Notes: generated by a model not told the origin, from the sequence alone. A stretch of 64,000 nt of DNA from an uncultured Candidatus Binatia bacterium (GCA_965200965.1 OZ241744.1:1760001-1824000), one strand, 5' to 3'. Shown: positions 1 through 64,000, numbered from the stretch's first letter. Program-made: numbers and translations.

Positions 1-2
1 CT

Positions 3-2444
3 ATCACCGGGGCCGGCATCCACTTTGAAGACTATCTCCGCGGGGGGCTAACCGCCACCGTGTCCGGTAATACTACCACCGGGGCCGGCATCCACTTTGA
101 AAACAAATACGGGGGAACAAACGCCACCGTGTCCGGTAATACTACCACCGGCATCCGCTTTGAAGGCAGCCTGTTCAGCGGGTGGGTAACTGCCACCGTG
201 TCCGGTAATACTACCACCAGCACCGGCATCCACTTTGTAAACAGATCCGGCTCGGGGTCCAATCGGCTAAAGGCCACCGTGTCCGCCAATACTATCACCG
301 GCACCGGCATCTCCTATGAAAACAGAGGCGGAGGGGGTGGCCAGCGGATAACCGCCACCGTGTCCAGTAATACGATCACCGGCACCGGCACCGGCATCGC
401 CTTTGAAGACCGAGCCGGCGGAGGGGGCCATCGGATAACCGCCACCGTGTCCGGTAATACGATCACTGGCACAGGCACCGGCATCGCCTATGACAACAGA
501 GGCGGAGGGGGTGGCCATACGGTAACTGCCACCGTGTCCGGTAATACGATCACTGGCACAGGCACCGGCATCGCCTATAGAAACAGATCCGGCGGGGGTG
601 GCCAGCGGATGACCGCCACCGTGTCCAGTAATACGATCACCGGAGCGCGCTATGGGATTAGGATTACCAATGGAGGTGGCGGCGGGGGCAACAGACTCAC
701 GGTCCGTGGATCCGACAACACGATCATCGGCAGCGGCATGTATGGGATTCAGCTTGTCGGAGGTAACGGCGGGGACAAAAGATTAACGGTCCGTGGATCC
801 GGCAACACGGTCATCGGCAGCGGCACGGCGGATATCTTCGCATTAACCAGCCGATGGTCATCCACTGCTGTGAGCGGGCGTCTTGAGAACACCATCTTCA
901 ACACCAAATCAGTCGTGGGAGGGAGCTTCACCGTCCACAGATACCAGGCCGCCACGCTCCCCAGCGGGGGTCTCACCGGCGGGTACCGGAACCAGGACGG
1001 CACGACCGAGGTCGTGACCATCCCCACCATTGAGGAAACCTATCTGTCCGCCCCGGCCCAGGTTGCCCCGCGCCAGGCGGTCGAGCGGGCCGTGGCCGTG
1101 GTCTCCAGGCAGGCCACCTCAACGGATTTCGGGGCCACCCCCCTCGTCGTCCGCCTCATTCCCCGGGATGCAGACGGGCGGGTGGTCAGCGGCGTAGCTG
1201 ACCACCCCGTGCGGGTGTGTTTACCCCTGCCGGCCGGCCTGTCGGACGCGCCCACTCCACAGCTCGCCTGGCTGGACGGCCCCGTCTGGCACCTCCTGTC
1301 CTCGGAGCGGTCAGAGGGGCAGATCTGCGCCGATTTCCGCGGGTTCCCGCTCTTTCTTGGCAGCACCGGCGTTCCGGACACCCCCGACAATCCCGGCGGT
1401 CCCGGCAACCCCGGCGGTGGCACCACCAACCCCGGCGGCCCCGGCAACCCCGCTCCGCCGCAGCACCAAGCCGCGGATGCTGAAGCCACAGCGCGCGGCA
1501 CGGAGAGCGCGGGCAGCAGTGCCCCCCTCGCCGGCCACCCCCCCTTGGTCGGTGTTCTGGAGAACCCCCGGCCAGCCTCCTCGCAGAGTGGCATCGGGCT
1601 GATCTCGGGCTGGGTGTGCGCCGGGGCGGTGGTTGAACTGGAGGTGGACGGCACGCCTCTCGGAGCAGCCGCCTCTGGCACGAGCCGGGCCGATGTGGCC
1701 GCCACTGGGGCCTGCGGGGGCCGGGCCGATGTCGGCTTTGGGCTGCTGTTCAACTGGAACCTGCTCGGTGACGGCCAACATACCATCCGGGCCTTGGCCG
1801 ATGGGGTCGAGTTCAGCCAGGCGACCTTCACCGTGACGACCCTGGGGGAGGAGTTCGTCCACGAGGGCAGCGGCACGGCCCTGGTGGCCGACTTTCCGTC
1901 TCCGGGCGAGCAGGCACGGCTGGTGTGGCAGGCGGGTCTCCAGAACTTCATGCTGGCCCCGCTTTCGGCCCCGGCGGCCCGGCCGGCCGGCGGGCTGGCA
2001 CCCGCCCCGGCCGGCGGCCCGCTCGGCGTCCTGGAAAACCCGGCCGGCGGCTCCTTCCAGAGCGGCCTCAGCGTGCTGTCGGGCTGGGTGTGTGAGGCCA
2101 CGGTGGTTGAGGTTGAACTCAACGGCGACAGCGCCCACCGGCTGGCGGCAGCCTATGGGACCGGCCGGGCCGATACGGCCGACGCTTGCGGCAACGCCGG
2201 CAGCAACGGCTTTGGGCTGCTGTTCAACTGGAACCTGCTCGGCGATGGGGTCCACACCGTGCGGGTGCTGGCCGACGGGGTGGAGTTTGGCCGGGCGACG
2301 TTCACCGTGACGACCTTCGGGGAAGAGTTCGTCCGGGAGGCCCGCGGGCGGGTGGTCGTGGCCGACTTTCCGTCCCCGGGCGAGACCGCCATGCTGGCTT
2401 GGCAGGAAGCCACCCAGACCTTTGTGATTACGCACCTGGAGTAA
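3..2444 (+). CDS. Large putative surface/secreted protein, 5'-truncated by the window edge: parallel beta-helix-like repeats, Pro/Gly linker, two tandem C-terminal Ig-like/unknown domains
   Basis: Frame is open from position 3 to the TAA at 2442-2444. It has repeated TATVSGNTITG motifs, an NPGGPGNPGGG linker and two GVLENP..SGWVC..FGLLFNWNLLGDG..TFTVTT.GEEFV domains. Confidence 0.8.
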   Translation: MTGAGIHFEDYLRGGLTATVSGNTTTGAGIHFENKYGGTNATVSGNTTTGIRFEGSLFSGWVTATVSGNTTTSTGIHFVNRSGSGSNRLKATVSANTITGTGISYENRGGGGGQRITATVSSNTITGTGTGIAFEDRAGGGGHRITATVSGNTITGTGTGIAYDNRGGGGGHTVTATVSGNTITGTGTGIAYRNRSGGGGQRMTATVSSNTITGARYGIRITNGGGGGGNRLTVRGSDNTIIGSGMYGIQLVGGNGGDKRLTVRGSGNTVIGSGTADIFALTSRWSSTAVSGRLENTIFNTKSVVGGSFTVHRYQAATLPSGGLTGGYRNQDGTTEVVTIPTIEETYLSAPAQVAPRQAVERAVAVVSRQATSTDFGATPLVVRLIPRDADGRVVSGVADHPVRVCLPLPAGLSDAPTPQLAWLDGPVWHLLSSERSEGQICADFRGFPLFLGSTGVPDTPDNPGGPGNPGGGTTNPGGPGNPAPPQHQAADAEATARGTESAGSSAPLAGHPPLVGVLENPRPASSQSGIGLISGWVCAGAVVELEVDGTPLGAAASGTSRADVAATGACGGRADVGFGLLFNWNLLGDGQHTIRALADGVEFSQATFTVTTLGEEFVHEGSGTALVADFPSPGEQARLVWQAGLQNFMLAPLSAPAARPAGGLAPAPAGGPLGVLENPAGGSFQSGLSVLSGWVCEATVVEVELNGDSAHRLAAAYGTGRADTADACGNAGSNGFGLLFNWNLLGDGVHTVRVLADGVEFGRATFTVTTFGEEFVREARGRVVVADFPSPGETAMLAWQEATQTFVITHLE
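54..640 (+). repeat. Intragenic tandem repeat, 8 units with core GCCACCGTGTCC
   Basis: Core found at 54, 123, 192, 273, 354, 441, 528 and 615. Periods are 69, 69, 81, 81, 87, 87, 87 bp, all multiples of 3. Confidence 0.9.
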
Positions 2445-2567
2445 GGGGCCGGGAGTGCCGGCGGCCCCGTCCGCCTGATGTTCCTGTCCACGGTGCCCCG
2501 GCCTCGGGCGCGAGCGTCCGGGGCTGAAAATTGACACCACCACAGGCTTGCATCCAGGTCGCTGCCC

Positions 2568-2612
2568 GATGAATCATCCTGTCTTCCTCTCGGTCGGTCA
2601 GGACGATTCACC
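2568..2612 (-). repeat. Dispersed GNRA-hairpin element, copy A
   Basis: Minus strand reads GGTGAATCGTCCTG-ACCGACC GAGA GGAAGA-CAGGATGATTCATC: a 14-bp stem with 2 G-T pairs. Confidence 0.75.
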
Positions 2613-2641
2613 TTGACAAATACCACACGTTCGGGTAGGGC
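2613..2641 (+). promoter_or_regulatory. Putative sigma70 promoter of the dpp operon
   Basis: TTGACA-17 nt-TAGGGC just upstream of the ATG at 2658. The -35 is perfect and the -10 is weak. Confidence 0.45.
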
Positions 2642-2657
2642 TTCGGGCAGCCAAGCC

Positions 2658-4781
2658 ATGCGTGGAAAACATCTGCTCCTGTTCGCTCCCCTCGCCCTGA
2701 TCGGGCTGTTGTTGCAGTCATACTTCTGGGTTCCGAGCTATGAAAAGCAGGCCGTTGGCAATCCGGCCCGGCTCCGCACCTATATTGCGGCTTCTATTGC
2801 TGACGCCAGAATTCTGAATCCCATCCTCAATGCGGATGGGGCCAGCAGTCAGATTACCAGCCTGGTGTTTGACGGGCTGCTTGACCTGGACGAGAACCTG
2901 AACCTGCGCGGCCGGCTGGCCACAGACTGGTCTCTTACCGAAAAAGCCTATCTGCTCGCCCGCCCGCAGCTCGCCCTGCCCGACGGCAGCCGGGCGACCG
3001 GAGCGCGCCTGCTGGCGTTCGTGTCCCGGGCCCGGGCAGATGGTGCCCTGCCCGAATTCGACGGCCTCCTCCTTTCCATGCGGCTGCTGCCGGCCGAGGA
3101 AAAAACCGAAACCCTCACGCTCCTGAACCCGGACGATCAGGGACAGCCGACACCACGCCGGCTTGACGTCAGCATTCGTGTGCCTGAGCGCATTGAGTTT
3201 ACCCTGGGGCGGGTTGAGCAGGATTTCTTTCAGCCGCTCATCGCCCTCTTGGGCGAAACCTATTTCCGGGACTTTCCCTACCACGACCACATCACGACGC
3301 CCCACGCCACTCTGGACGACAGCGTGCAGGCCCACTTTCCGGCCCTGTTGCCGGTGGCAGAGCATAACCCGGTCATTGCGTTTCGGTTGCGGCGGGGTGT
3401 CCGCTTTCACGACGGCCATCCGTTTGACGCCGGCGATGTCAAATTCACTTATGAGGCCATTATGAATCCGCGCAATATCTCGCCCCGGACTTCGGACTAC
3501 GAGCCGATCGAGCGGGTGGATATTCTCGACCCGTATACCGTCCACGTCACCTACAAACGCCTCTATTCGCCGGCTATCAACGCCTGGACGATGGGCATTC
3601 TCCCCGAACATCTGCTCAACGCCGCCGCGCTTGCAACCGAAATGGAGGCCCGGCAGGTGTCGGATACGGTGCGAGAGAACTTTGGGATGCGCGACAGTCA
3701 GTTCAACCGCTACCCGGTCGGGACCGGCCCCTTCCGCTTTGTTGAATGGCAGGGTGACGAGTTCATCCATCTCACCCGCAACACCGGCTATTGGGAGCGG
3801 GTCCCCGAGTACGCCGACTATTATTTTCGTGTCATTCCCGAACTGCTGACCCAGGAGGTCGAGTTCAGGAGCGGGGCGATTGACTCCTATGGAGTCCAGC
3901 CCCATCAGGTGGCGCGCTACAAACACGAGGATGCCTATCAGTCTTTTTCCAGCCTGGGCCTTGGCTACTCCTACATAGGCTATAACAACCGCCACCCCCT
4001 GTTTGCCGATACACGGGTCCGGCGGGCGCTTGGCATGGCGCTGAACATTGATGAGATCATCACCTATCTGCTCTACGGAGAAGGCGAACGGATCACCGGC
4101 CCCTATCCACGCCAGACCGAGTGGTATGACCCGGGCATTACACCGCTCGGCTATGACCCGGAGGCCGCCCAAGCTCTGCTTGCCGAAGCCGGCTGGCAGC
4201 GCAACGCCGAAGGCTGGCTCGAAAAAGACGGGCAGCGCTTTGAGTTCACCCTGATCAGCAACAACGGCAACCTCATCCGCTCCAACATCATGACCATCGC
4301 CCAGGACGCCTGGAAAAAAATCGGGGTGAAATGTCATACCCAGGTCTTTGAGTGGGCGGTCTTTCTCAAGGATTTTATCAATACCGGCTCGTTTGACGCC
4401 GTTGTCCTGGGCTGGAGCATGGGCATCGATCCCGACCTGTACCAGATTTTTCATTCGAGCCAGGCCGGCCCGCAGCAACTCAACTTTGTGGGCTATGCCA
4501 ACCCCGAGGCCGATGAACTGATCGTCCGCATTCGCCGGGAGTATGACCCTGCCCGCCAGCGCGTCCTCGCCCACCGCCTGCACCGCGTGATCGCCGAAGA
4601 CCAGCCCTACACCTTTCTGTATGTGGGGCTGTCAACCCGCGTCCTGGACAAAAAAATTGTCCTGGTCGAAAGAGAAGCCGACGGCGATGAACGCTATGAA
4701 AAAATCTACCCGACCAAGAGCGGCACCATCTCCTTCTATTTCAACAAGTGGCGGAAACTGGAGTTCACCCCCGCCTTCTAG
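2658..4781 (+). CDS. Peptide/nickel ABC transporter substrate-binding protein (family 5)
   Basis: Motifs LRRGVRFHDGHPFDAGDVKFTY, PVGTGPFRF and VRRAL; first gene of an ABC operon. ATG at 2658 preferred over TTG at 2613. Confidence 0.9.
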   Translation: MRGKHLLLFAPLALIGLLLQSYFWVPSYEKQAVGNPARLRTYIAASIADARILNPILNADGASSQITSLVFDGLLDLDENLNLRGRLATDWSLTEKAYLLARPQLALPDGSRATGARLLAFVSRARADGALPEFDGLLLSMRLLPAEEKTETLTLLNPDDQGQPTPRRLDVSIRVPERIEFTLGRVEQDFFQPLIALLGETYFRDFPYHDHITTPHATLDDSVQAHFPALLPVAEHNPVIAFRLRRGVRFHDGHPFDAGDVKFTYEAIMNPRNISPRTSDYEPIERVDILDPYTVHVTYKRLYSPAINAWTMGILPEHLLNAAALATEMEARQVSDTVRENFGMRDSQFNRYPVGTGPFRFVEWQGDEFIHLTRNTGYWERVPEYADYYFRVIPELLTQEVEFRSGAIDSYGVQPHQVARYKHEDAYQSFSSLGLGYSYIGYNNRHPLFADTRVRRALGMALNIDEIITYLLYGEGERITGPYPRQTEWYDPGITPLGYDPEAAQALLAEAGWQRNAEGWLEKDGQRFEFTLISNNGNLIRSNIMTIAQDAWKKIGVKCHTQVFEWAVFLKDFINTGSFDAVVLGWSMGIDPDLYQIFHSSQAGPQQLNFVGYANPEADELIVRIRREYDPARQRVLAHRLHRVIAEDQPYTFLYVGLSTRVLDKKIVLVEREADGDERYEKIYPTKSGTISFYFNKWRKLEFTPAF

Positions 4782-4793
4782 GCCAGGACGCCT

Positions 4794-5756
4794 ATGTGGG
4801 TTTTCCTTTTTCGGGCGATGGTCCAGCGCCTCGCGCTCTTGGGCGTGATCTCGGTCCTGGCCTTCTCGATCGTCCACCTTGCGCCGGGTGAGCCGAGCGA
4901 GGTGGACCCGACCAATCCGCGCATGAAGCCCGAAGATATCGCGCGTATTCGCGCGGCCTTCCACCTGGACGAACCGCTCTATCTCCAGTACGCCTACTGG
5001 CTGCGCGACCTGACGACCGGCGAGCTGAAATCGTTCAAAGACAGCCAGTCCGTTCTGCCAAAAATCTGGCGGCGCTTTCTCAACTCCCTCCCCCTGTTTG
5101 TGTGCGCCACGCTCATTGTGTGGAGCCTGTCTTTTCCCACCGGCATCCAGGCCGCCATCCGGCGCGGCTCTGCGTTTGACCGCTCCACCACCTTTGTGGC
5201 CTATGCCTTCATCTCTATTCCGGGCTTTTTTCTGTCCTATCTCGTCATTCAGTGGGTCGTAGACCTCTTCAATGTGCCTGTCATCGGGATGCGCACCTTT
5301 GGTATGGAGAACGCCCAGCCGGCCTTTCGCTGGATGGACCGCCTGTGGCATCTGGTCGTCCCGTCCCTGATGTCGGCGGTTGCCGGCATTGCCATTCTGT
5401 CCCGCTATGTGCGGTCCCAGATGCTCGAAGTTGTACGTCAGGACTATGTGCGAACTGCGCGGGCCAAAGGGTTGACCGAAGACAGCGTGATCTATCGCCA
5501 CGCCTTGCGCAACGCACTGCTGCCGTTTGTGACCATGTTCGGTTTTTTGTTGCCGGGACTGATTGGCGGCTCGGTCATCTTTGAGCAGATTTTCGCCTGG
5601 CCCGGTTTAGGCCGGCTCGGCTACGAGGCTATCCTGGCCCGCGATTTTCCGGTTATCCTGACCCTCAACTTCATTGCCGCAACGCTGACCCTGGCCGGCA
5701 CTTTTGTTTCAGACGTGCTGTACGCGGTGGTTGATCCCCGCATCCGGCTGCATTAG
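4794..5756 (+). CDS. dppB: Peptide ABC transporter permease (DppB/OppB-like)
   Basis: EAA-loop DYVRTARAKGL..HALRNA and C-terminal DPRIR. Confidence 0.92.
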   Translation: MWVFLFRAMVQRLALLGVISVLAFSIVHLAPGEPSEVDPTNPRMKPEDIARIRAAFHLDEPLYLQYAYWLRDLTTGELKSFKDSQSVLPKIWRRFLNSLPLFVCATLIVWSLSFPTGIQAAIRRGSAFDRSTTFVAYAFISIPGFFLSYLVIQWVVDLFNVPVIGMRTFGMENAQPAFRWMDRLWHLVVPSLMSAVAGIAILSRYVRSQMLEVVRQDYVRTARAKGLTEDSVIYRHALRNALLPFVTMFGFLLPGLIGGSVIFEQIFAWPGLGRLGYEAILARDFPVILTLNFIAATLTLAGTFVSDVLYAVVDPRIRLH

Positions 5757-5758
5757 CA

Positions 5759-6724
5759 ATGGCTGAACCCGGCCCAGTACACACGGACGATCTGCCGGCG
5801 GCGGAAACGCCACTCCAGGAAGCCTGGCGGCTCTTTCGGCACGATCGGCTGGCCCTCGCTGGTTTGGGGGTCCTGGGGCTGCTGGTGCTCATGGCCGCGG
5901 CGGGAAAAATCCTGACCGAATGGATTGTGCTTTTTGACCCGGCTGGTGTGCGTCTGCCGGACAAATTCCTCCCGCCCCTGTCCGCGGTGTCGGCCGAGCT
6001 CATCCCGGCGGCCCACCACCCGCCGTGGGGTGTGTATCTGCTCGGCACCGACGAGCTGGGCCGGGATGTGTTTGCGCGTATGCTGCAAGGCTCGTTTGTC
6101 TCGCTGTCAATCGGCTTTATTGCGGTCGGGATTTCGGTCACTATCGGGATTATCCTGGGTGGCCTGGCCGGCTTTTACGGCAGCGTCAAGCTGGGCCCCA
6201 TCCCGGTCGAGACGCTGATCATGCGCTGTACCGATATCATGCTGTGCTTTCCGACCTTCTTTCTTATTCTGACCGTTGTGGCACTCCTGCCGCCGAGCAT
6301 CTACAACATCATGATTGTGATTGGCCTGACGAGCTGGATGGCTACGGCGCGCTTTGTGCGGGCCGAGTTCCTGGCCCTGCGCGAACAGGACTTTGTGGTG
6401 GCCGCCCATGCCCTGGGGCTACCGGCCAGCCGCATCATCTTTCGGCATATGGTTCCCAACGCCATTGCTCCGGTGCTGGTCTCGGCCACCATCGGGGTGG
6501 CCGGCGCTATCCTGACCGAGTCCGGTTTGAGCTTTCTCGGCTTTGGCGTGCAGCCACCGTATGCGACCTGGGGGAATATCCTGGCCGGCGGCCGCGGTTT
6601 CATTTTTGACGCGCCCTGGCTGTTTTTTATCCCAGGGCTGGCTATTTTCATTGTGGTCCTGGCGTTCAACCTGGTCGGCGAAGGTCTGCGCGAGGCGCTC
6701 AACCCCCGCTTACGGAACCGCTAG
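5759..6724 (+). CDS. dppC: Peptide ABC transporter permease (DppC/OppC-like)
   Basis: Motifs LLGTDELGRDVFAR, LSFLGFG..PP..WG and NLVGEGLREALNP. Confidence 0.92.
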   Translation: MAEPGPVHTDDLPAAETPLQEAWRLFRHDRLALAGLGVLGLLVLMAAAGKILTEWIVLFDPAGVRLPDKFLPPLSAVSAELIPAAHHPPWGVYLLGTDELGRDVFARMLQGSFVSLSIGFIAVGISVTIGIILGGLAGFYGSVKLGPIPVETLIMRCTDIMLCFPTFFLILTVVALLPPSIYNIMIVIGLTSWMATARFVRAEFLALREQDFVVAAHALGLPASRIIFRHMVPNAIAPVLVSATIGVAGAILTESGLSFLGFGVQPPYATWGNILAGGRGFIFDAPWLFFIPGLAIFIVVLAFNLVGEGLREALNPRLRNR

Positions 6725-7747
6725 ATGACCGCTCCCCTGCTCGCCATTCACGACCTCCAGGTCTCATTCTTCACCGACAAGGGTGAGGTGCGGGCCGTTC
6801 GGGGTATTGACCTTGCGATCGAGCCGGGCCAGACATTGGCCCTGGTTGGCGAGTCCGGGTGTGGCAAGTCGGCGACTGCCCTTTCGATCATGCGCCTGAT
6901 TGAGTCTCCGGGCCGCATTGTCCACGGCTCACTGGTGTATCGGGGGCAGGACCTGGCCCGCCTGCCCGAACCGGCCCTGCGTGCCATTCGGGGCAAATCG
7001 ATTGGGATGATTTTCCAGGAACCCATGACCTCGCTGAATCCGGTGTTTTCCATTGGCAATCAGATCGGGGAAGTCCTCCGGCTCCACCAGGGGCTGTCTG
7101 AGCGGGCGGCGAAACACGAAGTGCTGCGCCTGCTCGAAACGGTCGGCATCCCCTCGCCGGCGCAGCGTTTCGGCCAATATCCGCACGAGTTGTCGGGCGG
7201 GATGAAACAACGGGTCATGATTGCCATAGCCCTGGCCTGCCGTCCCGAGCTGCTGATTGCCGACGAGCCGACCACCGCCTTGGATGTCACCGTTCAGGCC
7301 CAGATTCTCGAGCTGCTCAAGCGCCTCCAGGACGAGATTGGCATGGCGATTCTCCTCATTACCCACAACCTCGGTGTCGTGGCCCAGTTTGCCCAGGTCG
7401 TCGCTGTCATGTACGCGGGGAAGATCATTGAACGCGCCCCGGTCCGCGCCTTGTTTCACAACCCGGTCCATCCCTACACCCAGGCCCTCCTCCAGGCCCT
7501 CCCGCAAAGACACAGCGTGTCATCCGGTCGGGAGGAAGGCGACACGATGTGTCCTCGGCGCGGTCGCCGCGCCGGGCGGCTTGCGGCCATCACCGGCACG
7601 GTTCCCTCACCCTTGTCCTATCCGCGGGGGTGCGCTTTTGCCGCTCGCTGCCCCGCGGTTCTCGATGATTGCCCAAGCCAACAGCCACAGATGACGAGCG
7701 TCGGGCCGGCTCACGAGACCGCCTGCTGGCTGCACAACAAGGAGTGA
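6725..7747 (+). CDS. dppD: Peptide ABC transporter ATP-binding protein (DppD/OppD-like)
   Basis: Walker A GESGCGKS, signature [16 protein letters not shown], and a C-terminal Cys-rich oligopeptide domain. Confidence 0.93.
7509..7553 (+). repeat. Dispersed GNRA-hairpin element, copy B (in frame inside dppD)
   Basis: GACACAGCGTGTC-A-TCCGGTC GGGA GGAAGG-C-GACACGATGTGTC; 45 bp with 12/13 stem pairs. Confidence 0.8.
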
Positions 7748-7788
7748 ACGTGTCATCCGGTCGGAAGGAAGGCGACGCGTTCACTCCT
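7740..7788 (+). repeat. Dispersed GNRA-hairpin element, copy C (contains the dppD stop)
   Basis: AGGAGTGAACGTGTC-A-TCCGGTC GGAA GGAAGG-C-GACGCGTTCACTCCT; 15-bp stem with 1 G-T pair. Confidence 0.85.
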
Positions 7789-7818
7789 CCGGCCGGCGGC
7801 ACCCAGCGAGGAAGAGCC

Positions 7819-8814
7819 ATGGCAGACGACCCGACTCCCCCCGCCTCGGCCCTGGTTGAGGTGCAAAACCTCAAGAAATACTACCCGGTGCGCAGCGGTG
7901 TCTTCTCGCGTATCTCGGCCTGGGTGAAGGCGGTTGACGATGTGTCGTTTGCCATTCAGCCCCAAGAAACGTTTGGGCTGGTCGGCGAGTCAGGCTGTGG
8001 CAAAACTACCGTCGGCAGAACCCTGCTGCGTCTCATTGAACCCACCGCCGGAGCGGTGTTTTTTCAAGGGCAGGACTTGTGTCAATTTACCCCGGCCGAG
8101 CTGCGTCAGGCTCGGCGGCAGATGCAGATCATCTTCCAGGACCCCTACGGCTCGCTCAATCCACGCATGACCGTTGGGGCGATTATCGGGGAGGCGCTGA
8201 AAGTCCACGCCCTGGCCCGGGGCGACGCGCTTGACCGTCAGGTGAGCGAACTCCTGGAACGGGTCGGCCTCTCGCCACGGTATCGGTCGCGCTACCCGCA
8301 CGAATTTTCGGGTGGCCAGCGTCAGCGCATCGGCATTGCCCGCGCCTTGGCCCTGCAACCGCACTTTATTGTCTGTGACGAGCCGGTCTCGGCGCTCGAC
8401 GTATCCATCCAGGCCCAGATTCTCAATCTCCTCCAGGACTTGCAGCACGATTTTGGGCTGTCGTATCTGTTTATCTCGCACGACTTGAGCGTTGTCGAAC
8501 ATATCGCCGACCGGGTGGCGGTCATGTATCTCGGCAAGCTGGTTGAAGTCGCCCCGGTCGGCGAACTCTTTCGCAACCCCCGGCATCCGTACACCCTGGC
8601 GCTCATGTCCGCCAACCCCGTGCCAGACCCGGGCGTGCCGACCGAACGCACTCTCCTGACCGGCGATGTGCCCTCGCCCCTCAACCCGCCCTCAGGCTGT
8701 CCGTTTCATACCCGCTGTCCGCAGGTCATGGACCACTGCAAGACCGTCCCGCCCCCGCTCGCGCGGCCAAACGGCCCCGAACACCAGGTGTGGTGCCATT
8801 TGTACACCGCATGA
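7819..8814 (+). CDS. dppF: Peptide ABC transporter ATP-binding protein (DppF/OppF-like)
   Basis: [25 protein letters not shown] and [12 protein letters not shown] at 7819 follows GAGGAAGAG. Confidence 0.93.
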
Positions 8815-9004
8815 CCGTGGCCGGCTGACGGGTCAAGGTCAAACTCACGAGAAAATGGGAAGGGCAGCCGCCGTCAGCGGATATGTCGAGGTGGGATGTT
8901 CTACTTGTGCGCACTTTGCAAAAGCGGCTATACAGATATGTGTGAGCCATGTCCATGTGGAAGGCTGGTTCTCAAGAAAGGCCAGTACCCCGGACGGAGG
9001 TAGA

Positions 9005-9922
9005 ATGCGGGACGAAATAGCCGAGCCCCGAGCAAAATACGGCGGGCGGTGGACCAAGGAAAAGTTGGAGATACTGGAAAAGTATCTGGACGCCTATACG
9101 ACCGCACTAAAAAATAAGCCGTTCAAGCTGCTATACATAGACGCCTTCGCCGGTACTGGCTACCTGGAACTCGGTCAAGACGATCAGGACGCCAAGGACA
9201 TCTTTGACGCCTTCGCCGGTACTGACTACCTGGAACTCGGTCAAGACGATCAGGACGCCAGGGACCTCTTTGACGGTTCGGCAAGAAGAGCCGTCGACAT
9301 TGACGACAAACCGTTCGACAAGCTGATTTTTGTTGAAAAAGACCCGAAACGATGTGCTGAATTGAAGAACCTGAGAAGAGATTCCTCCAATAGAAATATC
9401 TGGATTGAGAATTCGGATGCAAACGATTATCTGAGGAATCTTCAGCAAAATTGGCAAGAATGGCGCGGGATCCTTTTTCTTGATCCGTTCGGTACACAAG
9501 TTGAATGGTCCACCATTGAAACGATAGCGAGCTTTCATGCTCTGGACACCTGGATTCTATTCCCGGTCTCTGCAATCTCACGGATACTGCCAAAGTTGAA
9601 GCGACTTGAGGATATTGACGCTAAATGGGGTCGCAAGCTGACAAAGGTCTATGGCGATAAAAGCTGGCAAGATCTGTACCGCCCCGAACCACGGGGTCTA
9701 TTCCCCTCGACCGAGCATGAGAGGACTCCCGGCGTTGGCGAGCTTCTCACAATCTACAAGAACAGCTTAGCTGACTTGTTCGGTAACAGGTTTCTCCAGG
9801 AATCCCGAACCTTAAAGAACTCCAGGAACGCGCCAATGTTTGAATTCCTGTTCTGCGTTGGCAATGAGAAGGGAATTGGCCCTGCGAAACGTATAGCTGA
9901 ACATATCCTGGAGCATATGTAG
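9005..9922 (+). CDS. tcmP: Three-Cys-motif partner protein (TcmP family, SAM-methyltransferase-like fold)
   Basis: [28 protein letters not shown] and FLDPFG motifs; GGAGG RBS; adjacent to DUF5131; visibly more AT-rich than flanks. Confidence 0.85.
9140..9271 (+). repeat. 66-bp tandem duplication inside tcmP
   Basis: 9140-9205 and 9206-9271 differ at 3 positions; together they encode DAFAGT(G/D)[11 protein letters not shown](K/R)D(I/L)F twice. Confidence 0.95.
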
Positions 9923-9924
9923 CG

Positions 9925-10665
9925 ATGGCGGCACACTCCGCAATTGAGTGGACCCAGGCCACCTGGAATCCCGTGACCGGCTGCACCAAAATCAGCCAGG
10001 GGTGCAAGCGCTGCTATGCGGAACGCCTGTCCACCAGGCTGCGGGCGATGGGGGTCAACAAATACCGATCGGGCTTTTCCGTCACCCTGCATCGCGCTGT
10101 GCTGGGCGACCCCGTGCGCTGGCGGAAGCCGCGCCTCGTCTTTGTCAATTCCATGTCCGACCTGTTTCACCAGTCTGTCGAGACGGGTTTCATTGAAGCG
10201 GTGTTCGCGGTCATGAACCGTGCCTCTCAGCACACGTTTCAGGTCCTCACCAAACGCCCGAGCCGTGTGGCTCGGCTGAAGGGCCGGCTGTCCTGGACGC
10301 CGAACATCTGGCTCGGCACCAGCATCGAATCCGAGCGGTGGCTGGACCGGCTCACCTGGCTCACGGCCACCAGTGCCTCCACGAAGTTTGTCTCGCTTGA
10401 ACCCTTGCTCGGACCGCTCCCCCACCTGCCACTGGACGGGATCGACTGGGTGATCGTTGGGGGGGAATCCGGCCCGGGCGCACGGCCGATGGAAGCCGAC
10501 TGGGCGCGGGACATCCGTGACGCCTGCCTCCGGCACGGCGTGCCGTTCTTCTTCAAGCAGTGGGGAGGCCGGACGCCCAAGGCCGGCGGGCGGTTCCTCG
10601 ATGGCCGGGAGCATAACGAGATGCCCGGAAAGAAAGAACGTCTCACCTTCCTCTCGAGCGGATGA
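9925..10665 (+). CDS. DUF5131 family protein (phage Gp37/Gp68-like, radical-SAM-like three-Cys motif)
   Basis: [44 protein letters not shown] and PFFFKQWGG. Confidence 0.93.
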
Positions 10666-10679
10666 GACGTTCCCTCTTT
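10629..10679 (-). repeat. Dispersed GNRA-hairpin element, copy D (overlaps the DUF5131 3' end)
   Basis: Minus strand reads AAAGAGGGAACGTCTCA-TCCGCTC GAGA GGAAGG-TGAGACGTTCTTTCTTT: a 17-bp stem with 2 G-T pairs. Confidence 0.8.
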
Positions 10680-10912
10680 GTCTCAGCTCGCGCATGCTGA
10701 GTGGCGAACCTGATTGGCTGGGGATTGGTCTGCCTCTAAATCCACCGTGCCTATAAGCGCCATATGCGGCTGCTTGCGGGCTTTGACCTCGAGCGAGAGG
10801 CCAGGATGGCGGACATGGCGGCCAACCATGCTGTTCTGCCTGCCGTGATTGATGTGCAGAACTACAGAAAGGAGCAGCGGAATGAACGGAAAACACGCGA
10901 GGAGGAATACTG

Positions 10913-11344
10913 ATGTTTGACGTTGTGACCGCTGCCTATGTGCAATCCGGTGTCGCCCTTGCTGTCGGCATGGCTCAGGTTGGCATAATCTGGATGGGCA
11001 TCAAGAAAATGTCTGAGGCGAGCGAGAGCCGTGCGCGACAGGTGGACCACTCCATGCGCACCCAGGCAGACCGCCATGAAGAAGCCATGCGCACCCAGAC
11101 AGCACGCCATGAAGAAACCATGCGCACCCAGGCAGACCGCCATGAAGAAGCCATGCGCACCCAGACAGCACGCCATGAAGAAACCATGCGTACCCAGACA
11201 GCACACCATGAAGAAGCCATGCGCACCCAGGCAGACCAGCACGCCGAAACAATGGAAGCCCTGCGGCAACAGGGGGAAGCCTTGCGTACGCTGATTGAAC
11301 GCACCGCGCCCAGCGCGGGGGCTGGAAGACAGGAGGCCCAATGA
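10913..11344 (+). CDS. Hypothetical protein: N-terminal TM helix plus six 11-aa repeats (MRTQ[AT][DA][RHQ]H[EA]E[AT])
   Basis: AGGAGG RBS; 33-bp tandem repeats at 11054-11251; near-identical paralogue at 12110. Confidence 0.75.
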   Translation: MFDVVTAAYVQSGVALAVGMAQVGIIWMGIKKMSEASESRARQVDHSMRTQADRHEEAMRTQTARHEETMRTQADRHEEAMRTQTARHEETMRTQTAHHEEAMRTQADQHAETMEALRQQGEALRTLIERTAPSAGAGRQEAQ

Positions 11345-11363
11345 TCCCCCTCCTCTTCTTGCT

Positions 11364-11540
11364 CCTGGTCAATGAAGGCCGTTGGCATTTGTTTGTGGAA
11401 GAGGTCACTCATAGGGTTGACGATATCAGGCGCGGCGTGCGCCACGCGAGCGGCTGGGCGAGGCGTTCGGGGCGGAGGGTCAGGTTGAAGCCCTGCTCAA
11501 AGGGGTGGCCGGCCACACCGCGGAAGCGTTCGGCAAAGCG
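11364..11540 (-). pseudogene. Frameshifted internal fragment of a second DUF5131 gene
   Basis: Manual translation gives RFAERFRGVAGHPFEQGFNLTLRPERLAQPLAWRTPRLI, a frameshift near 11422, then VNPMSDLFHKQMPTAFID. This matches the [21 protein letters not shown] region of 9925-10665. Confidence 0.8.
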
Positions 11541-11633
11541 ACAACGTATTCGGGGTTATCAATCCTCGATTGATCTGCACTTCCTCCGCTGGAAACACTC
11601 TTTCCTTGGGATGGCCCTTGCCTCTTTACATAT

Positions 11634-11940
11634 CTAGTCATTGCTTACCAGGTACCGCTTGCAGTATCGCCTCATAGAATCCATCGATATCTCTCCTCTG
11701 GCAGGAGCCTCCTTGTACGGGTCCTCCTCATGTGTCATATCCCTCAGCTTCCATGCGGAGAACTGGCCGAACACCTCGTCAATTTCAGCAAGAAAATCCC
11801 GAATCTTCTCGTCCTCGATAGGCGTCTCTGTGACCGCTTTTTTCTGTGGGACAGGACTACTCTTATGCCGTTTGAAGACATGGTATACGTCAGGGACGAC
11901 CGGCCCGTAGGTCCAGGCTTCAATTTTTTGACCCCAGCAA
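11634..11940 (-). pseudogene. Panacea/DUF4065 (SocA-like) antitoxin, C-terminal part only
   Basis: IEAWTYGPVVPDVY and FSAWKLRDMTHEEDPY are present. The N-terminal KLQKLLYY-type motif is absent from ORF 11634..12035. Confidence 0.7.
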
Positions 11941-12109
11941 TCCTTGCCTGCTGATGATAGAGTCCGGCAAGCAAAACTGTTGACCTTTCCGTGAAGGTTT
12001 TGTGTTTTAGAACTGTGTTTGAAAATAGAGATCAAGGCCGTAAAAATCCGGCCCGAAAAATTCTGATAATTTTTTGAGGGTTTTTAATCTATTTGCAGGA
12101 GGAACGCCG

Positions 12110-12475
12110 ATGTTTGACGCTGTGACCGCTGCCTATGTGCAATCCGGTGTCGCCCTTGCTGTCGGCATGGCTCAGGTTGGCATAATCTGGATAGGCATCA
12201 AGACAATGTCTGAGGCGAGCGAGAGCCGTGCGCGACAGGTGGACCACTCCATGCGCACCCAGGCAGACCGCCATGAAGAAGCCATGCGCACCCAGGCAGA
12301 CCGCCATGAAGAAACCATGCGCACCCAGGCAGCACGCCATGAAGAAGCCATGCGCACCCAGGCAGACCAGCACGCCGAAACAATGGAAGCCCTGCGGCAA
12401 CAGGGGGAAGCCTTGCGCACGCTGATTGAACGCACCGCGCCCAGCACGGGGGCTGGAAGACAGGAGGCCCAATGA
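12110..12475 (+). CDS. Hypothetical protein, second copy of the TM plus 11-aa repeat protein (four repeats)
   Basis: AGGAGG RBS; repeats at 12251-12382; nearly identical to 10913-11344 but 66 bp shorter. Confidence 0.75.
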   Translation: MFDAVTAAYVQSGVALAVGMAQVGIIWIGIKTMSEASESRARQVDHSMRTQADRHEEAMRTQADRHEETMRTQAARHEEAMRTQADQHAETMEALRQQGEALRTLIERTAPSTGAGRQEAQ

Positions 12476-12735
12476 TCCCCCTCCTCACCGCGGCCCTTGT
12501 CGTAGACGGGCGGACGGTTCAAGAGAATACCTTCACGGTTACGACAGTGGGAGAGGAGTTTGTGACCGGGCTCGAGCGGGATGTTGTGGTTGCAGACTTC
12601 CCGAGCGCGGGGGAGTCTATCACGCTCCGCTGGCAGCAAGGCGTGCAAGGCTTTGCCCTCGTCCCAACGGAGACCGCGCAGGAGTGGGGGTGTTGCCGGT
12701 CTCGTCTGGTGGGAGCGGAGGCCGGGTGGGGCTAG
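12472..12735 (+). pseudogene. Fragment of the C-terminal domain seen in the 3..2444 protein
   Basis: VDG..TFTVTTVGEEFV..VVADFPSAGE...L.WQQ..Q.F aligns with ADG..TFTVTTFGEEFV..VVADFPSPGE...LAWQE..QTF. Confidence 0.7.
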
Positions 12736-13169
12736 TCCGGGGGCTGAGCCGTCTCGGCGTCCGGGGGCGCGGCTGATGCGGATTGGGTTGTGGCTTTGGT
12801 CTTTTTGCTCTCGGATACGGGGCGCACGCGCTCACCTTTCAGCCGGGCGGCTTTCCCCCGCAGCCCGCGGAGATAGTACAGCTTGGCCCGCCGGACTTTG
12901 CCGCGCACCGTCACCTCGATCTTGTCAATCCGGGGCGAGTGGAGCGGAAAGACGCGCTCAACACCAACGCCGTAGGAAATTTTCCGAACCGTAAATGTGG
13001 CCCGGTTGCCGCCATTGGCTTGACAGATCACTACCCCCTCAAAGACCTGAATCCGTTCCTTGTCGCCCTCAACGATTCTGGCGTGGACGCGGACCGTATC
13101 GCCGGGCTTGAAGTCGGGCAAATCCGTTCGCAGTTGGCTGGCTTCAAGCTGATGAATGCTCTTGTTCAT
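12732..13169 (-). CDS. rplS: 50S ribosomal protein L19
   Basis: [27 protein letters not shown] and [12 protein letters not shown]. Confidence 0.98.
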
Positions 13170-13339
13170 GGCCGTGTTCCTCTCTGTGAGCCGCGGGCGA
13201 CCGGCAGGGCAGGGCGACTTCCGGCGGACAGGGATTGCGCTGCCCGCTGTTGGTCAAAATCGCTCGTTGTGCTCGCTGAAGGCCGGTGGCTGAATGCCAG
13301 GGGTGCCGGGGTCTTCTCGTGTCTCTCTAAGAGCCGGTC

Positions 13340-13368
13340 AGCTTAGCCTGCCCCTGTCGGTCGGTCAA
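13340..13368 (-). promoter_or_regulatory. Putative sigma70 promoter upstream of rplS
   Basis: Minus strand TTGACC-17 nt-TAAGCT. Confidence 0.55.
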
Positions 13369-13399
13369 GCGACCGCCCGGTGAACGAAGAGAGCAGCGT

Positions 13400-13963
13400 T
13401 CACTCCGGCGTGCCCAGCAGCCGGTCCAGGATAATCGCCGCGGCCGCCCGGACGGACAGGTGGTTGTACACGCCCGGTCCGTGGATTGGCTCAAGAAAGT
13501 CGTCGGCCCGGTCGAGGAGCTGTTCAGTCAGCCCCCAGCCGGTACCCAACAGGATGAGCAGTGGAGGTCCCGGGCGCTCAACCCGGCGGCGCAACTCGGC
13601 AAAGGAAAGACGCGCGCCGCCGTCTCTGGCCGAGGTGGCAATCAGCCGTGGCCGCTCCCCGGCCTCGCGCTGCACCGCCTCAAGCGTGTCATCGAGGCGT
13701 GAGCTGAGGGTAACGATTTCGAGGGCGTCTTTGCGGGTGACGTTATAGGTGCTGCCATAGCCGAACTGCCAGTGGTGTATGATTTTTTCGGCCAGGGCGC
13801 GGAGGGTCGGAACCGGATTGACGACAAAGAAGCGTTTGACCCCATAGGTCTTTGCCGAGCGGGATATATCGTGGATATCCATATTGGTGATCGAGGTGGT
13901 GACCACCTTGCGCTGTTTATTATAGACAGGGTGATGGAGGAGGGCCACATAGAGCTCAGCCAT
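13400..13963 (-). other. SPOUT-family SAM-dependent RNA methyltransferase (TrmD-associated)
   Basis: ALLHHPVYNK, DIHDISRSAKTYG, GTGWGL and YNHLSVRAAAAIILDRL; lies directly after trmD. Confidence 0.9.
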
Positions 13964-14735
13964 GCGCGTCACCACAGGGGGGCGATACTCTCTTCCTGAT
14001 GAGATGGTCATCGTCGCCGGCCTCTCCGGCCAGCCAGTGTTTCTCTTCCGGGCTGAGGGGGGCCGTGTTCAACAGTTCGGGACGGCGCTCACGGGTCCGC
14101 AGCAACGCTTGACGGCGGCGCCAGCCGGCAATGGCGGCATGGTTGCCGGACAGCAGCACCGCCGGCACGCGCAGACCCCTGAACTCCTCGGGTCGGGTAT
14201 ACTGGGGGTATTCCAACAGCCCAACGCTGAACGACTCTTCCTGGGTTGATTCCTGGCGGCCAACCACCCCGGGGACGAGACGGGCCACCGCGTCAATGAC
14301 GGCCAGGGCGGCGATTTCTCCCCCGCTCAGCACATAGTCGCCGACCGAGAGTTCTTCATCGACCGCCGCCCGGACCCGCTCATCAACTCCTTCATAGCGT
14401 CCGCATACCAGCACCAGCGCCCCTTGGGCGGCCAGTTGGCCGACCTTGTGCTGGGTCAGCGGTACGCCCTGGGGGGAGAGCAGAATCCGTTTCGGCCGCG
14501 GCAGGCGGCGACACACATCTTCAAGCGCGGCAAAGATCGGCTCGGGCTTCATGACCATGCCAGCGCCACCGCCATACGGCGCATCGTCGGTGGCGCGGTG
14601 TGTTCCGGCGGCGTAGTCGCGCAAATTATGGACATGACACGCCACGAGCCGGCGGTCTTGGGCCTTTTTCAGCAGGCCGACAGACAGCGGCGAGGCAAAC
14701 AGCTCGGGAAAGATGGTGATGACGTGGAACTGCAT
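13956..14735 (-). CDS. trmD: tRNA (guanine-N1)-methyltransferase
   Basis: [33 protein letters not shown] and LEYPQYTRP. Confidence 0.97.
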
Positions 14736-14739
14736 AATC

Positions 14740-15282
14740 TCAGTTGAGCAGCCCGTCCACAGGCGCAATCACCGCGTGTCGGCCCGGAATGTCAATGCTG
14801 CGGACAATGGCTTGAATAACGGGAATCAGGTACTCTTTCCTGCCCCGGCGCACAACCCACACATCATGCCCGCCGGAGAAGAAGACCTGGCGTACCGTGC
14901 CGATGTGTTGGCCGGCGGTGGTCAGGACCGCAAGCCCGAGCACCTGGTAATAGTAGAACTCGTTGTCTTGGAGCGGGGGGAGTTGGCGCTCATGGACCGC
15001 AAGGGTGTGGCCGCACAGGGCCTGGGCCTGCTCACGGGAGACTACCCCCGCAAAGGCGACGAGCAGAAAAGGGGGGCGAGGGCGCAGCGTGGCGATCCGG
15101 GCCGGGGTCGCTTGCCGGCCGCGGTCCTGGAGTTGGACCGTCAGCCCTTGTTTGAGGGTCGGGCACGGAAACGCGCAGGGCCGCAGCCGGAGTTCTCCGC
15201 CCAGACCGTGGGTCTTGACCAGACGGCCGAGCGAAACAAGGCGGTCGGCACCCGGCGTGTCATTTTTCTTCGACGATTTCAA
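14740..15282 (-). CDS. rimM: 16S rRNA processing protein RimM
   Basis: [21 protein letters not shown] and LIP motifs, plus synteny. Start codon uncertain (TTG at 15282 assumed). Confidence 0.9.
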
Positions 15283-15496
15283 GGACAACTTTACGGTTTG
15301 TCCGTGAGGCGGCGGCGTTGAGCAGCGTGCGGATCGACTTGGCGGTCCGTCCCTGTTTGCCAATAATCCGACCCAGATCGTCTTTTGCCACGCGGAGTTC
15401 GAGAATCGAGGCGGTCTCGCCCGGTATTTCGTTTACCTCGACTTCATCAGGATGGTTCACCAGCGCCTTGGCCAGGTATATGACGAGATCCTTCAT
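15260..15496 (-). CDS. khpA: KH-domain RNA-binding protein
   Basis: DLGRIIGKQGRTAKSIR; lies between rpsP and rimM. Confidence 0.95.
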   Translation of the reverse strand: MKDLVIYLAKALVNHPDEVEVNEIPGETASILELRVAKDDLGRIIGKQGRTAKSIRTLLNAAASRTNRKVVLEIVEEK

Positions 15497-15515
15497 AGGC
15501 TGTTCCCCGTGCGCT

Positions 15516-15764
15516 TCAGGCGACAGGTTCCTGCCCGGCCTTTTTTATCAGCCGAGCAACAGTGTCGGTCGGTTGAGCGCCGTTTTGGAGCCATTTGTTC
15601 AGTTTGTCTGTTTTGAACTGCACGACGGCCGGGTCCTTGGTCGGATCGTAAAATCCGAGCTGTTCAATAAAACGGCCGTCGCGTGGAGCGCGCGAGTCAG
15701 CCGCGACAATACGATAGAAAGGTCGCTTTTTGGCCCCGTGGCGGGCCAGCCGGATTTTGACCAT
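15516..15764 (-). CDS. rpsP: 30S ribosomal protein S16
   Basis: [26 protein letters not shown]. Confidence 0.98.
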
Positions 15765-15774
15765 AGCTTTCCTC

Positions 15775-17250
15775 TTACCCCCAGAATGACAGCGATTTGC
15801 GCGCTTTATGGGCCTTTTTGGCCAGTTTGCTCATTTTGCCCGGCCGGCCCCCTGAATTTTTGCCCGACTTGCCGGCCTTTTTTTGGGTCAACTGGCCGAG
15901 GTCAAGCCCGCCGCCCATATCGCCGAGCTGGGGGCCCGCGACGTTGAACCGGGAGAGACGGCGCATCATCTTCTTGGCCTCGGCGTACTGCTTGAGAAAG
16001 CGATTGACCTCGGTCACCCGGGTCCCGCTGCCCTTGGCAATCCGCCGCCGCCGGCTGCCGTTCAGGAGCTCGGGCCGCCGGCGCTCCTGCCTGGTCATGG
16101 ACGAGATAATGGCTTCAATGCGCTTGAAGTCCTGTTCGGCTTGGTCCAGGTCGGTGTTCTGCGCGGCTTTTTTGCCGCCCGGGAGCAGGGACATCAGGTC
16201 GGAGATTGATCCCATTTTTTTGAGCATGCGCATCTGCTCGGCAAAATCGGCCAGGGTGAACTGGTTTTTGCGCAGCTTTTTTTCGAGCGCCGCGGCCTGG
16301 TCCTGGTCGTAGACCTTTTCAGCCTTTTCGACCAGGGAGAGCACATCGCCCATGCCCAGGATACGCGACGCAGCCCGATCGGGATAAAAGGCTTCGAGGG
16401 CGTCAAGCTTTTCACCGATGCCGATGAAGACGATTGGCTTGCCGGTCACTGAGCGCAGCGACAGGGCCGCCCCGCCTCGGGCGTCGCCCTCGACCTTGGT
16501 CAGGATAACGCCGTCAAGCGTGAGTTGGGAGTGGAAGCCTTGGGCGACATTGACCGCCTCCTGGCCGGTCATGGCGTCGGCCACCAGCAGGGTCTGATGG
16601 GGATTGACCGCGGTCTTGAGCTGAGCGAGCTGCCCCATCAGCTCGGTGTCGACCTGCTGGCGGCCGGCGGTGTCGATGATGACCACATCCGCCCCCTCGC
16701 GCCGGGCGGCGTCAACACCGGCGGCCGCAATCCTGACCGGGTCGGTAGCCGAACCGTCGTTGGGCGTCGGATACACCGGCACCCCGAGATCTGCGCCAAG
16801 GATGCGCAACTGGTCAATCGCGGCCGGACGGAAGGTATCGGCTGGAACCAGGTAGGGCGCGCGGGCCTGTTCCCGTTGCAGATAGCCGGCCAGCTTGCCG
16901 GCAGTGGTGGTCTTGCCCGAGCCGTTCAGACCGACGAGTAAAACCACCACCGGCGGAGCGGCCGACAGGTTCAACTCGGTGCGCTGCCCGCCCAGTAACT
17001 CGATCAACTCGTCGTTGACGACCTTGACGAGTTGCTGGCCGGGCGACAGACCGGCCGTGACCTCCTGGCCCACGACCTGGGTCTTGACCCGCTCAACAAA
17101 GTCTCGGACCACCCGAAAGTTCACATCGGCTTCAAGCAGCGCCAGGCGGACCTCGCGCAAAGCCTGGTCAATGTTCCTGTCGGTCAGCCGTCCCGGTCCG
17201 CGCACACGGCGCAGGACGGCATCCAGCTTTTCACTCAGCGCTTCAAACAT
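15775..17250 (-). CDS. ffh: Signal recognition particle protein
   Basis: [28 protein letters not shown] and RILGMGD. Confidence 0.97.
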
Positions 17251-17346
17251 AGGCTCCCCCCACATACAGAAAGGCGGCTGGAAAGTCAATCAATTTGGCC
17301 GCCGGCTTGCTTGCGTGGAAAAAGGAAATGCGCTAGCTGTAGACGG

Positions 17347-17796
17347 ATGACGGCTCGAGAAAAATTTCTGGTCGGTGTCGTCCTGATGGTGGGCGCGGTC
17401 GGCTATCTGATGTACACCGGCATCCGCGAAACAAGCACCTATTATCTGACCCTGGAAGAGTTTCTGCCCCAAAAGGAAGCCTTGGCAAACGCCGGCGTGC
17501 GCGTCGCTGGGCGGGTCCGCAGCGGTTCGGTCGACTGGAACCCCAAAAACCTCAGGCTCTCCTTCACCATGATCGGCTTTGACCACAACGGCCAGCCGGC
17601 CGATGCGCCGGGCCTGGCCGTTCGCTATCAAGGCGTGCTGCCCGACATGTTTGCCGAGGAACGGGATGTGATCGTGGAGGGACAGTACGCCCCTGGGGCA
17701 GACACGCTCCAGGCCACGACCGTCATGACCAGTTGCCCGTCCAAGTATGAGGCCGAACTTGAACAGGACGGGACGGGCGCAGCCTCGCCGTCCTGA
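17347..17796 (+). CDS. ccmE: Cytochrome c maturation heme chaperone, CxxxY variant
   Basis: N-terminal TM, YQGVLPDMFAE, and SCPSKY in place of HxxxY. Confidence 0.9.
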   Translation: MTAREKFLVGVVLMVGAVGYLMYTGIRETSTYYLTLEEFLPQKEALANAGVRVAGRVRSGSVDWNPKNLRLSFTMIGFDHNGQPADAPGLAVRYQGVLPDMFAEERDVIVEGQYAPGADTLQATTVMTSCPSKYEAELEQDGTGAASPS

Positions 17797-17811
17797 GCGC
17801 TTTCCCTCCGC

Positions 17812-19801
<1,990 letters not shown>

Positions 19802-19812
<11 letters not shown>

Positions 19813-20257
19813 GCGTCTGCTCCTCGTGTTGTGCGTCTTCGGGGCCACGCTGGGCACTGCCCCGCGCCCCAGCCAGACCGCACTGGAGGAAGCCCTCACC
19901 TGCCAGTGCGGCTGCGGGCTGACGGTCCATAGCTGCAACCATCTGCAATGCGGTTTTGCCATCCCCCGCAAAAAAGAGATCGGCCAATTCCTGGCTGAGG
20001 GCAAAAGTCGAGAAGAGATTCTGGCCGCCTTTGTCGCCGACTACGGAGAAAAAGTGCTGTCCGCTCCCACCACCAGCGGCTTTAATCTGGCGGCCTGGAT
20101 TACGCCGTTTGCGGTCATCCTGCTTGGAGGGCTGGTGATTGGGGTGATGAGCCTGCGCTGGGCCAGGCGGCCGCGGCCTGGCCCGCACCCTGCCCCGGCC
20201 GCGTCAGACGCCTACCGGGACCAACTCAACAAAGAGTTGGCAGACTTTGACGGCTGA
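19802..20257 (+). CDS. ccmH: CcmH-like cytochrome c biogenesis protein
   Basis: LTCQCGC..C....C, YGEKVLSAP, then a TM helix; follows ccmF. Confidence 0.8.
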
Positions 20258-20288
20258 GCGGGACGCCCCCCCCCGCAGCGAGATTCGT

Positions 20289-20591
20289 ATGTCTTTTCTC
20301 CTGTATTTTTCCGGTCTGGCGCTCATCGCCAGCATCGCCACCCTGGTTGCCCTGCCGCTGCTGCGTCCAGACCGGGCCAGGGCCGAGCGGTCACAGGCCG
20401 CCCCACCCGACCTGGAACGCTGGGAAGGACAGAAGCGACAAGCCTATGCAGCTCTCAAGGAGGCCGAGTTCGACCGCCAGACGGGCAAGCTCAGCGACGA
20501 GGACTATCGCCTGCTGCGTGAGAAATATGAAGCGCGGGCGCTGGAAGCCCTGGCCCAGCTCGACCGGCTGGGCCAGGCTAACGAATCTTGA
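20289..20591 (+). CDS. Small membrane protein resembling the CcmI N-terminal region
   Basis: TM helix then LKEAEFDRQTGKLSDEDY; lies within the ccm cluster. Confidence 0.65.
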   Translation: MSFLLYFSGLALIASIATLVALPLLRPDRARAERSQAAPPDLERWEGQKRQAYAALKEAEFDRQTGKLSDEDYRLLREKYEARALEALAQLDRLGQANES

Positions 20592-20781
20592 GGTTAAACG
20601 CTTGGGGGCCTTTTTCGCCGGGGCGGACCTGAAACTCCACCTCGTCGCCCTCCCGCAAGTCCTCAAAATATATTTTGGGTACCAGACGGGAACTGTGGAA
20701 AAACACATCCTCATTGCCCTCATCGGGGGTGATAAAACCGAAGCCCTTCGCCTTGATGATCTTTTTGATTGTCCCGGTCAT
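20578..20781 (-). CDS. Cold-shock domain protein
   Basis: MTGTIK..KGFGFI (RNP1), DVFFH (RNP2) and GEKGPQA; GGAGG RBS. Confidence 0.92.
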   Translation of the reverse strand: MTGTIKKIIKAKGFGFITPDEGNEDVFFHSSRLVPKIYFEDLREGDEVEFQVRPGEKGPQAFNLKIR

Positions 20782-20879
20782 ACATCCTCCCTGTTCACAC
20801 TCCATCAAAGAACACCGCCCGGCCCGTGTCAAGCAAAGCGCGATCCGTGCTTCGGCGTGGTGCGTCTGGTGCCAGGGCG

Positions 20880-21584
20880 ATGAAGGCGTGTGTTGTGGCG
20901 GCCAGGAATGTCCACAAAACATTTGCCTGGACGCCAGTGCTGCGCGGCATTTCGTGTACGCTTGGGGCCGGACAGGCGCTCGCCATATTTGGTCCCAACG
21001 GTGCCGGCAAGACGACCTTGCTGCGGGTTCTGGCCAGCCTGATCACGCCCTCGTCGGGCAGCCTGCGCCTGTTCGCCCTGCCGGCCCACGACCCGCGCGT
21101 GCGCAGACGTATCGGCTTTCTGGGCCATGACAGCCTGCTCTACCCCGACCTGAGTCCCGCCGAAAACCTGCGCTTTTATGCCCACGCCTATCGTCTCGAC
21201 AACGCGCCGGCCCGCATCAGGGCCATGCTCAAGTACGTTGGCCTCCAAGACTGGGCCATCACCCCGATTCGGAGCCTGTCGCGCGGCATGGAACAACGCC
21301 TGGCCCTGGCCCGCGCCCTGTTGCACGAGCCGGACCTGCTGCTGCTTGACGAGCCCTACGCCGGCTTAGACCACGAGGCGGCACGGCTGTTCCACACCGC
21401 ACTGCTGGAGGCCAAACAGGCCGGAAAAACAATCGTGTTCAGCAGCCACGATTTTGAACGTGGTCTGGCCCTGTGCAGCCGCGTCCTGATTCTCAACCAG
21501 GGCCGCATCGTCTGGCAGTCCACGGCCGGCCCGCCTTCTGTCGCCGAACTGAGTGCCCGCTACACCGCTCTCACCCGCCAGTAG
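20880..21584 (+). CDS. ccmA: Heme ABC exporter ATP-binding protein
   Basis: GPNGAGKTT, LSRGMEQR and LLDEP; precedes ccmB and ccmC. Confidence 0.88.
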   Translation: MKACVVAARNVHKTFAWTPVLRGISCTLGAGQALAIFGPNGAGKTTLLRVLASLITPSSGSLRLFALPAHDPRVRRRIGFLGHDSLLYPDLSPAENLRFYAHAYRLDNAPARIRAMLKYVGLQDWAITPIRSLSRGMEQRLALARALLHEPDLLLLDEPYAGLDHEAARLFHTALLEAKQAGKTIVFSSHDFERGLALCSRVLILNQGRIVWQSTAGPPSVAELSARYTALTRQ

Positions 21585-21609
21585 GCGCATGGCAGCCGGG
21601 ACTGAGTGC

Positions 21610-22263
21610 ATGTGGGCGATTGTGTGGAAGGATATCCGGCTTGAACTACGGACCAAAGAGCGGCTGGCCTCGTTCTTTGTGCTGGCGATCCTGATCGTGC
21701 TGGCGTGGGTCTTCGCCCTCGGTCCAGAGCGGGTGCGCAATCCACAGGTCGGCGCGGCGGTGTTGTGGGTCGGTCTGCTGTTTGCCGGCATGTTGAGCCT
21801 GCGACAGACCTTTCTGATTGAACAGGAGCGGGGCTGTCTGTCCGGCCTGCTGCTGTGCCCGCTTGAGCCGAGCGACATCTTTGTGGCCAAGTTGATCGGC
21901 AACATCGTTTTTCTGTCACTGGTCGAGGTGATTGTCGTACCGCTCACCATCGTGTTCTGCGGCCTGCCGGTGTCGTGGTCTTTGCTCGGCCTGCCGCTTC
22001 TCATCCTGCTCGGCATCATTGGCTTTTCGGCCCTGGGGACGCTGTTCGCCGCCCTGGCCGTGCGCACCCGAGCCGGTGAGGTCCTCTTTCCCCTGGTAGT
22101 ATTGCCGCTCCTAGTCCCCCTGCTGCTGTCCGCGGTCCAAGCCACCGGCGCGCTGCTGAGCGGAGGAGACTGGACCGGGATGTGGCTGCGGGTCCTGGTC
22201 GCTTGCGATGTCGTCTTTGTGGTGGCCGGCTGGCTGCTGTTTGGTCAGACGGTGAAGGAGTGA
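21610..22263 (+). CDS. ccmB: Heme exporter protein B
   Basis: WKDIRLELR, hydrophobic, PLVVLPLLVP. Confidence 0.88.
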   Translation: MWAIVWKDIRLELRTKERLASFFVLAILIVLAWVFALGPERVRNPQVGAAVLWVGLLFAGMLSLRQTFLIEQERGCLSGLLLCPLEPSDIFVAKLIGNIVFLSLVEVIVVPLTIVFCGLPVSWSLLGLPLLILLGIIGFSALGTLFAALAVRTRAGEVLFPLVVLPLLVPLLLSAVQATGALLSGGDWTGMWLRVLVACDVVFVVAGWLLFGQTVKE

Positions 22264-22297
22264 ACGTCTCGCCTTCCTTTCGATCTGACGAAACGTT
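22263..22297 (-). repeat. Dispersed GNRA-hairpin element, copy E (at the ccmB stop)
   Basis: Minus strand reads AACGTTTCG-TCAGATC GAAA GGAAGG-CGAGACGTT. The plus strand begins AAGGAGTGAACGT, as copy C does. Confidence 0.75.
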
Positions 22298-22319
22298 TTC
22301 ATGAATGAGAGAAACCGAC

Positions 22320-23000
22320 ATGAAAAAACTCGCACCCTTTGCCGAGACTGTCCTGCCCTGGCTGAGTTGTGTGGCCATGCTGGCCGCCCTGGGCATGATT
22401 TTTGTATACGTCCCCACCGAGAGAAACCTGGGAGTCGTGCAACGCATTTTCTATTATCACCTGCCGGCAGCCTGGAATGCGTTTGCCGGCTTTGTCATCG
22501 TGGCCGGGGCAAGCGTCTCGTTTCTGTGGAAGGGCGAGCGCAGGGCCGACCTGCTCGCCCGGGCCGCGGCCGAGGTCGGCATGGTGTTTTGCACCCTGTT
22601 CATCGTCACCGGCTCGGTCTGGGCCAAAGCCAGCTGGGGCGTGTGGTGGACCTGGGACCCCCGGCTGACGATGACACTCGTCCTGTGGGTCGTGTATGCT
22701 GCCTATGTGCTGCTGCGCCAAGTTGGCGGCGACACCGAACACATCGCCCGTTACGCCGCGGTGCTGGGCCTCGTCGGGGTCGTGAACATCCCGCTGATCT
22801 ACATCTCCATCCGTCTGTGGCGGGGCATTCATCCCAGGGTCGAAAGCATGGCCCCGTCAATGGCCTGGACCCTGCTGGTGTGCAGCGGGGCTTTTGTGGT
22901 GTTGTTCGCCTGGCTCCTGTGGTTACGCCTGCGCAGCCTGCACCTGACCGCCGAGCTAGGGGCGTTGCGGCGTCAGGCGTGGCAGGTCTGGGAGAGGTAA
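22320..23000 (+). CDS. ccmC: Heme exporter protein C
   Basis: YYHLP, WWD motif WGVWWTWDPR and GIHP. Confidence 0.95.
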   Translation: MKKLAPFAETVLPWLSCVAMLAALGMIFVYVPTERNLGVVQRIFYYHLPAAWNAFAGFVIVAGASVSFLWKGERRADLLARAAAEVGMVFCTLFIVTGSVWAKASWGVWWTWDPRLTMTLVLWVVYAAYVLLRQVGGDTEHIARYAAVLGLVGVVNIPLIYISIRLWRGIHPRVESMAPSMAWTLLVCSGAFVVLFAWLLWLRLRSLHLTAELGALRRQAWQVWER

Positions 23001-23004
23001 GGCT

Positions 23005-23148
23005 ATGTGGTATCTGTTCGGCGCGTTCAGCGCCTTCTGGTTGATCGTGTTTGGCTACATGCTGTCGGTGTCCCGCAAGCAGGCCCGGCTGGCCCAAGAG
23101 CTGGAGACCCTGCGCAAGACCCTGGAGGACAGGGAGCCTCGCGGCTGA
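23005..23148 (+). CDS. ccmD: CcmD-like small membrane protein (47 aa, not in the ORF track)
   Basis: MWYLFGAFSAFWLIVFGYMLSVSRKQARLAQELETLRKTLEDREPRG; GAGG RBS; directly after ccmC. Confidence 0.8.
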   Translation: MWYLFGAFSAFWLIVFGYMLSVSRKQARLAQELETLRKTLEDREPRG

Positions 23149-23194
23149 TCCTCGCGCCTTGATCATTTCAACCACAGGTGATATTGGACCCGGA

Positions 23195-25804
23195 ATGCAG
23201 GAGAATATCCGAGAAGCATTGAACGCACTGGTTGCCAGTGGCGATCTCTCGCTCATTGAGCGGATTGAGCTACCGGCCCGTGAAGAACGGCGATTGCCAA
23301 TCCCAGAGGCTTTTCGACGCGGCGCGCCGGGCAACTTCCTGGCAACTGTTGAGACAACGGGCACGGGCCTGTGGCGACATCAATCTCTGGCGCTTGAACA
23401 TGTCGCAGCGGGGAAAAATGTCGTGGTGTCAACTGGAACAGCGTCGGGCAAATCGCTTGTCTTCCAGGCTGCCAGTTTACGCCTCCTCACTGAAGAGCCC
23501 GAGGCGAGGATTGTGGTCTTCTATCCACTCAAGGCGCTGGCCGCTGATCAGATGCGCTCATGGCAGCGGGCAATTGAGAAGACCGACTTAGCGGAAGGGA
23601 CGGTCGGGATGATCCACGGCGGGGTGCGGCCAGACGAGCGAGACAGAATTATAGATAGGGCGCGCATCGTTCTCATGACGCCGGATGTCTGCCACGCTTG
23701 GTTCATGCGTCAAGTCTCAACCAAAAGTATCCGCCGGTTCCTCTCTCATTTGCAACTCGTGGTGCTTGACGAAGCACACGTTCTTGAGGCCGTATTCGGC
23801 AGTAACGTTGCCTATCTTCTGCGACGTATGCAGGCTGCCCGCGCAATCGTTGTGCGGAACCGGAAGACGCTACCGCTGCAAATCATTGCGGCCAGCGCCA
23901 CGATTGCCAACCCCGGTGAGCACCTCACGTTGCTCACCGGGGTTCCCTTCGTTTTGGTGGACGAATCAGACAACGGTTCGTCCACTTATGAGCGTAGCCT
24001 GCTGCATATTTCCATGCCCGATGTCTCCTATAATGTCGTCAGCGATCTCCTGAGTTCGCTCCTCAAGACCTCAAATCAGGAGGGCAGCTTCATTGCGTTC
24101 GCTGATTCACGCCAGGGAGTTGAAAAAATTGTTGACCCTCTGGCCCATGACGGAGTGCGCCCCTATCGAGCTGGCTATGAAGAAAAGGACCGGGCGGATA
24201 TTGAGCGGGCGCTACAAAACGGCGAGCTTCTAGGGGTGGTGTCCACATCGGCACTTGAGCTCGGCATCAACATCCCGCATTTTTCTACGGGTTTGAACGT
24301 AGACGTACCGAATTCTCGGAAAGCGTTTCGTCAACGGGTTGGACGGATTGGACGATCGCAGCCGGGCGTATTCGCCGTGCTTGCGGCCCCGCAAGCCTTC
24401 CAGCGTCACGGCAGCACCTTCAGGGATTATTGGCAGGGGTCAGTCGAACCGTCACATTTATACCTCGAAAACCGCTTCATGCAGTTCATGCACGCGCGAT
24501 GCCTCTCTGATGAACTAGATGCCTTAGGAGTGCGGAAGACACGCCCACCCGCCAGCGTGACTTGGCCTGACGGCTTCTCCAAGGTCTACGATTTCGCTCG
24601 CCCGGGCGGCGCGCGGCCCCGAGAGTTTGATCCGATCGCTCAGATCGGAGGGAACGATCCACATCTGAATTACCCGCTCAGGAACGTTGGAGAAATCAGC
24701 TTTAAGCTACAGGGCGTACAGAGTATGCCTGGTGGTGACGGAATTGGCTCCATCACGCTGCCGCAGGCTATCCGCGAGGCATACCCCGGTGGGGTCTATC
24801 TTCATCTTGCGCGCCGCTATCGTGTCGTCGAGTGGAAGAACTCTGCTTTCGAACGTTTCATCCGGCTTGCTAAAACGAATGCCACCTATTCCCGCCCTCT
24901 GCTGCAAACATATGTGAATGCTGCCGTTGAGGACCGGGGCATTATCGCTGGGCATTACAAGAAATGTGAGGCGGGTTTCCTGTATGAGTGCGAGCTCCAA
25001 GTGACCGAACGTGTGATCGGGTACAGCCAGGGCAACACCAACCACCTCTACAAGGACCTTCGCCAGGAAAACCCCAGACTGACGGCAAAGACTCGTGATT
25101 TCCGAACCACCGGGGTCGTTCTGCGAATTGCTCAGCCTTGGGTTCGTGAGCAGGGGCTGAAGGTACAGATTGCGACCGCGCTCAAGGACGCAGTCCTCAG
25201 AGAGTACAGCGTCTCGCCACAGGACATTGACTGTGTAGCAACGCACATCGCATTGGTGCGGAGTGGCATGCGTGAAGCCATCAGCGATGCAATCGTCATC
25301 TACGACGGCACATACGGCAGCCTGCGACTGACGGAGCCTATTTTCACAGACCTTGGACGCCTGATTGAACGATTTGAACATGCGGCCGCGCTGACCGAAG
25401 ATGATCGAGACGCGCCTCTGCCAAAAGATGTCGTGAGAAACTTGAGGGAATGGTGGGAAGAATTGTCCGATACCGCCATCCCGTCTGTTGACGGCAATGT
25501 TATCCCAGATGGATTCATTCAGGTGCTGAAGCGCGGCAGTCGCGTTTCAATGCACGATGCAAAAGGCGTTCTTCACGACATCGAGATTCTTGCTCCAGAA
25601 ATGTTTGATCCTCAGTCCCTTGGTTATCAGGGGCCCATCACACTCGTTTATCAATACCGTCCCGACGGCTCTCCGTCGGGCAACAACTCCATGAAAGTCG
25701 CCTCCGACAAGGTAGTGCCTACAGGCGGCGAGTGGAGTTGGGTCTTGTGGTCGCCGACGACGGGAGAATTCAAGGAAGAATCCGAGGCAGACGATCAAAC
25801 CTGA
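23195..25804 (+). CDS. SF2 DEAD/DEAH helicase, Hrq1/MrfA(SftH)-like
   Basis: TGTASGKS, YPLKALA.DQ, DEAH, SAT, YRAGY, STSALELGI and QRVGRIGR; codon style differs from neighbours. Confidence 0.88.
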   Translation: MQENIREALNALVASGDLSLIERIELPAREERRLPIPEAFRRGAPGNFLATVETTGTGLWRHQSLALEHVAAGKNVVVSTGTASGKSLVFQAASLRLLTEEPEARIVVFYPLKALAADQMRSWQRAIEKTDLAEGTVGMIHGGVRPDERDRIIDRARIVLMTPDVCHAWFMRQVSTKSIRRFLSHLQLVVLDEAHVLEAVFGSNVAYLLRRMQAARAIVVRNRKTLPLQIIAASATIANPGEHLTLLTGVPFVLVDESDNGSSTYERSLLHISMPDVSYNVVSDLLSSLLKTSNQEGSFIAFADSRQGVEKIVDPLAHDGVRPYRAGYEEKDRADIERALQNGELLGVVSTSALELGINIPHFSTGLNVDVPNSRKAFRQRVGRIGRSQPGVFAVLAAPQAFQRHGSTFRDYWQGSVEPSHLYLENRFMQFMHARCLSDELDALGVRKTRPPASVTWPDGFSKVYDFARPGGARPREFDPIAQIGGNDPHLNYPLRNVGEISFKLQGVQSMPGGDGIGSITLPQAIREAYPGGVYLHLARRYRVVEWKNSAFERFIRLAKTNATYSRPLLQTYVNAAVEDRGIIAGHYKKCEAGFLYECELQVTERVIGYSQGNTNHLYKDLRQENPRLTAKTRDFRTTGVVLRIAQPWVREQGLKVQIATALKDAVLREYSVSPQDIDCVATHIALVRSGMREAISDAIVIYDGTYGSLRLTEPIFTDLGRLIERFEHAAALTEDDRDAPLPKDVVRNLREWWEELSDTAIPSVDGNVIPDGFIQVLKRGSRVSMHDAKGVLHDIEILAPEMFDPQSLGYQGPITLVYQYRPDGSPSGNNSMKVASDKVVPTGGEWSWVLWSPTTGEFKEESEADDQT

Positions 25805-26039
25805 CGGAACGAAATTTCAGAAAAGCGTCATATCCATGTTGAAGAGCACCCGTTCGGCGTAGCGGATGGTAATGCACTGCCGCCGTAACAGAATCATCCA
25901 GGGAAAGCGCCTGCCAGCCAACAAGTCGGCGGATTTCCCCCTTTCCGGTCTGGAGGCGCTCGCAATAATGGATTTCCGTACAGACTCATAGATTTGATCT
26001 GGGGGAATTTTCATGCGGCTTTCGTGAACCGGGACGGCG

Positions 26040-27404
26040 CTATGTGCCTGCCAGCTCGTGCCGCGCCTCCTCTACTATCCCTTCAACAAGGGCGCGATAC
26101 TCGCTTAGCCTGGCCTTGGTCGTGGCCTCAAAGCGCAGGACCAGAACCGGCTGGGTGTTGGACGCCCGGACCAAGCCCCAGCCGTGGTCAAATGTGACCC
26201 GCACGCCGTCAATATCCGTGATGGTATGGCTGGCGCGCAAACGCTGACAGACCCTGGCGGCAAGGGCGAACTTCAGCTCATCCGGGCAGGCCAGCCGGAT
26301 TTCGGGCGTGTTCACACGCGAGGGCAGCTCGGCCAGCAGTCGCTCCAGGCTGGATTTGCTCAGCAGTTCCAGCAGCCGGCACGATGCATAGATCGCGTCG
26401 TCATAGCCGAAATAGCGGTCGGCAAAAAACAGGTGGCCGCTCAGTTCCCCACCCAGCAGCGCCCCGGTCTGACGCATCTTGGCTTTGAGCAGGGCATGGC
26501 CGGCCTTCCACATCACGGGCCGTCCGCCCCGGGCCGCCACCTCGTCAAACAGGGCTTGGGAGCACTTGACCTCAGACACAATCACCGCTCCGGGGTGGCT
26601 GGCCAGAATGTCACGGGCGAACAGGATCAGCAGCTCGTCGCCCCAGATAATGCGCCCGGTCGGCCCGACCACGCCCAGGCGGTCGGCGTCCCCGTCGTAG
26701 GCCAGGCCGACCTCAGCCCCAGCCTCTTTGACCGCGCCGATCAACTGGGCCAGGTTTTCGGGCACAGTCGGGTCAGGGTGATGGTTGGGAAAATGGCCGT
26801 CCAGCTCACAAAACAACTCTGTCACCCGACAGCCCAGGTCCCGCAGGATCGGCGGCACAAGCGGTCCGGCGGTTGCATTGCCGGCGTCAACCACGACCGA
26901 CACCTCGCGTTCCAGACGCCCAAACTGCCGGCTTAGAAACGCCTGGTAGGGCCTGATGATCGCGGTCGGGACCTGTCGCCCCCGGCCCGAAAGGTGCGCG
27001 CGATCAATCAAAGACCGCAAGTGCTGGATATCCGGGCCGTGCAGCGTGGTCTTGCCGAGACAGATTTTGAAGCCGTTGTGGTCGGCCGGGTTATGGCTGC
27101 CGGTGACCTGAATCCCTCCGTCCAGATCGTAATGGTGCAGCGAGAAATACAGCAGCGGGGTCGGACACACCCCGATATCCAACACCTCAAGCCCGGTTGC
27201 GCACAGGCCGTCCCGCAGGGCCGCGGCATAGGGCTCGGAGCTGAGCCGACAGTCCCGGCCAACCGCAACCCGCGACTTACCCTGCCGCACGAGGAGGCTG
27301 CCATAGGCCCGGCCGAGCACAAACGCAAAGTCGGCGTCAAAGTCCTGCTCAGCTACGCCCCGAATATCGTACTCGCGGAAAATAGCCGGGTTGACAGGCT
27401 TCAT
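26040..27404 (-). CDS. Phosphomannomutase/phosphoglucomutase
   Basis: FREYDIRG, TGSHNP, YDGDADR, GELSGH and RASNTQP. Confidence 0.95.
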   Translation of the reverse strand: MKPVNPAIFREYDIRGVAEQDFDADFAFVLGRAYGSLLVRQGKSRVAVGRDCRLSSEPYAAALRDGLCATGLEVLDIGVCPTPLLYFSLHHYDLDGGIQVTGSHNPADHNGFKICLGKTTLHGPDIQHLRSLIDRAHLSGRGRQVPTAIIRPYQAFLSRQFGRLEREVSVVVDAGNATAGPLVPPILRDLGCRVTELFCELDGHFPNHHPDPTVPENLAQLIGAVKEAGAEVGLAYDGDADRLGVVGPTGRIIWGDELLILFARDILASHPGAVIVSEVKCSQALFDEVAARGGRPVMWKAGHALLKAKMRQTGALLGGELSGHLFFADRYFGYDDAIYASCRLLELLSKSSLERLLAELPSRVNTPEIRLACPDELKFALAARVCQRLRASHTITDIDGVRVTFDHGWGLVRASNTQPVLVLRFEATTKARLSEYRALVEGIVEEARHELAGT

Positions 27405-28405
27405 AGCGTCTCCGTCGGTCCGATCATGCGGCCGGCCAGCCGCAGGGCGGCCTGCATACTGCGTGGGTCGGCCGTGCCGCGCCCGGCAATATCAAAGGCG
27501 GTACCGTGGTCGGGCGAGGTGCGGACGATCGGCAGGCCGATGGTGACGTTCACCCCGTCGGTCCACGACAGCAGTTTGAGCGGGATCAGACCCTGATCGT
27601 GGTAGAGACAGATCACGGCGTCAAACTCGCCGCCGGCCGCCCGGACAAATACCGAATCGGCCGGCAGGGGACCGACCACCACCAGACCCAGCTCGCCGGC
27701 GTGGCGAACCGCGGGGCGTATCAGACGGTCTTCCTCGTCACCAAACAGGCCACCCTCGCCGGCGTGGGGGTTCAGCCCGGCCACCGCCAGGCGCGGCTGA
27801 TTCAGGCCGTGAAAGCGGGCCAAGTGGCGGGCGGTGAGGACCAGCGTACTCAGAATGCGGCGGCTGGACAGGGCGGCAACCACCTGCATGAACGGAATAT
27901 GGGTCGTGACCAGCACAACCCGCAGACGGCTGCCGACCAGCATCATGCGCACATCCGGGCTGTGGGTGAGGCTGGCCAGGAGTTCGGTATGGCCGGGATA
28001 GTCGCGCTTGGCCGCCCGCCACATGACCTTGCTGATCGGGGCTGTCACCAGCGCCTCAATGGCTTTGTCGCGTGCCAGGCGCACCCCGGCCTCAACATAG
28101 CGATACGATGCCTCGCCGCCGGCCACGGTCGGTCGGCCGGGAACTCGCTGCTGGGCCGGGAGCTGGGAGAAGGGGATGACTGGCAACACGCCGGGGTCTG
28201 GGGGATATGGTTGGGCCGCCACCCAAGGGAGCACGCTGAGCGGCAGGCCAAGGCGGCGGGCGGTTTCTGCCAGAACGACCGGATCGCCTAAGACGACAAG
28301 ACGCGGCCCGGGGGTCTGGGCCGACTTGAGCACAATCTCAGGCCCGATCCCGGCCGGGTCGCCCATGGTGACGCCGATGAGCCGCGGGGCGGATTGTCCG
28401 TGCAT
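27401..28405 (-). CDS. pdxA: 4-hydroxythreonine-4-phosphate dehydrogenase
   Basis: MGDPAGIGPE, GHTE, LNPHAGE, YHDQG and RTSPDHGTAFDIAG. Confidence 0.96.
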   Translation of the reverse strand: MHGQSAPRLIGVTMGDPAGIGPEIVLKSAQTPGPRLVVLGDPVVLAETARRLGLPLSVLPWVAAQPYPPDPGVLPVIPFSQLPAQQRVPGRPTVAGGEASYRYVEAGVRLARDKAIEALVTAPISKVMWRAAKRDYPGHTELLASLTHSPDVRMMLVGSRLRVVLVTTHIPFMQVVAALSSRRILSTLVLTARHLARFHGLNQPRLAVAGLNPHAGEGGLFGDEEDRLIRPAVRHAGELGLVVVGPLPADSVFVRAAGGEFDAVICLYHDQGLIPLKLLSWTDGVNVTIGLPIVRTSPDHGTAFDIAGRGTADPRSMQAALRLAGRMIGPTETL

Positions 28406-28512
28406 GCGCTCAAGCCTCGCGCCCGGAGAGACAAAGCACCAAAACCACGGCAGACTCAAGTCTCCGTCTGCTCCCCCGCCAGCGTGTTCAGCCGGGTCGG
28501 CGCGGCCAGAGC

Positions 28513-29748
28513 TTATTCAGCCTCCTCGTCTCTGTCCTCCTCATCCGCAAACAGACGGCTGAAGAAGCCCTCTTCTTGGGGCTGCTGGTCCTGGTCACCA
28601 AGCGCAGCGAGTTCGTCGTCCTCTTCCTCATCCGCAAACAGACGGCTGAAGAAGCCTCGTGCTGGGGGCTGGTCCTGGCCGGCGGGCGCGTTCGGCTCGG
28701 CCATGTCCTGACCCTCGGCGTAGTCGGCCGCTTCGTCCAGGGGATCTTCCTCGGCCCCTTGGGCGCGCTGCGCACCCGTGTAGGGCGCGCCTTCCGGGTC
28801 GGTGAGAAAATCCTCAATATGATGACGGAAGCGCAGCTCGTCCTGGAACCAGCGTCGATAGCGCTTGCTCAACTCTGTATTGTAGAGCTGGGAGCGGATC
28901 CCTTCCTGGACCTCGGCGAGAGGCTTCACCCCGGCGATATCGCGTTCTTCGACCTTGATCAGATGGACCCCGGTTGAAGTCTCAAAAGGCGGGCTTATCT
29001 CCCCCTCTGGGATCGAAAAGGCCATCTCTTCAATGGCGGGGTCCATCTGGCCGCGCTCAAAAAATCCGAGATCGCCGCCCTGGTCCGCGCCCGGCCCAAG
29101 AGAGTAGGTCAAGGCCAGGGTCGCAAAGTCCTCGCCCCGGTTTGCCCGGTCGTGCAGCGTCTCGAGCAAGGTTGTCATTTTCAGCATCTCGCCCGGGTCG
29201 GCACCGGGCGACACAGGCAGGAAAATATGCCGAATACGGACTTGGTCGGGGATGGCGTAGTCGTCCTGGTGGGCCTGGTAATAACGCTGGACAGCCTCGT
29301 TGGTAATACTGATCCGGGAGCTGACCTCTTTATTCATCAACAGCGCCTGCTCAATTTCCTGGGCGATCTGTTTGCGGTACTGCTCTATGGTCAAGCCTTG
29401 ATCGGCCAGGGCCGCGGCGAGCTGTTCATCGTCGAGTTCACCCTGGCTCTTAATCCGTTCGATATAGCTATCGACATCCTCGGCGGTGGCCTTCAGGCCC
29501 TGCGCATCAACCTCATTCTCGATCATTTTGTTCATGAGCAGAGCGTCAAGAAAGTCGCGCCGGGTCATGTCGGCCGCCCCCTGGGGATACATCATGGCCG
29601 CCCGGTTGTTCATCTGGCTACCGAAGGTATCGAGTTCCCGGAGCGTGATCGGCTGCCCGTCAACGGTGGCGACAATACGGTTGAGGGTTTCGGCCTGAGC
29701 GACCGTTGCCATAGCCAGGACGGCAAACACCAAAGCGAGACTCTTCAT
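28513..29748 (-). CDS. surA: SurA-family peptidyl-prolyl isomerase/chaperone
   Basis: Signal peptide, RIVATVDGQPIT, parvulin motif GGDLGFF..GVHLIKV; lies between mfd and pdxA. Confidence 0.85.
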   Translation of the reverse strand: MKSLALVFAVLAMATVAQAETLNRIVATVDGQPITLRELDTFGSQMNNRAAMMYPQGAADMTRRDFLDALLMNKMIENEVDAQGLKATAEDVDSYIERIKSQGELDDEQLAAALADQGLTIEQYRKQIAQEIEQALLMNKEVSSRISITNEAVQRYYQAHQDDYAIPDQVRIRHIFLPVSPGADPGEMLKMTTLLETLHDRANRGEDFATLALTYSLGPGADQGGDLGFFERGQMDPAIEEMAFSIPEGEISPPFETSTGVHLIKVEERDIAGVKPLAEVQEGIRSQLYNTELSKRYRRWFQDELRFRHHIEDFLTDPEGAPYTGAQRAQGAEEDPLDEAADYAEGQDMAEPNAPAGQDQPPARGFFSRLFADEEEDDELAALGDQDQQPQEEGFFSRLFADEEDRDEEAE

Positions 29749-29810
29749 GCTTGTCTCCCACAGGAGAGCGCTCAGCGTTCTCCTTGACTGGGGGGCCTGC
29801 GGCTTGCAGG

Positions 29811-32800
29811 TTAACACGCCTCGCCCAGCTCGCGCAAGAGCGTCTTGACCGACCGGATGACATCCTCACCCGGCGTGAGACCCAGGCTCAGGCGGAAGTC
29901 GGGCGTCACGTTCGACGGCCGCGTGTCGTGCTGGATAAAGGCGATGAGCCGCTCGGGCTTGATCGGCGAATCGGGGTGAAAGTGGACGGTGAGCAACTCG
30001 GCGCGTTTTGCGACCGCGGTGATCAGACAGGCGCGCAACACCCGGCGCAAGTCCATGACCTCAATCAGCGACAAGACGAGTTCGGGCAGGGGACCGAAGC
30101 GGTCTTCCAGCTCCTCGCCGAGTTCTTCCAACTCGTCCCGGGTTTGGACATTGGCCAATTTCTTGTAGAACACCAGGCGTTGGTTGACGTCCGGGATGTA
30201 GGCTTCGGGGATATAGGCGGGAATGCCGAGTTGAATCTCCGGCTCAATCTGGACCTGTATCTGGCCGCCCCTGAGTTCGGCGACGGTTTCTTCCAACATC
30301 TGGGCGTACAACTCAAAGCCGACCGCGGCGACATTGCCCGACTGTTCTTTGCCCAGCAGGTTGCCAGCACCCCGAATTTCCAGATCGTGGGCGGCCAGAC
30401 GAAAGCCGCCGCCGAGATCGTCCAACTCCTCAAGCACCTCCAGGCGCCGGCTGGCATCCTTGGTCAGCCGGTGCTGGCCGGGGATCAGCAGGTAGGCATA
30501 GGCGCGCTGGGCCGAGCGGCCGACCCGGCCCCGGAGTTGGTAGAGCTGGGCCAGGCCGAACTGGTCGGCCCGGTTGATAAGAATCGTGTTCGCCGTCGGA
30601 ATATCGAGACCTGACTCAATGATCGAGGAACACAGCAGCACATTAGTGCGGTGGTGGAGAAAGTCGAGCATGACCGTCTCGAGCTCGCGTTCGGCTATCT
30701 GGCCGTGACCGACCGCCAGGCTGGCTTCGGGCACCAGCTCGCGCAGATGGTCGGCCATACGCTCAATGCTCTCCACCCGGTTGTGGACAAAAAAGACTTG
30801 GCCGCCCCGCTCCAGCTCACGCAGGATGGCCGACCGGATCAGGTCCTCATCAAAGCGCGTCACATAGGTCCGAATGGCCTGCCGGTCAACCGGCGGGGTC
30901 TCGATCACGCTCAGGTCACGCAGACCGATCAGGCCCATGTTGAGGGTGCGGGGAATCGGGGTGGCGGACAGGGTCAGCACATCAACGAGGTGGCGCAGCT
31001 TCTTGATCTTTTCCTTGTGGGCTACCCCAAAGCGGTGCTCTTCGTCAATCACGATCAGCCCCAGGCGTTTAAACACAATGTCGCGCTGGAGTAGCCGGTG
31101 GGTGCCGATGACAATATCGACCTGACCGCCGGCCAAGCCGCGGACCACGGCTCTGACCTCCTGGGGCGAACGAAAACGGTTCAGCACCTCAACCCGCACC
31201 GGATACCCGGCAAAACGGCGGGCAAAGGTCTCGCCGTGCTGCTGAGCCAGCACGGTGGTCGGGACTAACACGGCCACCTGTTTGCCGGCCATCACGCTCA
31301 GAAAGGCGGCCCGCAGGGCGACTTCGGTTTTTCCGTAGCCGACATCGCCGCACACCAGCCGGTCCATCGGCTTGGGGCTGCTGAGGTCGGCCAGGACATC
31401 ATCAATGGCCAGCCGCTGGCCACGCGTTTCCTCAAACGGAAAGCCGGCCACAAACTCTCTATACTCCGGCCCATCCACCGCCAGGGTCGGGCGCTGGGTG
31501 GCCTCGCGTACTGCGTGCATCTCCAGCAGCTCTCGCGCCATAGCCAGAATGGCTTCTCGGGTTTTGCGTTTGACCCGCTCCCATTTGTCGAGCGCGCTCA
31601 GACGGTCAAGGGCCGGGCGGCGCTCGCCGCTCCCGGCGTACTTCTGGACCAGGTTGATCCGCTCAACCGGCAGGTACAGCCGGTCTCTGTCGGCGTACTC
31701 AAGCTGGAGATAGTCGCCCTCGGTGTCGGCCACCGACAGATGACGCAACCCCTGGTAGCGGCCGATGCCGTGGTCAATATGCACGACATAATCACCGACC
31801 TGCAGCTGACCCAGCCCGGTCAGATAATCGGCAACAGGCCGGGGCCGGGCGCGGCGGCGGTGGCGGCGCTCGCCAAAGATGTCTTCCTCGGCGATAAACA
31901 CCAGGCCGTCGGCCGGCAGCGCAAAGCCCTGCGAGACGGAACCGAGCAGAATAGCGACGCCGGGTGGCTGGCCGGGCCTGGCCGAGCGCTGGGACCACTC
32001 GGCGGCCGGCACAATGGCTGACTCGAGTTCGTGGCCCAGCAGCAATTGCTGGAGCTGGGTGGCCTGGACCCGGCTCGATACGGTCAGGAACACCCCGGTG
32101 CGCTCCTCTTGCCACTGCCGCAGCCGATCAACAAGGGCCGCCAGGCCGCCGGTGCCGCTTTTGGGCAGGGCACTCCGCAGCAGCGAAGAACTGACCGTGT
32201 GGTCAGCCTCGACATGTTCAAGACCGAGCAGCTCACACACCGGGCCGGTGAGGTACCGGCGCAGGTCTTCGGGCCGCACATAGAGTTGTTCGGGTTGAGC
32301 GGCAAAATGGCCGTGCATAGAGGCAGCCTCGGCCTGCTGGGTGAGGGCCTCCCAGCTCTGTTCCAGACTGGCCTGGGTAGCCAGCGGATCGACCAGCCAG
32401 ACCAGCGTATGGGGCGGGAGGTAGTCCCACAGGCTCTCCAGGGCCGGATAGAGCCACGGCAAAAAGGCTTCGACGCCGGGGAACAACAGACCGCTTTTCA
32501 CATTGTCGGTCAGGCGTTGCTGTTCCCGATGGGGCATCTCACTGGCTGCCAGGGCAGCTTCAATTGAGCGGGTGGCGGCCTGCAAGCAGGCTACCGAAAA
32601 AAAACGCATCGGCAGCAGCATGGCTTCGTCAAGCGGGGCGCGGGAACGCTGCGAGGACGGGTCAAAGGTCCGCAAGGACTCTACCACATCGCCAAAGAAC
32701 TCGGCCCGGATGGGCGCGTCGGACAGCGGCGGAAACACGTCAAGCAGGCCGCCGCGGACACTCAACTCGCCCTTTTCCTCAACCACTGGAACCCGTCGAT

Positions 32801-33326
32801 AGCCCCACTGGAGCAGGCCGTCGGCGACCTCGGTCAAGGCCAGATCCTGGCCGCGGGCAATGCGCCGGGTGGCAAGCATGAACTCTTCCTGGGGCATGAC
32901 CCGCTGGCTGAGTGCCGGGGCGCTGGTGACGATCACCGGGGCGCTGAGCGACAGCAGATAATAGAGGCCCTCAAGCTGAGCCGCCACCGCGTCGCTGCTG
33001 GGCGACAGCCCCTCAAAGGCTGGCACGTCCCAGGCCGGGTAGAAGTGGAGGCGGCGGGCGGCGGTACCGTCCGGCCCGGGCTGGCCGGCGAGAAACAGGC
33101 GCAGGTCCTCGGCAAAGGCTTCTGCCGCCCGGTCGGATTCGAGCACGCACAGGGTTGGGCGTGGCTGTTGGAGACAGCCGGCCACAAAGAAGGCCCGCGC
33201 CGCGCCTTTGAGCCCAGCGACGCGCAGCCGCTCTCCGGGCCTGAGCGTCGGCACAGCGGCCAGTACCTCGGCCTGCGTGTCAGACACCGGATGCAGGTGA
33301 GCGGCAACGGGCGGGTCAGCAGCCAT
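29811..33326 (-). CDS. mfd: Transcription-repair coupling factor
   Basis: GDYVVHIDHGIG, CGDVGYGKTEVA, DEEHRFGV, QLRGRVGRS and DLEIRGAGNLLG. Confidence 0.97.
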   Translation of the reverse strand: MAADPPVAAHLHPVSDTQAEVLAAVPTLRPGERLRVAGLKGAARAFFVAGCLQQPRPTLCVLESDRAAEAFAEDLRLFLAGQPGPDGTAARRLHFYPAWDVPAFEGLSPSSDAVAAQLEGLYYLLSLSAPVIVTSAPALSQRVMPQEEFMLATRRIARGQDLALTEVADGLLQWGYRRVPVVEEKGELSVRGGLLDVFPPLSDAPIRAEFFGDVVESLRTFDPSSQRSRAPLDEAMLLPMRFFSVACLQAATRSIEAALAASEMPHREQQRLTDNVKSGLLFPGVEAFLPWLYPALESLWDYLPPHTLVWLVDPLATQASLEQSWEALTQQAEAASMHGHFAAQPEQLYVRPEDLRRYLTGPVCELLGLEHVEADHTVSSSLLRSALPKSGTGGLAALVDRLRQWQEERTGVFLTVSSRVQATQLQQLLLGHELESAIVPAAEWSQRSARPGQPPGVAILLGSVSQGFALPADGLVFIAEEDIFGERRHRRRARPRPVADYLTGLGQLQVGDYVVHIDHGIGRYQGLRHLSVADTEGDYLQLEYADRDRLYLPVERINLVQKYAGSGERRPALDRLSALDKWERVKRKTREAILAMARELLEMHAVREATQRPTLAVDGPEYREFVAGFPFEETRGQRLAIDDVLADLSSPKPMDRLVCGDVGYGKTEVALRAAFLSVMAGKQVAVLVPTTVLAQQHGETFARRFAGYPVRVEVLNRFRSPQEVRAVVRGLAGGQVDIVIGTHRLLQRDIVFKRLGLIVIDEEHRFGVAHKEKIKKLRHLVDVLTLSATPIPRTLNMGLIGLRDLSVIETPPVDRQAIRTYVTRFDEDLIRSAILRELERGGQVFFVHNRVESIERMADHLRELVPEASLAVGHGQIAERELETVMLDFLHHRTNVLLCSSIIESGLDIPTANTILINRADQFGLAQLYQLRGRVGRSAQRAYAYLLIPGQHRLTKDASRRLEVLEELDDLGGGFRLAAHDLEIRGAGNLLGKEQSGNVAAVGFELYAQMLEETVAELRGGQIQVQIEPEIQLGIPAYIPEAYIPDVNQRLVFYKKLANVQTRDELEELGEELEDRFGPLPELVLSLIEVMDLRRVLRACLITAVAKRAELLTVHFHPDSPIKPERLIAFIQHDTRPSNVTPDFRLSLGLTPGEDVIRSVKTLLRELGEAC

Positions 33327-33342
33327 GTTTTGTCGAGTCGGC

Positions 33343-34446
33343 TCAGCGCGGGGCCCGGGACGGCTCAGCCACCCGCCCATACAGCGGGATGCTGAGCGTT
33401 TTTTCGAGCGGGTGATCGGTAAAAACCTGCACTTCGCCCTGGATGCGGCCCGGCTGACTATCTGCCGCAACCTTCATCACCAGCGTGTATTCGGCCCCCT
33501 CGGTGACCGTTGCCAGCCGGGCCGCCACCCGCCCGGCCGTGCTTGTGACCCGGTTGATGCGCACCGGCATCTTGGACCGATTGGTGATGGTGACCCTGCG
33601 GGTTGTGTCCGCGCCCGGCGGCACCACGCCAAAGGTGACCTGGGGCGGCCGGACGACGAGTTCGCCCTCAACGCTGCCAAAGACCGGGATGAGCACCGAC
33701 GGACGCTTTGGGCTGGTCGTGGTCACGGTAATCTGGTCGTTCAGACGGCCTAGCGGGGCGTCTTCGGCCACGGTCACAATCAGGGTTTTGCCCCGCTGGC
33801 CGTCTCGTTGGAGCGGCTCGGTCCGCACACGAACCGAAGGGTGGGTGTTCCTTACCTGGGTGATCTCAACATCGGCGCTGGATATGACCTCAACCCGGCG
33901 GCTGACCGCCTTGCCGTAGGCCAGCCGGCCGATGTACAACTGGGACGGATCGGCCGCCACCTCAACCCGGATCTCACCCTGTAGGGTCAGGGTTGCAGCC
34001 GCCTGCCCGGGGTCGTTGGTATGCACGACAACGGTCTTCTTTTTTTCACCCAGAAATTGGCCGGTATCAAAGGTCGCGCTGATCGTGCCCTGCCCGCCGG
34101 GCGGGATGAGGTTGTCTGAGAGAACGGCGGCGGTGCAGCCGCACGAAGCCTTGATTGACTCGATCCGCAGGTCTCTTCCCCCCCGATTGTGAAAGCGGAA
34201 CAGGTGGGTCACCTTTTCGCCCTGCTCAACTGTGCCAAAATCATACACCGGCTGGTCAAACACCACCCGCGGCGCAACACCACTGTCGTCCGCGGTGTCC
34301 GGCTCGACCGCCGGTGGAGCCGGCTGGGCCAACGCGGTGGGGGTCAGCGTCCGATTTTGGGCCTGAACCAAACCGGCCCACAGGACGACCGCCAGCGTTG
34401 TCAGCCAGCGCCGCGCAGCAGGAGCCGCTGTCCACCCGTCAGCCAT
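33343..34446 (-). CDS. DUF1573 domain-containing exported protein
   Basis: Signal peptide; YDFGTV..F.F.N.G..L.I..ASCGCT, followed by further Ig-like repeats. Confidence 0.8.
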   Translation of the reverse strand: MADGWTAAPAARRWLTTLAVVLWAGLVQAQNRTLTPTALAQPAPPAVEPDTADDSGVAPRVVFDQPVYDFGTVEQGEKVTHLFRFHNRGGRDLRIESIKASCGCTAAVLSDNLIPPGGQGTISATFDTGQFLGEKKKTVVVHTNDPGQAAATLTLQGEIRVEVAADPSQLYIGRLAYGKAVSRRVEVISSADVEITQVRNTHPSVRVRTEPLQRDGQRGKTLIVTVAEDAPLGRLNDQITVTTTSPKRPSVLIPVFGSVEGELVVRPPQVTFGVVPPGADTTRRVTITNRSKMPVRINRVTSTAGRVAARLATVTEGAEYTLVMKVAADSQPGRIQGEVQVFTDHPLEKTLSIPLYGRVAEPSRAPR

Positions 34447-34464
34447 AGTGCGCTCCTCCCTGTG

Positions 34465-35880
34465 CTAGGCAACCTGCCGAATCCGCGTCAGGTCTTGAGC
34501 CGCGTCGTGCTGAGCGCTCAGGAACTCTTCCAGATACCTGGTATGAATGTTGCCCGCCAGAAAATCAGAGTCCTGCAAGATGCGCTGATGAAAAGGGATA
34601 TTGGTCTGAACGCCGCCGAGCTGGTACTCGGCCAGCGCCGTCCGCATACGCCGGATGGCCTCCTCGCGGCTGGCCCCGCTGGCGATCACCTTGGCCACCA
34701 GGGAATCGTAGTACATCGGCACTAGCGAGCGATCGGTCACCCCCGATTCAACCCGAATACCGATTCCACCCGGGGCGGCATAGCCACGGATTTTGCCCGG
34801 GGAAGGCAGCATGGTGCGGGGATCTTCGGCCACGATCCGGCACTCAATGGCGTGCCCACGGGCAGTGATCTCTCGCTGTTTCCAGGCCAGCGGCTCGCCC
34901 GCGGCCGAGCGAATCCCGGCCTGGACAATGTCGATGCCGGTGACCATCTCGGTCACCGGATGCTCAACCTGGACCCGGGTATTCATCTCAATAAAATAGA
35001 ATCGCCCCTTGGGATCGACCAAAAACTCAATTGTCCCGACATTGGTGTAGCCAACGGCCCGGGCCGCCTTGACCGCGGCGGCCCCCATCCTGTCCCGCTG
35101 TCTTTTGGTCAGGACCGGCGACGGTGCCTCTTCGATCAACTTCTGATAGCGACGCTGGATCGAGCACTCGCGTTCGCCCAAATGGATGACGTTGCGGTGC
35201 TGGTCTCCCACAATCTGGAACTCGATATGCCGCGCGTTGTCCAAATACTTCTCCACATACAGACTGCCGTTGCCAAACGCCTTCTCGCCCTCGTCGCGGG
35301 CAACCGCAAACAGGGCGGCCAACTCACCCGGATCATGTGCAATGCGCAAGCCGCGCCCCCCACCGCCGGCCGCGGCTTTGAGCAGGACCGGAAAACCGAT
35401 CTGGGCGGCAACCGCCTGGAGTTCGCGGACATCCGAGACGGCCGCGGTCGTACCGGGCAGGACCGAGACCTTGGCCTTTTCCATGATCCGGCGCGCGCGC
35501 GGTTTATCGCCCATGAGTTTGATGTTGCGCACCCGGGGCCCGATAAACACCAGCCCAGAGCGTTGGCAGGCTTCGGCAAAGTCTGCATTCTCCGACAGAA
35601 ATCCATAGCCCGGATGGACCGCATCGGCACCAAAAGACAGCGCTGCGCTGACAATCGTCGGGATATTCAGATAACTGCCGGCCGGCTCGGGCGGCCCGAT
35701 ACAGACACTCTCATCGGCCAGACGAACATGCAAGGCGTCTTTGTCGGCCGTTGAATACACAGCAACGGTCGCAATATCGAGCGAGCGACAGGCCCGGATA
35801 ATCCGAACCGCAATCTCGCCTCTGTTGGCAATCAGGACTCGCCTGAACACACGCTCTCCATTTCGAGCTCGGACCACCAT
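34465..35880 (-). CDS. accC: Acetyl-CoA carboxylase biotin carboxylase
   Basis: LIANRGEIAVR, HPGYGFLSEN and EMNTRVQVEHPVTE. Confidence 0.96.
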   Translation of the reverse strand: MVVRARNGERVFRRVLIANRGEIAVRIIRACRSLDIATVAVYSTADKDALHVRLADESVCIGPPEPAGSYLNIPTIVSAALSFGADAVHPGYGFLSENADFAEACQRSGLVFIGPRVRNIKLMGDKPRARRIMEKAKVSVLPGTTAAVSDVRELQAVAAQIGFPVLLKAAAGGGGRGLRIAHDPGELAALFAVARDEGEKAFGNGSLYVEKYLDNARHIEFQIVGDQHRNVIHLGERECSIQRRYQKLIEEAPSPVLTKRQRDRMGAAAVKAARAVGYTNVGTIEFLVDPKGRFYFIEMNTRVQVEHPVTEMVTGIDIVQAGIRSAAGEPLAWKQREITARGHAIECRIVAEDPRTMLPSPGKIRGYAAPGGIGIRVESGVTDRSLVPMYYDSLVAKVIASGASREEAIRRMRTALAEYQLGGVQTNIPFHQRILQDSDFLAGNIHTRYLEEFLSAQHDAAQDLTRIRQVA

Positions 35881-35884
35881 ATGT

Positions 35885-36334
35885 TCAGACCGGCTCTAAG
35901 ACAAACAGCGGCTGCTCATATTCGACCGGTTCGGCATTTTCGACCAAAATCCTGGTCACCCGACCGCGCTGTTCGGCCTGAATCTCGTTCATCATTTTCA
36001 TGGCTTCGATGATGCACACCACCACGCCCTTTTCCACGACGGTTCCAATCTCAACATAGGGCTCGGCATCGGGGTTCGGAGCGCGATAGAAGGTCCCGAC
36101 CATCGGCGAATGAATGGCCAAGCCCGGATCGAATGGTTCCGGGGTGGCAGCCTTGGACGGCTGGGTGGCGACCGAAGCCGCGGTCGGCGGCGGGACCACA
36201 GGCTCGGCCTCGCGGGCCGAGCGGGCAATCCCCCGGACGAGGCGGACCTCGCCCAGCCGGTTTTTGAGTTCCAACTCGGCCAAGCCCTTTTCTTCCATCA
36301 GCTCAATGAGCTTTCTGATATCGTCAAGTTCCAT
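35885..36334 (-). CDS. accB: Biotin carboxyl carrier protein
   Basis: SPMVGTFY and EAMKMMNEI. Confidence 0.96.
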
Positions 36335-36782
36335 TGTGCAGTAGTGTGGCCACCGCTCGCAGCCCTAACAGATAGCTCTGGGCTCCAAAGCCACAGACCT
36401 GGCCAACGGCGACCCGGGCGAGGTACGAGTGGTGACGAAATTCCTCGCGCTTGTAGAGGCTCGACAGGTGAACCTCAACGACCGGCAAGCCGACCGCCAG
36501 CAGCGCATCCAGGATGGCCACGCTGGTATGTGTATACGCCCCGCCATTGATGATAATCGCCGCGTACTGCTCGCGCGCGGCCTGAATGCGATCAACCAGG
36601 GCACCTTCATGGTTGGACTGAAAGGACTCGACCTCAAGCCCCAACTCGCGGCTCAACTCAAGCAGACTGGCGTTGATGTCGGCAAGTGTCGTAGAGCCAT
36701 AGATTTCGGGTTCGCGCTGTCCGAGCAGGTTGAGATTCGGGCCGTGGAGCACAAGCACCCGTGCAGATTGGCCTTTTTCCAT
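36324..36782 (-). CDS. aroQ: Type II 3-dehydroquinate dehydratase
   Basis: [24 protein letters not shown] and EVHLS. Confidence 0.96.
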
Positions 36783-36917
36783 GACTCCGCCCCCCTCCCG
36801 TTCCAGCCGGGAGTGTAAGAGGAAAAGGCGGGAACGTCAAGGCGTGCTGGCCGCGTCTGGCTTGACCCACAGCGGGCCGAAGGGCTAGGCTCGGCTCAGC
36901 CTGAGGAGGGAGCAACC

Positions 36918-37391
36918 ATGCAGATCGAAGAACTCGCCCAACGTATCCAGACCCTGGAAGACATTGAAGCCATCAAGCAGCTCAAAGCCCGCTACTGCGC
37001 GGGTGCTGATGAACGCGACGAAGCGGCGTTTGTCGGCTGCTTTACTGAGGACGCCAGTTGGGACGGCGGCAGTTTTGGCCACTATGAGGGCCGCGAGGCG
37101 ATTCGGACCTTTTTCCGCGCCATTCCCAAAAGCCTGTCGTTTGCCGTCCACTATGTGATGAACCCCCAGATTGAGGTCAAGGGCGACCGGGCCAGCGGAC
37201 GCTGGTACCTGCTGGAGCCGTGTACCATGCTGTCCGAGGGCGGGCCGCAGGCGGTCTGGGGTTCGGCCCGCTACGAAGAGGAGTACGCGCGGCAGCACGG
37301 CGAGTGGAAAATCCACCGGCTGCGCCTGATCCCGAACTTCTGGACGCCGTTTGATCAGGGTTGGGTCAAGCAACGGTTTTGGGGAGAATAA
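36918..37391 (+). CDS. NTF2/SnoaL-like protein (LinA/BaiE-like)
   Basis: LEDIEAIKQLKARYC, HYVMNPQIEV.GD.A and GEWKI. Confidence 0.85.
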   Translation: MQIEELAQRIQTLEDIEAIKQLKARYCAGADERDEAAFVGCFTEDASWDGGSFGHYEGREAIRTFFRAIPKSLSFAVHYVMNPQIEVKGDRASGRWYLLEPCTMLSEGGPQAVWGSARYEEEYARQHGEWKIHRLRLIPNFWTPFDQGWVKQRFWGE

Positions 37392-37509
37392 TACGCCGTG
37401 CCTCGACTGGCACGAGTTGAACAGCCAGAGCAGACCACGCCGGTCGTGCTTGCATTCAGACCCACGCCTGAGGCGAGGGAGCCGTGGGATTGCCGCTTGT
37501 CCCGTGGAC

Positions 37510-38769
37510 TTACTTGCCCTGCAACATCAGCGTCATCACGCTGAACTGATTGGGGCTCAGCGGCCGGTTGAAGAGAATTTTGTAGACCTCAAACGTATTG
37601 GCCCGCTGCAACTGATAGTCAACCGACCCCTGGGCGGCGATCTGGGCAAACCACTCCTTATTATCCCAGGGGTCATACTCGGGGTGGCGACCCACCACGA
37701 AGAATGTCCGCTTGTGCTTGCCCTCGTGACCGTAGGTCAGGGCGTACAACGGGAGGGCGGTTTGCACATCCATGTACAGCACCCGGCGGCTGTACAGCGG
37801 ATGGGAGATTTTGGGCGTGCCCTCGACAACGACCGCCAGGCGCAGCTCCCACGGATTGACCATGTACCAGTTGGCCTTGCCGCCCCAGGTCGGCCGGTCG
37901 GCCTTGATCGGGCCGGGGGTCAGCACAACTTTTTCTTCAACAAAGGTCCACTCGTAGTCGGCGATATAGCCCAGAAAACCGGACCGGTCCTCAATCAGCA
38001 AAACGCCCCGCTCGGGCGAGACATACGGATTATACACGACCTTGCGCGTCCGCCGACTCTTGGGGTCATAGGCCCACTGGTCCTGGGGCCGGGCGTCGTT
38101 GTCGTAGGTGACGCCGACGAGCTGGTTGCCCTCCACGTCAGAGGGGGCGACCATCAGCGAGTAGCGTTTGGTGAACACCCCCTGACGCTGCCACTGGGCC
38201 ACGTTGCGGGCCGGGTCGGGCCGGTGCATGCCGTACAGCGACAGAAAGGCAAACCGCGTGCTGCGCTCAACCGTGCCGGCGGTGTTCAGCAGGGAATTGA
38301 TGGCCCACATCTGGCTGGTGTCGCCCTGGTCACGGTAGCGCAGATTCCAGGCCGCCTTGAGCCCGGCCTGGGGGTCGTCGGCCTCCAGCAGGGGAAAGGG
38401 CTGGCCGGCCACATAGTTCTGGAGGATGTCTTCGGCGGCGATCACCCCTTCGGCGTGTTGCAGGGTGGCGTCAAGAAACGCTTGGCGAGTCGGCAGATTG
38501 GTCGTCTCCTGGACCACGACCGAGAAGTCGCCGGCGGCAATATAGTTCAGGATCTCGAGCGGCAGGACCGCGGCCGCGGCGCTGGCGTTGGTGCTGTCCA
38601 GGGTCATGCCGGGGCGGACACCGGCGACCTGCGGTGTGCCGGCCTCATACGGGAAAAAACGCTGCATGACGCGCTCACGGAAAGACTGCGCCTGGGCCGG
38701 CGTGGCGCTCAGCAAACCGAGGGCGAGCAGGGGAGCGGCGAGCAGCATCCGGGAAAGAGCACATCGCAC
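37510..38769 (-). CDS. DUF1329 family periplasmic protein
   Basis: Signal peptide, GQPFP..DPQAGLKAAWN and HPLYSRRVLYMD. Confidence 0.85.
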   Translation of the reverse strand: MRCALSRMLLAAPLLALGLLSATPAQAQSFRERVMQRFFPYEAGTPQVAGVRPGMTLDSTNASAAAAVLPLEILNYIAAGDFSVVVQETTNLPTRQAFLDATLQHAEGVIAAEDILQNYVAGQPFPLLEADDPQAGLKAAWNLRYRDQGDTSQMWAINSLLNTAGTVERSTRFAFLSLYGMHRPDPARNVAQWQRQGVFTKRYSLMVAPSDVEGNQLVGVTYDNDARPQDQWAYDPKSRRTRKVVYNPYVSPERGVLLIEDRSGFLGYIADYEWTFVEEKVVLTPGPIKADRPTWGGKANWYMVNPWELRLAVVVEGTPKISHPLYSRRVLYMDVQTALPLYALTYGHEGKHKRTFFVVGRHPEYDPWDNKEWFAQIAAQGSVDYQLQRANTFEVYKILFNRPLSPNQFSVMTLMLQGK

Positions 38770-38780
38770 CGCTGTCCCCC

Positions 38781-40085
38781 TTAGCGTCGGCCGCTGACCA
38801 TGTTGCGCAGCGAGTAGAACTGTTTGGCCCGGCCCGGCGAGAAGGTCCTTCGCATCACATAGCAGTGGGAGTAGGTCGCGTGGGGCTTTTTGGCGTTGAT
38901 GTCGGTCTCACCGACATGAATGAAAACGTAATGGCCGAGATTGTTGGAAAAGTCCTGCTTGAGATAGGGTGCCTGGGCAGCCGGCTCATCGGCATAGCTC
39001 TCCGAGTACTTCAGAAAGTGCTGGTTCATCCGCAGCAGCTTGTCGTCCCGCCGGTCAAAGGCAAACATCCAGTGGGTCCAGTAGGTCTCGGCGTCAATAA
39101 AGACAATTTTGTGGCTGTAGGGGTGGGACTCGCTTTTGGGATCTATCAGCAGTACATGGCTGTCGCGCAACTCCCAGCGGGCATTGTTCGGCACCCACAG
39201 GTGGGGGCCACCGGCCTCCGGGTTGGTCTCGACATTGGTGGTCGCCAGGATCTTCTTGCGACCCAGATAGGTCCAGTTCTGTTCATGGACCTTGCCGCCA
39301 AAGCCCATCTGGTCTTCTCTGGTAAAGTCCATGCCCATGAGTTCGCTCGTCCGCTCTGAGGCCAGGGTACGCCGCGGTTTGCGCTGGGAGGGCAGATACA
39401 TCCAGCCGCTGTCTTCCTTGTAGTGATCGACATAGGTGATCGACAGGTTCTTGGCTCCGGCCATATCGCGGGGAGAGCGGAACTCCATCAGGGACTTGGT
39501 CCGGACCTCTTCATAGCCGGGTACCAGGCAGTTTGCTCCGAGCGCATATTGGGCGTTGATTGAGGTGAACTCAAACTCTCGGTCAAGCTGACCATGTTCA
39601 CTGCGCGACCAAGCCACCATTGGCATCACATAATCGTCGGTCCCGGGCCGCCACAGCATATTCCAGATGACCTTGACGGCGATCTGCGGGTCGTCGGGGG
39701 CGATGGTCGGAAACGGAAAGCCGCCGCCCTTGAAATCGACCAGCACGCCCTCGTCATCCAGATAGTAGCCAGTCGGGACATTCTTGCCCCACTCAGGCGG
39801 GGGTGGATAGTCGCCGGTCTCGGCAATGGCCATCTGCATATCGTCAAAGAAATAGTACTCCCAGGCCGACTGGGGAATGAAGGGCTCAAGGGCTTGGCGG
39901 TCTTGTACGCCCAGGGTCTGTCCAGGCTCAAACATCGGCGGGGCTTCCCGGTGCTGTTCAACCCACTTCACCAAGGCTTGATAGCTCTGATCCTCCGCGG
40001 CCCAGGCCGGAGATGAGGCCCCGAGTATGAGGGCGGCAAAAATCCACATCAGGTGGCTGAAGGGTGGGTGGTGTCCTGTACGCAT
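38781..40085 (-). CDS. DUF1329 family periplasmic protein
   Basis: GFPFP..DPQIAVKVIWN, WMYLPSQRKPRR and HPYSHKIVFID. Confidence 0.85.
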   Translation of the reverse strand: MRTGHHPPFSHLMWIFAALILGASSPAWAAEDQSYQALVKWVEQHREAPPMFEPGQTLGVQDRQALEPFIPQSAWEYYFFDDMQMAIAETGDYPPPPEWGKNVPTGYYLDDEGVLVDFKGGGFPFPTIAPDDPQIAVKVIWNMLWRPGTDDYVMPMVAWSRSEHGQLDREFEFTSINAQYALGANCLVPGYEEVRTKSLMEFRSPRDMAGAKNLSITYVDHYKEDSGWMYLPSQRKPRRTLASERTSELMGMDFTREDQMGFGGKVHEQNWTYLGRKKILATTNVETNPEAGGPHLWVPNNARWELRDSHVLLIDPKSESHPYSHKIVFIDAETYWTHWMFAFDRRDDKLLRMNQHFLKYSESYADEPAAQAPYLKQDFSNNLGHYVFIHVGETDINAKKPHATYSHCYVMRRTFSPGRAKQFYSLRNMVSGRR

Positions 40086-40164
40086 ATCTTCCTCCTTGGA
40101 AAGGCTGCTGTCGGGCGGATATCAGCGGCAGGGTAGCAAACCGGACGCGGAAAGTATAGCCGGT

Positions 40165-41952
40165 TCACAACCCCAGGGCGTGGAGCTTGTGGCCCGGGAT
40201 TGTCCCGTCCGGCCGCCAGCCGCGAGCCTGATAATAGCTCTGGATCATGCGCCGCAACTCATCCGGGGTGAGGCCGACGCCGGCGACCGGCCCGCCCGGC
40301 AGGGTCTCGTTCAGCAGCCGGGGCGGCAGCCAGTCGTCCTGGGGCTGCCAGCCCTCGCGGATGTTGAAGCGCTTTTTGAGGCTGGTGATACGCTCGCCGA
40401 CCTGGCACAGCTCGTGGGCCGACACCGGCCAGCCGGTGACACACTCCAGCAGCCGGGCCGTCTCGGGGTAGAAGTCGTCAAAGCATTTGCGCAGAAACTT
40501 GCACACGATCAGCGAGTCCAGGACCGCGGCAAAATCCTCGGAGGCGGCCACGAACTGACCCCGGCTGTCATCGACCCGCAGGCGGTCAACCTGACCGGAA
40601 AAATCGGCCTCATAGGCCCCAGACCGGTTATGGCAGGCCCCGCGCGGGCTGACCGCCAGCCCCAGGGCCATGGTCTTGAGGCTGCGCGGCTCATAGCCGG
40701 GCAACTCCATGCCCTTGACCTGCACGGTCAAGCGCTCGGCCTCCGGCCCCAGCCGGCCCGCGGCCCGCTTGGATCCCTCGGCCAGCAGCACGCCCTGGTC
40801 ACGGCGCTCGCCAATAGCCGCAATTGTCGCCAACAGGGCCCCGGTCCGGCCAAAGCCCAGCCCTGCGTCCTGGGGAAACAGGCCCTTTTCGGCGCATTCC
40901 ATAGCCCAGGCGATGGTGCCGCCGGTGCTGATCGTGTCCAGACCGTAGTGGTCGCACAGGCCAGCCGCTTGCAGCACAACCTCGGGGTCCGCAATCCCGC
41001 ACAGCGGGCCTAGCGCAAACAAGGTTTCATACTCAAGCCGCTGCTCTGCGCCGCTCCTGGCCTTGAACAGGCGCTCGCAGCGAATCGTACACGACGCGCA
41101 GCCATGGGCGCGGCTGAAATTGGTGTCCAGCAGGGCCTCACCGCTCAGGGCTTCTGCCCCGGCAAAGCTGGACTGCTGAAAATTGCGGGTCGGCAGGCTG
41201 CCCAGGCGGTTGAATACCGACAGGTTGGCCACCGTGCCAAGCTCCCGGTATTTGGCGGTCAGCGGGCCGCGGCTGCGCCGGCGCAAGGCCGCGGCCAGCG
41301 CCTCAACGCCGGCCGGGTCCGCCACCGCAGTCTTATGCTGGCCACGCAGAGCAATCGCCTTGAGGTTTTTTGCCCCCATCACCGCCCCCACCCCACCCCG
41401 GCCGGCATGACGGCCCTCGTTGCTGATGGTGGCAAAACGGACACGGTTTTCCCCCGCCGGGCCGATTGCCGCAATACGCGCCTCGGCGGTGTTGAGAGCC
41501 GCCCGCAGCGCGGTCTCGGTCTCCCTGGCGCTCTTGCCCCACAACCCCGCGGCTTCACGGAGTTCGACCTGTTTGTCGGAAATCCAGACCCAGACCGGTT
41601 CCCTGGCCCGACCGCTGATGAGCAGCGCGTCAACGCCGAGGCGTTTGAGTTCCAGGGCGAAGAAACTTGAGGACAGTGAATCGGCGATACAGCCGGTCAG
41701 CGGCGATTTGGTCACCACCGCCAGCTTGGCCGTGGTGGTCAGCCCGCTGCCAACGAGGGGCGCGCTGGCAAAGATCAGCGGATTGTCCGCGGCAAACGGC
41801 TCAACCCCGGCCGGCGCATAGTCGTACAGCAGGCTTGTGCCAAGCCCGACCCCGCCCAGAAAGGCACGCAGACGCGATTCTTCCAGGGAACGCCAGTTGG
41901 CACGCCGGCGCGACAGATCGATGTGCAGCAAGCGGCCGTGGAATCCGTACAC
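40165..41952 (-). CDS. Aldehyde:ferredoxin oxidoreductase (W/Mo-pterin AOR family)
   Basis: KSPLTG, IGPAGEN, GRGGVGAVMGAKNLKAI, CxxCxxxC, EYET, GLDTIS and RGACH. Confidence 0.93.
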   Translation of the reverse strand: MYGFHGRLLHIDLSRRRANWRSLEESRLRAFLGGVGLGTSLLYDYAPAGVEPFAADNPLIFASAPLVGSGLTTTAKLAVVTKSPLTGCIADSLSSSFFALELKRLGVDALLISGRAREPVWVWISDKQVELREAAGLWGKSARETETALRAALNTAEARIAAIGPAGENRVRFATISNEGRHAGRGGVGAVMGAKNLKAIALRGQHKTAVADPAGVEALAAALRRRSRGPLTAKYRELGTVANLSVFNRLGSLPTRNFQQSSFAGAEALSGEALLDTNFSRAHGCASCTIRCERLFKARSGAEQRLEYETLFALGPLCGIADPEVVLQAAGLCDHYGLDTISTGGTIAWAMECAEKGLFPQDAGLGFGRTGALLATIAAIGERRDQGVLLAEGSKRAAGRLGPEAERLTVQVKGMELPGYEPRSLKTMALGLAVSPRGACHNRSGAYEADFSGQVDRLRVDDSRGQFVAASEDFAAVLDSLIVCKFLRKCFDDFYPETARLLECVTGWPVSAHELCQVGERITSLKKRFNIREGWQPQDDWLPPRLLNETLPGGPVAGVGLTPDELRRMIQSYYQARGWRPDGTIPGHKLHALGL

Positions 41953-41992
41953 ACCGCCCTTGTAGAAAATTGGCAGACAAAAAGAAACAATG

Positions 41993-42026
41993 GGGAAGGC
42001 GTCTTATTTTCGACCTGTGCCTTTCC
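41993..42026 (-). repeat. Degenerate GNRA-hairpin element, copy F
   Basis: Minus strand reads GGAAAGGC-ACAGGTC GAAA ATAAGA-C-GCCTTCCC; the GG after the tetraloop is replaced by AT. Confidence 0.45.
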
Positions 42027-42035
42027 GTCTCTTCT

Positions 42036-42941
42036 TCACCCGCCCGCATCGCTCGACACAATCAGCACACTATCTCCGTCCCGCAGCGGAGCGCGCATGT
42101 CGGTGATAAACGCTTGGCCGTTCACATTGCACGCAAAGCCCGGTCCCAGCCGCTGGGCGTCCTGGCTCAGCACCGACCCGCGCAGGGCTGGAAGCCGGTC
42201 TGCCAAGGCGGCCAACACAGCACCGAGGTCAGCCCCGGACGGGAGGTTCAGAGACACCCGACCGGTCCGGGCTTTGAGCCGGGCGACCCCGAATAACTCA
42301 ACCGTACAGGCGATAGGGTAAGCGCTCGGGCGCAGACGCGGCCACAGTTCCAGGGCGGCCTGATAATCCTGGGGGCTGTTCAGATTGCGGAAGCTGTGGC
42401 CGTCGGGATCGAACCCGCGGAGTTCTTCGGAGCTGACCCGCCTGGTCCGAACGGTGTCGTACAGGGCAACAGGTCGCAGCTGGCCGCGTTCGAGCTGGGA
42501 TTGCAGCAGGGGAATGACGCTGCGCCGGTAGACCGCGTGCAAGGGCTGCAAGCGGTCCTGCCATACCGGGACCACCACGTCATAGCCGTCGCTCAGCGCA
42601 ATCAGCCGCGCCACCAGTTCCAGGTTCAGAAACGGCGCGTCGCACGAGCTCACAAAACAGACGGCCCGGCGGGCGGCCTGTAAGCCGTAATAGATCCCCC
42701 CGACCGGTCCCTGATAGGCAAGCGCATCGTGGACAAGCGTTACCGGGAGCTGCGGCAGGTCTTGTCCTGGGGCGGCCACCACCACGATATCGGCAAAGCG
42801 GGTGGCCAAGTGTCGTACTGTATGGACGATCAGCGGCTTGCCGGCAAACGGCAGCAGCGCCTTGGGCCGGCCCATGCGCGAGCTTTTGCCGCCGGCCAGG
42901 ATCAGGGCCGAGGCGTCGGGCAGGGGTATCGGGCCATTCAT
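42036..42941 (-). CDS. MobA-like nucleotidyltransferase fused to a C-terminal MoaD/ThiS domain
   Basis: LAGGKSSRMG.PKA and SCDAP, then VELFG..NVNG..LRDGD..AGG at the C-terminus. Confidence 0.88.
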   Translation of the reverse strand: MNGPIPLPDASALILAGGKSSRMGRPKALLPFAGKPLIVHTVRHLATRFADIVVVAAPGQDLPQLPVTLVHDALAYQGPVGGIYYGLQAARRAVCFVSSCDAPFLNLELVARLIALSDGYDVVVPVWQDRLQPLHAVYRRSVIPLLQSQLERGQLRPVALYDTVRTRRVSSEELRGFDPDGHSFRNLNSPQDYQAALELWPRLRPSAYPIACTVELFGVARLKARTGRVSLNLPSGADLGAVLAALADRLPALRGSVLSQDAQRLGPGFACNVNGQAFITDMRAPLRDGDSVLIVSSDAGG

Positions 42942-45247
42942 GTGGTCTGGCCCGAAAGCGGCTCAGCCGGGCGGTTGAGCGACTGGAGTTGAAGCGGAAT
43001 CAGCGTGTTCGCCAGGCTGAGGCCCAGCATATACAGGCCCATCTCGGTCTGGAGGCGCAGCGGCGACAGCAGCCACACCAGGGCCGCCCCGGCGCTGACA
43101 ATGGCCAGGGCTGTCAGGGCAGAGCCGAGCCAGTCCCAGGCCGGGGCGTGGTCGGCCGTGTCTGTGTCGCGCAGGGCCAGACTGGCCGGTAGAATGACCG
43201 TGCCCAGAGCGACCAGGACAACCGGCAGGGTGTGCATATTGAGATCGATATTGGCCACCCACAGCACGATCAGCATCACCGCTTGCGACAGAACAACGGC
43301 CAAGCTGAGCAGGCCAGCCGCGCGCATGCTGCCCAGGCCGATCAGCCCGCCGCAAAACGCCAGACCAAGCAAGGCGCTCAACAGAGACCAGTAGCTGCAC
43401 GCTACCCCGGTGTGGATGGCGGCCACCACCCCAAGCAGGCCGCCGCCAGAGCGAAACTCAACCGGCATACCCGTATTGGGTCCCTCAAAGGACCGGAGGC
43501 GGGCCAGGGCGCGCTTGACCAGCCCCGGAGAATAGTCCCGATAGAAGAGCGTGACCGCGGTGGTGCGGAAGTCGGTTGACAGAAAGCTCCCGACCTCGCT
43601 CGGCGTGGTTGCTCCGGCCACGATCCGAAAGATGATCTGTCCGGTTGAGCTGATATCGTCGGGCAGCATCGCCCATTTGGGAATGTTTTCGTGAAACATA
43701 CGGGTGATGGACTTCACAAAACCGGGGACTGCTACCGCGCCACCAAACTGCCGGTCGGCGGCCATGTGGAGCTGAAACGCTTCAAGGACTTGCAGGGCAC
43801 CAAGATCACGAAACCCGGCCTCACCGGGCGTATGGGCGACCACGATCAACTGATTGACACCAATGAAATGTTGGTTGAGCAGGCCGAAGGCGCGGCTATA
43901 CGGATGCCCGGTCGGAAAAAGCCGACTGCCCAGCATCGACCGCCCGGCTTCGAGTTGAAGGGCGGCCAGCAGGCCGAAAAAGGCAAGCGCAATACATCCC
44001 GTCCGGGTCAGCGCGCGGGTCTGAGCGAGGCTGCGCAAGCGCGGAGTAAAGCGGGCGATCAGCGGCAGCTCTCCGCGGCCGAGCGCGCCGTACCGAAAGC
44101 CGGCAGACCACGCCGGGAGGACCAGCCACACCGACATCAGCAGGCCAAGCAGCCAACCTGTACCCAGCAGACCAAAGGTGCGGACGGCTGGCACGTCCGA
44201 CCACCACGCCACCACCCCAAGAGACAGCCCGTCAATCAGCACCGCCGAGGTACACGGAGGCCACAGCGCCCGGGCGGTCCGGACGACCGCCTGAGGGGGT
44301 GTATTCTGTCGCTCAGAACTCGTCTGCCACTCGCTCGTCACCCGGCTCGTCCAGCCCAGCACCAGGCACAGGCCGCGGCCGGCCAGGGGAAAAAGCATGA
44401 GCCAGGCGAGCGGTTCAAACGAACGTCCAGCCATCCCCAGCAGGCCGAGTCCACCCGCGGCAGCCAGGCCCGAGACGATCAGCAGTCCGCCCACCGTATG
44501 GACCACCCCCGGCAGGATGCCACACACGCCGGCCAGCAGGAGCGCGGCCAGGGCGCTGAGCACCAGCACCAGCAGCACACGCGGGCCGGCCTCCATCAAC
44601 CAGCCGGCCAGGACGATGTTGCCGGCAAAGGCCACCTCGGTGTTGACATCTCGCTCTTGTGCGGCAAAGCGCCGCAGCCGACTAAACACGCGGTAAGGGT
44701 TGACCTCGGCGTCCCAAAAGCCGGCCCGGATGAGTGCGGTTTTATTATCCTCCGACACATACACGCCGCGGATGCCCAGGTTGGTGTACACCGCGTTCTT
44801 GATCCGGGCCAGTTCCTGCGGGCTCTGGGTCTGGCCAGGCGTGCGGACAACGGGCAGGATATTGATCATCCCGTCGCGGATTTTGATATCTGTCAGCCGA
44901 CTGTGGGTGAGGGACAGGACCTCGTGCGGGTTGACCCCTTTGGTTTCGAGCAGTCCGACCGTCAGGCGATGAATCTTCCCCAGCGTCTCGGTATTGTACA
45001 GGTCGCCGTCTTTGACCGAGACCAGCACGACCACGGCATTGGTCATCCGCAACATCTCGGGGAAGTCCTGATACAGACGGATATGGGGGTGCCGGTCGGG
45101 GTAATAGTCCGTTATGCTGGTGAGCAGCCTGAGCTGTTGAGCGGAGGATGCTCCCCACACGAGCACCACTGCGGCTACCGGGATGGCCAGCCACCGCCGG
45201 CGCAGCAAAAACCGACAATATCGCTCTGCCCACCCGTCTCCAGGCAT
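42938..45247 (-). CDS. MMPL/RND family transporter, divergent paralogue
   Basis: Colinear similarity to 46486-48981 (GVNP..LSLTH, ALI.AGFW, IPKWA..P, GGLLGV.AAI). Confidence 0.8.
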   Translation of the reverse strand: MPGDGWAERYCRFLLRRRWLAIPVAAVVLVWGASSAQQLRLLTSITDYYPDRHPHIRLYQDFPEMLRMTNAVVVLVSVKDGDLYNTETLGKIHRLTVGLLETKGVNPHEVLSLTHSRLTDIKIRDGMINILPVVRTPGQTQSPQELARIKNAVYTNLGIRGVYVSEDNKTALIRAGFWDAEVNPYRVFSRLRRFAAQERDVNTEVAFAGNIVLAGWLMEAGPRVLLVLVLSALAALLLAGVCGILPGVVHTVGGLLIVSGLAAAGGLGLLGMAGRSFEPLAWLMLFPLAGRGLCLVLGWTSRVTSEWQTSSERQNTPPQAVVRTARALWPPCTSAVLIDGLSLGVVAWWSDVPAVRTFGLLGTGWLLGLLMSVWLVLPAWSAGFRYGALGRGELPLIARFTPRLRSLAQTRALTRTGCIALAFFGLLAALQLEAGRSMLGSRLFPTGHPYSRAFGLLNQHFIGVNQLIVVAHTPGEAGFRDLGALQVLEAFQLHMAADRQFGGAVAVPGFVKSITRMFHENIPKWAMLPDDISSTGQIIFRIVAGATTPSEVGSFLSTDFRTTAVTLFYRDYSPGLVKRALARLRSFEGPNTGMPVEFRSGGGLLGVVAAIHTGVACSYWSLLSALLGLAFCGGLIGLGSMRAAGLLSLAVVLSQAVMLIVLWVANIDLNMHTLPVVLVALGTVILPASLALRDTDTADHAPAWDWLGSALTALAIVSAGAALVWLLSPLRLQTEMGLYMLGLSLANTLIPLQLQSLNRPAEPLSGQTT

Positions 45248-45469
45248 ACCCCCTCCTGAAAAAGCGCACTGAGTATACCACTCTGATTGTTGAGGGGCGA
45301 GGGATTCCAGTTCACGGGCTGGCCCCCAGCCTGAAATCCATCTGACTTACCAGTGAGAAATTCAGACCGGGCTGTTGACAATGCTTTCTCCCCTGGTCTA
45401 AGAGGGGGCACCTGTAGGGATGACGCCTGCGTTGCCCCTGTACGCCACATCGGGGGAGGAATTCGGTCC

Positions 45470-46447
45470 ATGATGAGGAATGCTTTTGCACTCCGCCACC
45501 TGTTGGGAGCCGTCCTTACGCTGGTACTTGTCGGCGGCTCTTCACGCGCCGCGAGCGCACAGCCGGTCGAGCGCATCCGCGACCATATCTATGCCACCTT
45601 TCTGTTCAACGCCGAAAAAGCCTGGGCGGTCGGCAGTTTTGGCTCCATCTACCACAGCACCGACGGCGGCCGGCGGTGGGAAAAACAGGACAGCGGCTCT
45701 ATTGATCCCTTGTACGGCGTCAGTTTTGTCGCCGAACACGAGGGCTGGATCTCGGGCAAGTCGGGGCTCATCCTCCACACGACCGACGGCGGGAAAAGCT
45801 GGCAGCGCCAGATCACCGGCACAACCCATCACCTGTTCAATCTCACCTTTGTGGACAAGCAGCGTGGCATTGCGGTCGGAGACTACGGTATCGTCCTGCA
45901 AACCGCCGACGGCGGCAAGAGTTGGACTGACCGTTCCCTTGGTGAGGATATTTTCCTCTACGGGGTCACCATGCACCCCTCGGGCAAAGCCTGGGTGGCC
46001 GGCGAGATGGGCGTCATCTTAGTCAGCGAAGACAGCGGGGCGACCTGGACCAAAAAAGAAACCGGTACCGAAAGCTCACTCCTGGGCGTGAGTTTTGTTG
46101 ACGAAAACCGGCTGTGCGCCGTGGGTATGGACGGCACGATTGTACAGAGCAGCGACAGCGGTCAGACCTGGCAGCGGTATGAGAGTCCGATCCAGACCGC
46201 GCTGTACAACCTGGCCCTCAACGGCCAGACCGGCTGGGCGGTTGGCGATGAGGGCGTGATCCTGCACTCGAGCGATGGGGGCAGGAACTGGAAGCTGTTT
46301 GACACGCCCGAAGAATTGGCCCTGTACTGGATGATGGGCCTGTCGCTGAGCCCGTCCGACTCCAAAGGCGTTATTGCCGGCTCGAACGGGTTGGTCCTGC
46401 GGATTGACGGCAATGGCGTTGATTACGGCAGCCGGTTTACACGCTAG
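45470..46447 (+). CDS. YCF48/BNR-repeat beta-propeller protein
   Basis: Repeated S/T.DGG..W Asp-box motifs; signal peptide; GGAGG RBS. Confidence 0.88.
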   Translation: MMRNAFALRHLLGAVLTLVLVGGSSRAASAQPVERIRDHIYATFLFNAEKAWAVGSFGSIYHSTDGGRRWEKQDSGSIDPLYGVSFVAEHEGWISGKSGLILHTTDGGKSWQRQITGTTHHLFNLTFVDKQRGIAVGDYGIVLQTADGGKSWTDRSLGEDIFLYGVTMHPSGKAWVAGEMGVILVSEDSGATWTKKETGTESSLLGVSFVDENRLCAVGMDGTIVQSSDSGQTWQRYESPIQTALYNLALNGQTGWAVGDEGVILHSSDGGRNWKLFDTPEELALYWMMGLSLSPSDSKGVIAGSNGLVLRIDGNGVDYGSRFTR

Positions 46448-46485
46448 AGCTTGTCCGTTCCGTTTTCTGCTCCAAGGAGGGTCTT

Positions 46486-48981
46486 ATGCTCCCGCGCAGA
46501 TGGATGGAAGCCTACATCCACTTTCTCCTCAGATTTCGCTGGTATGTGCTTGTCGGCCTGACGATTGCCACCTTGTTTCTGGGCTTTCATGTGACCAAGA
46601 TGCAGGTCCAGCCCAACTTCTTTGACTTTTATCCGCCGACCCACGAATACATCCAGCTGTACCAGGAGTACCGGCGGATGTTTGGCACGGCCAACATCCT
46701 GAGTGTTGTCATTGAGGCCACGGAGGGCGATATCTTCAATGTCCACTCGATCAATCAAATCGACAAGGCGACCCGCCGTGTGCTGGAAACCGCGGGGGTC
46801 AATCCATATCAGATTCTGTCGTTGACCCATCCCAAGATGCGCAATATTCAGATCAGCGGGCCGGCTATTACCGCCTACCCGATCATGTATCCGGCCCCGC
46901 CGAAAACGTCCGACGACGTCAAACCGATCAAAAAGGCGGTGTATACCAACGAAGGCGTGCATCGCTTCTATGTTGCCGAGGACAACACTTCGGCACTCAT
47001 CACGGCCGGCTTCTGGGAAGAGGGCATTGACTTTGAGAACCTGTTCAGCCGCATGCAGACCCTCAAGACGGAGCTGGAGGCTGACGGCAAGCATCGGGTG
47101 TACGTCACCGGCTTCCCCATGCTGTACGCCTGGGTGTTCAGCTACAAGAACGCCATCCTGTTTGTCATCGGCCTGACCGCGGCCGTCATTCTAGGCATGC
47201 TGTGGTTCTACTTCCGCACCTTTACCGGGGTGTGGGTGCCGCTGTTTTCGGGCCTGTTGAGTTCGGTCTGGGCCTTGGGTTTTGCCGGCTATTTTGGCTT
47301 TAACCTTGACCCGCTGGTCCTGGTCGTGCTGGTCCTGATTACCGCCCGGGCGCTGTCCCACTCGGTCCAGTCAATGGAACGCTATCACGAGGAATACCAC
47401 CGCCTCCGGAACAAACAGGAAGCCATTCTGTCGTCATATTTGAGCCTGTTCAGCCCGGCCCTGGTGTCGATCGCCTCGGACGGACTGGCCATTCTGACCC
47501 TGGCGGTGGCCCATATTCCGCTGATTCAGAAGCTGGCCTATGTGTCGAGTTTCTGGATCTTTACCATCTCCATCAGCGTCGTCACCCTGCACCCGATCAT
47601 CCTGTACTTTATTCCCCCGCCGCCCCACGACCCCAAAGCGGGTCAGCGGTTTTCGGACACGCTGTACAACACGATCAATCGCTTCATGGTCACGATCAGC
47701 TATGGCGGCTATCGCTGGGCGGTGATCGGGTCCTTCTCAGTCGCCCTGCTGGGCGGCATGTTCTACGCCCGCTATCTCAAGATCGGCGATGTGTCGATCG
47801 GCAAAGCCCTGCTGTACGACACCCACGAGTATAACGTGTCCTACGACAAGGTGAACGACCAGTTTGTGGGCGCGTCACGCCTGATCGTGATTGCCGAAGG
47901 CCAGCGCGAGGGCGCGATTAAAGACCCCGAGACACTGCTGACCCTGGAGAAGTTCCAGCGCTATATGCAGGAGCAGGAGATGGTCGGCGGCAGCATCAGC
48001 ATCACCACCTGGGCCCGGCGGCTGTACCAGCTCTTTCAACTCGGCATCCCCAAATGGGCTATCATCCCCAACAACCCGCGCGACGTGGGCAATATCTTCT
48101 ATCAGTTCCTGAACACGGTCGGCTCGGACGATCTCGACCGCTTCATCGACAAAACCTCAACCAACGCCACCGTCACAATTTATTACAAGGACTACAACCA
48201 CGCCACTGTCACCGGCTCGATCGCCATGGCCGAGGAGTTCATCTACAACAATCCGGTCGAAGACCTGAACTTCCGGCTGGCCGGCGGTCTGCTCGGGGTG
48301 CTGGCGGCCATCAACGACGAGGTTGAATGGTCGTACAAGTGGAATCTGATCCTGGTCATGGTCACGGTCTTTACCCTGAGTATGCTGACCTACGCCTCGG
48401 TGGTCGGCGCGCTGATTGTGATGATTCCGTCGATTGTGGCCCAGCCGCTGTCCGAGGGCCTGATGTACGCCATGGGCATTGACGCCAATATCAACTCGCT
48501 GCCGGTTGCCGCGGTCGGCATCGGCATCGGGATTGACTACGGCTATTATGTGCTGTCACGGATTGTCGAGGAGTACCAGAGGTTTGGCGACCACGACCGG
48601 GCCATTGAAGAGGCCCTGATGACCACCGGGCGGGCGATCATGTTTACCGGCACGACGCTGACCGTCAGCGTCATTTTCTGGATCTTTTTCCCCATGAAAT
48701 TCCAGTCGGAAATGGCCGTGCTGCTGACCCTGCTGTTGTTCTTCCATGTGGTCGGGGCGCTGGCCTTTATTCCCGGGACGGTTTCCCTGCTCAAGCCACG
48801 CTTTCCCCTGCCCAACAAGGTCATGCTGGTCATTCTGGCCTGTATTGCCGCTCCATCAGCAGCCCTGGTCTACACCAACTATGCCGACCTGCTGAGCCTG
48901 GGCATTCTGGCCCTGGTTGTGGCCGTAGGTGAGCATATGTGGTCGACCCGTCATAATATCGGTATGGAGTTGCGCGTTTAG
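46486..48981 (+). CDS. MMPL/RND family transporter
   Basis: Two-fold repeated TM architecture; GIGIGIDYGYY and TTGRAI. Confidence 0.92.
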   Translation: MLPRRWMEAYIHFLLRFRWYVLVGLTIATLFLGFHVTKMQVQPNFFDFYPPTHEYIQLYQEYRRMFGTANILSVVIEATEGDIFNVHSINQIDKATRRVLETAGVNPYQILSLTHPKMRNIQISGPAITAYPIMYPAPPKTSDDVKPIKKAVYTNEGVHRFYVAEDNTSALITAGFWEEGIDFENLFSRMQTLKTELEADGKHRVYVTGFPMLYAWVFSYKNAILFVIGLTAAVILGMLWFYFRTFTGVWVPLFSGLLSSVWALGFAGYFGFNLDPLVLVVLVLITARALSHSVQSMERYHEEYHRLRNKQEAILSSYLSLFSPALVSIASDGLAILTLAVAHIPLIQKLAYVSSFWIFTISISVVTLHPIILYFIPPPPHDPKAGQRFSDTLYNTINRFMVTISYGGYRWAVIGSFSVALLGGMFYARYLKIGDVSIGKALLYDTHEYNVSYDKVNDQFVGASRLIVIAEGQREGAIKDPETLLTLEKFQRYMQEQEMVGGSISITTWARRLYQLFQLGIPKWAIIPNNPRDVGNIFYQFLNTVGSDDLDRFIDKTSTNATVTIYYKDYNHATVTGSIAMAEEFIYNNPVEDLNFRLAGGLLGVLAAINDEVEWSYKWNLILVMVTVFTLSMLTYASVVGALIVMIPSIVAQPLSEGLMYAMGIDANINSLPVAAVGIGIGIDYGYYVLSRIVEEYQRFGDHDRAIEEALMTTGRAIMFTGTTLTVSVIFWIFFPMKFQSEMAVLLTLLLFFHVVGALAFIPGTVSLLKPRFPLPNKVMLVILACIAAPSAALVYTNYADLLSLGILALVVAVGEHMWSTRHNIGMELRV

Positions 48982-49088
48982 CATCAACTTGACAAGGCAA
49001 TTGCCGGGGGTGTATGAAGCGGCGGCAACGGAGGGAGGGCGCTGGCTGGGCGAGAGGCCAGACATACCACACCAAAGGAGGGTTTCTT

Positions 49089-51317
49089 ATGAGGTACAGG
49101 CAGAGATTCAGGCGGCTGTTGGCCGCAGGGGTTGTCCTTCTTTTATCCGCGCCAAGCGCGTGGGGCTATTACTTTGACGAGCGTCGGGAGATGAGCCTGT
49201 CTGGCCAAGCCTATACCCGAGCGACTATTCAGACTGGCAAAGGCGATGAGATTGGGACCGGCAAGGGCCTGTGGAAGCGGGGCAATGTGGTCCAGCACCG
49301 CAACTACCTGACCCTGGAGTGGCGCCACAATCTGAACCGCCTGTCGCGTGAATTCCCGACCATCGGGACCTTGTTCCAGTATGTGAACCTGGACTCCCTT
49401 GATTACTACCTCAATGTGCGCGAGGAGTTTGAGGGTATCTGGGAGTATGGCGGCGCTTCGGCGCGCCGGCAACTTGACGGCGGCGGCGGGGCCGAGTTCT
49501 GGGATAAGTACTACGGCCGGCGTATGGATGCCGGTGGAAATTATTACATCAACAAATACCCTGGTGAGCTGGCCCGCTTTAAGGAATTCGGCTATGTCAG
49601 CAGCCAGAACTTCCTGGAAAAGCGAGTCCAGCAGTTCCGCCTGTTTGAGTGGTATTTCAACGTCACCAAAGGGCCGCTGTTCTTGCGGATTGGCCGCCAG
49701 AACCTGTCCTGGGGTGAAGCCGATTCCTTCCGTCTGCTTGACCAGATCAACCCGCTCGACAACGGCTTTGGCGGTTTCACCACCGCCCTGGACGAACGAC
49801 GGATCCCGCTGTTCATGGTCCGGGCGCAGTGGAACTTCGGGAGGGTCGGGCCGATTCAGGACCTGACCCTGGAAGGCTTTGTCGCCCCTGACCGTCGGAC
49901 GGCCGCGGTTCCGGCCCTGCACCAGGGCAGCATGTGGAATATCCCGACCAACACCTCGCCGGTCAGCGTCTATCGCATGCCGTGCGGCGGGCCGATCTAC
50001 GGCAAAGCACTCAAAAAAGCCGGGGACTTAGGATTCAACACCAACGGTGCCCAATTCAACTGCTCAACCCGTGCCCAGGGGCCGTCGAGCAGCATAGGCG
50101 ACAGCCGTGGCGGAGCGCGCATCATCGGCACAATCCGCGACTTTACCTTCTCTCTGGCCCACTACTATACCTGGTCGGACAGCGTGATGAGCGACGGGAC
50201 GATCGGCTCGCCAACGCCGGCCCATTTGGCCTGGGACACGCTGCCAGATGCGTTCACCGCTATCACCGGGCTGGAGGCCACCCCAGAGAACAACCCCTGG
50301 GGACCGAATGATCCGTGTTATCGAGGCAGCCCGGGCGGCGTCTTTGCCGGCGTCCCCTGCACCGTTGAGCGTACCCTGCCCGTCCCGATCCACGCCAAAC
50401 GGGTTCAGATCACTGGCGGCAGTCTGTCATTTCCACTGAACGCCCTGACCAGCCTGTTTGTCGATAGCAGCAGCCCCCTGTTCTACCTGTACACCACCAT
50501 CCGGGCTGAGTTCACCTACACCCGCAATAACCTGATGCGTGAGCAGTTCGCCGGCGGCAGCGAATCGCTGGAGAACATGAAGCGGTTCATGACCCGGCCC
50601 CTGCACCACGCCGGCGTCACACGGCATACGCTCTACGACCCGCGCTACCTGGCGGACGGTCTGTCGTCCAGCGAGGGAAACTGTGACGATCACATGGGCG
50701 TAGATGTGGGTGGCCTAACGGGTGTACGCGGTTGCCGGCGCGGTCATTTCTCGAGCCGTGACCAGTGGGCCTTCGTGCTCGGTATAGACCACATTCAGTG
50801 GATTCGGTTCCTGAACAAGAGCAACAGTTTTGTGTTCTCCGGCCAGTACTTCCACCGCCACACCAACAACGTCAAGCGCTACAAAAAAGGTATGCCAGTA
50901 GGGCGGGACAACGATACCCACTCAATCGGCGTGACGAGGCGGTCAGCCGCGCCAACCGGCGGGGAAGAATCGGACCGTGTTGGTGGCACCGGCAACCGGA
51001 CCACGGCCTGTCTGACCGTGGACGGCAGCAATATGCCGCCGTGTGATTTCAAGCGACTGCTCCAGATGCAGTCTACCTCACAGGTGTTCACCCTGGCCGT
51101 CACCACCAGCTATAAGGCAGGGAGTGTCCGGCCCCGGTTTGTCGTTTTCTACGACACGGCGGGTGCCTACCTGCTCCAGCCCGGTCTTGACTGGTGGTTC
51201 TGGGACCCGTTCCGGCTCAGCATCCGGTACAACTTCATTGACGGGAGATACACCGGAATCGGCTTCTTCAAATTCAAGGACAGCGTCTGGTTTGAGCTCC
51301 AGTACCTGCTGTACTGA
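49089..51317 (+). CDS. DUF1302 family outer-membrane protein
   Basis: Signal peptide, LRIGRQNLSWGE.D.FRLLDQINPLD..RIP, aromatic beta-strand C-terminus; context with DUF1329, YCF48 and RND. Confidence 0.8.
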   Translation: MRYRQRFRRLLAAGVVLLLSAPSAWGYYFDERREMSLSGQAYTRATIQTGKGDEIGTGKGLWKRGNVVQHRNYLTLEWRHNLNRLSREFPTIGTLFQYVNLDSLDYYLNVREEFEGIWEYGGASARRQLDGGGGAEFWDKYYGRRMDAGGNYYINKYPGELARFKEFGYVSSQNFLEKRVQQFRLFEWYFNVTKGPLFLRIGRQNLSWGEADSFRLLDQINPLDNGFGGFTTALDERRIPLFMVRAQWNFGRVGPIQDLTLEGFVAPDRRTAAVPALHQGSMWNIPTNTSPVSVYRMPCGGPIYGKALKKAGDLGFNTNGAQFNCSTRAQGPSSSIGDSRGGARIIGTIRDFTFSLAHYYTWSDSVMSDGTIGSPTPAHLAWDTLPDAFTAITGLEATPENNPWGPNDPCYRGSPGGVFAGVPCTVERTLPVPIHAKRVQITGGSLSFPLNALTSLFVDSSSPLFYLYTTIRAEFTYTRNNLMREQFAGGSESLENMKRFMTRPLHHAGVTRHTLYDPRYLADGLSSSEGNCDDHMGVDVGGLTGVRGCRRGHFSSRDQWAFVLGIDHIQWIRFLNKSNSFVFSGQYFHRHTNNVKRYKKGMPVGRDNDTHSIGVTRRSAAPTGGEESDRVGGTGNRTTACLTVDGSNMPPCDFKRLLQMQSTSQVFTLAVTTSYKAGSVRPRFVVFYDTAGAYLLQPGLDWWFWDPFRLSIRYNFIDGRYTGIGFFKFKDSVWFELQYLLY

Positions 51318-51515
51318 ACCGGGCCACTCGCTGGCTTACACGCCCGTGGGCGTCTTCCCACGGGAGCTTCCTGACACGGGCGGCGGATGCGTCGCCCGTG
51401 TTGCTTTTGGGCCGAATGATCCCGGCCCTGATCCAGGGACCCGGAAGCACGCCTGACAGCCTGCGCTCGATCCGACCGCCAGGAATAAGCCCGGCATTTC
51501 AGAGGTTATGCCCCT

Positions 51516-52505
51516 ATGAGTATGATCCGCGTTGAAAACGTGACCAAACGCTTCGGTCCCATCCTGGCCGTTGACAAGGTCTCCTTTCAGGTCTCTCGTG
51601 GCGAAGTGGTCGGTTTCCTCGGTCCGAACGGAGCCGGCAAAAGCACGACCATGCGCATTCTGGCCGGCTTTTTTCCGCCAACCTCGGGGCGGGCCAGCGT
51701 CGGCGATCATGATGTCGTCAGCCACGCCCATCAGGTCAAAGAGATCGTCGGCTATTTCCCCGAACGGGTGTCGGTGTATCCCGACCTGCCGGTTCACAAC
51801 TTTCTCAGGTTTGTGGCTGAGGCAAAAGGGGTCCCCCGGTCTGAACGCAAGAGAGCGGTCGGCACTGTGACGGAAGCCTGCGGCTTACAGGAAGTCAGAA
51901 CCCGCATCATTGGCCACCTGTCCAAGGGCTATCGCCAACGGGTCGGCATTGCCCAGGCCCTGATGCACCGGCCCCAGGTCCTGATCCTTGACGAGCCAAC
52001 TATTGGTCTTGACCCGGCCCAAGTGGTGGAGATTCGCAAATTGATCCGCACCCTGGGCTCAGAGCGGACCGTTATCCTGTCAACCCATATCCTGTCTGAG
52101 GTCAGCTCGGTGTGTGATCGGGTCATTATTATCAACCGGGGCCGTATTCTTGCCTCAGAATCGCTGGAAACCCTGCGCACCCAGCTGCACCGAAACCGCC
52201 AGGTTCGGGTTGCAGTGACCGGTGCCCATGCCCGTGTTCCGGAAGCCCTGAACCGCCTACCCGGCGTGGTCCAGGTGCGTCCGGACCAAGTCGCCCACCC
52301 CGCGGGGGACGGCTCCACGGGCTGGATCGTTGAACACGGGGGCGAGGATGTACGAACCGAGATCAGCCAGGCGGTCCTTGATCAGGGCTGCGGCTTGCTC
52401 GAGCTTCGCTCTCTGGAGCCAACCCTGGAGGATATGTATTTGCAGTTGATCCGCCAGGCCCAGGAAGAATACCAAGCGGGACATACAGGCCGGGGAGAAC
52501 GATGA
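51516..52505 (+). CDS. ABC transporter ATP-binding protein (GldA-like)
   Basis: GPNGAGKST, LSKGYRQRVGIAQA and LDEPTIGLDP. Confidence 0.9.
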   Translation: MSMIRVENVTKRFGPILAVDKVSFQVSRGEVVGFLGPNGAGKSTTMRILAGFFPPTSGRASVGDHDVVSHAHQVKEIVGYFPERVSVYPDLPVHNFLRFVAEAKGVPRSERKRAVGTVTEACGLQEVRTRIIGHLSKGYRQRVGIAQALMHRPQVLILDEPTIGLDPAQVVEIRKLIRTLGSERTVILSTHILSEVSSVCDRVIIINRGRILASESLETLRTQLHRNRQVRVAVTGAHARVPEALNRLPGVVQVRPDQVAHPAGDGSTGWIVEHGGEDVRTEISQAVLDQGCGLLELRSLEPTLEDMYLQLIRQAQEEYQAGHTGRGER

Positions 52506-53233
52506 AATTCTGGTGCGTTTTCAAAAAAGAGCTTCAGGTCTACTACGGTTCGTTCATCGCCTACGCCTTGTCTATGGCCTTTCTGGTCCTGGCCGGATAT
52601 TTTTTTTACACCGACATGATCTTCTACGACCTGTTCGGCGACTTCATGGATATCACCACCTCGCTGTGGTTCTACTATTTTCAGGACCTGCGCTTTTTCA
52701 GCCTGCTCATCCTGCCCCTGCTGACCATGCGCCTGTTTGCCGAGGAAAAAAAGCTGGGCACGATCGAGCTGCTGTGGACCTATCCGCTCAAGGACTCGCA
52801 CCTCATTTTGGGCAAGTTCCTGGCCAGCTTTTTTGTATTTTTCCTGATGCTGGCCGCCACCCTGCTCTACCCGCTGCTGCTGTCAACGATTCACGCCTTT
52901 GCCTGGGGGCCACCCCTGTCGGGCTACTGCGGCATTCTGCTGCTGGGCGCGTCCTTTATTGCCTGCGGCACATTTATCTCGTCACTGACCGAGAATCAGC
53001 TGGTCAGCGCCATGTCAACCTATGCGGTGCTGGTCTCGTGGTGGTTTTTGACCTGGAATGAAGAGGCGGTCGGGGACGAGTTGCTGGGGATTTCCCTGTT
53101 TGATCGCTTTGAGCCGTTTGCCAAGGGCGTGATCAACACCAAAGATGTCTTCTTTTTTGTGATCGTCACCCTGGTGTTCCTCTATCTGACCCTCCGATCC
53201 ATGGAGTCGCGGAAATGGCGCGGGACACGTTAG
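52502..53233 (+). CDS. ABC-2 permease (GldF-like)
   Basis: PLLTMRLFAEEKKLGTIELL and SSLTENQ. Confidence 0.88.
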   Translation: MKFWCVFKKELQVYYGSFIAYALSMAFLVLAGYFFYTDMIFYDLFGDFMDITTSLWFYYFQDLRFFSLLILPLLTMRLFAEEKKLGTIELLWTYPLKDSHLILGKFLASFFVFFLMLAATLLYPLLLSTIHAFAWGPPLSGYCGILLLGASFIACGTFISSLTENQLVSAMSTYAVLVSWWFLTWNEEAVGDELLGISLFDRFEPFAKGVINTKDVFFFVIVTLVFLYLTLRSMESRKWRGTR

Positions 53234-54627
53234 AAGACCTCACTGCACCGGACCCCGGGACCGGTCTGTGGCCGGGCGCGGAAACCGTTCGGCGCAGCTG
53301 CCTGTTGGGGCTTGAGATCGGGTTCGTGCTGGGAATAGTCTTTTCGCTGGGCAGCCTGATCGGTCGTTGGAATGCCCGCTTTGATCTCACCCCCAACCAG
53401 AAGTACAGCCTGGCCCCCATCACCGTCCAAACCCTGGACAGCATCACCTTTCCGGTCCAAGCCACCATTTTTTACCGACGCGGCGACCGTGAAAAGCATG
53501 ACGAACTGCTCAGCCTGATGCACCAGGCAAACGCGCTGTTCCAATACCGCTTATACGACCTCGACCGTGCCCCCGGCCTGGCCCAACGCTATGGGGTCAC
53601 GGCCTATGGGACGGTCATCCTGGAGTCGGCCGACAATCGGGTAACCCTGCCGATGGTGGACGAAGAGCGTCTGCTGAACGCGCTGCTGCGCGTCTCCCAG
53701 AGCCAGAAAAGCGTCTATTTCCTGGTCGGTCACGGCGAGAATAATCCGGGCGACAGCCAGGAACGCAACGGCTATGGCGTAGTCCGGCAGGTCCTGGAAA
53801 CCGAAAACTATCAGGTCCGCCCCCTGGCCCTGCTCCAGACCAGACAGGTTCCGTCCGACGCCAACCTCGTTATTGTCAGCGGCCCCAAGGAAGACCTGGC
53901 CCCGGCCGAGTTAGCGGCCCTCACGACCTATCTCGACGCCGGCGGGAACGCCTTGCTAATGCTCGACCCCTTTACCGTGCCCCGTCTGTCCGCCTACTTG
54001 GCCCGGTTCGGGCTGCGCCTAGCCGAAGATGTGGTGATTGATGAAGAGCGCGGCGTGGCCGGTGGAGAGCCGCTGATGCCGATCATCTCGGATTTTGCCG
54101 AAGACATTTTTCCCCGCCGGCTAAGCGGCTCGCCAATTCTGCCCTACACCCGTCCGGTTCGCGTTCAGGACGGCCAAGCCACCCCATTTGCCTTCTCCAG
54201 CGAAGGCAGTTGGGCCTTAAAGAACAGAGCCCGGGCCGAACAAGAGGGACTGTATTTCAAAGAGGGTGAGGACGAGCGCGGCCCCATTCCGGTCGCCGCG
54301 GTCGCCGCGGTCGGCACAGAGCGGTCGGGCAAGTTGGTCGTGCTGGGCGACTCAGACTTTGTGAACAATTTTTACGCCCGCATTCCGGGCAATGTGGACT
54401 TCTTTATGAATACGGTCGGCTGGATGTTGGGACGCCAGCAGCTGATCAGCATGGGCCGCAACCCGGGCGGCATCCCCGACCAGAAACGGGTCTCAACTCC
54501 CCGTCAGAGCTTATACCTCTCCGAGTTGCAGAAGCGTCGCTTCTTCTGGTTGATGGTCGTCCTCGAACCTGCCCTGGTCCTGGCCATCGGTCTGTGTATT
54601 GCCGTTCAACGGAGAAGACGCGGATGA
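53215..54627 (+). CDS. GldG-like ABC auxiliary protein
   Basis: FDLT....YSL, YFLVGHGE and VLGDSDF; C-terminal TM. Start uncertain. Confidence 0.82.
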   Translation: MARDTLEDLTAPDPGTGLWPGAETVRRSCLLGLEIGFVLGIVFSLGSLIGRWNARFDLTPNQKYSLAPITVQTLDSITFPVQATIFYRRGDREKHDELLSLMHQANALFQYRLYDLDRAPGLAQRYGVTAYGTVILESADNRVTLPMVDEERLLNALLRVSQSQKSVYFLVGHGENNPGDSQERNGYGVVRQVLETENYQVRPLALLQTRQVPSDANLVIVSGPKEDLAPAELAALTTYLDAGGNALLMLDPFTVPRLSAYLARFGLRLAEDVVIDEERGVAGGEPLMPIISDFAEDIFPRRLSGSPILPYTRPVRVQDGQATPFAFSSEGSWALKNRARAEQEGLYFKEGEDERGPIPVAAVAAVGTERSGKLVVLGDSDFVNNFYARIPGNVDFFMNTVGWMLGRQQLISMGRNPGGIPDQKRVSTPRQSLYLSELQKRRFFWLMVVLEPALVLAIGLCIAVQRRRRG

Positions 54628-55169
54628 GCCTGTCAGCAGAAAGTCGTCGAGTTATTGGGCTGGGACTCATCGCGCTCGCCCTGGGCAGCTACACTTATCT
54701 CAGCGCTCCCAAAAGCCGGCCCCTCAGCCGACCTCAAGCTACCGCCGACCGGGAACGCCCGGCCCTGAACTTTACGGCCAAAGAAGTTACCCGGATTGAG
54801 CTGGTGTATAGACAACAACACCTGGTCTGCCAGCGCGGCAAAGACGGCTGGCAAGTGGCCGCAACCGGGATGCCGATCCGTGCCGAAGCGGTCCAGGACT
54901 TTCTGAGCAATCTCGGCAAGCTGCTTCACCTTGGCGATGTCGAAGGCATACAGGAAGAGCTGGGCGAATATGGCCTCAAGCCGCCTCAGGCCTCAATTAC
55001 CCTGCTGAGCGGCCAGGAAACGCGCCGGCTGCGCATCGGCACCCGCAATCCGGTCCAGAGCAGCCTGTACGCCCAGATCAACGATTCGCCCCAGGTCCTG
55101 CTTGTCGGTGCCGTTGTCCTGTGGGACATACGCAAGCTGTTCACCGCCGCCAACCAGGCCCAGGGATAG
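54624..55169 (+). CDS. DUF4340-like protein
   Basis: N-terminal TM, EYGLKPP and L.IG.RNP..SLYA; usual fourth gene of Gld-like ABC operons. Confidence 0.7.
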   Translation: MSLSAESRRVIGLGLIALALGSYTYLSAPKSRPLSRPQATADRERPALNFTAKEVTRIELVYRQQHLVCQRGKDGWQVAATGMPIRAEAVQDFLSNLGKLLHLGDVEGIQEELGEYGLKPPQASITLLSGQETRRLRIGTRNPVQSSLYAQINDSPQVLLVGAVVLWDIRKLFTAANQAQG

Positions 55170-55220
55170 GGCCGACAGCACGCCTTCTCAGACCGGCGTC
55201 TTTGGCCGCGATCTCTCCCA

Positions 55221-55249
55221 TTGTCTCGCCAATCAGAATTTGCTATGGT
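55221..55249 (+). promoter_or_regulatory. Putative sigma70 promoter with extended -10
   Basis: TTGTCT-17 nt-TATGGT with the TG extension (TGcTATGGT). Confidence 0.55.
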
Positions 55250-55304
55250 GGCGATCGGTCACTAGCTGACCGTCTGTATTCGCTGAGTGAGTTGGTTCGA
55301 GAGC

Positions 55305-55346
55305 AAAGGCCCGGGAACCCGCTCATGGTTCCCCGGGCCTTTTTTT
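55305..55346 (+). terminator. Intrinsic terminator in the leader of the RRM gene
   Basis: AAAGGCCCGGGAACC-loop-GGTTCCCCGGGCC followed by T7. Confidence 0.75.
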
Positions 55347-55365
55347 ACCACGACGGAGGAGAAAC

Positions 55366-55644
55366 GTGGCAAACAAGCTTTTTGTTGGAAATCTGCCCTT
55401 TAGCGCGACCAATCAGGATCTCGAAGAACTCTTTGCTCAGTCGGGGGCCGTGACATCGGTCAACATCATTATGGACAAGTTTACCGGCCGTTCGCGCGGG
55501 TTTGGCTTTGTCGAAATGGGCACTGACGAAGAGGCGCGGGCGGCCATCGAGCGCTTCCATGAGTACGAACTGAACGGCCGGCCGCTGACGGTCAACGAGG
55601 CCAAGCCCAAAGAACCGCGCGGTGAGGGCCGCGAGCGCTGGTAG
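55366..55644 (+). CDS. RRM RNA-binding protein
   Basis: KLFVGNL (RNP2), RGFGFVEM (RNP1) and LTVNEAKP; GGAGGA RBS with a GTG start. Confidence 0.95.
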   Translation: MANKLFVGNLPFSATNQDLEELFAQSGAVTSVNIIMDKFTGRSRGFGFVEMGTDEEARAAIERFHEYELNGRPLTVNEAKPKEPRGEGRERW

Positions 55645-55699
55645 CCCCAGCCGCTCATGTCCGTCGCTCCGATCCTATGCGCCAGGCAGGGAGGTCGTC

Positions 55700-56308
55700 T
55701 TGAGTACGCGTCTGTATGTCGGAAATCTACCCTCACGTCTGTGTTTTCCCGAACTGGAAGACTTGTTTACCCCGTTTGGTCCGATCGCCACGGCCGAGCT
55801 GATTACCGACCCGGCCACCGGCTGGTCGCGCGGCTTCGGCTTTGTTGAGATGACCAACAACGAAGACGCCCAAGCCGCCGTAACGGCCCTGAACGGCCAC
55901 GAGGTGGAGGGCAATACCCTCGTTGTCAACGAAGCCAGCCTGATGCGTGGAGGTCCGCGAGACAGAGGCCCACGGTTCGGTGGGGGAGACGGCGGACGAT
56001 CGTCGGGCGGTCCGCCACGTTCACGCGGGACCCGTCTATTTGTCGGCAACCTGCCCTATAGCGCCAGCGCTTCAGATGTTGAAACCTTGCTCAAAGAAGC
56101 CGGAACCGTGGCCAGTGTCGGTCTCGTGACAGACCGCGGGACCGGCCAGTCAAAAGGCTTCGCCTTTGTTGAGATGGGATCAAAAGAAGAGGCCGAGGCG
56201 GCTATCAAGCGCTTTAACGGCCAGACCCAACTCGGGCGCGTGCTCAAAGTGAACGAAGCCCGGCCGGCAGAGCGGCGGGGCGGTGGCGGCGGACGCCGCC
56301 GCTATTAG
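55700..56308 (+). CDS. Tandem two-RRM RNA-binding protein with Gly/Arg linker
   Basis: LYVGNL..RGFGFVEM and LFVGNL..KGFAFVEM; TTG start after GGAGG. Confidence 0.9.
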   Translation: MSTRLYVGNLPSRLCFPELEDLFTPFGPIATAELITDPATGWSRGFGFVEMTNNEDAQAAVTALNGHEVEGNTLVVNEASLMRGGPRDRGPRFGGGDGGRSSGGPPRSRGTRLFVGNLPYSASASDVETLLKEAGTVASVGLVTDRGTGQSKGFAFVEMGSKEEAEAAIKRFNGQTQLGRVLKVNEARPAERRGGGGGRRRY

Positions 56309-56357
56309 ACCACAGGCGTCCCGCCCGGTTCTGAAGTCCACAGGCCAGGGGTACGGC

Positions 56358-57659
56358 TCAAAACCCTGCCCCTTGTTCCTCGCCGGTGCCGGTCGCAAGA
56401 CTGTAAAACACCAGGCCGGTCAGGAGTTTCGGATAGAAATAGGTTGATTTGTGGGGCATGGTCTCCCCCCCGGCACACACCTGCTGCACCTGCTGATACG
56501 GAGTCGGGTTCAGCAGAAAAGCGGCTTGGCAGCACCCCTCAGCCACCGCTTGCAGAGCCTCCTGGTCGCTGCTGGTATACGAGACGACTTCTTCCTGCCG
56601 CTCGGGCCTGAGGCCCAAGACACGCCCCAAGAGCACATCGTGCAGGACCGTCACATCAACAGCCCGCAGGGCGGCAGATGTGCCCGCACCCCGATTGACC
56701 CGATCGTCAAAGGACAACAGCCAGTAGTGTTCAGCCCCGGCTACAGCACAGCCGATCCGCCGTTCGGTCCCGCGGTCGCGGAGCGCGACCAGGAAATCCG
56801 CGGCCTGCCGCCGGGCGTACAGCCGCAGCCGGAAATCCCGACTGAAAACGGCCCGCAAGGCGTTCACGCTCGGCAGGGGCGCGTCGTGAAGCAGGCGGTG
56901 GGTGGGCAGAATCACCACGCCTTCGTCCTCGGCGTTGGCCACATACGCCAAGACATACCGCATCGCGGCCTCGGGCGGTGTACGCACCACAAGGTTTTCC
57001 CGGCAATAGCGCAGCGCGGTCTCATAGCGATGATGGCCGTCGGCAATAATCAGGGACTCCGCAGACAAACCCGCCACCACTTCGGCGATCATGGCCGGGT
57101 TTGTCACCCGCCAGACGGTGTGTCGGTTGTTGTATCCGTCTGTGACGGTGATAATCGGCCGGCCAGTCAGTTCCGCGGCCAGGACCCGTTCAATTGACCA
57201 GTCTTTGCGCATGTACAACAAAAACACCGGGCTGAGTTGCGCCCGACAGGCTCTGAGTAAAGCCAAGCGATCTTTTTTGGCGTCCTCAAAGGTTCGCTCG
57301 TGGGGACGAATGACACCGCTGGCAAACTCTTCGAGCCGGACCGCGGCTAGGAGCCCGGTGCGGCGACGCGGGCGGCCATCGGGCAGGCTGAAGTCCTGGC
57401 TGTAGACGTACAGCGAAGGCTCGGGGTCCTGCATCAAGACCCGTTTTTCACGCCAGATGCACCACAGATTGGCCGCGGCGGCATAGCGCTCCGCGGTCTG
57501 ATTCAGGTCGAGATGAATCGCGTTATAGGGGCTCTGGCTGTGGAGCAGGGTCTGTTGGTGGGCGGAGATCACATCGTAGGGCGGGCAGACGAGCGCTTGC
57601 AGGTCGCCGGCCACCGCCGGATTGTAACGGATGCCGCGAAAGGCTCGAAGGTGTGCCAT
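56358..57659 (-). CDS. DUF1015 family protein
   Basis: CPPYDVIS, IRPHERT, IADGHHRYETA and MPHKSTYFYPKLLTG. Confidence 0.92.
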   Translation of the reverse strand: MAHLRAFRGIRYNPAVAGDLQALVCPPYDVISAHQQTLLHSQSPYNAIHLDLNQTAERYAAAANLWCIWREKRVLMQDPEPSLYVYSQDFSLPDGRPRRRTGLLAAVRLEEFASGVIRPHERTFEDAKKDRLALLRACRAQLSPVFLLYMRKDWSIERVLAAELTGRPIITVTDGYNNRHTVWRVTNPAMIAEVVAGLSAESLIIADGHHRYETALRYCRENLVVRTPPEAAMRYVLAYVANAEDEGVVILPTHRLLHDAPLPSVNALRAVFSRDFRLRLYARRQAADFLVALRDRGTERRIGCAVAGAEHYWLLSFDDRVNRGAGTSAALRAVDVTVLHDVLLGRVLGLRPERQEEVVSYTSSDQEALQAVAEGCCQAAFLLNPTPYQQVQQVCAGGETMPHKSTYFYPKLLTGLVFYSLATGTGEEQGAGF

Positions 57660-58945
57660 CAGTCTTGCGAGGCGGTACGCTGGAAGGCCCGCCAACCGAT
57701 ATCACGCCGGTAGTGCATACCCGGCCAGCTCATCTGTTCAACGGCGCGGTAGGTGTTGGCCAGGGCCGCCCGAAAATCGCGCCCGCAGCCCGTCACGCCC
57801 AAGACCCGCCCGCCCCTGGTGACAAAGCGGTCGTCCTGTTTTGCCGTTCCGGCGTGGAAGACCACCCCCTCCGACCAGTCGTGGAGGGCGTCCAAGCCGC
57901 TGATCGGATGACCAGTTTCATAGCTGCCGGGGTAACCCTTGGCCGCCAGCACCACACATACGGCCGGGCGTTCATCCCATACCAGGGACACATCGGCCAG
58001 GCGTTCATCAATGACCGCTTCCATCACCTCAACCAAATCGGACTTGAGACGGAGCATCAACGGCTGGCATTCCGGGTCGCCAAAACGGACATTGAACTCA
58101 AGCACCTTGGGCCCGTCCCGGGTGAGCATCAGCCCCGCGTACACGATCCCTTTGTAGACAATGCCCCGCTGTCTCAAGCCGTGGAGGGTGGGGGATAGAA
58201 TCTCCTCAAGAATCTGTGCGGACAGCCGGGGCGTTATCACCGGGGCCGGAGAATAGGCACCCATACCGCCGGTATTTGGCCCCTGGTCGGCGTCAAAAAC
58301 GCGCTTATGGTCCTGCGCAGACGCTAACGGGAGCAGGCTCGTGCCGTCGCTCAAGGCCAGAAACGAGACTTCTTCACCCTCCAGGAACTCTTCAATCACC
58401 ACCCGGTCGCCGGCCGCGCCAAAGGCCCGTGCCCGCATAATATGCTCAATTGCCACGTCGGCGGCCTCGGGCGTGGGACAGATCAGCACGCCTTTCCCCG
58501 CGGCCAGACCGTCGGCCTTGACCACCAGCGGCGCGCCAAGGCTGGCCACATAGCGATGTGCCTCGTCCGGGTCAGTACAGGAGTGAAACGTGGGTGAGGC
58601 CACCCCCTGGTCGCGCAACAACTGGCGGGTAAAGGCTTTGCTGGCCTCCAGCTGGGCAGCCTGACGCCGCGGACCAAAGATACGCAGGCCGGCGGCCTCA
58701 AAAGCGTCAACAATGCCCAGACTCAGTGGCAGTTCGGGACCGACTACGGTCAGATCAATGCGCTGAACTTGGGCAAAGCGCACCAGACCCGGAATGTCTT
58801 CGGGGGTGAGGGTGACCAGCTCGGCCAATTCCGCCATGCCCGGGTTGCCCGGGGCGCAATAGAGCCGGGATACCCGCGGACTGTGGCGAATCTTCCACAC
58901 CAGGGCGTGCTCACGGCCACCGCTGCCAATGACAAGCACCCTCAT
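57659..58945 (-). CDS. purD: Phosphoribosylamine--glycine ligase
   Basis: IGSGGREHAL, KADGLAAGKGV, GPNTGGMGAY and EFNVRFGDPE. Confidence 0.97.
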   Translation of the reverse strand: MRVLVIGSGGREHALVWKIRHSPRVSRLYCAPGNPGMAELAELVTLTPEDIPGLVRFAQVQRIDLTVVGPELPLSLGIVDAFEAAGLRIFGPRRQAAQLEASKAFTRQLLRDQGVASPTFHSCTDPDEAHRYVASLGAPLVVKADGLAAGKGVLICPTPEAADVAIEHIMRARAFGAAGDRVVIEEFLEGEEVSFLALSDGTSLLPLASAQDHKRVFDADQGPNTGGMGAYSPAPVITPRLSAQILEEILSPTLHGLRQRGIVYKGIVYAGLMLTRDGPKVLEFNVRFGDPECQPLMLRLKSDLVEVMEAVIDERLADVSLVWDERPAVCVVLAAKGYPGSYETGHPISGLDALHDWSEGVVFHAGTAKQDDRFVTRGGRVLGVTGCGRDFRAALANTYRAVEQMSWPGMHYRRDIGWRAFQRTASQD

Positions 58946-58946
58946 C

Positions 58947-60530
<1,584 letters not shown>

Positions 60531-60654
60531 CAACTCTCCTCCCCCTTGTCTGGCTGCGCATGTGCGAGGGGACATACCAAAAGCCCGGCGGCTTGTCCAG
60601 GGACGGCCGCTATGGCTTGTCAAGCTCGGGGCGAAGGCATATGGTGGGACGGTT

Positions 60655-60855
60655 ATGAGGATTGTCCTTAACGGCGAAGAGCGCGAGTGTCAGGACGGAT
60701 GGACACTGGCGGACCTGGTCAAAGACCTGGGCCTCAGCCACAAGCGCATTGCCGCTGAGGTGAATCGAGACATCATCCCCCGCACCGAGTATGACCAGCA
60801 GCGTCTCCAGGCCGACGATGTGGTTGAAGTCATCAACTTTGTGGGCGGGGGATAG
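60655..60855 (+). CDS. thiS: Sulfur carrier protein
   Basis: [17 protein letters not shown]; precedes thiG. Confidence 0.93.
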
Positions 60856-60886
60856 CGGGCAGCATGCAGAACGGGGCAGGTGGACT

Positions 60887-61660
60887 ATGAAGGACCCTTT
60901 CATTCTTGCCGGCAGAGAGTACCAGTCACGCCTTATTGTGGGGACGGGCAAGTATAAAGATTTCACCGAGACCAGGCGGGCCGTTGAAGCCTCGGGGGCT
61001 GAGATTGTCACCGTGGCCGTGCGACGGGTGAATATCACCGACCCCAACAGGGAGAATCTGCTTGACTACATTGACCCGCACACCTATACCATCCTGCCCA
61101 ATACCGCCGGCTGCTCCACGGCTGAGGACGCGATTCGGACCTGCCGGCTGGCGCGTGAGGCCGGGGTTGGCAATATGGTCAAGCTGGAGGTCATCGGCGA
61201 CGACAAAACCCTGTTCCCCGATATTCCGGCCACGCTGGAAGCGGCCCAGGTGCTGGTGAACGAGGGCTTTGTCGTCCTGCCGTATATTCACGACGACCCG
61301 GTCTCGTGCAAAAAACTCGAAGACATGGGCTGTGCCGCGGTCATGCCGCTGGCCGCCCCGATTGGTTCCGGTCTGGGTATCCGCAATCCATACAATATTC
61401 AGATTATTCGTGAACACAGCGCGGTGCCGGTGGTGGTTGATGCCGGGGTTGGGACCGCCTCGGATGCCGCGGTCGCCCTTGAAATGGGCTGTGACGCGGT
61501 GCTGATGAACACGGCGATTGCTGCGGCCCAAGACCCCATCCTGATGGCCGAAGCGATGAAGCTGGGTATCGAGGCCGGGCGCAAAGCCTTCTTGGCCGGG
61601 CGTATGCCCAGGAAACTGTACGCCACAGCCTCAAGCCCCGTCCAGGGGCTGCTCGGATAA
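60887..61660 (+). CDS. thiG: Thiazole synthase
   Basis: [24 protein letters not shown] and [12 protein letters not shown]. Confidence 0.97.
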
Positions 61661-61661
61661 A

Positions 61662-62291
61662 TTGATCGACTTCCGCCTGTACTTTGTCACCGACCGCCAC
61701 CAGACGGCCGGCCGGCCCTTGCCCGATGTCGTCCGGGCCGCCTTGGACGGCGGCGTGCGTGCCGTGCAGCTGCGCGAGAAAGACCTGGAGGCCGGGGAGT
61801 TGTATCGGCTGGCCGCCCGGCTGCGCGAGCTCACCGCTCGCTACGCGGCTCGCCTGCTGATTAACGATCGACTCGACGTGGCCCTTGCCGTTGAGGCCGA
61901 CGGTGTCCACCTTGGACAGATGTCTTTTCCGGTCCGGGCCGCCCGCCAGTTGCTCGGCCCGGACACACTCATCGGCGTCTCCACCCATACACCGGCCGAA
62001 ATCGTGGCCGCGGAAGGAGCGGATTTTGTGATCTTTGGACCGGTGTATTTCACCCCCTCCAAGGCGACCTACGGCAAGCCGCAAGGGCTTGAACGTTTAC
62101 GCCAGGCGGTCCGCTCCAGCCCGGTGCCGGTCTTCGCCATTGGCGGCATACACACCGGCCGCATCGCCGCGGTCCGGGCGGCCGGCGCACGCGGCATCGC
62201 CCTCATCTCGGCCTTGAGCGGCGCGCCCGATCCACGCCGGACGGCCCAAGCCCTGTTAGCCCAACTCGACCCGCCAGACAGGGCCGATTGA
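61662..62291 (+). CDS. thiE: Thiamine-phosphate synthase
   Basis: VQLREKD, INDRLD, GVHLGQ and AIGGI. Confidence 0.9.
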   Translation: MIDFRLYFVTDRHQTAGRPLPDVVRAALDGGVRAVQLREKDLEAGELYRLAARLRELTARYAARLLINDRLDVALAVEADGVHLGQMSFPVRAARQLLGPDTLIGVSTHTPAEIVAAEGADFVIFGPVYFTPSKATYGKPQGLERLRQAVRSSPVPVFAIGGIHTGRIAAVRAAGARGIALISALSGAPDPRRTAQALLAQLDPPDRAD

Positions 62292-62343
62292 CATTCTGTC
62301 AGCCGTCCTCTATCCCTCTTCCTCTATATCCACTCTCCTCTCT

Positions 62344-62416
62344 GCCACCCTAGCTCAGCTGGTAGAGCAGCTGATTCGTAATCAGCAGGTCGTCGGTTCA
62401 AGTCCGATGGGTGGCT
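62344..62416 (+). tRNA. tRNA-Thr(CGT)
   Basis: Acceptor stem GCCACCC/GGGTGGC, D arm AGCTCAGCTGGTAGAGC, anticodon arm GCTGA-TTCGTAA-TCAGC, T loop GGTTCAAGTCC. CCA is not encoded. Confidence 0.96.
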
Positions 62417-62516
62417 CTTGCCACGCCCCCTGAGTGCTCAGGGGGCGGCTATGTGGCTGCACGGCGACGATTCAGGCAGGCATCGCGTGGAAAACCGCCC
62501 CTGACCGAGCTTGAAC

Positions 62517-64000
62517 ATGGGCCTGGAGACGCTTGATATCTGCATTCTGGCCGCTTTCCTGGTGTATGCCATCAGCGCGGGTCTGCGGTCCCGGCGTCTG
62601 GCCTCAAAGAATCTGGAAGAGTACTTTTTGGCCGGTCGGCGGCTGAGCGGTTGGCAGGCCGGCATCAGCATGGCGGCGACGCAGTTCGCCGCGGACACAC
62701 CCCTGTTATGCACCGGCCTGCTGGCGGTGTCCGGCATTTTTTCGCTGTGGTGGCTGTGGTCCTACGCCCTGTCCTTTCTGTTGGTCGGCTTTGTCCTGGC
62801 CCCGGCCTGGCGGCGGGCTGGCATACTGACCGATGCCGAGTTGACTGAACGGCGCTACGCCCAGCCGAGCGCCCTGCTGCTGCGCGGGGTGAAGGCAGTC
62901 TATTTTGGCACGATTTTCAACTGCACGGTGCTGGCTATCGTCCTCCTGGCCACAACGCGCATTGCCGAGCCTTTTCTGGTCTGGCATCGCTGGCTTGGCC
63001 CGGACCTGTACGAGCCCGTGTTGTCCGCGGTGCAGTGGCTCAATATCCCCCTGACCACCCTCACCGACAGCAGCCCGGAGGTGTGGATTCGCTCGACCAA
63101 CAACCTGGTGTCCATCGCGCTGATTGTGCTGGTCACCGTTTTCTACTCAACAACCGGCGGCCTGCGCAGCGTGGTGGCAACCGATGTGTTGCAATTTGGC
63201 GTAGCCATGCTGGCCACGGCCGTCTATGCCGGCTGTATCCTGGCCGAGGTCGGCGGGCTCAACGGCCTGGCCGAACGGCTGTCTGCCGTCTACACCGGCC
63301 AGTCCGATCCTGGCGAAATCCGGGCCAGCCAGCTCCTGGCTTTTATCCCGTCTCAGGCCAAAGACGTTTCGGGCGCGTTTCTGGCCGTGCTGACCCTCCA
63401 ATGGCTGCTGCAAATGAACGCGGACGGCACAGGCTACCTGGCCCAGCGGAGCATGGCCTGTCGGAGCGATCTTGATGCCAAACGGGCCAGCGTGGTGTTC
63501 ACCCTGTCCCAGGTCCTTGTTCGGAGCCTGTTATGGATTACCATCGGCTTGGGTCTGCTCGTGTTACTGCCGCCCGAGCCGAACTTGACCGGCGGCGCTC
63601 TTACTGCCGACCGGGAGGCGTCCTTTGTGCGTGGGATTGCCGAACTCCTGCCCTCCGGCCTCAAAGGGCTGATGTTGGTGGGCTTACTGGCCGCCCTGGC
63701 CTCAACGGTTGACAGCCATCTGAACTGGGGCGCGTCGTACTGGAGCAACGACATCTACCGCCGCCTGGTGTGCCAGTGGTGGCTGGGCCGTGAGCCGAGC
63801 GACCGGTCGCTGGTCTGGGTGGCGCGTGGGGCGAATATCGGGATTCTGCTCATTGCTCTGATCATCATGCTTCAGCTGTCTTCGATTCAAACGGCCTGGA
63901 AAATCAGCCTCCTGTTTGGGGCCGGCATGGGCGTCATGCTGGTCCTCCGCTGGGTGTGGTGGCGGATTACCGCGGTCGGAGAACTCACCACCATAGGCGT
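62517..64000 (+). CDS. Sodium:solute symporter family protein (3'-truncated by the window edge)
   Basis: Manual translation MGLETLD..EEYFLAGRRLSGWQAGISMAATQFAADTPL; later GGLRSVVATD and GYLAQR. Not in the ORF track because it has no stop in the window. Confidence 0.9.
   Translation, partial: MGLETLDICILAAFLVYAISAGLRSRRLASKNLEEYFLAGRRLSGWQAGISMAATQFAADTPLLCTGLLAVSGIFSLWWLWSYALSFLLVGFVLAPAWRRAGILTDAELTERRYAQPSALLLRGVKAVYFGTIFNCTVLAIVLLATTRIAEPFLVWHRWLGPDLYEPVLSAVQWLNIPLTTLTDSSPEVWIRSTNNLVSIALIVLVTVFYSTTGGLRSVVATDVLQFGVAMLATAVYAGCILAEVGGLNGLAERLSAVYTGQSDPGEIRASQLLAFIPSQAKDVSGAFLAVLTLQWLLQMNADGTGYLAQRSMACRSDLDAKRASVVFTLSQVLVRSLLWITIGLGLLVLLPPEPNLTGGALTADREASFVRGIAELLPSGLKGLMLVGLLAALASTVDSHLNWGASYWSNDIYRRLVCQWWLGREPSDRSLVWVARGANIGILLIALIIMLQLSSIQTAWKISLLFGAGMGVMLVLRWVWWRITAVGELTTIG

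Follow-up and report, generated by a model that had tools for sequence, protein, structure and literature searches.

REP/REPIN hairpins carry a conserved GTAG at their foot as a hallmark, and palindromic elements derived from IS200/IS605 show an orientation bias relative to replication. Rickettsia palindromic elements (RPEs), in so far as they are covered in the parts of PMC10969869 devoted to them, are small palindromic repeats of about 150 bp whose mobilisation is unknown; they often lie in frame in unrelated, functional protein-coding genes, where the added peptide is tolerated by the fold. In the corresponding section on MITEs (Correia, Chunjie and Nezha), non-autonomous elements are described that have terminal inverted repeats, number from tens to a hundred copies and sometimes lie within operons or fused to ORFs (PMC10969869).

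Here we describe a 51-nt palindromic element found in a 64,000-nt stretch (the window) of the genome of an uncultured Candidatus Binatia bacterium. Comparison by description suggests RPEs as its closest analogue. As in the partial account of RPEs given above, the 51-nt palindrome lies in frame in unrelated genes, among them murJ, oppD, cas3 (three copies), dnaX, a histidine kinase gene and an SDR gene, and the murJ insert is located in a loop of an AlphaFold2 model. It differs from RPEs in size (51 nt against about 150 bp; PMC10969869) and in its host, a free-standing 3.6 Mb genome rather than that of an obligate intracellular alphaproteobacterium. Host genes use all three reading frames of the element, and there is thus no single conserved peptide.

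The genome of 3.62 Mb (G000) holds 103 unique loci of the element, 98 of them near full length (nhmmer), against none at E<1e-3 in a Markov-1 composition-matched shuffled genome, and the dispersed family put forward in the original prediction is borne out. Each 51-nt unit consists of an arm of 16–17 nt, a head of 17–19 nt and a complementary arm of 16–17 nt. The 16-nt arm has the consensus AAGGAGTGAACGTGTC, with no GTAG within it, and between the two arms sits an asymmetric 19-nt head, consensus A-TCAGATCGAGAGGAAGG-C, whose purine-rich GGAAGG is conserved in 64/87 copies. The centre of the head had been thought always to be GNRA; this holds for 46 of the 87 ungapped copies, with GACC, GAAC and GACA also common. 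There are no identical pairs among the copies of the genome, the nearest pair having 2/51 mismatches and 4–6 being typical. Copies are clustered along the genome (28/102 neighbour gaps <2 kb, 5.6 expected), and those no more than 5 kb apart are more similar to each other (11.1 versus 15.9 mismatches; 0/2000 permutations as low). With the origin and terminus placed from GC skew only, the leading strand carries 57 copies and the lagging strand 46 (p 0.32), and there is no bias.

The family also appears to be new, as had been surmised. Rfam returned a tRNA as its sole match at gathering score over the window and, at E up to 10 in window positions 7450–7850, chance miRNA/snoRNA matches only (E>1); a literature search of main texts on in-frame palindromic elements, Binatia repeats and sponge-symbiont palindromes/MITEs brought up no description of the present element. 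A presumed likeness of the head to SRP RNA domain IV (GGAA-GGAAG) was dropped because Rfam gave no SRP match and the heads in related species are very different.

Five copies lie in the window at the places originally identified; with a covariance model of the element, R1, they score 45–70 bits (E 2e-12 to 1.5e-20), and the window has no other significant match; the pattern of the 17-nt head likewise occurs five times, against 0.92 expected, a number reached in 0/100 shuffles. Copy 1 (2568–2615, minus strand; 45.2 bits, E 2.1e-12) lies directly upstream of, and antisense to, a solute-binding-protein gene of an Opp-type operon (Pfam SBP_bac_5; 2658–4781, plus strand). Its right arm, at the end of a segmental duplication (window position 2567), is without the outer 3 nt, and its fold has an energy of -23.8 kcal/mol (z -4.7). 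Copies 2 (7506–7556, plus strand; 68.1 bits) and 3 (7739–7789, plus strand; 69.5 bits) share a host, an oppD-like ABC ATPase gene (6725–7747, plus strand; Pfam ABC_tran and oligo_HPY), and each corresponds to an exact 51-nt gap in the sister genome (G007, 88% identical). Copy 2 is an in-frame 51-nt insert, readable in the oppD frame on translation, that splits the oligo_HPY domain into two stretches of Pfam match. Copy 3 (-29.1 kcal/mol, z -6.0) is a 51-nt insert in the 3'-terminal part of oppD and contains the present stop codon, a TGA (7745–7747); the tail is shortened compared to the G007 ORF, which ends at a TAG. Copy 4 (10629–10679, minus strand; 65.4 bits), antisense, provides the final ~12 codons and the stop of a DUF5131 gene (9925–10665; Pfam DUF5131 over residues 5–234 of 246). 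Copy 5 (22255–22305, minus strand; 51.2 bits), also antisense, occupies the spacer between ccmB and ccmC (Pfam CcmB and Cytochrom_C_asm), and one of its arms contains the ccmB stop (22261–22263), while the second has decayed at the ccmC start; only 11 bp are still paired. A sixth, degenerate copy had been proposed at 41993–42026 (minus strand), where the score is at chance level (7.5 bits, E 8.7, filters off) and nhmmer gave no match, and we do not count it as a family member. The sequencing runs that contain this stretch are labelled sponge metagenomes. Within-species polymorphism was not seen, because copies 1–3 are all kept in the contigs of four runs from four studies, with no contig joint skipping a copy, a kind of evidence that cannot reveal rare variants.

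Comparison of filled and empty orthologous sites confirmed the suggestion of a small mobile element. All 13 resolvable G000 copies tested against G007 are absent from the corresponding sites; nine of the sites differ in length by exactly 51 nt and the remaining four by 50, 52, 42 and 39 nt. In the reverse comparison of 17 G007 copies with G000, 10 are absent, three shared, one partly deleted and three unresolved. At murJ, none of the five congeners compared has the copy, and the gap is a clean one of 51 nt. Insertion junctions have no target-site duplication, and the placement ambiguity is 1–2 nt only. These comparisons show that the family multiplied separately in the G000 lineage and in its sister after the split, and that copies then decay in place; nothing indicates current activity. 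The data support a real, dispersed hairpin family with maintained pairing that behaves as a small mobile element. Our main reading, to which we assign a probability of roughly 0.8, is that of a mobile palindromic DNA element whose insertion leaves no target duplication and is tolerated in frame; that the element is non-autonomous is the best explanation.

Of 98 copies, at least 22 are in-frame inserts within genes, with same-frame coding signal on both flanks, as counted with a purpose-made, crude coding-potential gene caller. In MurJ a single Pfam stretch runs across the insert, the 17 alignment columns of the insert are empty in all 113 homologues, and the insert is the sole internal low-confidence loop of the AlphaFold2 model (mean pLDDT 92.5). 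HATPase_c, like oligo_HPY, is divided in two by an insert (Pfam), and an SDR domain is also interrupted. Some copies provide stop codons at gene ends, and copies are often placed in the short intergenic spacers of operons. The 'intragenic' copy in FTHFS was a false positive, lying upstream of the true start.

The stems stay paired despite sequence change, as had been claimed from the copies in the window. The arms are complementary over 15–16 bp and constitute terminal inverted repeats. Among 32 sequences, 85.7% of stem cells are paired, versus 74.6% when shuffled and ~40% with partners slid, and double-sided stem changes number 65 versus 22.6 in shuffles, the observed value being reached in 0/500 by statistics that ignore kinship among copies. 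Such arm covariation is seen between subfamilies inside G000, and covariation by itself does not tell whether the hairpin acts as DNA or as RNA. The original prediction went further, proposing a strand-specific, single-stranded fold from a constant GNRA and from G-T wobbles falling only on the motif strand. Both features vanish at 87 copies: over 15 stem pairs, G·T combinations number 54 and A·C combinations 68, so that G·T is not in excess, and in RNA folding the two strands are equally good (-29.1 and -26.7 kcal/mol, z -6.0 each).

These results bear on the alternative that the element is a functional structured RNA, for example an mRNA stabiliser, a regulatory hairpin or a GNRA-tetraloop module, under selection on one strand. 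Its stable hairpin (z about -6), the conservation of GGAAGG and the frequent occupation of short operon spacers would suit such a role, as would an orientation of 53 copies sense to 25 antisense (p 0.002) by the crude coding-potential calls. Against this, Rfam gave nothing beyond chance even at E up to 10, GNRA is present in just over half of the copies, the opposite strand folds as well as the motif strand, and the copies are lineage-specific insertions, 13/13 absent from the sister species, that also enter murJ, cas3, dnaX and other genes. Moreover, copies common to both genomes lose their pairing in place, and at one orthologous locus the head is inverted between G003 and G006. We therefore judge a functional RNA improbable as the explanation of the family. 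Stop-codon content accounts for part of the 2:1 sense bias but not for all of it (open frames per copy: sense strand 2.28, antisense strand 1.56), and some RNA-level selection behind it is possible. Three of the five window copies are antisense to local genes, as first noted, but the independence of mRNA direction drawn from them does not extend to the genome-wide counts. Replication template switching, which is reportedly able to produce compensatory inverted-repeat changes without RNA selection (PMC8794818), is a possible source of both the arm covariation and the head flip; it accounts for the upkeep of one hairpin, not for the spread of a 51-nt unit to ~100 sites.

Slightly less probable again is mobility through RNA, whereby a transcribed hairpin is reverse-transcribed and then integrated. 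G000 and G007 each have a single RVT_1 match, and this route would agree both with the sense bias and with the failure to find any of the DNA transposase families tested. However, the same single RT is present in G004, a genome without copies, and the RT frame of G000 contains a TAG. A reverse transcriptase gene flanked by copies had been envisaged, yet 14 kb on either side of the G000 gene are free of copies, and the copies carry no poly-A, target-primed signature or strand asymmetry.

The original prediction proposed, as one of two possibilities, a REP-like HUH-nuclease substrate, i.e. a single-stranded DNA hairpin acted on by a RAYT (Y1 HUH) transposase. The 51-nt element does resemble REP/REPIN-RAYT systems in its short dispersed hairpins, covarying stems with maintained pairing and insertion without target duplication. 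Y1_Tnp (PF01797), however, gave no match in G000 (99.3% complete), G007, G003 or G005, while control genomes gave matches, and the lack of a Y1/RAYT gene in G000 and G007 argues that the element is not a REP/RAYT system. It also differs in having no GTAG and no replication-strand bias, and in its many intragenic copies; compared with IS200/IS605-derived palindromes, both Y1 TnpA and replication bias are missing (0 Y1; 57:46, p 0.32). One Y1_Tnp gene each was found in G006 and G024, relatives rich in a related family, but no copy of the present element adjoins them (R1 best 14.8 bits), and the palindromes on either side of the G006 gene are of another, GTAG type. On this evidence we hold a REP/REPIN origin to be very unlikely. 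A search for Y2_Tnp gave 0 matches, and likewise 0 in control genomes.

No less unlikely is a classical MITE, an IS deletion derivative whose terminal inverted repeats are bound as duplex by a DDE transposase: the 51-nt element is like MITEs, as far as the cited account portrays them, in being non-autonomous, in its terminal inverted repeats (the 16-nt arms are conserved between species and between two genera, the middle being different), in copy number, in operon/ORF placement and in local clustering, but it is much shorter, its clean junctions are all free of target-site duplication, no parental multi-copy IS is present in G000, and there is arm covariation between G000 subfamilies that one protein reading duplex ends does not predict.

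IS110, Resolvase (serine recombinase), rve and DDE_Tnp_1 all gave 0 matches in G000 and G007, and a RAYT/TnpA(Y1) or IS110 gene flanked by copies, which the original prediction had suggested looking for, was found in neither genome. Several other candidates were rejected. Dispersed repeats >300 bp, considered as ISs, were EF-Tu, HsdS, a peptidase and unannotated ORFs, with no transposases among them. Half-copies 1.44 kb apart (genome positions 2500026 and 2501524), considered as IS ends, were each a full, diverged copy, with an ordinary gene between them. The densest copy clusters contain housekeeping genes (FabH, FabF, an amidase, TPR proteins, an SDR), and of three TnpB-like matches in G000, one was below cut-off on its own and none is flanked by copies.

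Elements of 53–54 nt with the same arms and a different head are found in the same genus and in a second genus. G006 and G024 hold many copies of this related family; G004 has no element copy. In the genome-contig collection the head pattern gave four single matches, with a full copy in only one (L042). Viral contigs had 0 matches for the head pattern and 0 for the arm pattern. Metagenome contigs had 0 matches for the head-plus-arm pattern, and the arm pattern was found there in 18 stretches, 14 with full arms.

For the mobile palindromic DNA element that we favour, the mechanism is one we infer, because no mobilising enzyme was found. What the comparisons do show is that the 51-nt unit goes into new sites as one block, leaving the target unduplicated. 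Coding insertions keep the frame because the unit is exactly 17 codons and most of its frames are open; they persist as 17-residue loops, and those in the TGA-bearing frame turn into new stop codons at gene ends. Since the arms covary between subfamilies and copies in place only lose pairing, it is probably the hairpin, as single-stranded or cruciform DNA, and not two protein-bound duplex ends, that is recognised or rebuilt when the element moves. Sequence specificity may reside in the 3' half of the head, the conserved GGAAGG-C, and the enzyme would work in trans, either belonging beyond the transposase families tested or having already been lost. We tentatively propose, as a possibility that is more doubtful than the main reading and well ahead of the alternatives above, a new mode of transposition without target-site duplication, in which the hairpin is moved by a novel enzyme or by host replication/repair, its arms are regenerated and its multiple-of-three length is selected. 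At every move the complementary arms would be made anew, for instance when one arm folds back and is copied, and the abundant covariation would follow from this; a length kept by selection to whole codons would allow the element to colonise coding sequence, including essential genes.

In-frame gene invasion by palindromic elements has so far been documented mainly in Rickettsia. The same behaviour is found here in an unrelated, free-standing genome, with a unit that is far smaller and cleaner (51 nt, no target duplication) and with many insertion events datable relative to a sister species. As the usual transposases are missing in G000 and G007, the search for the enzyme is narrowed and the question of movement becomes more testable. 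The copies are also a warning for annotation, in that they give rise to stop codons, lengthen C-termini and disrupt assemblies. The family illustrates how proteins gain new surface loops, the essential MurJ flippase included.

The window holds the five hairpin copies named in the original prediction, which are members of a 51-nt palindromic mobile DNA family and lie at 2568..2615 (-), 7506..7556 (+), 7739..7789 (+), 10629..10679 (-) and 22255..22305 (-) (copies 1-5), and the pattern of its head matches five times in the window against 0.92 expected. A covariance model (R1), built from an alignment of 32 copies (A1), recovered exactly copies 1-5 from the window with E values of 2e-12 to 1.5e-20, while a sixth, degenerate site proposed at 41993-42026 scored at chance level (7.5 bits, E 8.7). 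The window is part of one 3,620,516-bp contig (G+C 61.5%), throughout which a strict regular expression for the head found 24 copies. A profile made from these gave 95 matches genome-wide, and a second nhmmer round raised the number to 103 unique loci, of which 98 approach full length; after Markov-1 shuffling of the genome, nhmmer gave zero matches at E<1e-3. Genome-wide, R1 returned 135 matches at E<=0.01, palindromic loci being counted on both strands. No Rfam family matches the element, as had been anticipated, and a literature search (supplements excluded) found no published description of it. The sole Rfam match in the window at gathering score is a tRNA gene (62344-62416).

The anatomy of the element was derived from 87 ungapped copies, excluding four copies with indels as well as short matches. 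Its layout is 17+17+17 = 51 nt, with a 15-bp stem, a 17-nt head, an A·C mismatch adjoining the head that is conserved in 74/87 copies, and R...Y at the outermost position. The best-conserved part of the head is its 3' half, GGAAGG (64/87 copies), and the four-base centre, always GNRA according to the prediction, is so in only 46/87. Covariation in the stem is strong, with three or four Watson-Crick types at several pairs among the 87 copies. In the 32-sequence alignment 85.7% of cells are paired, compared to 74.6% when shuffled and ~40% with partners slid, and 65 double-sided stem changes were observed against 22.6 in shuffles, a control that ignores the relatedness of the sequences. The predicted confinement of G-T wobbles to the motif strand does not hold: read on that strand, the stems contain more A·C (68) than G·T (54), and both strands fold equally well.

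We compared filled and empty sites between the genome holding the window (G000) and its sister genome G007, which are ~88% identical across the Opp operon. G007 lacks both oppD copies; each gap is clean and 51 nt long, and the flanks are not duplicated. The murJ copy is absent, as a 51-nt gap, from all five congeners compared, and the second histidine-kinase copy from G007 and G004. Four regions with 14 G000 copies were compared; 13 of the copies were resolvable, and G007 lacks all 13. The two genomes differ in length by 51 nt at nine of these sites and by 50, 52, 42 and 39 nt at the others, and junction scans left a placement ambiguity of 1-2 nt only. In the reverse comparison of 17 G007 copies with G000, ten were absent, three shared and one partly deleted, while three did not resolve. 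Copies common to both genomes have lost pairing in one or the other, uncompensated. The counts of absent and shared copies in both directions, along with this uncompensated loss, indicate that the majority of copies post-date the G000/G007 split and afterwards decay in place. No two copies within G000 are identical, the nearest relative typically differing at 4-6 of 51 positions, and we saw no sign of present activity. Copies 1-3 are all retained in the contigs of four sequencing runs, which come from four studies.

An ORF at genome positions 2387136-2387177 (extracted stretch L086:15137-15178) contains a 42-nt variant in which 9 nt of the head are missing. G007 and G004 both lack this variant, with a gap of 42 nt at the site, and the shortened unit remains divisible by three. 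A segmental duplication of ~3.7 kb, 90-98% identical, links window 1-2567 with genome 1352700-1356383. The duplication stops at window 2567/2568, precisely at the foot of copy 1, whose outer arm bases it has removed, and the 813-residue ORF within the duplicated segment has no Pfam match. Very large arrays of internal repeats occur elsewhere in the genome, at 271-295 kb and at 1134-1160 kb; their units span several kb and are 90-94% identical, and they probably represent giant repetitive genes.

By a crude in-house gene caller, 37/91 copies lie at least 60 nt inside ORFs, and a stricter test, based on same-frame coding signal on both flanks, gave 22/98 copies (16 sense, 6 antisense). Pfam matches identify hosts in which the insert splits a domain (oligo_HPY in OppD, HATPase_c in a histidine kinase) or is spanned by one domain stretch (MurJ), as well as Cas3, where three copies separate domains, DnaX, with a copy in the linker, an SDR protein, CYTH-CHAD and SLT/TPR proteins and two ResIII helicases. 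The call of a copy inside FTHFS was false, since that copy precedes the true start of the gene. The 17 columns of the MurJ insert are empty in all 113 homologues of the protein, and in an AlphaFold2 model of MurJ (mean pLDDT 92.5) the insert is predicted as a loop joining two helices, the sole internal stretch of low confidence. Hosts use all three frames of the element. At gene ends, copy 3 provides the oppD stop codon and shortens the oppD tail, copy 4 provides the final ~12 codons and stop of a DUF5131 gene, and copy 5 provides the ccmB stop and occupies the spacer before ccmC; copy 1 lies upstream of a binding-protein gene. The arms of most copies, for example window 7739-7752, read AAGGAG-TGAAC-GTG, each on its own strand; here a hexamer resembling a Shine-Dalgarno sequence is followed by a TGA and, five bases past the hexamer, by a GTG. 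Judged from these motifs, one copy could close a gene and offer a start signal to the next.

Independence of mRNA direction, as originally predicted, is contradicted by a genome-wide sense bias of 53:25 (p 0.002), due in part to the sense strand having more open frames per copy (2.28 vs 1.56 antisense). Replication-strand bias is absent (57:46, with origin and terminus placed from GC skew alone), and flank preference is weak and symmetric, with C at -4 in 50/87 and G at +4 in 53/87. The copies are clustered, 54/103 lying at 2.2-3.0 Mb (22% of the genome), a region that surrounds the cumulative GC skew minimum at ~2.48 Mb. Gaps between neighbours are below 2 kb in 28/102 cases vs 5.6 expected, and neighbours within 5 kb are more similar than other pairs (0/2000 permutations as low). 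Several copies at 2.2-3.0 Mb sit in defence genes, namely cas3 (three copies), ResIII helicases and a DNA methylase, or near HsdS genes.

R1 matched in 9/41 genomes searched, G000 included: six of the seven other genomes of the genus and two of three from one other genus are positive, with no match in the other 31 genomes searched. Only G007 shares the head of G000. The remaining carriers have 53-54-nt elements with nearly the same arms (AAAGAGGAAACGTGTC) and a different 21-22-nt head. At one orthologous locus with ~96% identical flanks (L026:1501-1555 in G003, L027:1501-1555 in G006), the arms are identical and the head lies in opposite orientations, reflecting either an in-place flip or a repeat insertion at the same site; a flip of this kind speaks against any function tied to one strand. 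Among metagenome contigs, 18 stretches match the arm pattern and 14 of these have full arms; viral contigs gave zero matches. A full copy is present in one public record titled uncultured Candidatus Binatia MAG, and the sequencing runs that contain the window stretch carry the label sponge metagenome.

Searches of G000 and G007 for five classical transposase families (Y1_Tnp, IS110, Resolvase, rve, DDE_Tnp_1) gave zero matches; a Y2_Tnp search gave none, but it also gave none in the control genomes. Three TnpB-like matches occur in G000, one of which would by itself fall below the cut-off. G000 further has one RT frame, also found in G004, which has no copy; no multi-copy IS was found in G000. 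Under a REP/REPIN reading, the enzyme would be a Y1_Tnp of the RAYT type. The element fails the defining tests of REP/RAYT: neither G006 nor G024 has a copy of the 51-nt element beside its Y1 gene, and GTAG-type palindromes of its own accompany the Y1 (RAYT-like) gene of G006. That genome also has 49 DDE_Tnp_1 matches and 11 RVT_1 matches, 10 of them full-length. The defining tests of a classical MITE fail as well.

The steps demonstrated for the element are block insertion of 51 nt, no target duplication, in-frame tolerance and decay in place. We suggest that the hairpin form would be recognised or rebuilt during movement, because the arms covary between subfamilies, whereas copies in place show nothing but loss of pairing. 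Compensated changes in hairpins are known to arise by template switching (PMC8794818). In behaviour, the element is like the Rickettsia palindromic elements as portrayed in PMC10969869, although it is much shorter and its host is unrelated. The element matters chiefly through its mode of movement, which is now tractable.
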